From: Eubacteriales bacterium
Lineage (GTDB): Bacteria > Bacillota > Clostridia > Oscillospirales > CAG-272
Length of the DNA: 41,498 bases
Assembly: GCA_045534215.1 (NCBI GenBank)
Contig: JAZSJG010000029.1
Location: 1 to 41,498, forward strand
Direction of reading: 5' to 3'
Under the pieces are notes generated by a model. It saw nothing but the letters and a program-made list of their open reading frames with translations. It did not search any database and was not told the DNA's origin. Of this stretch, positions 1 through 41,498 are shown piece after piece. The number at the start of each line of letters is the position of its first letter. Within the stretch, counting starts at the first letter, position 1. A program made the position numbers and the translations under genes.

Positions 1-141
1 GCAAAGCTTGCCGAATATATGACAAATGTAAATTCCGCTAATGCAGATATTGAAGCAATGAGCGGTGTAGTTTGCTCGGTAAGAACGAATAAGGTTGCAG
101 CTGCAGTGCTCGCTGTAATCAAGAGCTTATTTAGCAAATAA
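1..141 (+). CDS. 3' end of an upstream gene (partial, unknown product)
   Basis: Frame 1 is open from base 1 (AKLAEYMTNVNSANADIEAMSGVVCSVRTNKVAAAVLAVIKSLFSK) to TAA at 139-141, immediately followed by the RBS of the next gene. Confidence 0.7.
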   Translation, partial: AKLAEYMTNVNSANADIEAMSGVVCSVRTNKVAAAVLAVIKSLFSK

Positions 142-158
142 GGAAGGAGAATGAAATA

Positions 159-3100
159 ATGAAAAAGAATAATAAAAGATTAGTATCAATATTACTGTTG
201 TTTGCTTTCCTTATTTCTACACTTTCTGTTTTCACTTTCTTCAGCGCAGCTGAAGAAGAAGGAGAAGGTGGACTGGACGAGGATATACTTGTTCTTTATA
301 ACAGAACATTTGATGAGGGTTGGAACTACGAAAATGGTCTTACAACAAGTGAAAAGAAAACTCACAATTACAGCATTGACCATGAGGTAACGACTGATTA
401 TTCTTACAACTACTTCCTTCGTGCTGAAGCAGGAAGTACAACTGCAGGTTATGTATACTTTAACTTCGCAGGAAACTCAAACACAGCTTTGTCCGGCGGA
501 ACAGTAATAGAATTTTCAATCAAAGCAGATGATGTTTGTGCAGGTATGGGTAATATAATGACAGGTTATACCCGTCAGAAGAAAACAATCAATATTTTGA
601 GCATTAATGCGTTGGGAGAGCTCATTGCTTTCCCCTCCATTTCCGCAGCTAACTCGGCTACTAAATGTACACATGATTCCAGCACGATTGTTAACGGATA
701 TTGTGCTGCTTGTGACAAGTGCGATCACACTGTTACGGAGGGCAACACCTGTCTGGGATGCGGAGCTAACTGGGGCGTAAAGCTCGGAAAGATTGAAAAT
801 GAATGGCTTAATATAGCACTTCTCTTCGACTGGGGAGCACAGGGAATGCCTACTCCTCTTAAGTGTAAAATCCTTTGGGGTGAAAACTATGAGAACTCGG
901 CTGACGTTCAGTTCGGATATGATGTATTCGGAGATAAGGCGATTACTCAATTCCGTATGAACATTCCTGCCGGCACTGACGACTCTCATATCGGAAAGAG
1001 CTACTGCATTGATAATCTTTCTATTTATCAGAATGCAAAGGCGGCATTTGAAGAACCGCTTGATATCCCTGAGGATAATTACGGTCAGAGAGTTGACGCA
1101 AATGCTGTTAAGACAATAGAGATTCTTCAAGGAACTAACGTCAAAACGAAAAACCAGATACTAGAAGAAGCTTTGATTATGAAGCTTGGCGTCGGAAATG
1201 CACTGGTTGCTAACGAGAAAACCTATATCGCAGAAAAGTACGGTATTCCCGTGCTTAATAGCGGTAACGTGATGATACCCCTTGAATTGCTTCTTGATTA
1301 TATCGGATATCCTTATTATTTGCATCCGGACGGTAAGTCTTACGACATCACCACAGGTACAAGTATAACTAATATTACACTCGGTCGTGACAATGCTGCT
1401 GTTGATAATCAGAAAATTGATTTGAGCGCAGTTCCCGGTGTTATTACAAATGCAGATAAAGCATATTCGGTAATTGCTCTTGAAGACGTAGAAAAACTTT
1501 TCCCAGGTATGCTCACTGTTTATGACGATATGGGACTTATTGTAATTTACGAGGATGTAACCCGTGATGATGATTCGGACAACGAAGATATCGTTAACAG
1601 AACAGATGACCTTGATTTGATGCTTGACTTCATGAAGAAGTTCCTTTTCGACACGGTTGAAGAGGCGAAGCTGACAAACTCTTACGTTTCCACAGGTAAT
1701 AAAATTTACGAAAACGTAAAGGCGCACACTAACGATTTTTCACATCCCTACATACTTACAAATCAGAGCACGTTCGATTCCTTGAAGGCAGCATACGCTT
1801 CCGGAGAAAATGAAGCGCTTAAAGCAAACCTTCAGAAGATAGTGGACGATGCTAATGCAAATTATGAAAAGTATGCAAAGGTTGAAGGCGGTCAGTACAA
1901 GGGTATTAAGGACGGCATGACTCCCGTAAACGTATACAGTGACTTCACTGTTTCGGACACTAACCCGGATGATACTCCTGACGGATACGATCCTGTTGCA
2001 GGAAGACTTGAGATTGTTGTTGATTACACAGAATGGCTTCCCAATCTTGCATTTGCATATCAAATCACCGGCGACAAGAAGTACGCACAGCTTGCATATG
2101 ATTGGTGTGTTGCTCTTGCTGATTGGACACACTGGGGTCCCGGTTATTTCACAGACTGCGCTGAAGCAACCGCCAACATAGCTATTACTTATGACTGGCT
2201 CTATAATATATTCAAGGAAATAGGCAATCCTGAGCTCATCGCACAGGGAATTTATGCACTTGGTGTTCACGACGGTTATGTTTCCGCGAGCGGTAAGGTT
2301 TGCGAGCACGCAAGATCTCTTGGAGACCAGAGTGGTTATACAACCCTTTCCACAAGCTCCAACGCAGTTGGTTCTGCCGGCATGATTATAGGTTCAATGG
2401 CTATATTTGATTACCTTGAGCTTAACGAAAAGGAAAAGTCGGAAGCAATCTTCCTTTTAGGAAATAACTTAATTAATATTGGTAAGTATGGTCTTGATCA
2501 ATATGCGCCTGACGGTTCATATATTGAATCAGCAACATATTGGAACTACGGTACTAACTATTTCTTCAAGCTTGTTATGGCTCTTATGAGCGCAACGGGG
2601 GACGATTACGGTCTTATGGATACTTGGGGAATTGAGACAACCTGCTACTATGCAGTGCATATCGAAAATTCCGACGGTTACGTATGGAACTATCACGATG
2701 GCGGCGGAGACGGTGTCACAACAGGTGAGCTTTCTACAATTGATTCCTCGATGTTCTTCTTCGTTGGTTCTTACTATTCGGACTCCGCTCTTATAGCTAT
2801 TCGTCAGAATCAGCTTGCAGCCGGAAAGCCCGGTAAGGTAATATCCATATACGACCTTCTCTATTATCCTACAGAGCAGTATGAAGCTCCCGAGCTTCCT
2901 CTCACTTACTACATGCCCGGTATTGATGCTTTCGTATCAAGATCCGATTGGGAAGAGGGTGCAAGATACGTAGGTCTTATGGGCGGCCAGAATGATGCAA
3001 GTCACGGACATCTTGACTCGGGTAACTTCATTTATCAGGATAACGGAATATTCTGGTTTATGGACCTTGGAAGTGAAAACTACAACGTTTACGATTACTT

Positions 3101-4127
3101 CGGTGTTAACAGATATAAGCACTACAGAGTAAGCGCAGAGGGACATAACGTAGTTATTCTTGAAGGTAATGATATTGTAATTAATTACGGTCAGTACCCT
3201 GATTCCAGAGGTGTTATGACAACTCCGTATACTAATGAGTACGGTTCATATGCAATCGTTGATAATACAAACGTTTACTTCGGTAACGCAAGTGCTGCTA
3301 CAAGAGGTATGCTTGTAACCAACAACGGTAATACCATTGTTCTTCAGGATGAGCTTGACTGTAACGTTAACATTAATATGATAAAGTGGGTTGCTCATAC
3401 CGCAGCTACATCTATTCAAATTGATGAAACTGGAAAATTTGCTTATCTTTCTGCTACAGATAAAGACGGAAATGAAAGAATACTCAGAGCGGCTCTTGTA
3501 ACTCCCGGTACTTACAGTGAACTTAAGTTTACCTTCGAGCAGGATACGGAAACTCCCTTGCTTTCAAGTACATATGTTACTGAAGATTCTGTAAACTTGG
3601 GCGGTGAGCGCGAGTACGGACGTGTTGGCGTAAAACGTCTTATCATTGAGTCTACAACAACTATGTCCCTTAAGGTTGCGGTAGTTCTTGAGTATGTTGA
3701 GAGTGTAGGCGACACAAGCAACGTAGGTTACACATGGGCAGCTATGAACTCATGGAAGCCCGTTGAGAGCACAGATAACTCTGTTCAGGTTGATACAACT
3801 AAAAGACAGGGCGTTTACAAGGGTGATATAAAGACCAGCACCAACATAGCTAACACCCTTATCGGTAATGCGGATACATTTAACGATGCCGCTTCTCTTA
3901 AGAAGCTTTATAACGCTCTTACAACGGTTCAGTACACTCTTGATTATTATGAGTATGACAGAACTACAATACCCACAGCTTATGCAAAGGATTACAACAC
4001 ATTTAGCGGATGTAAAGAGTCCTACGACGAATTCGTTGATTACGTTAAGGTTAACGTAACTAATATGAATAGTATTATAACAAATCTTTACGGCGCAACT
4101 GTTGAGTCAGAAACAGAAGCTGAGTAA
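159..4127 (+). CDS. Large secreted modular protein: signal peptide, putative carbohydrate-binding beta domain, copper-amine-oxidase N-terminal (stalk)-like domain, heparinase II/III-like polysaccharide lyase module
   Basis: AAGGAG RBS; basic+hydrophobic N-terminus ending SAA; stalk-like segment (PVLNSGNVMIPLELLLDYIG...LTLGRDNAAVD); lyase-like motifs LAFAYQITGDKKYA, PDGSYIESATYWNYG, HGHLDSGNF, AEGHN. Confidence 0.7.
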   Translation: MKKNNKRLVSILLLFAFLISTLSVFTFFSAAEEEGEGGLDEDILVLYNRTFDEGWNYENGLTTSEKKTHNYSIDHEVTTDYSYNYFLRAEAGSTTAGYVYFNFAGNSNTALSGGTVIEFSIKADDVCAGMGNIMTGYTRQKKTINILSINALGELIAFPSISAANSATKCTHDSSTIVNGYCAACDKCDHTVTEGNTCLGCGANWGVKLGKIENEWLNIALLFDWGAQGMPTPLKCKILWGENYENSADVQFGYDVFGDKAITQFRMNIPAGTDDSHIGKSYCIDNLSIYQNAKAAFEEPLDIPEDNYGQRVDANAVKTIEILQGTNVKTKNQILEEALIMKLGVGNALVANEKTYIAEKYGIPVLNSGNVMIPLELLLDYIGYPYYLHPDGKSYDITTGTSITNITLGRDNAAVDNQKIDLSAVPGVITNADKAYSVIALEDVEKLFPGMLTVYDDMGLIVIYEDVTRDDDSDNEDIVNRTDDLDLMLDFMKKFLFDTVEEAKLTNSYVSTGNKIYENVKAHTNDFSHPYILTNQSTFDSLKAAYASGENEALKANLQKIVDDANANYEKYAKVEGGQYKGIKDGMTPVNVYSDFTVSDTNPDDTPDGYDPVAGRLEIVVDYTEWLPNLAFAYQITGDKKYAQLAYDWCVALADWTHWGPGYFTDCAEATANIAITYDWLYNIFKEIGNPELIAQGIYALGVHDGYVSASGKVCEHARSLGDQSGYTTLSTSSNAVGSAGMIIGSMAIFDYLELNEKEKSEAIFLLGNNLINIGKYGLDQYAPDGSYIESATYWNYGTNYFFKLVMALMSATGDDYGLMDTWGIETTCYYAVHIENSDGYVWNYHDGGGDGVTTGELSTIDSSMFFFVGSYYSDSALIAIRQNQLAAGKPGKVISIYDLLYYPTEQYEAPELPLTYYMPGIDAFVSRSDWEEGARYVGLMGGQNDASHGHLDSGNFIYQDNGIFWFMDLGSENYNVYDYFGVNRYKHYRVSAEGHNVVILEGNDIVINYGQYPDSRGVMTTPYTNEYGSYAIVDNTNVYFGNASAATRGMLVTNNGNTIVLQDELDCNVNINMIKWVAHTAATSIQIDETGKFAYLSATDKDGNERILRAALVTPGTYSELKFTFEQDTETPLLSSTYVTEDSVNLGGEREYGRVGVKRLIIESTTTMSLKVAVVLEYVESVGDTSNVGYTWAAMNSWKPVESTDNSVQVDTTKRQGVYKGDIKTSTNIANTLIGNADTFNDAASLKKLYNALTTVQYTLDYYEYDRTTIPTAYAKDYNTFSGCKESYDEFVDYVKVNVTNMNSIITNLYGATVESETEAE

Positions 4128-4142
4128 ATATTAAAAAGATTG

Positions 4143-4172
4143 CGGCGCTCTTTGTTTGGGGAGCGCCGTTTT
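4143..4172 (+). terminator. Rho-independent terminator
   Basis: CGGCGCTC...GAGCGCCG stem followed by TTTT, 15 nt after the stop. Confidence 0.8.
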
Positions 4173-4331
4173 CATTAAAACGGGAATAGTTAATCTATAC
4201 TGAAAATATAAAACAAATAGTGAAAAGCATTAAAATTTTATATATAGTAATTCATACAATGAAAAACTGTACAAAATTAAAAAAACAGGAAGCGAAATAT
4301 TAATATAAAACGACGAAAATTTTAAAAAAAC

Positions 4332-4360
4332 TTGAATTTACTTAACTAAAGTTATATAAT
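4332..4360 (+). promoter_or_regulatory. SigA-type promoter of serC-serA with HisR/YerC-like operator (4334-4353) in the spacer
   Basis: TTGAAT-17bp-TATAAT; GAATTTACTTAACTAAAGTT contains TTTA-N6-TAAAGT. Confidence 0.7.
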
Positions 4361-4406
4361 TTATAACATATAGTATAATTAATAAATTAATTTTAAGGAG
4401 ATGCTT

Positions 4407-5492
4407 ATGAAAAGAGTTTATAATTTTTCTGCAGGACCGTCAATGCTTCCACTTTCAGTGCTTGAAAAAGCTGCAAGCGAGATGGTAAATTATGGTGATA
4501 GCGGTATGTCCGTTATGGAAATGAGCCACCGCTCCCCTGTATATGATGCAATAATAACTGAGGCGGAAAAGCTGCTTCGCGAGGTTATGAATATTCCCGA
4601 TAATTATAAAGTGCTTTTCTTGCAGGGAGGTGCTTCTACTCAGTTCGCGGCAGTTCCGCTTAACCTTATGAATAAAAACAAGAAAGCAGATTATATCGTT
4701 TCAGGTCAGTTTTCCGGCAAGGCATATAAAGAAGCTGCGAAATACGGTGATGTAGCTCTTGCTGCAACAAGCAAAGATGCAAACTTTACATTTGTTCCCA
4801 AAACCGATAAAGCTTCTTTCAGACCTGATGCAGATTACGTGCACATATGCTTTAATAACACTATATACGGAACAAAATTCCCATACATTCCAGATACCGG
4901 TGATATTCCGCTCGTTGCAGACATGTCTTCCTGCATACTTTCGGAGCCGGTTGACGTAAGCCGCTTTGGGCTTATATATGCCGGTGCTCAGAAAAATATG
5001 GCTCCCGCAGGACTTACTGTTGTTATAGTACGTGATGACCTTATAGGTAATGCCCGTGCTGACATACCGACAATGCTCGATTATTCTGTTATGGCAGAGA
5101 ACAATTCTATGTATAATACACCCCCGTGTTACTGCATTTATGTAGCAAAGCTCGTTTACGAATGGATTATTTCTATCGGCGGACTTTCAAAAATGAAAGA
5201 GCTTAACGAAAAAAAGGCAGCTTTGCTTTATGATTATCTTGACAGCCAGGATTATTATATTGCTCCGGTTGAGAAGGAATGCCGTTCTATGATGAATGTA
5301 ACCTTCGTTACAGGTGACGCGGAGCTTGATAAAAAATTTGCTAAAGAAGCAGATATGGCAGGTCTTAAGAATCTTAAAGGACACAGGTCTGTTGGCGGTA
5401 TGCGTGCTTCAATTTACAATGCTATGCCATATGAGGGCGTAGAGGCACTTGTTGAATTTATGAAGGATTTCGCAAAGAAAAACCCCAAATAA
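4407..5492 (+). CDS. serC: Phosphoserine aminotransferase
   Basis: RVYNFSAGPSMLP, MEMSHRS, YAGAQKN (PLP Lys), GHRSVGGMRASIYNA; start moved to ATG 4407 for RBS spacing. Confidence 0.97.
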   Translation: MKRVYNFSAGPSMLPLSVLEKAASEMVNYGDSGMSVMEMSHRSPVYDAIITEAEKLLREVMNIPDNYKVLFLQGGASTQFAAVPLNLMNKNKKADYIVSGQFSGKAYKEAAKYGDVALAATSKDANFTFVPKTDKASFRPDADYVHICFNNTIYGTKFPYIPDTGDIPLVADMSSCILSEPVDVSRFGLIYAGAQKNMAPAGLTVVIVRDDLIGNARADIPTMLDYSVMAENNSMYNTPPCYCIYVAKLVYEWIISIGGLSKMKELNEKKAALLYDYLDSQDYYIAPVEKECRSMMNVTFVTGDAELDKKFAKEADMAGLKNLKGHRSVGGMRASIYNAMPYEGVEALVEFMKDFAKKNPK

Positions 5493-5512
5493 TTCTAAAA
5501 AGGAGATTACAA

Positions 5513-6676
5513 ATGAAAAATATAAAGCTCATGAATAAAATTGCTGAGGTTGGAACTCAGGTTTTTGATTCTCAAAAATATAACGTTTCACAGAACGTTG
5601 AAAATCCTGATGCTATATTAGTTCGTTCCGCTTCACTTCACGATATGGAATTTCCCGAAACGCTTTGTGCTATTGCAAGAGCAGGTGCGGGTGTAAATAA
5701 TATCCCTGTTGATAAATGTACGGAAAAGGGAATTGTAGTATTCAATACTCCCGGTGCTAATGCAAACGGTGTAAAGGAACTTGCTATATGTGCTCTTGTT
5801 TTAGCTTCTCGCGACGTCGTAGGCGGTGTTAATTGGGCTGAGGGTCTTAACGGACAGAGCGGTGTTGCGAAGCTTGTGGAAGCAGGAAAGAGTGCATACG
5901 TCGGCACAGAGCTTCTTGGAAAGAAGCTTGGAGTTATAGGTCTTGGTGCAATAGGAGGCATGGTTGCGAACGCTGCAAACGCGCTCGGTATGAACGTTAT
6001 GGGATATGACCCATATATTACTCCGGCAGCAGCTTGGAGTCTTGCTCCTGCAATAAAACAGGCATCCGGATATGATGAAATTTTCAAAACCTGTGATTAC
6101 ATCACCTTGCACGTGCCCGCAACTCCCACCACGAAAAACATGATTTGCGAAAAAACACTTTCCACAATGAAGGACGGTGTAAGAATTATAAATCTTGCAC
6201 GTGCAGACCTGGTTAATGCTCTCGATATAAAAGCAGCGATTGAAAGCGGTAAGGTCGCAAAGTACGTTACCGACTTTCCTACCGATGATACCGTAGGCGT
6301 TAATGGAATTGTTAATATACCTCACCTTGGAGCTTCTACATATGAATCTGAAGACCACTGTGCAGTTATGGCTTCAAAGGAACTCAAAAACTATCTTGAA
6401 TGCGGTAATATTAAAAACAGTGTAAATTTCCCAAGTGTTGCTATTCCCCATACAATGCTCTCCAGAGTTTGCGTAATGCATAAGAATATTCCTAACATGC
6501 TCTCACAAATAACCGCCGCTTTCTCAAGTGTTAAGATTAACATTGAGAATCTTGCCAGCGGTTCGAAGGGCGAAATAGCATATACGATACTCGAAACAAA
6601 CGACACTCCTAACGATATGACGGTAAAAGCAGTAATGCAAATAGACGGCGTTTTTGGAGTGAAATGCTATCAATAA
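5513..6676 (+). CDS. serA: D-3-phosphoglycerate dehydrogenase with C-terminal ACT domain
   Basis: ARAGAGVNNIP, NTPGANAN, GVIGLGAIG Rossmann motif, PHLGAST, ACT HKNIPNML; follows serC. Confidence 0.93.
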   Translation: MKNIKLMNKIAEVGTQVFDSQKYNVSQNVENPDAILVRSASLHDMEFPETLCAIARAGAGVNNIPVDKCTEKGIVVFNTPGANANGVKELAICALVLASRDVVGGVNWAEGLNGQSGVAKLVEAGKSAYVGTELLGKKLGVIGLGAIGGMVANAANALGMNVMGYDPYITPAAAWSLAPAIKQASGYDEIFKTCDYITLHVPATPTTKNMICEKTLSTMKDGVRIINLARADLVNALDIKAAIESGKVAKYVTDFPTDDTVGVNGIVNIPHLGASTYESEDHCAVMASKELKNYLECGNIKNSVNFPSVAIPHTMLSRVCVMHKNIPNMLSQITAAFSSVKINIENLASGSKGEIAYTILETNDTPNDMTVKAVMQIDGVFGVKCYQ

Positions 6677-6703
6677 TTTGACACGCCACCCCGCATAAGA
6701 CAG

Positions 6704-6759
6704 CAAAGCACACCAAAATGCAAACAATTGTTTTTGTTTTGGTGTGCTTTGGATTTTTT
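6704..6759 (+). terminator. Long stem-loop / terminator after serA
   Basis: CAAAGCACACCAAAA...TTTTGGTGTGCTTTG inverted repeat followed by a T run. Confidence 0.7.
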
Positions 6760-6810
6760 GAATATACAAAGATTTTCAACTCAGTTCTTTAGCAAAATGT
6801 AAAATAACTA

Positions 6811-6839
6811 TTGACTTGGCTAAACTACTGTGGTATGAT
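6811..6839 (+). promoter_or_regulatory. SigA-type promoter of ilvE (extended -10)
   Basis: TTGACT-17bp-TATGAT with TG one base upstream of the -10. Confidence 0.7.
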
Positions 6840-6880
6840 ACGAAATATAGAATATTTTGATTGCTTTTTGGAGAAAAACT

Positions 6881-7942
6881 ATGGATATCAAGGTGATTGA
6901 AAAAGAAAATCCGAGCACCATGCAAAATGAGGCGGAGCTTGGCTTCGGTAAATTTTTTACAGACCATATGTTTGTTATGGAATATGAAGACGGCAAAGGA
7001 TGGATTAACCCGCGTATAGAGCCGTTCGGATACATTTCACTGCACCCTGCCTCTACCGTGTTGCATTACGGTGCTGAAATCTTTGAGGGATTGAAGGTTT
7101 ATCGAACCGAAAGGGGAGATATACGCCTTTTTCGTCCAATGGAAAATATTAAACGCTTAAACAATTCTGCGCAGCGCATGTGCATGCCCGTTATTGACGA
7201 GGATATGGCTCTTGAAATTCTCGAGACGTACGTTCGCCATGAAGAAAGATGGGTTCCAAAATCATTTGGCAGCTCCCTTTACTTGCGTCCGTTCATGATA
7301 GGCAACGACGAAACTCTCGGTGTTCACACGATAAAACGTGCCATCTTTATGATAATCGCTTCTCCCAGCGGCAGTTATTACAAGGAGGGCATAAACCCTG
7401 TAAAAATTATGATTGAGGACGAGGATGTAAGGACTGTAAGAGGCGGCACGGGTACGGCTAAGTGCGGCGGAAACTACGGTGCTTCCACCAGAGCCGGTGA
7501 GAGAGCAAACAAGAAGGGATACTCGCAGGTCCTTTGGCTTGACGGCGTCGAGCGCAAGTACATAGAGGAAGTCGGCGCGATGAACGTTATGTTCAAGATT
7601 AAAGGTGAAATAATAACACCCGCACTTACCGGGTCTATCCTTCCCGGTATTACAAGGAAGAGTTGCATAGATGTTTTGCGTTCTCTTGGTTACAAGGTTA
7701 CAGAGCGTTTGCTTTCCGTAGATGAGCTCATCGATGCTCTCAAGACAGGAGAGCTTGAGGAGGCATGGGGATGTGGAACTGCCGCTGTAGTTTCTCCAAT
7801 CGGGCGACTCATGTATAAGGACGTCGAGTACGTAATAAATGAAGAGAAGATAGGCGAGGTTGCTCAAAAGCTCTATGATATTCTGACAGGAATTCAATGG
7901 GGAAGAATAGAGGATGACTTCGGCTGGGTTCATTCCCTTTGA
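6881..7942 (+). CDS. ilvE: Branched-chain amino acid aminotransferase
   Basis: LGFGKFFTDHM, LHYGAEIFEGLK, AKCGGNY, EEVGAMN, ILPGITR, GTAAVVSP; start at ATG 6881 after GGAG. Confidence 0.96.
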   Translation: MDIKVIEKENPSTMQNEAELGFGKFFTDHMFVMEYEDGKGWINPRIEPFGYISLHPASTVLHYGAEIFEGLKVYRTERGDIRLFRPMENIKRLNNSAQRMCMPVIDEDMALEILETYVRHEERWVPKSFGSSLYLRPFMIGNDETLGVHTIKRAIFMIIASPSGSYYKEGINPVKIMIEDEDVRTVRGGTGTAKCGGNYGASTRAGERANKKGYSQVLWLDGVERKYIEEVGAMNVMFKIKGEIITPALTGSILPGITRKSCIDVLRSLGYKVTERLLSVDELIDALKTGELEEAWGCGTAAVVSPIGRLMYKDVEYVINEEKIGEVAQKLYDILTGIQWGRIEDDFGWVHSL

Positions 7943-7970
7943 TTTTTGATTAATAACAATAAAAGTTTTT

Positions 7971-8010
7971 GCTCCGAATTGTGCAAAATGAACACAATTC
8001 GGAGCTTTTT
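7971..8010 (+). terminator. Rho-independent terminator after ilvE
   Basis: GCTCCGAATTGTG...CACAATTCGGAGC followed by TTTTT. Confidence 0.85.
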
Positions 8011-8013
8011 ATT

Positions 8014-8038
8014 TGGTTTAGTTCTCTAAAGTGCTAAA
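8014..8038 (+). promoter_or_regulatory. HisR/YerC-like operator upstream of the leuA-ilv promoter
   Basis: TGGTTTAGTTCTCTAAAGTGCTAAA: TTTA-N6-TAAAGTG plus 8-bp-shifted CTAAA; shares TAAAGTGCTAAA exactly with the site before the his operon. Confidence 0.6.
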
Positions 8039-8062
8039 AATTTTTATTTTGTGCGCAAAATA

Positions 8063-8091
8063 TTGACAAAGCTATTCAAGTATAATAAAAT
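8063..8091 (+). promoter_or_regulatory. SigA-type promoter of the leuA-ilv-leu operon
   Basis: TTGACA-17bp-TAAAAT. Confidence 0.65.
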
Positions 8092-8194
8092 ATTATATTA
8101 TATATTGCGCGAACCGTAACAAAAATGCGTGAGCGATGCGCTTTAATATATCATCGCTTACTTTGGAGAAGTAATTTTGCCGAGAGGATAAATA

Positions 8195-9877
8195 ATGAAA
8201 AACGCAAACAAATATAAAAAGCAATACTTTACCGCGGATGGCGTCAACATGAGTTGGACGCAAAAAGAATATATAGACAAGCCACCTATGTGGTGCAGTG
8301 TAGATTTAAGGGACGGAAATCAGGCGCTGATTATTCCCATGTCACTTGAAGAGAAGCTGGAATTCTTTAAGCTCTTGTGCGACGTTGGATTCAAGGAAAT
8401 AGAGGTCGGATTTCCTGCTGCATCCGAGACCGAATACGAATTTTGCAGAACGATTATAGAAAAAAATCTCATACCCGACGACGTTACCATTCAGGTTCTT
8501 ACGCAGTCAAGAGAGCACATAATCGCAAAAACGTTTGAAGCCATAAAGGGTGCCAAGCACGCAGTAGTACATCTTTACAATTCTACTTCTCTTGCACAGC
8601 GTGAGCAGGTGTTTAAGAAGGATTGTGACCAGATAATAGACATTGCTAAATTCGGTGCCAAGCTTTGCAAGGAATACAAAGCAAAAGTAGACGGTAAAAT
8701 CACATTCGAGTATTCTCCGGAAAGCTTTACCGGAACAGAGCCGGAATTTGCTCTTAAGATATGCAACGAGGTTATTAAAATCTGGGAGCCCACCCCTGAG
8801 GACAAGGTTATAATAAATTTGCCTGTTACGGTTTCGCATTCGATGCCGCATGTTTATGCAAATCAGGTTGAATATATGCACAAAAATCTTTTGTCGAGGG
8901 AAAACGTAATTATTTCCCTTCATCCCCATAACGACAGGGGCTGTGCGATTGCCGACAGTGAGCTTGGATTGCTTGCAGGTGGCGATAGAATAGAGGGAAC
9001 GCTCTTTGGAAACGGAGAGAGAACGGGAAACGTTGATATAATCACTCTTGCTCTTAACATGTTTTCCCAGGGAGTAGATCCGGGTCTTGATTTTTCCGAC
9101 CTGCCGGCAATAACGCGCGTTTACGAAAAGGTCACACGCATGCACGTTTATGAGAGACAGCCATACAGCGGTCAGCTTGTATTTGCCGCATTTAGCGGCT
9201 CTCATCAGGATGCTATAGCCAAGGGTATGAAATATCGCGAGGGAAAGAACATTCCTTGGACAGTTCCGTATCTTCCCATAGACCCAACGGATATAGGAAG
9301 AGTGTATGAAGCGGACGTAATACGTATTAATTCACAGTCCGGCAAGGGCGGAATCGGATATATAATGGAGACACAGTTCAATCTAAACCTTCCGCCTAAA
9401 ATGAGGGAGAAATTCGGTTATCACGTCAAGGATATTTCCGACAAGGGTCACAGAGAGCTTATGCCCCAAGAGGTTTATGAAATTTTTATGAGAGATTTCG
9501 TCAATATTAAAAATCCTCTTACTGTATTGAAGACGAATTATACCGAGCTTCCCGGCGGAAATATAGAGGGAGAAATTCTCGTTAAATTTAACGGCCAAAC
9601 ACAAAAAGTAAAAGCAATTGGAAACGGGCGTCTTGACTGTGTAAGCGGTGCGGTTAAAACTGTTATAGGCAGTTATTACACGCTGGAAAATTATACTCAG
9701 CATGCAATAGAAGGAAAGAGCAGCGCGGAGGCGGCAGCTTACGTCAGTGTTTCGGACGGCATCAAGGTCTATTGGGGCGCCGGAATAGACAGCGATATCG
9801 GGGCATCTTCTGTGAAAGCTTTGGTAAGCGCTGTAAATGCAATGCTTTCCGACAAGGGAATTAAGGAGAACAAGTAA
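8195..9877 (+). CDS. leuA: 2-isopropylmalate synthase (yeast/actinobacterial-type LeuA)
   Basis: WCSVDLRDGNQAL, EYSPESF, SLHPHNDRG, GNGERTGNVD, FSGSHQDAI, INSQSGKGG. Confidence 0.96.
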   Translation: MKNANKYKKQYFTADGVNMSWTQKEYIDKPPMWCSVDLRDGNQALIIPMSLEEKLEFFKLLCDVGFKEIEVGFPAASETEYEFCRTIIEKNLIPDDVTIQVLTQSREHIIAKTFEAIKGAKHAVVHLYNSTSLAQREQVFKKDCDQIIDIAKFGAKLCKEYKAKVDGKITFEYSPESFTGTEPEFALKICNEVIKIWEPTPEDKVIINLPVTVSHSMPHVYANQVEYMHKNLLSRENVIISLHPHNDRGCAIADSELGLLAGGDRIEGTLFGNGERTGNVDIITLALNMFSQGVDPGLDFSDLPAITRVYEKVTRMHVYERQPYSGQLVFAAFSGSHQDAIAKGMKYREGKNIPWTVPYLPIDPTDIGRVYEADVIRINSQSGKGGIGYIMETQFNLNLPPKMREKFGYHVKDISDKGHRELMPQEVYEIFMRDFVNIKNPLTVLKTNYTELPGGNIEGEILVKFNGQTQKVKAIGNGRLDCVSGAVKTVIGSYYTLENYTQHAIEGKSSAEAAAYVSVSDGIKVYWGAGIDSDIGASSVKALVSAVNAMLSDKGIKENK

Positions 9878-11562
9878 TGAAATTGACAGGAGCAGAGATA
9901 GTAGTCAGAACATTGATAGAGCAAGGTGTTACTGACGTTTTCGGTTATCCCGGAGGACAAATAATTAACGTTTACGATGCACTTTATAAGTACCGGGATG
10001 AAATTAATCACGTGCTTACGGCACATGAGCAGGGTGCGGCTCACGCAGCAGACGGTTATTCAAGAGCAACGGGCAAGGTAGGAGTATGTATAGCGACCTC
10101 GGGTCCCGGTGCAACCAACCTTGTAACAGGTATCGCTACTGCAATGCTTGATTCAATACCAATGGTTGCAATAACGGGAAACGTTCCGTGTTCGCTTATA
10201 GGCAAGGACTCTTTCCAGGAAATAGATATCACGGGAATAACCCTGCCGATAACAAAGCATAACTATTTTGTCAATGACATAAATATTCTTGCAGATACAA
10301 TAAGAGAAGCATTCTCGATAGCCAAAGCAGGCAGACCCGGGCCGGTCCTTGTAGATATTCCAAAGGACGTACAGGTTGCAACTTGCGAGTGGGAGGATAA
10401 GGGTATCGCTCCAAAGAAGCAGTTGCCGAAGGTGTCCGATAAAGAGATTGCAAAGGCGGTTGAGCTCGTTAATGAATCAAAGCGTCCGTACATATATATC
10501 GGCGGCGGTGCTGCAGGACTCGGACTCGGAAAAGAGGTAATCGAGTTTGCCAAGAAAATTGATGCATGTATAGGATGCACTTTTATGGGCCTTTCCGCAA
10601 TTCCCGATGAATGCGAGCGTTTTCTCGGCATGCAGGGCATGCACGGTCATTACGCTTCCTCCGTTTCTCAAAATGAAGCCGACCTAATTATAGGTATAGG
10701 CGTTAGATTTAGCGACAGAGCTACGGGAAACGTACAAAAATATGCGAAAAGCAGTAAGATAATTCAGCTCGACCCTGATTTTTCTGAAATCAATAAGAAC
10801 ATAAATGTGGATTGCGGTCTTGTCGGGGACGTCGAACATTCGTTTAGAGAAATATTTAAAGCGGTTGATAAAAAATCAAACCCTGAATGGATGGCAAGAA
10901 TTGCAGAGCTAAAGGCGGACGAAGAGCGCTTTGAGAACGAGAGGGACGAGCAGAACAGAGATAAGCTTACTCCAAAAGAGGTTCTCAAGGTTATCAACAA
11001 AAGAAAACCCGGGGGAACTGTTATAGTAACAGACGTTGGACAGCATCAAATGTGGACAGCGCAATACGTTAAGTTCGACCGTCCAAGGCGCTTTGTTTCA
11101 AGTGGCGGTCTTGGTACTATGGGCTTCGGTCTTGGTGCGGCAATAGGTGCAAGGGTAGCTACTGATGATACAACCGTGCTTATTACGGGCGACGGAAGCT
11201 TCGGTATGAACCTTAACGAGCTTGCAACAGCGGTTTCTCATAATATACCGGTCATTATTGTAATTATGAACAACACAGTTCTCGGAATGGTTCGTCAGTG
11301 GCAAACGCTTTTCTTTGGCAAGAGATACTCGAATACAGTACTTTCCGACAGAAAGACGGATTTTGTGAAGCTTGCCGAGGCATTTGGCGCTGTTGGATTT
11401 AGGGCTGATACTAAGGAAGAGTTCGAAAAAGCTTTTGTGAAAGCTGTCGAGCTTGGTACTACGGTAGTCATTGATACAAGCATTGACAAGGACGAGTTCG
11501 TTTTGCCAATGCTCCCGCCCGGCGGTTCGGTTGAAGAGATAATAACGAGCGTAAGCAAGTGA
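9877..11562 (+). CDS. ilvB: Acetolactate synthase large subunit
   Basis: FGYPGG, HEQGAAHAADGY, TSGPGATN, DVGQHQMW, GGLGTMGFG, GDGSFGMN (TPP motif); TAATG overlap with leuA. Confidence 0.96.
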   Translation: MKLTGAEIVVRTLIEQGVTDVFGYPGGQIINVYDALYKYRDEINHVLTAHEQGAAHAADGYSRATGKVGVCIATSGPGATNLVTGIATAMLDSIPMVAITGNVPCSLIGKDSFQEIDITGITLPITKHNYFVNDINILADTIREAFSIAKAGRPGPVLVDIPKDVQVATCEWEDKGIAPKKQLPKVSDKEIAKAVELVNESKRPYIYIGGGAAGLGLGKEVIEFAKKIDACIGCTFMGLSAIPDECERFLGMQGMHGHYASSVSQNEADLIIGIGVRFSDRATGNVQKYAKSSKIIQLDPDFSEINKNINVDCGLVGDVEHSFREIFKAVDKKSNPEWMARIAELKADEERFENERDEQNRDKLTPKEVLKVINKRKPGGTVIVTDVGQHQMWTAQYVKFDRPRRFVSSGGLGTMGFGLGAAIGARVATDDTTVLITGDGSFGMNLNELATAVSHNIPVIIVIMNNTVLGMVRQWQTLFFGKRYSNTVLSDRKTDFVKLAEAFGAVGFRADTKEEFEKAFVKAVELGTTVVIDTSIDKDEFVLPMLPPGGSVEEIITSVSK

Positions 11563-11570
11563 GGTGGAGT

Positions 11571-12071
11571 ATGAAAAATAATAAGTTTGTTATAGCCGTA
11601 TACGTTGAAAACAAATTCGGTGTTCTTACCAGAGTAACGAGTATGTTTACACGTCGCGGATTTAATATCGATGCTCTCACGGTAGGAGAAACCGAGCGCC
11701 CGGAATATTCGCGAATAACAATATCCTTGAGCGGTGACGGTTATGCAAGGGAGCAGCTCATAAATCAGCTTCGCAAGCTTATCAACGTCAAAAAGGTGGA
11801 CGTGCTTGAAGATGACTGTATAAAAAGAGAGCTTATGCTCTTGAAGGTAAGATACACCTCGGAAACGAGAGCGGATATTCTTTCTGCCACGGACGTTTAT
11901 CGGGCAAAGGTAATAGATTATACGACCGATGAGATGTGTATAGAGGTTACAGGAGACCCGAACAAGATAGACGCATTTATAAAGCTTATGATTCCGTACG
12001 GAATTATTGAAATGTGCCGCACGGGTATAGTTGCTCTTGACAGAGGCAGCGAAAATTTATTTGACGATTAA
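11571..12071 (+). CDS. ilvN: Acetolactate synthase small (regulatory) subunit
   Basis: VENKFGVLTRV, RRGFNIDALTVG, RELML, EMCRTG; start at ATG 11571 after GAGGTGGAG. Confidence 0.95.
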   Translation: MKNNKFVIAVYVENKFGVLTRVTSMFTRRGFNIDALTVGETERPEYSRITISLSGDGYAREQLINQLRKLINVKKVDVLEDDCIKRELMLLKVRYTSETRADILSATDVYRAKVIDYTTDEMCIEVTGDPNKIDAFIKLMIPYGIIEMCRTGIVALDRGSENLFDD

Positions 12072-12076
12072 TTTAA

Positions 12077-13126
<1,050 letters not shown>

Positions 13127-13148
13127 TTTTGAAAGGAATACATCCGTT

Positions 13149-14810
13149 ATGATAAAGGAAAAAGTAGTAGACGGATTTCAAAATGCACCCCACCGCTCCC
13201 TCTATCACGCTCTCGGTTATACCGAGGAGGAGATGAGCCGTCCTTTAATAGGCATTGTCAGCTCGTATAACGAGATAGTTCCGGGACACATCAATCTTGA
13301 CAAAATAACACAAGCGGTGAAAATGGGCGTCGCAATGGCAGGCGGAACACCGATTATGTTTCCTGCAATTACGGTTTGCGATGGAATAGCAATGGGACAT
13401 GTTGGTATGAAATACTCTCTTGTGACGCGTGATTTGATTGCTGATTCTACAGAGGCAATGGTTATGGCTCACGGCTTTGACGGACTTGTCATGATTCCCA
13501 ACTGCGATAAGAACGTGCCGGGATTGCTTATGGCAGCTGCACGTCTTAATATACCCACTGTTTTTGTAAGCGGTGGTCCTATGCTTGCAGGTCGAGTAGG
13601 GGGTAAAAAGAGAAGTCTTTCGAGTATGTTTGAAGCAGTCGGAGCTTACACAGCCGGAAAAATCGACGAATGCGAGCTGTGTGAATTTGAAAAGAAGGTT
13701 TGCCCGACCTGCGGCTCTTGCTCGGGTATGTATACGGCAAATTCCATGAACTGCTTAACAGAGGTTCTCGGTATGGGACTTTCGGGTAACGGAACAATCC
13801 CTGCGGTTTATTCTTCAAGAATTGAGCTTGCAAAGCATGCCGGTATGCAGGTAATGGAGCTTGTCAGAAAGAATATTCGACCAAAAGATATAATGACAAA
13901 AGAAGCAATAAGAAATGCTATTACTGCAGATATGGCGCTCGGTTGTTCAACCAACAGTATGTTACATCTTCCTGCCATAGCAAATGAGCTTGGAGTAGAT
14001 TTCTGCCTTGACGACGTTAATGAAATCAGCGAAAAAACTCCCAATCTGTGCCATCTTGCTCCCGCAGGTCCTACGTATATGGAGGATCTTAATGAGGCAG
14101 GCGGTGTTTATGCAGTTCTTGCCGAGCTTGATAAGCTCAAGCTTATCGATACTTCTGTTATGACATGCACGGGTAAAACCATGGCTGAAAATATTGCTTC
14201 GGCGAAGAATCTTGACACCGACGTTATCCGTACGGTAGATAACCCCTATAGCAAGACAGGCGGCATTGCCGTGCTAAAAGGAAATCTTGCACCGGACGGC
14301 TGTGTTGTAAAAAGGAGTGCAGTAGCACCCGAAATGCTCGTCCACGAAGGACCTGCAAAGGTTTATGAAAGCGAAGAGGAAGCGATTTCGGCTATCTATG
14401 CAGGGAAAATAGAAAAGGGCGACGTAGTTGTTATAAGATACGAAGGACCTGCAGGAGGTCCGGGCATGCGTGAAATGCTTTCACCTACTTCTGCAATAGC
14501 GGGAATGGGACTTGATAAGGACGTTGCACTTATAACGGACGGCCGTTTCTCCGGAGCAACGAGAGGTGCGTCTATAGGTCACGTTTCGCCCGAGGCGGTG
14601 AGCGGAGGTACTATAGCATACGTAAAGGACGGAGATATAATTTCCATAAATATTCCGGAGTACAGAATTGAACTCAAGGTATCCGAAAAGGAGCTTGAAA
14701 AGCGCAAAAGTGAGATGCCCATCAAGAAAAAAGAGAATATTACGGGATATCTTAAGCGCTATGCTGCAATGGTAAGCTCTGCCGACAAAGGAGCAATTAT
14801 AAACAAATAA
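13149..14810 (+). CDS. ilvD: Dihydroxy-acid dehydratase
   Basis: [45 protein letters not shown]. Confidence 0.97.
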
Positions 14811-14835
14811 GCGGCTTTGAAAACAGAAGCAAAAG

Positions 14836-14868
14836 GGCAAAAGCTCTTCGTAACGGAGAGCTTTTGCC
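14836..14868 (+). other. Intra-cluster stem-loop between ilvD and leuC (terminator or mRNA-stabilising hairpin)
   Basis: GGCAAAAGCTCT...AGAGCTTTTGCC perfect 12-bp inverted repeat; no U-tract after the full stem. Confidence 0.65.
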
Positions 14869-14936
14869 GAATGAATTTAGAAATATCTGCGTAAAAATAA
14901 CGTTTTATATATATCGTATCTGAAAGGAAATTTGAT

Positions 14937-16205
14937 ATGCCAATGACAATGACGCAAAAGATACTTGCAAGTCACGCAGGACTTGAATACGTTGAGCCGG
15001 GGCAGCTTGTGCTCGTAAACGTAGACAGGGTGCTCGGAAATGATATTACATCTCCCGTGGCTATTCGCGAGTATGAAAAAATCGGTGTAAGCGGTGTGTA
15101 TGACCGTGAAAAAGTAACTATGGTAATGGACCACTTCGCACCAAACAAGGATATAAAGGCGGCAACACAGTGTAAAATGTGCCGTGACTTTTGCGAGAAG
15201 GAAGAGATTGTAAACTTCTTCGATGTAGGAGAGATGGGAATTGAGCATGCTCTTCTCCCCGAAAAGGGACTTGTAATTCCCGGTGACGTTGTAATCGGTG
15301 CTGATTCTCATACCTGTACATACGGAGCATTGGGTGCTTTTTCAACGGGCGTAGGTTCAACTGATATGGCATGCACAATGGCAACCGGTAAGACATGGTT
15401 TAAGGTTCCTTCGGCAATCAAATTCAATCTGAAAGGAAAGCTTAACAAGTATGTTTCCGGCAAGGATGTCATTCTTCATATTATAGGAATGATTGGCGTT
15501 GACGGTGCACTTTATAAGTCTATGGAGTTTTCGGGAGAGGGACTCAAATCTCTCACTGTATTCGACCGTCTTACAATAGCAAACATGGCTATTGAGGCGG
15601 GGGCGAAGAACGGAATTTTCGAAGTGGACGAAATTACCGAAAGCTATGTAAAAGAGCGCTCGGATAAGAAATACTCCGTGTTCTCAGCAGATGAGGATGC
15701 AGAGTATGATGCGGTTTACGATATAGATTTATCTAAGATAAAATCAACCGTTGCCTTCCCGCATCTTCCCGAAAATACGAAAACGATAGACGAAGTCGGC
15801 AACGTAGCTATAGACCAGGTAGTTATCGGATCTTGTACGAACGGACATTACAAGGATTTGGCTGAAGCGGCTGAGATTATGAAGGGTAAAAAGGTCAATA
15901 AAAGGGTTAGAGCCATAATAATTCCGGCAACACAGGATATCTATCTTAAGGCAATGGAAAACGGGCTTCTTAAGATATTCGTTGAGGCAGGATGCGTGGT
16001 TTCAACACCTACCTGCGGTCCTTGTCTTGGCGGCCATATGGGTGTTCTTGCAGCAGGAGAAAGAGCTGTTGCAACAACAAACCGTAATTTTGTAGGCCGT
16101 ATGGGTGACGTAACTAGCGAGGTTTATCTTGCAAGTCCTGCGGTTGCGGCGGCGAGTGCAATAGAGGGTAAAATAGCTGACCCGTGTAAAATAATGAAAG
16201 GTTGA
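14937..16205 (+). CDS. leuC: 3-isopropylmalate dehydratase large subunit
   Basis: [37 protein letters not shown]. Confidence 0.95.
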
Positions 16206-16217
16206 GGGGGAAGAAAG

Positions 16218-16712
16218 ATGAAATTTGAAGGAAAAGCCATCAAATACGGAGATAACGTTGATACCGACGTAATCATTCCCGCAAGATACCTTAATACAAT
16301 CGATAAAAAGGAACTTGCCTCTCACTGTATGGAGGACATAGATAAGGATTTTGCAAAAAAGGTGAGTGTTGGTGATATAATGATAGCCGGATCGAATTTC
16401 GGCTGCGGTTCATCAAGAGAGCATGCACCTATTGCCATAAAGGAGAGCGGAATATCACTTGTTATAGCAAAAAGCTTTGCGAGAATATTTTACAGAAACT
16501 CCATCAACATAGGTCTTGCTATCCTTGAGTGCGAGGAAGCAAGCGAGAGAATAAACGAGGGTGACAGTGTTGAAGCTGACCTTGATGCCGGTATGATTTA
16601 TAACAGAACTACGGGCGAAAGCTTCAAAACAAAGCCGTTCCCCGACTTTGTTCAGAAAATTATATCAAACGGCGGACTCGTAGAGTCTATCCGCCGCGGT
16701 GACATAAAATAA
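16218..16712 (+). CDS. leuD: 3-isopropylmalate dehydratase small subunit
   Basis: [34 protein letters not shown]. Confidence 0.95.
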
Positions 16713-16756
16713 AATTCAGAAAATTTATGCCAGAGGCAGAATGGAAGATAGAGCGT

Positions 16757-17824
16757 ATGAATTATAATATAGCCCTTTTGAAAGGTGACGGAATAGGACC
16801 GGAAATAGTAGACAGCGCTGTACGAGTGCTGAATAAAATCGGAGAAAAGTACGGACACAGCTTCAATTTTAAGGAATATGATATAGGCGGTATTGCAATA
16901 GACAAGCACGGAGTACCGCTTCCCGAAGAAACCGTAAAGGGATGCCTTGCCTCAGACAGTGTTATCCTCGGAGCAGTTGGCGGACCGAAATGGGATGAGC
17001 TTCCCGGACATTTGCGTCCGGAAAAGGCACTTCTCGGAATACGTGCCGCAATGGAGCTTTTCACAAACCTGCGTCCCGCGAAGCTTTATCCCGCCTTGAA
17101 GGACGATTGCCCACTTAGAAGTGACATAGTCGATAAAGGATTTGATATTATGATAGTAAGAGAGCTCACAGGCGGAATTTACTTTGGCGAAAGAGGAATG
17201 CGTGAGGGCAAATACGGTGAGGAAGCGTACGATACGGAATGCTACAGCCGCATGGAAATAGAGAGAATAGCCAAGGTCGCTTTTGACGCTGCTATGAAAA
17301 GAAACAAAAGAATTGTCAGCATAGATAAGGCAAATGTTCTTGAAAGTTCTCGCCTTTGGAGAAAAATAATTCACGAAATGGCAAAGGATTATCCGGAGGT
17401 AACTGCTACAGATATGCTCGTTGACAACGCTGCGATGCAGCTTGTTCGTAATCCGGGGCAGTTTGATGTCATAGTTACAACTAATATGTTTGGTGACATC
17501 CTATCAGACGAAGCATCGCAGATAACAGGATCTATCGGAATGCTTCCGTCCGCTTCTCTTGGAAGCAGCACAAGAGGTCTTTATGAGCCGATACACGGTT
17601 CAGCTCCCGACATAGCAGGTCAGAACAGAGCGAATCCGATAGCAACGATACTTTCCGCGGCAATGATGCTTCTTTATTCATTTAATCTTTCCGAAGAGAG
17701 CGATGCTATTGTGTCTGCGGTTGATAAGGTTCTTGAGGCCGGATACAGAACATCCGACCTTGCTCACGGTAAGGATGCTCTTTCCACTACGGAAATGACC
17801 GACAAAATAATAGGAAATATATAA
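16757..17824 (+). CDS. leuB: 3-isopropylmalate dehydrogenase
   Basis: [46 protein letters not shown]; start 16757 chosen by homology (16727 possible). Confidence 0.96.
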
Positions 17825-17834
17825 AGGATGCGGT

Positions 17835-19007
17835 ATGATAAATCTTAAAGAGCTTTATCTTAAGCTTTGTATGTCAAGCGTTTTTTCTTCTGTCCTTGAT
17901 AAGAAAATATTTGAGCTTTTTGCAAAATATTGCACCTCGGAGCAAAAGCACGATAAAATAAGAGCATACGGAGCTTTCGTTTCAGAAATATATCAAAACG
18001 GCGGCTCTCTTACCGATTACATACAGCGCCTTATACTTGAGGACGAAAACGTTTATATAAAAGCAATGGCGCATAAAAATCCCATCAGGGAAGAAATCAT
18101 ATGTGCTCTTGATGAGGAACTTGCGGCATTCGGTCAATTTGCTTCCGTTCGCGACGCGGATTTTGCATCCGATATGGAGCTTGATTACGTTTCTCGCTTT
18201 GAGTCACACCAAATTGATTTGAAAAAATGCTACAGTGACAGAATTCTCGGTATATCGAAATACGGATATGGAATTTTCTCTTCCTATCCTATGTTCCGTC
18301 TTTCTGACGAGGGGGAAATTGAGCCCATAATAAGCCGCGATAAAACCTCGGTTGACAAGTTCGTAGGTTATGAAAGGGAAAGAAGTGCCGTAATAGAAAA
18401 TACTGTTGCATTTACTGAAAACCGACCGGCAGCAAACGTTTTGCTCTGCGGTGATGCGGGAACGGGTAAATCTTCTACGGTAAAAGCAATAGCCAATATG
18501 TTTTTTGATTCGGGTGTGCGTCTTATAGAGCTCCGTAAGGACCAGCTTCACCATATCCCTTATGTTATGGGCAAAATTAGCGAAAATCCGTTGAAGTTCA
18601 TTATATTCATAGATGATTTGTCCTTCAATCAGAGCGATGACAATTTCAGCATGCTTAAAGCGGCTCTTGAGGGCTCTGCGTCGGCAAAGGCGGAAAATGC
18701 CGTCATATATGCAACATCCAACAGACGCCACATAGTCAGAGAGAGCTTTGCCGACAGAGACGGTGATGATGTACATAGGAACGATACTATGCAGGAAACG
18801 CTCTCCCTTTCCGAAAGATTCGGACTTGTAGTTTTGTTTGAAAGACCGAATAAAAAGCTTTATCTTGATATTGTGTTCACGCTCGCTGAACGCTCGGGCA
18901 TAAGCATGGGAAAAGAAGAGCTTGCAATCAAAGCAGAGGCATTTGCACTAAAGCGCGGAAGCCGTTCGGCAAGATGTGCAGAGCAATTTATCGAGAGTCT
19001 TTTGTGA
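17835..19007 (+). CDS. AAA+ family ATPase of unknown function (DUF815-like)
   Basis: Walker A GDAGTGKSS, Walker B IIFIDDLSF, YATSNRRH, SLSERFGL, GSRSARCAEQF. Confidence 0.8.
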   Translation: MINLKELYLKLCMSSVFSSVLDKKIFELFAKYCTSEQKHDKIRAYGAFVSEIYQNGGSLTDYIQRLILEDENVYIKAMAHKNPIREEIICALDEELAAFGQFASVRDADFASDMELDYVSRFESHQIDLKKCYSDRILGISKYGYGIFSSYPMFRLSDEGEIEPIISRDKTSVDKFVGYERERSAVIENTVAFTENRPAANVLLCGDAGTGKSSTVKAIANMFFDSGVRLIELRKDQLHHIPYVMGKISENPLKFIIFIDDLSFNQSDDNFSMLKAALEGSASAKAENAVIYATSNRRHIVRESFADRDGDDVHRNDTMQETLSLSERFGLVVLFERPNKKLYLDIVFTLAERSGISMGKEELAIKAEAFALKRGSRSARCAEQFIESLL

Positions 19008-19022
19008 TGAAAGGATAACTGA

Positions 19023-20216
19023 ATGCTTACTTTAGATAATGTTTACAGAGCCAGCTACGTCCTCAAGGACGTGTTAAGAAAAACCGATGTTATATACGCA
19101 CCGAAACTTAGCGTGGGAAATGATATTTATTTAAAAACCGAAAATCTTCAGATAACAGGTTCTTTTAAAATTCGCGGCTCCTATTATAAAATGACTCGTC
19201 TTTCTGACGAAGAAAAGAAAAAGGGCGTTGTGGCTTGCTCTGCTGGAAATCACGCGCAGGGTGTGGCACTCGCAGCTCAGAAAAACGGTATAAAAGCAGT
19301 GATTTGTCTGCCCGACGGAGCTCCTATATCAAAGATTGAAGCAACGAAAAGCTATGGCGCACAAATTTGTCTTGTCGAGGGCGTTTACGACGATGCCTAT
19401 AACAAAGCTCTTGAATTAAGGGACAGCAAGGGATACACCTTCATTCATCCCTTCAACGACGATGACGTTATAGCAGGACAGGGTACGATAGCGCTTGAAA
19501 TAGCCGATCAGCTTCCCGATGTAGATGTGATTGTCGTTCCTGTCGGGGGAGGCGGACTTATATCCGGAATAGCTTATACGATAAAGTCAATAAATCCAAA
19601 TGTAAAGGTTTACGGAGTTCAGGCAGCAGGAGCTCCGTCAATGGCAAACTCAATAAGCGACGGTAAGATTGAGGAGCTTCAGTCGGTTTCTACCATTGCT
19701 GACGGAATAGCCGTGAAAAAGCCGGGTGATAACACCTTTGAAATTTGCCGAAAATATGTTGACGGCATAGTTACCGTCAGTGACGATGAAATATCTGCGG
19801 CAATTCTTGCTCTTATGGAACAGCATAAGCTGGTGACAGAGGGGGCGGGAGCTGTTGCGGTTGCAGCGGCAATGTTCGGAAAGATTGATATTAAAGGCAA
19901 GAAAACCGTTTGCCTGCTCTCAGGCGGAAATATAGATGTTACAATACTCTCAAGAGTTATAAAAAGAGGTCTGCTTATGTCCGGCAGAACCTGTCAGCTT
20001 ATGATTGAGCTTGCAGATAAACCGGGACAGCTCAAAAATGTTTCAAGAATAATAGCCGACCTTGGAGGAAACGTTATTTCCGTTCACCACGAAAGAGCAA
20101 ATGAGGGTTCTGACGTTAACGGATGCTATCTGAGAATAGTTCTTGAAACACGTAATTTCGATCATATCAAAGAGATTAAAAATGCTCTTGTAGATTTTGG
20201 ATTTAAGCTACTTTAA
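19023..20216 (+). CDS. ilvA: Threonine ammonia-lyase (short form with one ACT domain)
   Basis: KTENLQITGSFKIRG, SAGNHAQG, PVGGGGL, SGGNID, ACT DKPGQL. Confidence 0.93.
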   Translation: MLTLDNVYRASYVLKDVLRKTDVIYAPKLSVGNDIYLKTENLQITGSFKIRGSYYKMTRLSDEEKKKGVVACSAGNHAQGVALAAQKNGIKAVICLPDGAPISKIEATKSYGAQICLVEGVYDDAYNKALELRDSKGYTFIHPFNDDDVIAGQGTIALEIADQLPDVDVIVVPVGGGGLISGIAYTIKSINPNVKVYGVQAAGAPSMANSISDGKIEELQSVSTIADGIAVKKPGDNTFEICRKYVDGIVTVSDDEISAAILALMEQHKLVTEGAGAVAVAAAMFGKIDIKGKKTVCLLSGGNIDVTILSRVIKRGLLMSGRTCQLMIELADKPGQLKNVSRIIADLGGNVISVHHERANEGSDVNGCYLRIVLETRNFDHIKEIKNALVDFGFKLL

Positions 20217-20234
20217 TTAAAGGAGGAGTTTGAC

Positions 20235-20609
20235 ATGGCACAGAAAATTTCCACACAAAATGCACCGGCGGCAATAGGTCCATATTCACAGGCGATGATT
20301 TACGGTGGACTCGTATTTACATCCGGACAGATTCCGATTGTTCCCGAAAGCGGTGCAATAGAAGCAAATGATATTACATCGCAGACAGAGCAGGTTATGA
20401 AAAATCTCGGTGCGGTTCTTAAAGCAGCGGGCACAAGCTTTGAGAAAGCGGTGAAGACCACTTGCTTCCTTGCAAATATTTCGGATTTTGCCGCATTTAA
20501 TGAGGTTTATGCAAAGTATTTTACAGAAAAACCCGCGCGTAGCTGTGTAGCAGTAAAGGATTTACCCAAGGGGGCTCTTGTAGAGGTTGAGGTTATTGCG
20601 GAAATCTGA
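20235..20609 (+). CDS. ridA: RidA family enamine/imine deaminase
   Basis: APAAIGPYSQA, SGQIP, PARSCVAV (catalytic Arg), LPKGALVEVE. Confidence 0.92.
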   Translation: MAQKISTQNAPAAIGPYSQAMIYGGLVFTSGQIPIVPESGAIEANDITSQTEQVMKNLGAVLKAAGTSFEKAVKTTCFLANISDFAAFNEVYAKYFTEKPARSCVAVKDLPKGALVEVEVIAEI

Positions 20610-20700
20610 GATTCTTAAGGTCGTTTTGTATCTTTCGTTTTATTTTAATCGTATCTAATCGTATTTCTATCTTAATAAAGAATTAATTTATAAAAAGTAC

Positions 20701-20729
20701 TTGACAAACTAATTGTATAGTAGTATAAT
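20701..20729 (+). promoter_or_regulatory. Consensus SigA promoter of the regulator-his operon
   Basis: TTGACA-17bp-TATAAT, perfect consensus. Confidence 0.85.
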
Positions 20730-20753
20730 TTAGCGTGTTAAAGTGCTAAAGTG
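20726..20753 (+). promoter_or_regulatory. Tandem HisR/YerC operator overlapping the -10 and transcription start
   Basis: TAATTTAGCGTGTTAAAGTGCTAAAGTG: palindrome TTTA-N6-TAAAGTG with a second TAAAGTG 8 bp downstream, directly before a TrpR-family gene. Confidence 0.75.
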
Positions 20754-20761
20754 AGGATTGT

Positions 20762-21067
20762 ATGAAAGACAAGAAGCTACACACAAAGGATGTGGATACT
20801 TTATTTGAAGCGATAGTTTCACTTGAGAACGTCGAAGAATGCTACAAATTCTTTGAGGATATTTGTACAGTTAAAGAAATTCTTGAAATAGCACAGCGTC
20901 TGAAGGCGGCAAGAATGCTTAAGAGTGGAAGCAACTATACTGAGGTTTGTCTTGAAACAGGTATGAGCTCTGCAACTATAAGCCGAGTCAGCAGATGTCT
21001 TGAATACGGAACGGGCGGATATGAGCTTGCGATTGCACGCCTTGAGGAAGAGGAAGAAAAAAAGTGA
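20762..21067 (+). CDS. hisR: TrpR-like YerC/YecD transcriptional regulator (HisR)
   Basis: LFEAIVSLENVEECYKFFEDICTVKEI...QRL...TGMSSATISRVSRCLEYGTGGY is the YerC signature; first gene of his operon. Confidence 0.85.
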   Translation: MKDKKLHTKDVDTLFEAIVSLENVEECYKFFEDICTVKEILEIAQRLKAARMLKSGSNYTEVCLETGMSSATISRVSRCLEYGTGGYELAIARLEEEEEKK

Positions 21068-22155
21068 CGGACCTTGAAATACTGAAAAGTGAGGAGCGCG
21101 CGGTTTTATCCCTGCGCTCTCTTTATAAACAGCACGGATATCTCTCATTCAAAATGAATAAGTTTGAAGAGTATGATTTTTATGCAAGAAATAAAGATTT
21201 TCTTATTGGCGACAGTGTTATTACGTTTAACGACACTGACGGAAGATTGCTTGCACTAAAGCCGGACGTAACCCTTTCAATTATTAAGAAAGCGGTTGAT
21301 AAGAAAGGGTGCAAGGAGAAGCTGTGCTACAATGAAAATGTCTACCGTATATCCGAAAGAACGCATAGATTTAAGGAAATCATGCAGTCAGGGCTCGAGT
21401 GCATCGGAGATATAGATACCTATGATATTTACGAGGTGACTTATCTTGGAGCAAAGAGTCTTTCGCTTATATCAGAGGATTTTGTAATGGATATATCCCA
21501 TATGGGAATAATTACTGCTATAGTTGAATCGGTTTCTTCGGATGAGGGATTCAAAAAATCGATTTTGACCTTCATAGCAAACAAAAACCGACATGAAGCA
21601 AAGGCACTTATAGAGGAGTACGGTATACCTGAAGAAAAGGCAAAAGTGTTGCTTTCTCTTGTTGATATGCACGGTGATATGCAAAGTGTTCTTGCAAAGC
21701 TTATGCCGCTGTGCTTAACAGGGGAGCTGAAAGAACAATACGAAAAACTTTACACGGTATGCTCTCTTCTTATGAAAACAGAGCTTTCGGACAGGATTAA
21801 AATAGATTTTTCTGTCATAAGTGACATTAATTATTATAATGGAATAGTATTCAGAGGATTCCTAAGAGGGATATCCGAAAGTGTTCTTTCGGGCGGTGAA
21901 TACGGCATGCTTATGAAGAAAATGGGAAGACAAGGTACAGCAATAGGGTTTGCTTTGTATCTTGATTTGCTTGATGGGCTTCGACTCGGTACTACGGAAT
22001 ATGACGTGGACGTGCTTTTGGTGTACGGAGATAATACTGAAAAAGAGAAGCTTGTCAAAATGAAGGACGAAATAATTAAGGGCGGGGAGAGCGTTAGCTT
22101 GCAAAGAGCCATTCCCGATAAATTAAGATATAAAAGGATTGTCAGAGCAGATTGA
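21064..22155 (+). CDS. hisZ: ATP phosphoribosyltransferase regulatory subunit
   Basis: HisRS-like motifs LALKPDVTLSI, EIMQSGLE, YYNGIVF, LSGGEY, AIGFA; precedes short HisG. Confidence 0.9.
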   Translation: MTDLEILKSEERAVLSLRSLYKQHGYLSFKMNKFEEYDFYARNKDFLIGDSVITFNDTDGRLLALKPDVTLSIIKKAVDKKGCKEKLCYNENVYRISERTHRFKEIMQSGLECIGDIDTYDIYEVTYLGAKSLSLISEDFVMDISHMGIITAIVESVSSDEGFKKSILTFIANKNRHEAKALIEEYGIPEEKAKVLLSLVDMHGDMQSVLAKLMPLCLTGELKEQYEKLYTVCSLLMKTELSDRIKIDFSVISDINYYNGIVFRGFLRGISESVLSGGEYGMLMKKMGRQGTAIGFALYLDLLDGLRLGTTEYDVDVLLVYGDNTEKEKLVKMKDEIIKGGESVSLQRAIPDKLRYKRIVRAD

Positions 22156-22171
22156 CTGGCGGAGAGCGGAA

Positions 22172-22795
22172 ATGATAAATATTGCTTTACCGAAGGGGCG
22201 GCTTGGTGAAAGGGTTTACGAGATGTTCGAAAAATCCGGCTATGAGTGCCCTGCAATAAAAGAAAACAACAGAAAGCTTATATTTGAAAACAAAGAAGCC
22301 GGTGTCAGATATTTTTGGGTAAAACCCTCAGACGTGTCAATATACGTTGAACGCGGCGCTGCGGACGTAGGTGTCGTGGGAAAAGATATTCTGATTGAAT
22401 ATGAGCCGGATGTATACGAGCTTCTTGATTTGAAGCTTGGCAAATGCAAAATAGCTGTAGCAGCTATGAAGGATTTCTTTGATGACGGGCAAAGAACACT
22501 TAGAGTTGCAACAAAGTTTGAGAATATTGCAAGAAAATATTATCTCAAAGAGGGTAGAGATATTGATATAATAAAGCTCAATGGCTCTATTGAGATAGCA
22601 CCTATACTTAATCTTTCGGACGTAATTGTAGATATCGTTGAAACAGGAAGAACTCTCAAGGAGAATTCCCTGTCTGTAACTCAGGATATTATGCCGATAA
22701 GTGCAAGATTGATAGCCAACAAATCAAGCTTTAAATTCAAGACAGAGGAAATTGAAGAGCTTACAAGACGTATTGGCGAAGAGGTAGAAAAGTGA
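22172..22795 (+). CDS. hisG: ATP phosphoribosyltransferase, short form
   Basis: IALPKGRL, VATKF, GSIEIAP, DIVETGRTL; start at ATG 22172. Confidence 0.95.
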   Translation: MINIALPKGRLGERVYEMFEKSGYECPAIKENNRKLIFENKEAGVRYFWVKPSDVSIYVERGAADVGVVGKDILIEYEPDVYELLDLKLGKCKIAVAAMKDFFDDGQRTLRVATKFENIARKYYLKEGRDIDIIKLNGSIEIAPILNLSDVIVDIVETGRTLKENSLSVTQDIMPISARLIANKSSFKFKTEEIEELTRRIGEEVEK

Positions 22796-24063
22796 TAAAG
22801 ATATATAATTATGCCGACGTTTCAAGGGAAGAAATTTTTTACCGCGGAAATTCCGCTTCGGGAGTTGAAGCTGTTGTAAGCGGTATAATCGAAAATGTTA
22901 TAGAAAATCGCGACAAGGCGCTTTTTGAGTATTGTGAAAGGTTTGACGGCGCAAAGCTTGATTCTCTTGAAGTCAGTCAAGAGGAAATTGATGATGCGTT
23001 CCGTACGGTTGCGCCGGAGTTCATAGAAATAATAAAGGAAGCCGAGAAAAATATTCGTGCTTTTCACGAAAAGCAGCTTCGTGACGGCTTCGTTATAAAA
23101 GAAAAAAACGGTGTCGTTATCGGACAGAAAATAACCCCGATAGAGAGGGTTGGATTATATGTACCTGGAGGGACTGCTGCATATCCCTCGACGGTTCTTA
23201 TGGATTCAGTTCCGGCAAAAATCGCGGGTTGTAAGACGATAGTTATGGTTACTCCTCCGAACAAAGAGGGGCGTGTTAATCCGGTAATTCTTGCAGCGGC
23301 AAAAATTGCAGGTGTTGATAAAATCTTTAAGGTTGGAGGAGCTCAGGCGGTTGCCGCCCTTGCTTACGGAACGGAAACTGTGCCCCGTGTAGACAAAATC
23401 GTAGGTCCGGGAAATGCATACGTTGCAGAAGCAAAGAAGCAGGTTTATGGCAAAGTGTCAATTGACATGATAGCCGGACCTTCGGAGATACTCATAGTTG
23501 CAGATGGAAAAAGCAATCCGGCATTTGTTGCGGCGGATATGCTTTCACAAGCAGAGCATGATAAAATGGCAAGCGCGGTTCTTGTCACAGATAGCATGAA
23601 GCTTGCCGAAGAGGTAAGCTTTGAGCTTGAAAGACAGCTTAAAGCTCTTAAGAGAGAAGATATTGCAAGAGCATCCATAGATAATAACGGAAAAATAATA
23701 GTTGCCGAAAATCTTATGCTTGCAATAGAGATTGCCAATGAGATAGCTCCTGAGCATCTTGAGCTTTGTGTAGATAACCCATTCGATTATCTTGACGCTG
23801 TAAAAAATGCCGGCTCGATATTTATGGGAAGGTACTGTCCTGAGGCACTTGGAGATTATTTTGCAGGTCCAAACCATACTCTCCCGACAGGAGGGGGCGC
23901 AAGATTTTCTTCACCTCTTGGGGTTGAGGATTTTATTAAAACCTCGCAGTTTACATATTACACAGAATCGGCGCTTCGTGACGTTGCCGACAAGGTTTCT
24001 TATTTCGCTAACAAGGAAGGACTTGACGCTCACGCAAAAAGTGTGACGGTAAGATTCGACTAA
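22792..24063 (+). CDS. hisD: Histidinol dehydrogenase
   Basis: GLYVPGG, GPGNAYV, IDMIAGPSE, QAEHD, APEHLE, GPNHTLPT. Confidence 0.97.
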   Translation: MIKIYNYADVSREEIFYRGNSASGVEAVVSGIIENVIENRDKALFEYCERFDGAKLDSLEVSQEEIDDAFRTVAPEFIEIIKEAEKNIRAFHEKQLRDGFVIKEKNGVVIGQKITPIERVGLYVPGGTAAYPSTVLMDSVPAKIAGCKTIVMVTPPNKEGRVNPVILAAAKIAGVDKIFKVGGAQAVAALAYGTETVPRVDKIVGPGNAYVAEAKKQVYGKVSIDMIAGPSEILIVADGKSNPAFVAADMLSQAEHDKMASAVLVTDSMKLAEEVSFELERQLKALKREDIARASIDNNGKIIVAENLMLAIEIANEIAPEHLELCVDNPFDYLDAVKNAGSIFMGRYCPEALGDYFAGPNHTLPTGGGARFSSPLGVEDFIKTSQFTYYTESALRDVADKVSYFANKEGLDAHAKSVTVRFD

Positions 24064-24086
24064 CAGCTTAAAGCAAGGTGAGGGTT

Positions 24087-25163
24087 ATGAGTAAATTTTT
24101 CAGTAAAAAATATTCCGAATTAAAGCCCTATACTCCGGGTGAGCAGCCGCGGGATATGAAGTATATAAAGCTGAATACTAATGAGTCACCGTTTTCACCG
24201 TCTATAAGGGTCGCTTCGGCAGTTGCGGAGGAAATTCGGAATTTGAAGCTTTATTCAGACCCGGAATGTAAGCAGCTTCGCGAAAAGCTCGCGGATATTT
24301 TATCCGTTCCTCAGTCATATGTGATTTTATCCAACGGCTCAGATGAGATATTGAATTTTGCATTTATGGCATTTTCCGACAAGGATAATCCTTTGATTTT
24401 CCCTGATATAACATATGGATTTTATTCGGTTTTTGCTAAGCTTAACGCAATTCCCTATGAGCAGATACCGCTTTCCAAGGAATTTACAATAGATACTTCC
24501 GATTATATCGGCAAAGGTAAAAATATTGTTATAGCAAATCCGAATGCGCCTACCGGAATTGCATTGGGACTTGATGAAATTGAAAAAATTGTAAGCTCTA
24601 ATCCCGAAAATGTTGTAATTATAGATGAGGCATACGTTGATTTTGGTGCACAAAGTGCCGTTCCTTTGACAAAAAAATATAAAAATCTTATAGTTGTGGG
24701 AACGTTTTCGAAATCACGCTCTATGGCAGGTGCGCGACTCGGGTTTGCGGTAGCGGACCCGGAGCTTATTCGGGATTTGGAAACAATAAGATATTCAACA
24801 AATCCATATAACGTTAACCGCATGACGTTGGCAGCAGGAGTCGCCACACTCGCGGATAATGATTATTATATGGACAATTGCAGGAAAATTATAGAGAATC
24901 GCGAGTATACAAGAAACAAGCTTTTGAATCTTGGTTTTTCCGTGTTGGATTCAAAGACGAATTTTCTCTTCATAAAGAGTGGGGAAATAGGTGGGGAAGA
25001 GCTTTACTTAAAGCTGAAAAGAAACGGTGTTCTTGTCAGGCACTTCAATACGGAGCGCATCAAGGACTATAACCGAGTGACAATAGGCACTAAAGAAGAA
25101 ATGGACATTTTTCTTTCAAAGACAGAAAATATCCTCAAGGAGAAATCAAATGAGAACTTATAA
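24087..25163 (+). CDS. hisC: Histidinol-phosphate aminotransferase
   Basis: KLNTNESP, NGSDE, NPNAPTG, DEAYVDF, TFSKSRSMAGARLG. Confidence 0.95.
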   Translation: MSKFFSKKYSELKPYTPGEQPRDMKYIKLNTNESPFSPSIRVASAVAEEIRNLKLYSDPECKQLREKLADILSVPQSYVILSNGSDEILNFAFMAFSDKDNPLIFPDITYGFYSVFAKLNAIPYEQIPLSKEFTIDTSDYIGKGKNIVIANPNAPTGIALGLDEIEKIVSSNPENVVIIDEAYVDFGAQSAVPLTKKYKNLIVVGTFSKSRSMAGARLGFAVADPELIRDLETIRYSTNPYNVNRMTLAAGVATLADNDYYMDNCRKIIENREYTRNKLLNLGFSVLDSKTNFLFIKSGEIGGEELYLKLKRNGVLVRHFNTERIKDYNRVTIGTKEEMDIFLSKTENILKEKSNENL

Positions 25164-25737
25164 GGTAGAGCGAAAAACTAATGAAACAGATATAAAGCTT
25201 ACTCTCTCATTAGACGGAGTTGGAAGCTCAAATATTGACACGGGTTGTGGTTTTCTTGACCATATGCTCACACTTTTTGCCCGCCATGCTCATTATGACT
25301 TGGTCGTGAAGTGTATAGGCGATACTAACGTTGATTATCATCATACAGTAGAGGACGTCGGAATATGCCTTGGCAAAGCGTTTCTTGAAGCTTTGGGGGA
25401 TAAACGCGGCATTTACCGCTATGCTGATAAAACCATACCTATGGATGAAGCTCTTATACTCGTAGCTGTTGATATATCGGGAAGAGATTATCTCGGTTAT
25501 GCTCTTGATATTCCGTCATACCGTGTGGGCGATTTCGATACAGAGCTTTGTGAGGAATTTATGAAGGCATTTGTTCGTGAAGCGAAAATAACCCTGCACG
25601 TAAGACAGCTTGCGGGCACTAATTCGCACCACATAATAGAGGGAGCTTTCAAGGCGCTTGCAAGAGCACTCTCTTCTGCAACAAGGATAGACGAGAATTT
25701 CCAAGAGGAGCTTCCCTCGACAAAAGGAGTTCTCTGA
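25150..25737 (+). CDS. hisB: Imidazoleglycerol-phosphate dehydratase (monofunctional)
   Basis: RKTNETDI, FLDHML, HHTVED, PMDEAL, NSHHIIE, PSTKGVL. Confidence 0.96.
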   Translation: MRTYKVERKTNETDIKLTLSLDGVGSSNIDTGCGFLDHMLTLFARHAHYDLVVKCIGDTNVDYHHTVEDVGICLGKAFLEALGDKRGIYRYADKTIPMDEALILVAVDISGRDYLGYALDIPSYRVGDFDTELCEEFMKAFVREAKITLHVRQLAGTNSHHIIEGAFKALARALSSATRIDENFQEELPSTKGVL

Positions 25738-26345
25738 TGATAGCGATAGTAGACTATGGGGTAGGTAATTTATTCTCTCTTGCCTCATCCTTTCGCGCTG
25801 TAGGCGAAGAGGCGGTTGTAACAAGCAACCCTAAGGTTCTTGCAGAAGCGAAAAAAATAATCCTGCCGGGTGTCGGAGCATTTGAGGATGCGAAGCGTAA
25901 GCTCGTTGATTTAGGGCTCGACGTATCTTTAAGAAAAGAGGTTGAAAAGGGGAAAAAGCTTTTCGGAATTTGCCTTGGAATGCAGCTTCTTTTTGAAAAA
26001 AGCTATGAGTACGGAGAGCATCAGGGGCTTGGCTTGCTTAAAGGAAGTATCGTTTCCATGAGGGATAAAATTGATACCTCGCTTACCGTTCCTCATATTG
26101 GCTGGAACTCCCTTAGATTAAAAAGGGAACATCCGATTTTTAAGTATGTAAAAGAGAACGATTATGTATATTTCGTTCATTCTTACTTTGCAACAGGTTG
26201 CAATGAGAGCTTGCTTGCAACCACAGATTACGGCATAGAGCTTACTGCGGCGGTGGCTCTTGAAAATGTTGCCGGGACTCAATTCCACCCAGAGAAAAGC
26301 GGTGAGGTAGGCCTTAAAATTCTTAAAGCCGTTTGCGAGTGGTAG
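25737..26345 (+). CDS. hisH: Imidazole glycerol phosphate synthase, glutaminase subunit
   Basis: DYGVGN, LPGVGAF, GICLGMQ, YFVHSY, QFHPEKS. Confidence 0.96.
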   Translation: MIAIVDYGVGNLFSLASSFRAVGEEAVVTSNPKVLAEAKKIILPGVGAFEDAKRKLVDLGLDVSLRKEVEKGKKLFGICLGMQLLFEKSYEYGEHQGLGLLKGSIVSMRDKIDTSLTVPHIGWNSLRLKREHPIFKYVKENDYVYFVHSYFATGCNESLLATTDYGIELTAAVALENVAGTQFHPEKSGEVGLKILKAVCEW

Positions 26346-26357
26346 AAAGGATTGTAA

Positions 26358-27071
26358 ATGAAAATTTTTCCCGCCATTGATTTATATGAAGGAAAAGCTG
26401 TGCGTCTTTTCAAGGGCGATTATTCAAATATGACTGTTTACAGCACGTGTCCATCTGAGGTTGCACGTGATTTTGTAAACCAGGGGGCAGAATATATACA
26501 CATAGTTGACCTCGAGGGAGCAAAGGATGGCACGACTCCCAATTTGGAGGTCGTGGCAAAAATTGTTAAAGAAAGCGGTGCGTTCGTAGAAGTGGGGGGC
26601 GGAATCAGGAGTATGGACGTGCTTCGAAAATATCTTGATATTGGCGTCGGAAGAGTAATTCTCGGAACTGCGGCAATAACGTCACCCGACTTCTTGCAAG
26701 AGGCGGTAGATAAGTACACAGATAAAATAGCCGTGGGAGCTGATATCCGTGACGGATACATAGCTATTAAGGGCTGGACGGAAAAATCCCAAATTTCCAA
26801 GGAAAGCTTTTTTGATAAAATGGAAAAGGTTGGGGTTAAAACAGTAATATGTACCGACATATCTAAGGACGGAGCAATGCAGGGAACAAATCTTGAGCTT
26901 TATTCCGACCTTGCAGGGAAGTACTCAGTTAACATAATTGCATCAGGAGGCGTAAGCTCTCTTGAAGACATTAAAAAGCTTTCCGAGATTAACATTTACG
27001 GAGCAATTATCGGTAAGGCATACTATACAGGAAGCATCAGCTTGCAGGAGGCAATAGAGATAGCAAAATGA
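26358..27071 (+). CDS. hisA: ProFAR isomerase
   Basis: PAIDL, HIVDLEGA, GGGIRS, TDISKDG, IASGGV. Confidence 0.95.
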   Translation: MKIFPAIDLYEGKAVRLFKGDYSNMTVYSTCPSEVARDFVNQGAEYIHIVDLEGAKDGTTPNLEVVAKIVKESGAFVEVGGGIRSMDVLRKYLDIGVGRVILGTAAITSPDFLQEAVDKYTDKIAVGADIRDGYIAIKGWTEKSQISKESFFDKMEKVGVKTVICTDISKDGAMQGTNLELYSDLAGKYSVNIIASGGVSSLEDIKKLSEINIYGAIIGKAYYTGSISLQEAIEIAK

Positions 27072-27826
27072 TAACTAAAAGAATTATTCCTTGCCTCGAT
27101 GTTAAGGACGGAAGAGTAGTCAAGGGAGTTAATTTTCTTGGGCTCTCGGACGTATCCTCCCCGATTAAGCTTGCAAAGTATTATTCTGACAGCGGAGCAG
27201 ACGAGCTGGTTTTTTATGATATAACAGCATCATACGAGGGGCGTGCGCTTTTTACCGATATACTTACAGAAGTAGCGAAAAACATATTTATTCCTCTTAC
27301 AGTAGGCGGAGGAATTAACACGGTAGGGGACTTTGAACGCGTGCTTAAATGCGGAGCGGATAAGGTTAGCGTTAATTCGGGTGCAATTAAAAATCCTGAT
27401 TTGATATATGAGGCAGCCAAGAAGTATGGAAATCAGTGCGTTGTTATATCTGCAGATGTAAAGCGTGTCGGCGATAAATTTTTAGTATTTGCCAAGGGTG
27501 GAAGAGAAAATACCGGACTTGAGGCAATAGAGTGGATAAAAAGATGCGTCGATATGGGAGCGGGTGAGGTTGTCGTAAATTCAATAGATACAGACGGTGT
27601 CAAGGGTGGCTTTGATATAGAAATGCTTATGGCGGTTAGAGAAGCTGTAAAGGTTCCGGTTATTGCCTCCGGAGGCGCGGGCTCTGTATCCGATTTTGTA
27701 AAGCTGTTCAAAGAAATTCCAGATATAGATGCAGGCCTTGCGGCATCCATCTTCCATTTCGGAGAGGTTAAAATTGGTGATTTGAAAAAAGAACTGTTGG
27801 AAAACGGTATCAAGGTGAGAATTTAG
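27068..27826 (+). CDS. hisF: Imidazole glycerol phosphate synthase, cyclase subunit
   Basis: KRIIPCLDV, GADELVFYDI, GADKVSVNS, IASGGAG, AASIFH. Confidence 0.97.
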   Translation: MITKRIIPCLDVKDGRVVKGVNFLGLSDVSSPIKLAKYYSDSGADELVFYDITASYEGRALFTDILTEVAKNIFIPLTVGGGINTVGDFERVLKCGADKVSVNSGAIKNPDLIYEAAKKYGNQCVVISADVKRVGDKFLVFAKGGRENTGLEAIEWIKRCVDMGAGEVVVNSIDTDGVKGGFDIEMLMAVREAVKVPVIASGGAGSVSDFVKLFKEIPDIDAGLAASIFHFGEVKIGDLKKELLENGIKVRI

Positions 27827-27846
27827 GTTTGTTTAAGGAGAATTTT

Positions 27847-28494
27847 ATGCTTGATATAGAAAAACTCAAGTTTGACGAAAAAGGACTTATACCTGCCATT
27901 GTGGTTGATTCTGTCAGCAAAAAGGTTTTAACCCTCGCTTACATGAATCGTCAAAGTCTTAAGATTTCGATTGAAAAGGGGCTGACCTGTTTTTTCAGCC
28001 GTTCGAGAAATGAGCTGTGGCTCAAGGGGGAAACAAGCGGAAATTATCAGCATATTGTTTCGATAACCGCTGACTGTGATATGGACGCCTTGACGGTTGT
28101 GGTTGAAAAAGACGGACCTGCGTGTCACACGGGTAGCGACACTTGCTTCTATAATACACTTTTTCAGAGCGAAAAATTAAATCAGTTTACTCTTGAAGGT
28201 CTTTATTCATTGCTTGAGAAAAGAAAAGAAGAGAAGCCCGCGGGCTCTTATACAACCTATCTGTTTGAAAAGGGAAGAGATAAAATTCTCAAAAAGGTAG
28301 GGGAAGAGTCAACAGAGGTAATAATCGCTGCTAAAGCGGACGATAAAAAGGAAACGGTTTATGAGATAGCCGACCTTGCGTATCATGTAATGGTTCTTAT
28401 GACAGAAATGGGGATAACAGTTGAAGACGTACACCGTGAGCTTGCATCCCGACACATAATAGACCATAAGGTTAAACAGGAAAAAATGACATAA
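27847..28494 (+). CDS. hisIE: Bifunctional phosphoribosyl-AMP cyclohydrolase / phosphoribosyl-ATP pyrophosphatase
   Basis: WLKGETSGN, DCDMD, ACHTG, SYTTYLF, KKVGEE, ADLAYH; start ATG 27847 after AAGGAG. Confidence 0.95.
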   Translation: MLDIEKLKFDEKGLIPAIVVDSVSKKVLTLAYMNRQSLKISIEKGLTCFFSRSRNELWLKGETSGNYQHIVSITADCDMDALTVVVEKDGPACHTGSDTCFYNTLFQSEKLNQFTLEGLYSLLEKRKEEKPAGSYTTYLFEKGRDKILKKVGEESTEVIIAAKADDKKETVYEIADLAYHVMVLMTEMGITVEDVHRELASRHIIDHKVKQEKMT

Positions 28495-28501
28495 ATAATA
28501 G

Positions 28502-28546
28502 AAAAAAGCACTCCTTGCCAACTAATTTTGGCAGGAGTGCTTTTTT
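28502..28546. terminator. Bidirectional terminator between convergent hisIE and lectin gene
   Basis: AAAAAAGCACTCC-TTGCCAA...TTGGCA-GGAGTGCTTTTTT, A-tract before and T-tract after. Confidence 0.85.
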
Positions 28547-28556
28547 GTTTGTTAAA

Positions 28557-31283
28557 TTAACTTTCTACACCGATTTTTCTGTCAGTTATATCGGTGTTTG
28601 TATCCATTTGTTCGGTATTCAGATAATAGCTTCCGCCGACAATACCTCCGACGAATGAGCTTCCGCTTACCGCAGCTGTATTTTCGCAATAGGTAATTGC
28701 GAAGTAATTTTTATATCCATGGCCGCCGCTGGAATAATTAACGCCTGATGCAAAACCGACAATGCCGCCTACATATTTTGTTCCGTTAATGCTTCCGCTA
28801 TTTTTATTGCCCGTGTTGTTATAAATGCTTCCTCCGGCCTTTGTGATAGTGTAACCTGCGATACCACCTGTATAGTCAGCACCATTTATAGCACCGATGT
28901 TTGTGTTTCCGGTTATGGAGTTTTCATCTCTGGTGACAAGATATCCAGCAAGACCGCCCGTGTACATACCACCGGTTGAAACGGATATGTCTGCAGTATT
29001 GGTGCACTTTATAAGAGCGGTGCAGAATCCTGCAATACCTCCGACGTATGCAACGCTTGAATTATCTTTAATAGTTGCTTCAATCGAAATTATATCACCA
29101 TTGTTTACTGCATCTTCGATTGCTCCAGCAACTCCTGCAAAGCCGCCTACGTATGATTTTCCCGTTATGGTATTCTCACTCGTTTCACCTGTAGCGAAAA
29201 TATAAGTATCCTCGCCGCACCCAATAAGACCACCGACATAGCTTCCACCCTTGATGTCCGAGTTGTTATATGAGGTATTAATTTCCGTAACCTTAAATCC
29301 GCGGCCGAAAATACCTCCTGCGTAGTCGCCTGTCGCAGTTATCTCACCGCTGTTTTCAAGAGCAGTTGCGGTAATATAGTTGTATGTCCAATAGCCGCCG
29401 CTTGTTGAGTAATGAGCGCCCGAGGCAGAGCCGATAATGCCGCCTACGAAGCTTTTGCCGGAAACAGGACCGTAGTTTTTTGAATCGGAAACAAAATATG
29501 TTTCTCCGCCGTTAACGTTAATAAGTTCTCCTGCAATACCTCCTGTAAAATCGGCTCCGGAAATAAGAGCTAAATTCTCATTTTTCTTAAATGAATCTGC
29601 ATTTGCCAGATTAACGAATCCTGCAAGACCGCCTGTGTAAGCTCCGGATGTTGTGGAAATTATGTCAGATGTGTTTTTGCATTTGATAAGTCCTTTACAA
29701 TATCCGGCAATACCGCCAATGTAAGTTCCCTGATTCTTGACTCCAGTTGCAGTTATTTGTCCGTTGTTAACTGCACCTTCGATAACACCTGCAAGACCTG
29801 CAAAGCCGCCGACATAGGTTTTTCCACTTATCATACTGTCGTTAGGGGCATCAGAGGCATTTATGTATGTACCTTCTGCATGACCTATAAATCCGCCAAC
29901 ATAATCAGCTCCGCTTATATCTGCTGAGTTTTTGCTGACTGTTAACGTGTTAAGCTGCGTTGCGTGACCGACAAGTCCGCCAACGTATAAGTCTGTTCCT
30001 GTAACCTCTGCTTTGTTCTCAAGAAGTGAGAAATCAAAATAGTTATATGCCCAATAACCACCGCCTGTTGGAAAATGAGCTCCGTAAACCTCGCCGACGA
30101 TACCGCCAACATATGATTCACCGTTTACTTCACCGCAGTTCGTGAGTTCTGTAATTGCAAAAGTTCCGCTTACCGGTCTTCCGGTAATAATTCCGAACAC
30201 TCCGCCAACCTTTTCTTCTGCGGTTACATCGGCATTATTTGTAATGTTTTTAACGAAATCCTGTCCGCCGACTGCGACATATCCTGCAACGCCACCGGTC
30301 ATGTTAGCACCGATAACAGAGGCGTTATTTGTGGAGCTTATAATTTTTCCACCGTCACAAAAGCCAACGATACCGCCGACATAGTCGTAATACTTAGCAT
30401 TTACTGTTCCGCTTACTGTAACGTTTTCTATTGCACCAGTGCTTGTGCCGGCAAGGATACCCGCCTTTTCAGATTTACCTTTTGCGGTTATGAGAGCATT
30501 TTCAATAATGAGGTTTTTTACTTCTCCCGACAGAGTCGCAAAAAGACCTATGTTTGCACTGTTTGTTGTTTCAAACTTAAGACCTGTAATTTTGTGTCCG
30601 AGTCCATCAAGCTTGCCGCTGAAGTTTTCAATAGGTTGCCATTCTTCTATACCGGAAAGGTCAATATCGGCAAAGAGAACGTAAGAATCCGAAGAACCTG
30701 AAATCTTAAGAAAGTCGTCCACATTCAGAATCTTCTTTGTAAGATAGTAGGAGTTTTCTCCTACCATATCCTTACTTTCCCATTCGCATATATAGTATCT
30801 CTTCAGGTCATTTGATAGGTCATCCCAGGTAAAATTATATTCCGAGTTCCAAATAGCTAATCTTGAGCCGGTGTTGTCGGGTTGTCTAGGTCCCCATTCG
30901 AAGAAATTCCAGCTCTCGCCGGTTATCCAAACCCATTCACCGTTTTCCTGAAATCCGCCCGAGAAAAACGACGGCATATCATTGTTGCTGATATTCGCCT
31001 TGTTCAAAAGCTTTTTTATAAAAGCATTCTCTTCTTCCGATGTGATTGTGACAAGATGTCCTCCGATTTCCTCGCACTTTTTCTCTGCGTCTGTCCAGTG
31101 CAAGCTTTCTTCGTACAGTGCATAATAATGTCCGTTATGTAAATACAAGGTTTTGTCTATGCTGTCAAATCTTTCCTCTGTAAAAACGTACGGTTTGTCA
31201 CCGTCGTCAAGACAGGAGGTAACAGAAAAGACGAGCAAGAGTACCAAAGTAAATAAAAGGCAATACTTAAAAAATCTTTTCAT
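28557..31283 (-). CDS. Surface lipoprotein with N-terminal C-type lectin domain and GLUG-type glycine-rich repeats
   Basis: Lipobox VTSC; CTL motifs NGHYY...W.DA...C...GGHLVTI...W.W..G...W...QPD...WDD...YICE; many N.G.(V/I).G..YVGG(I/L).G repeats; start ATG 31283 after GGAG. Confidence 0.8.
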   Translation of the reverse strand: MKRFFKYCLLFTLVLLLVFSVTSCLDDGDKPYVFTEERFDSIDKTLYLHNGHYYALYEESLHWTDAEKKCEEIGGHLVTITSEEENAFIKKLLNKANISNNDMPSFFSGGFQENGEWVWITGESWNFFEWGPRQPDNTGSRLAIWNSEYNFTWDDLSNDLKRYYICEWESKDMVGENSYYLTKKILNVDDFLKISGSSDSYVLFADIDLSGIEEWQPIENFSGKLDGLGHKITGLKFETTNSANIGLFATLSGEVKNLIIENALITAKGKSEKAGILAGTSTGAIENVTVSGTVNAKYYDYVGGIVGFCDGGKIISSTNNASVIGANMTGGVAGYVAVGGQDFVKNITNNADVTAEEKVGGVFGIITGRPVSGTFAITELTNCGEVNGESYVGGIVGEVYGAHFPTGGGYWAYNYFDFSLLENKAEVTGTDLYVGGLVGHATQLNTLTVSKNSADISGADYVGGFIGHAEGTYINASDAPNDSMISGKTYVGGFAGLAGVIEGAVNNGQITATGVKNQGTYIGGIAGYCKGLIKCKNTSDIISTTSGAYTGGLAGFVNLANADSFKKNENLALISGADFTGGIAGELINVNGGETYFVSDSKNYGPVSGKSFVGGIIGSASGAHYSTSGGYWTYNYITATALENSGEITATGDYAGGIFGRGFKVTEINTSYNNSDIKGGSYVGGLIGCGEDTYIFATGETSENTITGKSYVGGFAGVAGAIEDAVNNGDIISIEATIKDNSSVAYVGGIAGFCTALIKCTNTADISVSTGGMYTGGLAGYLVTRDENSITGNTNIGAINGADYTGGIAGYTITKAGGSIYNNTGNKNSGSINGTKYVGGIVGFASGVNYSSGGHGYKNYFAITYCENTAAVSGSSFVGGIVGGSYYLNTEQMDTNTDITDRKIGVES

Positions 31284-31367
31284 ATAAGCTCCTACAAAAA
31301 TGCGCCGCACAGTTTTAGACCAAGTAAGGAATCCGTAAGCTATGCGGCGTATATTAGTATAAAAGGA

Positions 31368-32393
31368 TTATCTCTGTATTCTTCCCGTAGCATTTCCGCC
31401 GGCAAGAGCTTTAACCTCGTCAAGAGAAACCATGTTGTAGTCGCCCTCGATAGAGTGCTTAAGGCAGGAAGCTGCAACTGCAAATTCTACTGCATCCTGT
31501 GTCGTGTAGTTGTTGAGGCAGGAGTAAATAAGACCTCCGCCAAAGCTGTCACCGCCACCGACTCTGTCAACTATATGCATGTGATATGATTTCGAGAAGC
31601 AGTATTCTTCCTTTGCACTGTCGTAAAGGAGGGCTGCCCAGTCGTTATCATTTGCGCTTATTGAGGAACGAAGAGTGATAGCAACCTTTTCAAAACCGAA
31701 CTTTTCTGCAAGCTGGCGTGCAACAGATTTGTATCCCTCGTGATTGAGCTTTCCGCCTGCTATATCGGTATTTTCCGCATCAATTCCGAATACGTCGTGA
31801 GCATCCTCTTCATTGGAAATGCAAACGTCAACGTACTTGCAAAGCTCGGTCATTGTTGCCTGTGCCTGCTCTCTTGACCAAAGCTTCTTTCTGAAGTTGA
31901 GGTCGCAGGAAATTTTAACACCGTGCTCTTTTGCCGCTTTACATGCGTCAAGACAAATTTTTGCTACTGTAGGATTGAGAGCGGGAGTAATTCCTGTGAA
32001 GTGGAACCAATCAACACCCTCGAAAATATTATTCCAATCGAAATCCTCGGGCTGAGCCATTGCAATAGCAGAATAAGCTCTGTCGTAAATTACCTTGGAA
32101 GGACGCTGAGACGCACCCTTTTCATTGAAATAAATTCCAACTCTGTCTCCACCGCGTACTATCTTGGAAGTATCTACTCCGAATCTGCGAAGAGAGTTTA
32201 CAGCCGCTTGGCCGATTTCGTGCTTAGGGAGCTTAGTTACAAACACACTGTCAATGCCGTAATTAGCAAGTGAAACGGATACGTTTGCTTCTCCACCGCC
32301 GTATACTACACCGAACTTGTCTGCCTGAGTGAAACGGTAGTATCCCTCCGGAGCAAGTCTTAACATAATTTCGCCAAATGTTACAACCTTCAT
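31368..32393 (-). CDS. kdgK: PfkB-family sugar kinase, 2-dehydro-3-deoxygluconokinase-like
   Basis: VTFGEIMLRL, GGGEANV, HFTGITPAL, CDLNFRKKLW, DRVGGGDSF, KHSIEGD. Confidence 0.85.
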   Translation of the reverse strand: MKVVTFGEIMLRLAPEGYYRFTQADKFGVVYGGGEANVSVSLANYGIDSVFVTKLPKHEIGQAAVNSLRRFGVDTSKIVRGGDRVGIYFNEKGASQRPSKVIYDRAYSAIAMAQPEDFDWNNIFEGVDWFHFTGITPALNPTVAKICLDACKAAKEHGVKISCDLNFRKKLWSREQAQATMTELCKYVDVCISNEEDAHDVFGIDAENTDIAGGKLNHEGYKSVARQLAEKFGFEKVAITLRSSISANDNDWAALLYDSAKEEYCFSKSYHMHIVDRVGGGDSFGGGLIYSCLNNYTTQDAVEFAVAASCLKHSIEGDYNMVSLDEVKALAGGNATGRIQR

Positions 32394-32435
32394 AAAAGTT
32401 ATATCCTTTCGGTATGTATTTATTAAATCAAGTAG

Positions 32436-32464
32436 ATTATACCACAGCCCAAAAACAAAATCAA
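32436..32464 (-). promoter_or_regulatory. SigA-type promoter of kdgK (extended -10)
   Basis: Minus strand TTGATT-17bp-TATAAT with TG extension. Confidence 0.7.
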
Positions 32465-32499
32465 GTGTAATATTAATTTTATAAATATTTTCCTTGTGG

Positions 32500-32736
32500 T
32501 CAGCGTTTTAATTCCAAAAGGCAGTTTGCACAAACCTTTTTGCCTTTGAACTCATTATTTGCGATTTGACCGCAGAAAATACAGCTCTTCTCATATTTTG
32601 TAAGTATAATTCTCGTTCCGTCAACATATATTTCAACGGGGTCGCGCTCTGCGATTCCGAGCTCGTCACGAATTTCTTTGGGAACAACAATACGGCCAAG
32701 ACGGTCGATTTTACGAATAACACCGGTAGATTTCAT
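32500..32736 (-). CDS. abrB: AbrB/MazE/SpoVT-family transition-state regulator with C-terminal CxxC..CxxC
   Basis: MKSTGVIRKIDRLGRIVVPKEIR...CIFCG...CANC; real start at ATG 32736 inside the longer ORF call. Confidence 0.88.
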   Translation of the reverse strand: MKSTGVIRKIDRLGRIVVPKEIRDELGIAERDPVEIYVDGTRIILTKYEKSCIFCGQIANNEFKGKKVCANCLLELKR

Positions 32737-32818
32737 TGTTTTTTTGCCTCTTTCATAATGGGGTTTGCTTACTTTATAGATTTTTGACATATTTTGTCGC
32801 AAAAAAGCAAGATAACTA

Positions 32819-32847
32819 ATTCTACCATATTTATCTTCAAAAATCAA
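32819..32847 (-). promoter_or_regulatory. SigA-type promoter of abrB
   Basis: Minus strand TTGATT-17bp-TAGAAT with TG extension. Confidence 0.6.
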
Positions 32848-32938
32848 GCATTTTGAGCCGAAAATACTTAGTCGAAAATAACAAAAAATTTCGTATGCTA
32901 AAGTGAAAAAATAGCGTAATTGTAGAAAAATCAAATGT

Positions 32939-33808
32939 ATGAAAGAAAAATACTTTATGTTGGCACTTCCCATAAAAATCAAAGAGGAAATAAAACGGCT
33001 TCTGTTGTGTCGCAATGTGAGTGACTCGGATATTTCCGAAATACGTATAAGAGCGTACGGTAAAAACTCTGTCACAGTTCGTGGCGAACGGATTTATTTG
33101 AGCTCTAAAACGAATGAAAAGGAGCTTTCAGAGTCCCTTAAACTTCTTTGCGACGGAGCTATTTACGCTCACCGTGACAGCATAGAAGACGGTTACATAA
33201 CTCTCAAATCCGGAATAAGAGTAGGTATAGCCGGTAGAGCAAGGTATGACAGCGGTAAGTTTATCGGCATATCTGATATTTCTTCTTTGGTTTTCAGAAT
33301 ACCTACAGAGATAAGCGAATGTAAAGACGAGCTATATTCGGAATTCATGAAAGCTTCTTGCGGAATGCTTATATATTCAAAGCCGGGGGTCGGTAAGACG
33401 ACGGCACTGCGCTCTCTGACAGGATTGCTCGGTACAGGTAAAAAAGCCCTTCAGGTTGTCGTGATAGATGAAAGAGGCGAGTTCGCCAGTGAGGACTATT
33501 CGGCTAGGACCGTTGATATAATAACCGGGCATAAGAGAGCAAAGGGCGCTCAGATTGCACTGAGAACGCTCTCCCCGGATGTAATAGTACTTGATGAAAT
33601 CGGCTCTCTTGAGGAAAGCGAAAGCTTGACAGAAGCTTTGAACTCGGGAGTTAAGATTGTCGCAAGCGCACACGCATCAAGCTTTGAGGAGCTGCTTCGC
33701 CGAGCAAGCATACGTCCGTTTCTTGAAAGAAAAGTTTTTGATGTTTATTGCGGACTTTCACTTTGTGATAACAGAAGGATGCTTACTTTTACAAGGAGTG
33801 AAAAATGA
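32939..33808 (+). CDS. spoIIIAA: Stage III sporulation protein AA (ATPase)
   Basis: EIRIR, GYITL..GIRVG.AG, PGVGKTTALR, IDERGE, LRTLSPDVIVLDEIG, ASAH. Confidence 0.9.
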   Translation: MKEKYFMLALPIKIKEEIKRLLLCRNVSDSDISEIRIRAYGKNSVTVRGERIYLSSKTNEKELSESLKLLCDGAIYAHRDSIEDGYITLKSGIRVGIAGRARYDSGKFIGISDISSLVFRIPTEISECKDELYSEFMKASCGMLIYSKPGVGKTTALRSLTGLLGTGKKALQVVVIDERGEFASEDYSARTVDIITGHKRAKGAQIALRTLSPDVIVLDEIGSLEESESLTEALNSGVKIVASAHASSFEELLRRASIRPFLERKVFDVYCGLSLCDNRRMLTFTRSEK

Positions 33809-34287
33809 AGTATATAGCAGTAGCTGTCTTTTTAATTCCGGCACTCTACATATATCGGGAGTATTCAAAAAAAAGCAAAGCAAGACTTAAGCAGTGCCTT
33901 TCTTTTTTGTCATTTATTCGTTATGCCAAGGTGCAGCTTTCTTGCTATCTAAAGCCAATAAGAGAAATAGCTGAGAATTTTGACGACCGAGTACTTTCGG
34001 AAATCGGTTTTATTGAAAGAATCAAGAACAGTGACACTCCTGTAAAAGCATTTCGGGAATGCGAAGAGCTTCTTTCGCTTGGAAAAGAGGAGAGGGATAT
34101 TCTTTTGGAGCTGTTTTCTCATATAGGCGACGGATACATGGAACAAAGCTTGAAGCTTATTGATTCGGCTATCGGACAGTTGGAAGGGATAAGCGAAGAA
34201 TTGAAAAAAGAAGTGCCACGTACAATAAAGCTCGCACTTACCCTCACTGCCACCGCCACGGCGGGACTCTTTATACTTGTGATGTAA
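33805..34287 (+). CDS. spoIIIAB: Stage III sporulation protein AB
   Basis: N- and C-terminal hydrophobic segments, size and position after spoIIIAA. Confidence 0.75.
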   Translation: MKYIAVAVFLIPALYIYREYSKKSKARLKQCLSFLSFIRYAKVQLSCYLKPIREIAENFDDRVLSEIGFIERIKNSDTPVKAFRECEELLSLGKEERDILLELFSHIGDGYMEQSLKLIDSAIGQLEGISEELKKEVPRTIKLALTLTATATAGLFILVM

Positions 34288-34325
34288 GGGAGTAAAAATC
34301 GGAGAGCAAAAAAGAAAGGTAGAGT

Positions 34326-34520
34326 ATGGATATATCATTGATAATGAAGATTGCCGGTGTCGGTATGATAGTAACTGTGGCTTGTCAGCTTCTTTCTAAA
34401 GCAGGCAGGGACGAGCAGGCAACATACGTTTCACTTGCCGGAATAATAGTTGCTCTCTTGATTCTTTTGGGTGAGGTAGGGAAGCTTTTTGAAACCATAA
34501 AGGATGTGTTTGGAATTTGA
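34326..34520 (+). CDS. spoIIIAC: Stage III sporulation protein AC
   Basis: MDISLIMKIAGVG...L..AGRDEQA...LAG...F..I...F, 64 aa. Confidence 0.93.
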   Translation: MDISLIMKIAGVGMIVTVACQLLSKAGRDEQATYVSLAGIIVALLILLGEVGKLFETIKDVFGI

Positions 34521-34897
34521 TGCTTCGCTTGATAGGAATAGCGTTGATTTTTGCGGTATCGGCATTACTGCTTCGAGCTCTCGGTTGGCGGGGGGTACCT
34601 GTTTTTTGTGTTCTCGGTTTTTTGTTCTTAATATCGGAGGCGGCAAGCGGTTTTTTCGCTGCGTTTTCGCAAATCAACGAGCAGCTTTCATATTCGGTCG
34701 GAAAGGATGCGGTTGCGTCTGCTCTTAAAATTATAGGTATAGGATACCTGTTCGGGATTTGTGCGGACATATGTCGAGAGCTAGGCGAGGGAACTGTCGC
34801 AAAAGGAGTTGAAATTGCGGGGCGTGTAGAGATAATAACCGTAACTTTGCCATTTTTAGAGGAAATTATAAAAATAGGAGCAGCACTTTTAGAATGA
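34517..34897 (+). CDS. spoIIIAD: Stage III sporulation protein AD
   Basis: LKIIGIGYL...ADICRELGE..VA..VEIAGR. Confidence 0.88.
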   Translation: MMLRLIGIALIFAVSALLLRALGWRGVPVFCVLGFLFLISEAASGFFAAFSQINEQLSYSVGKDAVASALKIIGIGYLFGICADICRELGEGTVAKGVEIAGRVEIITVTLPFLEEIIKIGAALLE

Positions 34898-35994
34898 AGG
34901 TAGTTAAATTTGTAGCAATAGCTTTCTTGCTCTTTTTTTGTTTTAACGTTACGTCCTATGCTGCGGCCGGGGAGAAAAATACGGAGGACTGGTTGAATGA
35001 GTTTTCTTCAGTTTTACCGGATAACACGGCAAAACCAATAGACCCGGATGAGCTTATTTCAGATGTGGGTATGGATGCTTTGCTTGGAGAGCTTTTCTCT
35101 GCAATAAAAAATGAAGGCAAGGGAGCGCTTTCCCTGCTGATGCTCTTATTCGGAGCTTCGGTCCTGTTGACGGTAGGTGAAAACGGAATCGGGTTTGGAG
35201 AAAACACGCTGTTCAAAGGAGTAAATGTAGGAATTTCAATAATATCTTCTGTTCTGATATTTGGAAGAATAGGCGAGGCGTGTCGCGCGGTCCTTGACGG
35301 ACTTGCTAAAATCGGGAGCTTTTTATCTGCATCATTGCCTATACTCACGGGAATAACAGCGGCGGGCGGAAATCTCAATTCCGCTGCGGTACAAGCGTTA
35401 AATATAAACATAACTCTTGCTGCTGTAGAACGCATTTCGAACGAGACTTTAACACCCCTTGTTTTTGCTCTTTTCGCTTTGTCCATGGTATCCGGTCTTG
35501 ATGAGGGCGGTATCGGTTCAATTGCCAAAAGCATAAAGGGGGGATTTACGTGGGTACTTGGAATATCCGCTACGGTAACGGTCGGAGCAATGTCTCTGCA
35601 GTCTCTTGTAGCTTCCGCGACAGACGGTGCATATTTACGTGCGGCTAAATATGCGGCAACCGGACTAATACCTGTTGTCGGCGGCGCAGTGTCAGCGGCA
35701 ATGTCAAGTCTTGCAGGAGGTCTTTCATACGTAAAAAACACGGTGGGTGTGTCTGCAGTAGCAGCTATTCTTGGTTTTGCGCTACCGCCACTTGTGATGC
35801 TGTTGCTTTACAGATTGGCGTTTTCAATTAATATAACTTTTCTCGAAGTTGTAAATTGCGGCAGGGGCGTGAGAATTTTTACAGCTTTCAGAGGGGCGTT
35901 GGATGCGCTTCTCGCCATGTATTCAATATCAACAATTATTTACATTTGTGAAATTGTAATATTCATGAAGAGTGGGGTGGAGGTATTTGGGTGA
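34894..35994 (+). CDS. spoIIIAE: Stage III sporulation protein AE
   Basis: Polytopic membrane protein with RAAKYA..IPVVGG, KNTVG; operon position. Confidence 0.88.
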   Translation: MKVVKFVAIAFLLFFCFNVTSYAAAGEKNTEDWLNEFSSVLPDNTAKPIDPDELISDVGMDALLGELFSAIKNEGKGALSLLMLLFGASVLLTVGENGIGFGENTLFKGVNVGISIISSVLIFGRIGEACRAVLDGLAKIGSFLSASLPILTGITAAGGNLNSAAVQALNINITLAAVERISNETLTPLVFALFALSMVSGLDEGGIGSIAKSIKGGFTWVLGISATVTVGAMSLQSLVASATDGAYLRAAKYAATGLIPVVGGAVSAAMSSLAGGLSYVKNTVGVSAVAAILGFALPPLVMLLLYRLAFSINITFLEVVNCGRGVRIFTAFRGALDALLAMYSISTIIYICEIVIFMKSGVEVFG

Positions 35995-36451
35995 ATATTT
36001 GCTTTCCGTTGTTGTCATGTCTGCGTTTGTCGGTGTGATAGATTATTTTTCATATCCGTCCGGCACACAAAAAACAGTAAAGGCATCAGCGGCGCTGATT
36101 TTGATTTATACGGTAATCGTTCCCGTTTTATCTATTGCTAGCTCTTTGGGAGAGATACGGGATGACTTTATGGATATTTTTGAGGTTGAGGTTGATACAG
36201 AGGGGGAATATTTAAAGGTCAGCGAAGAGGCATTCTGTGAAGGTGTTCGTGAACTTGTGGCAAGCGAGTTTTCTATTCCGAAAAGCGATGTACGAGTTTC
36301 AGCATTTGGCTTCGATTTTAGCCAAATGCGCGCTAAAACAATAAAAATAACTTTGTTTAAGGAAGCTTTCTTCGCAGACTGGCGGGGTATACAGCAATAC
36401 ATTAAAGGACTTGGGATTGGAGATTGTGAGGTGAATGTTTCCTTTGAGTAA
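35987..36451 (+). CDS. spoIIIAF: Stage III sporulation protein AF
   Basis: Two N-terminal TM segments, position between AE and AG; start uncertain (TTG 35987 or GTG 35972). Confidence 0.7.
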   Translation: MGEYLLSVVVMSAFVGVIDYFSYPSGTQKTVKASAALILIYTVIVPVLSIASSLGEIRDDFMDIFEVEVDTEGEYLKVSEEAFCEGVRELVASEFSIPKSDVRVSAFGFDFSQMRAKTIKITLFKEAFFADWRGIQQYIKGLGIGDCEVNVSFE

Positions 36452-36872
36452 GGGATTACTTAGCTTTGTAAAGGAAAAAAAGGGGATAGCCATAGCTTTT
36501 ATCTTTATGTTGCTCGGAGTGATTCTGATATTCTCATCATCACTTTTTGACGCAGATGAGAATAAAGATGCCGCGAATACGGAAAAAAGTGCCGAGGAAT
36601 ACCGATTGTATTTGGAAGAGGAGCTTGAGGGATTTTGCGAACAAATCGAAGGCGTTGGCAGATGCCGCGTGTTCTTGACAATTGAAATAAACAAAACCGA
36701 TTCGTACAAAAGCTATTATGTAAGTGAAACAAGTCCCCCTGCAGTCCTCGGGATAACTGTACTTTGCGAGGGTGCAGATTCAGACGCAGTAAAGAAAAAT
36801 CTTACACAAATGCTTGCTGCTCTTTTTGGAATTGGGAGTAATAGAATTTCGGTTTTGAAATTAAATTTGTGA
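36435..36872 (+). CDS. spoIIIAG: Stage III sporulation protein AG (short)
   Basis: LE..L....IEGVG...V..T, P.V.G..V.CEGAD, LFGI..NRI.V. Confidence 0.85.
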   Translation: MFPLSKGLLSFVKEKKGIAIAFIFMLLGVILIFSSSLFDADENKDAANTEKSAEEYRLYLEEELEGFCEQIEGVGRCRVFLTIEINKTDSYKSYYVSETSPPAVLGITVLCEGADSDAVKKNLTQMLAALFGIGSNRISVLKLNL

Positions 36873-36939
36873 AAGCGGAATATAGCGACCGGGTTGCACA
36901 TAGGATTTATCAGAAACAAATACAAGGAGCGTTAATAAA

Positions 36940-37500
36940 ATGAAAAACGAAAAAGTTAAAAAATTCTTCTCTTCAAGAGTGACCCGCAATGTTGTAGTCG
37001 TAGTTACCGTGTTGCTGATTGGTTTGGCGGTTTACTTAAATTACAGATGGTTCTACGACCCAATGGATTCTCTCGGCTTCGGAGATAACAACATGGATAA
37101 CAATAATGACCAGAGCCAAAGCACGTCGGGTGATACAGATGATAATGAGAGCAAGAACAACTATTTCACCTCTGTTGCTTTAGTGCGCCAACAGTCAAGA
37201 GATGAAGCAATAGACGTTCTTATGCTTATTACCGAAAACGAAGAAGCAGATGAGGCGGCAAAGGCGGAAGCTGCTGAGAAAATTTCCAAGATAGCTGTTG
37301 ATATTCAAAATGAAACTAATATTGAAACTCTTGTAAAAGCAAAGGGATTTGAGGATTGCATAGCTGTAATTTCAGAGGATGCCGTAAGTGTCATTGTAAG
37401 AGCGGACTCCCTTCAGGCAAACGAAGCTGCTCAAATACTCAGTATTGTGTACGAAACTACAGGCATATCTCCTCAGAATATAAGCATTATCAATAAATAA
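36940..37500 (+). CDS. spoIIIAH: Stage III sporulation protein AH
   Basis: AVYLNY, YF....L.R...R, E..IE.LVKAKGFEDC, V.VIV. Confidence 0.9.
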   Translation: MKNEKVKKFFSSRVTRNVVVVVTVLLIGLAVYLNYRWFYDPMDSLGFGDNNMDNNNDQSQSTSGDTDDNESKNNYFTSVALVRQQSRDEAIDVLMLITENEEADEAAKAEAAEKISKIAVDIQNETNIETLVKAKGFEDCIAVISEDAVSVIVRADSLQANEAAQILSIVYETTGISPQNISIINK

Positions 37501-37542
37501 GCGTGCATTACGAGCGATATAGTTGTGCATCTTAAATGTCAT

Positions 37543-37574
37543 AAAAGCACCGTGCAAAATTAACGGTGCTTTTT
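37543..37574 (+). terminator. Terminator after spoIIIAH
   Basis: AAAAGCACCGT...ACGGTGCTTTTT. Confidence 0.8.
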
Positions 37575-37586
37575 CTTAATTTGATG

Positions 37587-37616
37587 TTGACAAGAACACT
37601 TTAGTGTGGTAAAATG
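37587..37616 (+). promoter_or_regulatory. SigA promoter of asd overlapped by HisR/YerC-like operator (37597-37616)
   Basis: TTGACA-17bp-TAAAAT (TG-extended); CACTTTAGTGTGGTAAAATG is a near-perfect palindrome (minus strand TTTA-N6-TAAAGTG). Confidence 0.7.
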
Positions 37617-37649
37617 TATTGCATATTATTAATATTTTGGAGAGGAAAA

Positions 37650-38732
37650 ATGAATAAGCTCAAAGTAGGTATTGTAGGTGCAACCGGAATGGTTGGTCAA
37701 AGGTTCGTAATGCTTCTTAACGAACATCCGTATTTTGAAATTGCAGCGGTTATTGCCGGCCCACGCTCCGCAGGACGCAAATATTCCGAGGCGGTTGAGG
37801 GAAGATGGAAGATGTCAAGCCCTTGCCCCAAAAATGTAGAGGATATGACTGTCATTTCTTCGGAGGAAATCGAGAAGATAGGCGAGCTTTGTGATTTCGT
37901 ATTCTGCGCAGTAAACATGTCAAAGGAAGAAACAAGGGAGCTCGAAACAAGATATGCAAAGGCAGAAATTCCCGTAGTTTCCAACAACTCAGCTCACAGA
38001 TGGACACCAGATGTTCCTATGGTAATTCCCGAAGTAAACGATGCCCATCTTGACGTTATTGAGTCGCAGAGAAAGCGCCTTGGAACTAAGAGGGGATTTA
38101 TTGCAGTTAAGCCGAACTGCTCTATACAGTCATACGTAGGCGCACTTACTCCTCTTCGTAAATACGGAATCAAGGAAGTCGTTGCAACTACATATCAAGC
38201 AATAAGCGGTGCAGGCAAGACCTTCCGCGAGTGGCCTGAGATGGTGGATAACCTCATACCCTTTATCGGCGGTGAAGAAGAGAAAAGCGAGCGCGAGCCG
38301 CTTCGAGTTTGGGGAGAGGTTAAAGACGGGGAAATAGTTATTGCAAACGAGCCGATTATCACCACGCAGTGCTTGAGAGTTCCCGTGAGTGACGGACATA
38401 TGGCAGCTGTTTTTGTGAAATTTGATAATAAGCCCACAAAGGAGCAGATACTCAAGGATTGGCGTGAGTTCTCAGGAAAGCCCCAGACACTCGGACTTCC
38501 TTCAGCTCCGGAACAGTTTATAACTTATTTCGAGGAAGATAACCGTCCGCAGACAAAGATTGACCGCGACCTTTACGGCGGCATGGGAGTTTCAGTCGGA
38601 AGACTGCGCGAGGATACCGTATATGACTATAAGTTTGTCGGACTTTCACACAACACCTTAAGAGGTGCTGCAGGTGGAGCAGTTCTTATTGCGGAACTTC
38701 TTTACAGAGAGGGATACCTTACAAGCAAATAA
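37650..38732 (+). CDS. asd: Aspartate-semialdehyde dehydrogenase (archaeal/eukaryote-like type)
   Basis: GATGMVGQRF, SNNSAHR, PEVN, PNCS (catalytic Cys), QAISGAG, RVPVSDGH, HNTLRGAAG; start ATG 37650 after GGAGAGG. Confidence 0.95.
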   Translation: MNKLKVGIVGATGMVGQRFVMLLNEHPYFEIAAVIAGPRSAGRKYSEAVEGRWKMSSPCPKNVEDMTVISSEEIEKIGELCDFVFCAVNMSKEETRELETRYAKAEIPVVSNNSAHRWTPDVPMVIPEVNDAHLDVIESQRKRLGTKRGFIAVKPNCSIQSYVGALTPLRKYGIKEVVATTYQAISGAGKTFREWPEMVDNLIPFIGGEEEKSEREPLRVWGEVKDGEIVIANEPIITTQCLRVPVSDGHMAAVFVKFDNKPTKEQILKDWREFSGKPQTLGLPSAPEQFITYFEEDNRPQTKIDRDLYGGMGVSVGRLREDTVYDYKFVGLSHNTLRGAAGGAVLIAELLYREGYLTSK

Positions 38733-38766
38733 TTCCGTAAACTTTCAAGATTCGGTATAAGTGAAT

Positions 38767-38820
38767 AAAAACGAGGTAGATATTGCAGGCAATACTTATA
38801 CTGCAGTCTATCTCGTTTTT
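38767..38820 (+). terminator. Terminator after asd
   Basis: AAAAACGAGGTAGA..TGCAG...CTGCA.TCTATCTCGTTTTT long imperfect hairpin ending in a T run. Confidence 0.7.
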
Positions 38821-39036
38821 GCTATTTAAGGAATGGATAATGTTGAAAACAAAAGTTGTTCATTTTTGGAGGGGCGAACTTCCGTTTTCTCTTCTTGCTC
38901 GTCAATCGAACTTCATTCCTCGAAATGCGTTTGAAAATTGGAATAAAGGGCCTCAATGACGTTTTTTTGGTTATTTTGAATAAAAGGCCGCCTTAAAATT
39001 TGACAGCTTCGGGGTGTTCAAACCGACTATTTGCTA

Positions 39037-39065
39037 TTGACAACTTTCCTATAAAAGTATATAAT
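39037..39065 (+). promoter_or_regulatory. Consensus SigA promoter of the lipoprotein triplet
   Basis: TTGACA-17bp-TATAAT, perfect consensus. Confidence 0.8.
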
Positions 39066-39118
39066 TATGTTAAGTATTTTATCTTTAATAAATAAAGAAG
39101 GGTATAATAGGTACTAAA

Positions 39119-39721
39119 ATGAAAAAAATCATATGCTTACTTCTGGTTTTGACTTGCGCTTTTACTCTATTCTCTTGTGCAGACAAAGAGATAGAAGCAC
39201 ACATTGAGCTTGTTAATGCCTCTAATCCTACGAACATCACAACTCATACATCGTACGTTTCAGAAGAGGAAACACTCAGTGGAAGATTCGTTACGGCTAT
39301 TGAAGATGATGTTTGTACTATGACTTATTCATACGAAAGACTTGCAGACCCTGTTCTTGACGGCGGTGAGGACCGAATTAAAGAGGTTGAGGGAACAGTT
39401 TATTATAAGGACGGTAAGTATTCCGAGGACGGTGAAAATTGGTCAGCGGCAAGCCCTGATAATAATCTTGTAAACATCGTTTTTGACCTTAATGTCAAGA
39501 ATCTTGGCGATTGCACACTTTCATCAGACGGGAAGACACTTTCCACTACCTTGAATGCTGAACAGGCACAGAAGGTTTTGGGTCTTACACTTCCTGCAAG
39601 CGAAGAGGGCATTTCTCTTAGCATTACACATAACGGTACATATCTTTCCTACATTGTAATTTCCTACGTTTCTACCTCAGGTGCAAACGTGATGATAGAA
39701 ACCTCATACGCATATAACTGA
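39119..39721 (+). CDS. Lipoprotein of unknown function (paralog 1)
   Basis: MKKIICLLLVLTCAFTLFSC signal peptide II; beta-rich acidic mature part. Confidence 0.8.
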   Translation: MKKIICLLLVLTCAFTLFSCADKEIEAHIELVNASNPTNITTHTSYVSEEETLSGRFVTAIEDDVCTMTYSYERLADPVLDGGEDRIKEVEGTVYYKDGKYSEDGENWSAASPDNNLVNIVFDLNVKNLGDCTLSSDGKTLSTTLNAEQAQKVLGLTLPASEEGISLSITHNGTYLSYIVISYVSTSGANVMIETSYAYN

Positions 39722-39768
39722 TAGGCGTGTTACAGTAAAAATCAACAATAGAAGAAAGGCGATATAAA

Positions 39769-40434
39769 ATGAAGAAAATAATAGCTGTCGTTTTAGCAGT
39801 TGTATGTACATTCGCTCTGTTTTCCTGTGGAGAGGACAAAGTATTTGATAATATGGACACTAAGTTCGCAGCAAGTGTTCCTACAAGAATTGTAACAACA
39901 ACCACGCAGGTAATAGGAAGCACTACTCTTAATGGAAGCTATGAGCTTAAGACTGGTTCTGTTGACGGTAAGATTGCAACAGTTGCTACTTATTCTTACG
40001 ATGAATTTAATAAAATCGATGAGGGAACAAGCGAAGAAATCACAGGTGTCATTAAGACGGTTACCGGTTCTAAAGAGTTTTACGCAGGCAAGGGCATACG
40101 TATAAATGGCGGAAGCTGGACTGACGGATACAACTTCGCTCCCACCGCGGGCTCAATAGACATAGAACTTACATCGAAAAACGTTTTAGAATATTCTTAT
40201 GAAAACAATACCTTTACATGCAAGGTTTCTAAGGAAAAAGCAGTTGAGGTTCTTGGAATCGATGTAGCTCCTTCGGCTGACGTAAACGTTGTCATTACAG
40301 ATAACGGTGCTGAAATTACATCTGTAACTATCGAATACACGGTAGTTGATGCTGATGAAAATTATCCTGATACAGTGGTTAAAATCGTTACTGAATACTA
40401 CTACGGACTTCAGGAAGTTACTTTCGTAAAGTAA
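39769..40434 (+). CDS. Lipoprotein of unknown function (paralog 2)
   Basis: MKKIIAVVLAVVCTFALFSC signal peptide II; shared motifs with neighbours. Confidence 0.8.
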   Translation: MKKIIAVVLAVVCTFALFSCGEDKVFDNMDTKFAASVPTRIVTTTTQVIGSTTLNGSYELKTGSVDGKIATVATYSYDEFNKIDEGTSEEITGVIKTVTGSKEFYAGKGIRINGGSWTDGYNFAPTAGSIDIELTSKNVLEYSYENNTFTCKVSKEKAVEVLGIDVAPSADVNVVITDNGAEITSVTIEYTVVDADENYPDTVVKIVTEYYYGLQEVTFVK

Positions 40435-40455
40435 TACGGAAAGGAATTTTAAGAA

Positions 40456-41061
40456 ATGAAAAAGCTTATAACCGTTATACTTGCGCTCGCTTGCATGTTT
40501 ACTCTCTTCTCCTGTGGAGGAGATGATGAAATTAAGAAATTCAAGACGGCACTTGATTCAACCGTTGACAATATAGAGACGGTAACAGTCGAGATAGACC
40601 TTGAAACAGCTGTTGGAACTCTTGAAGCATCATTCGTAACAAAATACAACGATGACAAGAGCTGCAAGATTGAGTATTCTTATGAAAAGCTCCTTTCTTC
40701 AAGCGAGGGAGAAAAGGACGAATGGAAGAAGACATTCACAGGAACTCTTACATGTGACAAGGACGGAAACTACTCTGACGGTGGCGATATCGCCGGTTCA
40801 AACGCATTCGTTACAGGCGCTAAAATCAACATTGATGCCAAGAAGATGACTTATACTATAGCGGGCAATGTTCTTACCGCGACTGTAAAAGCAGAGAATA
40901 CCGCAGTAGTTCTTGGCGAAGAAATTGCAGCAGATGTTCAGCTTATAATAGCTATGTCTTCCGACGGAAAAATTTCGTCTTACACTATGACGTACGAAAC
41001 AGAACAGGGCAAAACAACAATAGCTTGCGCATATGCTTACAAGGCAGCAGCTGCAGAATAA
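40456..41061 (+). CDS. Lipoprotein of unknown function (paralog 3)
   Basis: MKKLITVILALACMFTLFSC signal peptide II; shared motifs with neighbours. Confidence 0.8.
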   Translation: MKKLITVILALACMFTLFSCGGDDEIKKFKTALDSTVDNIETVTVEIDLETAVGTLEASFVTKYNDDKSCKIEYSYEKLLSSSEGEKDEWKKTFTGTLTCDKDGNYSDGGDIAGSNAFVTGAKINIDAKKMTYTIAGNVLTATVKAENTAVVLGEEIAADVQLIIAMSSDGKISSYTMTYETEQGKTTIACAYAYKAAAAE

Positions 41062-41080
41062 TTTTACAAAATAATTAAAA

Positions 41081-41127
41081 AGGGCGGGGCTTGATTTTTG
41101 TCATAGCTTCCGCCTTAAAATTTTTTA
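41081..41127 (+). terminator. Probable terminator after the lipoprotein triplet
   Basis: AGGGCGGGGCT...AGCTTCCGCCTT stem with G-U pairs, T run shortly after. Confidence 0.55.
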
Positions 41128-41221
41128 ATAAAAAATATAAGACGGCTCATTTTTTATAATTTGTACAAATTTTGTTCACATTTTGTCAATATATATCTGA
41201 TATACTATTTGAGCGCAATAC

Positions 41222-41298
41222 GGACCATTAGCTCAGTTGGTTAGAGCTACCGGCTCATAACCGGTCGGTCCTAGGTTCGAGTCCTAGATGGTCCACCA
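41222..41298 (+). tRNA. tRNA with CAT anticodon, most likely tRNA-Ile2 (lysidine-modified)
   Basis: Cloverleaf: GGACCAT/ATGGTCC acceptor stem, D loop AGTTGGTTAG, ACCGG-CTCATAA-CCGGT anticodon arm, TTCGAGT T loop, encoded CCA; GGACC acceptor stem resembles Firmicute Ile2 rather than fMet/eMet. Confidence 0.9.
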
Positions 41299-41300
41299 AC

Positions 41301-41335
41301 AAAAGAGAGATAACCGCGAGGGTTATCTCTCTTTT
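41301..41335 (+). terminator. Terminator after tRNA
   Basis: AAAAGAGAGATAACC-GCGAG-GGTTATCTCTCTTTT. Confidence 0.85.
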
Positions 41336-41498
41336 ATTTATATATCTTCGAGAGCTTGAGCCTAAACTCGACCGGTAGAGCCGCAGGCTACAAAATCAAG
41401 CCCGAGCAAGTCTATGCCGGACCCATCTCTGTGTGAGCCTTTTGCAACGAAGCCTTCCTCAGGGAAGTCGGAGGCCAAGCGTCTTAGGAAGACAATTT

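Follow-up and report, generated by a model that had tools for sequence, protein, structure and literature searches.

Does the histidine repressor encoded at this locus control the histidine genes alone, or does it also reach the promoters of other amino acid pathways? The question arises from a first-pass annotation of the window, a stretch of 41,498 nucleotides from a Eubacteriales bacterium. There, the palindromic pattern TTTANNNNNNTAAAGT was noted at the serC, leuA, hisR and asd promoters and attributed to a single HisR protein governing the histidine, serine, leucine/isoleucine/valine and aspartate families. The four matches are indeed present, at 4337-4352 (+), 8017-8032 (+), 20729-20744 (+) and 37598-37613 (-), and the window holds exactly these four.

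The histidine repressor HisR (YerC) and its regulons in Firmicutes have been described by Ashniev et al. 2022 (PMC9413887). In the portion of that paper available to us, the operator is given as the 20-bp palindrome cacTTTAnnnnnnTAAAgtg, in agreement with the consensus given in the annotation, half-sites with an 8-bp spacer are mentioned, and histidine-dependent operator binding is shown for the R. gnavus protein. The regulons reported there consist of hisR, his genes and the hisXYZ and yuiF transporters; the sole additions are tdcP-tdcA-tyrT in four Lactobacillales. The site search was limited to regions upstream of those regulon genes, and the available main text has no mention of serine, serC, proline or branched. 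For Clostridium acetobutylicum, the accessible part of a second study proposes only the hisZ operon and hisC as HisR targets (PMC3828012).

The HisR protein and its operator

The product of hisR was annotated as a HisR/YerC protein, and its family membership bears this out. It matches the YerC/YecD TrpR-related family TIGR02531 (E 1.6e-35, 121.4 bits, cut-off 42.2) and the Trp_repressor fold PF01371 (89.1 bits), and it has PDB relatives in 3frw, 3g1c and 3kor (E 6e-30 to 3e-25). Against the solved E. eligens HisR 3G1C, residues 4-96 align with 3g1c_A at E 7.3e-26; 3frw_A gives E 6.3e-30. This is the sole family member found in the genome, a 78%-complete draft of 1.54 Mb with genes taken from crude ORF calls. 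The gene overlaps the start of hisZ at 21064-21067, and hisGDCBHAF-IE follow without interruption (Table 1).

Table 1. Features of the window, with scores (bits) from the position weight matrix (PWM) trained on hisR operators of relatives
Feature	Position	Strand	Details
Weak HisR-like site GAATTTACTTAACTAAAGTT in serC promoter spacer	4334..4353		PWM 12.7, rank 23
serC-serA	4401..6676	+	NCBIfam
Weak HisR-like site upstream of leuA	8014..8041		PWM 12.4, rank 26; +8 copy -6.1
leuA-ilvB-ilvN-ilvC-ilvD-leuC-leuD-leuB-DUF815-ilvA-ridA cluster	8195..20609	+	
hisR promoter	20701..20729	+	TTGACA-17-TATAAT, 12/12
HisR operator at hisR	20726..20753		Main 20-mer 20726-20745 (PWM 22.8), copy at 20734-20753 (14.1)
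hisR	20762..21067	+	Repressor of the YerC/TrpR family, 101 aa; heads the his operon
hisZ-hisG-hisD-hisC-hisB-hisH-hisA-hisF-hisIE	21064..28494	+	Contiguous with hisR; NCBIfam equivalog match for each gene
Candidate HisR-type operator CACTTTAGTGTGGTAAAATG at asd	37597..37616		In spacer and TG-extended -10
asd, aspartate-semialdehyde dehydrogenase	37650..38732	+	NF006416, 477 bits; true ATG at 37650

The main 20-mer at hisR is of the cacTTTA-N6-TAAAgtg type, with 12 of the 14 consensus positions matched, and it overlaps both the likely start point and the -10 element TATAAT (20724-20729). TrpR dimers bind in tandem 8 bp apart, and the operator at hisR likewise consists of two copies in an 8-bp stagger. 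The his operator of the annotation is real and canonical. In 13 of 30 hisR loci the two best matches are offset by exactly 8 bp, and the homologous promoter and operator are present in the relative G012. Of 29 relatives, 21 have an operator scoring at least 15 bits ahead of hisR, a circular count in that the same sites trained the matrix.

The arrangement parallels the Firmicutes HisR regulons in the reported portion of PMC9413887, with a TrpR-family protein of ~100 residues beside the his genes, the palindrome cacTTTAnnnnnnTAAAgtg, hisR as the first gene of an autoregulated his operon and, in the relative G013, co-regulated transporters. It also parallels the C. acetobutylicum regulon, another clostridial case with a HisR motif ahead of hisZ (PMC3828012). 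The HisR system here is of an ordinary, known kind, and histidine is presumably its corepressor. A HisJ-family histidinol phosphatase gene, an expected HisR target, is present in the genome without an operator site; a HAD hydrolase on contig C60 had been considered as the missing phosphatase and was dropped once HisJ was found.

With E. coli TrpR the protein shares the PF01371 fold family and would share a corepressor-dependent dimer, autoregulation and palindromic operators that overlap promoters; the two are set apart by their ligands and by the sequence of the operator. All members of the TrpR regulon (trp, aroH, aroL, mtr, trpR) belong to a single family of pathways, whereas the sites proposed here cross pathways.

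Candidate operators ranked across the genome

The exact pattern was defined after its four sites had been seen. In 100 dinucleotide shuffles of the window it occurred 0.26 times on average, and four occurrences were reached in 1 of the 100. Across the whole 1.54-Mb genome it was found 7 times, compared with a mean of 10.7 and a maximum of 17 in 20 block shuffles, so that scanning against shuffled controls gave no genome-wide excess; only its placement is unusual. Six of the 7 matches fall in the ~9% of the genome left intergenic by the ORF calls, and five of these six precede amino acid biosynthesis operons, the sixth following argF. Promoters of amino acid genes make up a few percent of intergenic regions, by estimate and not by count. 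Matches to the consensus with at most two mismatches numbered 7, fewer than the 14 of a backwards control pattern.

A matrix built from the four annotated sites is circular, and in its place we used a PWM derived from hisR-upstream operators of 23 of 29 relatives, all other species, with the present genome excluded. Its three best matches in the genome, asd (23.6 bits), hisR (22.8) and proB (18.4), are all intergenic and at amino acid biosynthesis promoters; the expected numbers of chance intergenic matches are 0.0007, 0.0017 and 0.08, respectively. These three, of which proB lies outside the window on contig C54, are the only individually significant sites. The serC and leuA sites fall in the background range of the matrix, with ~3 chance sites as good expected in 145 kb of intergenic DNA. 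At 18 bits or above there were 3 intergenic matches, against 0 for the backwards matrix and a mean of 0.1 (maximum 1) for 40 column-permuted matrices; at 12.4 bits or above there were 18, against a mean of 3.5 (maximum 13) for permuted matrices. Because the matrix partly encodes an extended -10 element, moderate intergenic scores are inflated. Several matches of 13-15 bits precede unrelated genes, and much of the moderate-score excess looks like promoter -10 mimicry. The matrix behaves sensibly in G013, where the near-consensus intergenic sites precede serC-serA-ridA-hisR-his, an amino acid ABC transporter and an SSS symporter; homologues of the two transporters were sought in the 78%-complete genome studied here and were not found.

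The sites at asd, proB, serC and leuA

The window's four sites were placed relative to sigma-70-like promoters. Nowhere in the genome is the operator matched better than at asd. The site there lies between a -35 (TTGACA, 37587) and a TG-extended -10 (TAAAAT, 37610-37615), the latter of which it overlaps, and it departs from the 14-base consensus at one position. The annotation had cautioned that this match partly borrows bases from the -10 box; it does, and it is still improbable. The left half-site is full consensus, no other 8-mer scoring higher (P 1.9e-5 per promoter), and the expected number of such sites is 0.0025 even when the extended -10 is granted free (131 intergenic TGnTAAAAT elements). 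The right half is a genus-wide extended -10, and the asd promoter differs from those of relatives essentially by one spacer half-site. The proB site, absent from the annotation, is a stronger candidate than serC or leuA. It occupies C54:484-503 and is separated by 5 bp from the proB -35 that follows it, a position that is not classic for a repressor. We see no obvious physiological reason for histidine control of asd or proB.

The serC site sits in the promoter spacer as annotated, filling it between the -35 TTGAAT (4332) and the -10 TATAAT (4355-4360). In G013 a strong site (21.8) occupies the equivalent position, and serC-serA-ridA-hisR-his are contiguous there; serC-serA also adjoins hisR in G012, G110 and G141. 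The serC site may be, in weakened form, the strong operator that heads this gene run in G013. Its TTAAC-type centre occurs in a genuine hisR operator, that of G007, and a TAAAGT-like spacer half is found at serC in relatives that have no left half. G013 itself carries an operator-like remnant (12.3) at the serA stop. A second copy at an 8-bp offset is absent at both asd and serC.

The leuA site was annotated as a promoter site. The match upstream of leuA is there, outside the promoter: it begins ~8 bp past the ilvE terminator hairpin and T-run (~7971-8010), stops 30 bp short of the -35 (8063) of the leuA promoter (8063-8091), and has its centre ~75 bp before the predicted start. Both this site and one on contig C51 (C51:7391) stand just past terminators, with the next -35 following 30-39 bp downstream. 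The leuA site and the hisR operator have TAAAGTGCTAAA in common, a 12-mer found exactly twice in the genome, and the pattern TTTA-N6-TAAAG-N3-TAAA is likewise confined to these two places. The +8 copy at leuA retains the core and scores poorly. Alignment of the leuA and hisR upstream regions gave no support to a duplicated promoter cassette, similarity being confined to the site itself. ilvE has no site, and the leuA site, lying outside its promoter, may be a relic or chance.

Phylogenetic footprinting within the genus drew on 29 relatives at the hisR, serC and asd loci, 28 at proB and 8 at leuA, to which a search of 213 genus genomes added 29 asd and 26 serC loci. None of the extra sites was conserved across the relatives examined. 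At serC a strong site occurred in 1 of 29 relatives, G013, and in 0 of the added 26; no site was found at leuA (0 of 8) or at proB (0 of 28). For asd, a score of at least 15 was reached in 1 of the first 29 relatives (G035, at -160) and in 0 of the second 29, and at the promoter position there were partial matches alone, those of G012 (14.7), G052 (12.8) and G141 (12.1). In the nearest species, identity is ~76-78% for asd DNA and 86-87% for SerC protein; at such low identity the promoters have diverged, and missing conservation is weak evidence. A metagenome scan with IlvB and 10-kb flanks for strain-level relatives with all three sites on a single contig gave no usable match, the best full-length IlvB being 61% identical and one short fragment 77%.

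Extent of the HisR regulon

We favour, with moderate confidence, an ordinary autoregulated HisR system that in this species reaches asd and probably also proB, the serC and leuA sites being core-only look-alikes of uncertain function. In this reading, HisR with histidine as corepressor would bind the two staggered copies of the palindrome at its own promoter and block RNA polymerase at the -10/+1 region. As the same type of operator stands at both promoters, HisR most likely also represses asd, through the site in the spacer and extended -10, and probably modulates proB from its position upstream of the -35. The family assignment, the geometry of promoters and operators, the motif statistics and the missing conservation are observed, whereas binding, the histidine response and repression are what we infer. 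Both targets would be recent, species-specific additions. Such targets would set the system apart from the regulons in the available portion of PMC9413887, in that the best match here is asd and another is proB, with serC in G013. The asd and proB matches, strong and not conserved, would as putative binding sites argue against a his-confined regulon in this species.

It is less probable, though worth weighing, that the hisR operator alone functions and that the other four matches are neutral look-alikes, arisen by chance or left by hisR rearrangements. Their lack of conservation favours this account, as do serC and leuA scores at a level where ~3 chance matches are expected, the lack of a genome-wide excess, the asd right half that is simply the genus-wide extended -10, the resemblance of the serC right half to a spacer shared by relatives that lack the left, the post-terminator placement of the leuA and C51 sites, and the G013 remnant, which shows that such relics exist. 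It has difficulty with asd, given the low chance expectation once the -10 is conceded, with a top three of the independent matrix made up wholly of amino acid biosynthesis promoters, and with three matches of at least 18 bits where no permuted matrix gave more than one.

The annotated model, in which HisR represses serC-serA, leuA-ilv, his and asd (and proB besides) with histidine as a signal of general amino acid sufficiency, is improbable. It is supported in part, by its his operator and asd match; its serC and leuA sites fall to ranks 23 and 26, and ilvE is without a site, leaving regulation of serC and leuA a weak claim. The placement of the exact matches before amino acid operons speaks for it, as do the G013 counterpart of the serC site, the G007 operator with a like centre, the 12-mer shared by leuA and hisR, and the 18 matches of at least 12.4 bits. 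However, the pattern was chosen after the fact, much of that excess looks like -10 mimicry beside unrelated genes, and the leuA site is both far upstream and without a good second copy. Branched-chain amino acid operons in Firmicutes are often controlled by CodY, and the motif might belong to CodY or an unknown global factor; nothing specific favours this, and we regard it as very unlikely. The CodY box shows no excess in the window, with 8 matches against 5.6 expected (at least 8 in 24 of 100 shuffles) and none upstream of leuA or ilvE, and the motif is the published HisR consensus, found upstream of hisR in most relatives. An Rfam search of the window returned one tRNA and no T-box, riboswitch or leader that would explain these promoters.

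Were the broad model right, against our expectation, this uncultured spore-forming Firmicute would show HisR shifting from a single-pathway to a multi-pathway repressor (asd, proB, serC-serA, leu/ilv and his) with histidine as the sufficiency read-out, and relatives would represent intermediate stages, such as G013, where a single operator serves serCA joined to the his operon. With one draft genome and asd and proB control as candidates, the practical importance is modest. Until now, HisR regulons were both sought and described solely among histidine genes and transporters. Should asd and proB prove responsive to HisR, a small repressor of the TrpR family would have gained cross-pathway targets within a single species, a rewiring that regulon reconstructions scanning only the cognate pathway would miss, and for which the asd promoter offers a clean test case.

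The hisR locus and its operator

The window is contig C96 of the draft genome of its own species (G000; 1.54 Mb, 118 contigs, 78% complete, 41% G+C). Window genes were identified by NCBIfam and Pfam scans. The DUF815 AAA-ATPase gene (17835-19007) inserted between leuB and ilvA is an unusual passenger for a biosynthetic operon. The sole Rfam match in the window was one tRNA, and the scan found no T-box or riboswitch in the leaders of these genes.

Window genes and predicted operators in G000
Feature	Position	Rank, PWM score (bits)	Description or basis
1322-aa protein	159-4127		heparinase II/III-like C-terminal domain; no NCBIfam family match
serC site	4334	23, 12.7	PWM scan
serC	start 4401		NCBIfam/Pfam
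serA	start 5513		NCBIfam/Pfam
ilvE	start 6857		NCBIfam/Pfam
leuA site	8014	26, 12.4	PWM scan
leuA promoter	-35 TTGACA 8063; -10 TAAAAT 8086-8091		consensus promoter scan
leuA-ilvB-ilvN-ilvC-ilvD-leuC-leuD-leuB-DUF815-ilvA-ridA	8195-20609		NCBIfam/Pfam
hisR site	20726	2, 22.8	PWM scan
hisR	20762-21067		NCBIfam/Pfam
hisZ-G-D-C-B-H-A-F-IE	after hisR, to 28494		NCBIfam/Pfam
Two minus-strand genes	between hisIE and spoIIIA operon
917-aa protein	28557-31310		C-type lectin domain; no NCBIfam family match
spoIIIAA upstream site	32886	4, 15.8	PWM scan
spoIIIA operon	between minus-strand gene pair and asd		NCBIfam/Pfam
asd site	37597	1, 23.6	PWM scan
asd	true start 37650		NCBIfam/Pfam
proB upstream site	contig C54:484-503	3, 18.4	PWM scan
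Site behind argF terminator	contig C51:7391	6, 15.3	PWM scan

The hisR product is a HisR family member by the family tests, scoring 121 bits against TIGR02531, matching PF01371 and aligning with the solved E. eligens HisR 3G1C (E 7e-26). No further member was found in this incomplete genome. Ashniev et al. 2022 (PMC9413887) describe HisR as a TrpR-family repressor with operator consensus cacTTTAnnnnnnTAAAgtg, the same consensus given in the first-pass annotation, and report that DNA binding by R. gnavus HisR requires histidine. The reported regulons comprise his operons, the hisXYZ and yuiF transporters and hisR, with tdcP-tdcA-tyrT added in four Lactobacillales. That site search was confined to upstream regions of those regulon genes, and the terms serine, serC, proline and branched are absent from the paper's main text. 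In G000, the hisR operator is staggered, with copies at 20726 and 20734. The second-best match lay exactly 8 bp from the best in 13 of 30 hisR loci, which makes staggered tandem operators a genuine trait of the genus. The hisR-his operator itself is genuine and belongs to a known type.

Genome-wide ranking of predicted operators

A PWM built from the four first-pass sites was dropped as circular, and the matrix was therefore trained on relatives' hisR loci. These were sought in 40 relatives and obtained from 29, not counting the G000 locus. The best consensus match at most 150 bp upstream of hisR was taken from each; 23 sites passed, G000 was left out, and the matrix was palindromised. Across the 145,106 G000 bases outside crude ORF calls, expected chance matches were 0.0007 at scores of at least 23.6, 0.08 at 18.4 and ~3 at 12.4. 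At a cutoff of 18 the matrix gave 3 intergenic matches, compared with 0 for the backwards matrix and a mean of 0.1 (maximum 1) for 40 column-permuted matrices. At 12.4 the corresponding values were 18, 5 and 3.5 (maximum 13). This moderate-score excess is partly promoter mimicry, because the right half of the matrix resembles TGnTAAAAT. Several 13-15-bit sites lie upstream of unrelated genes, including dxr and those for a HAD hydrolase, a DNA methylase, an oxaloacetate decarboxylase subunit, a P-type ATPase and a glucuronidase. The closely similar 20-mers AAATTTCGTATGCTAAAGTG and GAATTTCGTATGTTAAAATG, at window 32886-32905 and G000 C26:4537-4556, lie one upstream of spoIIIAA and the other between GPH symporter and beta-glucuronidase genes. 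This pair may reflect chance or the motif of another factor.

The core TTTA-N6-TAAAGT occurs exactly four times in the window, at the serC, leuA, hisR and asd positions originally noted; window shuffles averaged 0.26 occurrences and reached four in 1 of 100. The excess over shuffles did not hold genome-wide, where 7 occurrences were seen vs 10.7 in block shuffles. Consensus matches with at most two mismatches were likewise fewer (7) than those to the backwards pattern (14), so the motif shows no global excess. Placement rather than number is unusual: six of the seven genomic matches are intergenic, five of these preceding serC, leuA, hisR, asd and proB and the sixth lying behind argF.

Predicted operators outside the his operon

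In consensus promoter scans, the serC site occupies the whole -35/-10 spacer, the hisR operator covers the -10 plus the start point, and the asd site spans the spacer and a TG-extended -10. The leuA site, however, lies upstream of the -35, starting directly behind the ilvE terminator and ending 30 bp short of the leuA -35.

The caveat that the asd site borrows from its -10 applies to the right half, which resembles TGnTAAAAT, but not to the left. All asd promoters of the genus carry TTGACA-N17-TGnTAAAAT, with freely varying spacers. With the extended -10 half granted for free, the left half CACTTTAG is the highest-scoring 8-mer possible (probability 1.9e-5), and a site of this quality is expected 0.0025 times over the 131 TGnTAAAAT elements in G000 intergenic DNA. 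The promoter alone therefore does not explain the site, and chance is very unlikely. The asd site is a full-strength predicted HisR operator in a position suited to repression. Of the 131 promoters, the one with GAATTTAGTGTGTTAAAATT (C14:8648-8667, 14.2) ranks second by its left half; it is flanked by a TrmO-like gene and a gene for a 667-aa protein without family match. The proB (glutamate 5-kinase) site AACTTTATCGTGGTAAAGCG (locus L003, 484-503), on another contig and thus invisible to the first pass, precedes a 12-of-12 TG-extended promoter by 5 bp. It is a good site, though upstream of the -35.

The leuA site and hisR operator have the 12-mer TAAAGTGCTAAA in common; this and TTTA-N6-TAAAG-N3-TAAA each occur genome-wide only at these two sites. 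Comparison of their surroundings found no similarity past the site itself, and the leuA +8 copy scores -6.1. ilvE lacks a HisR-type site, and CodY-type boxes showed no excess. The ~95-nt leuA leader (8098-8194) contains a small hairpin with a T-rich run behind it (8127-8141) and matched no Rfam family. Similar to the leuA site, CGATTTAATTAACTAAAGTA (C51:7391-7410; L001 3892-3911) immediately follows an amino-acid gene terminator, here that of argD-argF, and the -35 of a flotillin-like gene lies 39 bp further downstream. C105:6590-7678 encodes a second, 58%-identical SerC paralogue, so the his-linked serC-serA pair may be a specialised copy. Two SerC copies are also present in the relatives G012, G013 and G007.

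Conservation and the predicted reach of HisR

Phylogenetic footprinting of serC, leuA and asd gave a poor result. A strong serC-upstream site was present in one of 29 relatives (G013, 21.8), and none of 26 further genus members reached 12.4. The G013 site has the same promoter position as that of G000 (TTG-CAATTTATCGTGATAAAGTG-TATAAT). Several relatives have a (C)TAAAGT- or CGAAGT-like spacer ahead of the serC -10 without the left half, which makes the G000 serC match worth less. For asd in the first set of relatives, G012 has a promoter-position match of 14.7 and G035 one of 15.6 at -160. None of the 29 loci in the second set reached 15, with G012 at 14.7, G052 at 12.8 and G141 below threshold at 12.1. 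No site was found upstream of leuA in 8 relatives, or of proB at 15 or above in 28, the G012 region ending at a contig edge. Conservation of the extra sites is poor. The nearest species share only ~76-78% asd DNA identity, so absent conservation weighs little, and lends no support either.

In G013, serC-serA-ridA-hisR-hisZGD is contiguous (C21, L204), with no operator immediately before hisR; the stop codon of serA retains an operator-like remnant (12.3). serC-serA also adjoins hisR-his in G012 (C158; L043, L013). G000 is thus set apart by ilvE and the leu/ilv cluster between serA and ridA. Near-consensus intergenic sites in G013 precede the serC operon and, directly upstream, an amino-acid ABC transporter (binding protein and permease; C56:19091-19110) and a sodium/solute (PutP-like) symporter (C8:7970-7989). 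Both transporters are candidate histidine uptake systems. These targets repeat the published mix of his genes and transporters with serCA extra. The symporter family is not among published HisR targets. Searches of the incomplete G000 recovered homologues of neither transporter, and its HisJ-family histidinol phosphatase gene lacks an operator site.

The complete four-pathway regulon originally proposed is improbable: the hisR and asd sites fit it, but serC and leuA rank far down the scan. HisR control through the serC site is doubtful, and through the leuA site somewhat more so. We infer each functional step, namely binding, histidine response and repression. From the predicted operators, HisR likely controls at least one non-his operon in this species.
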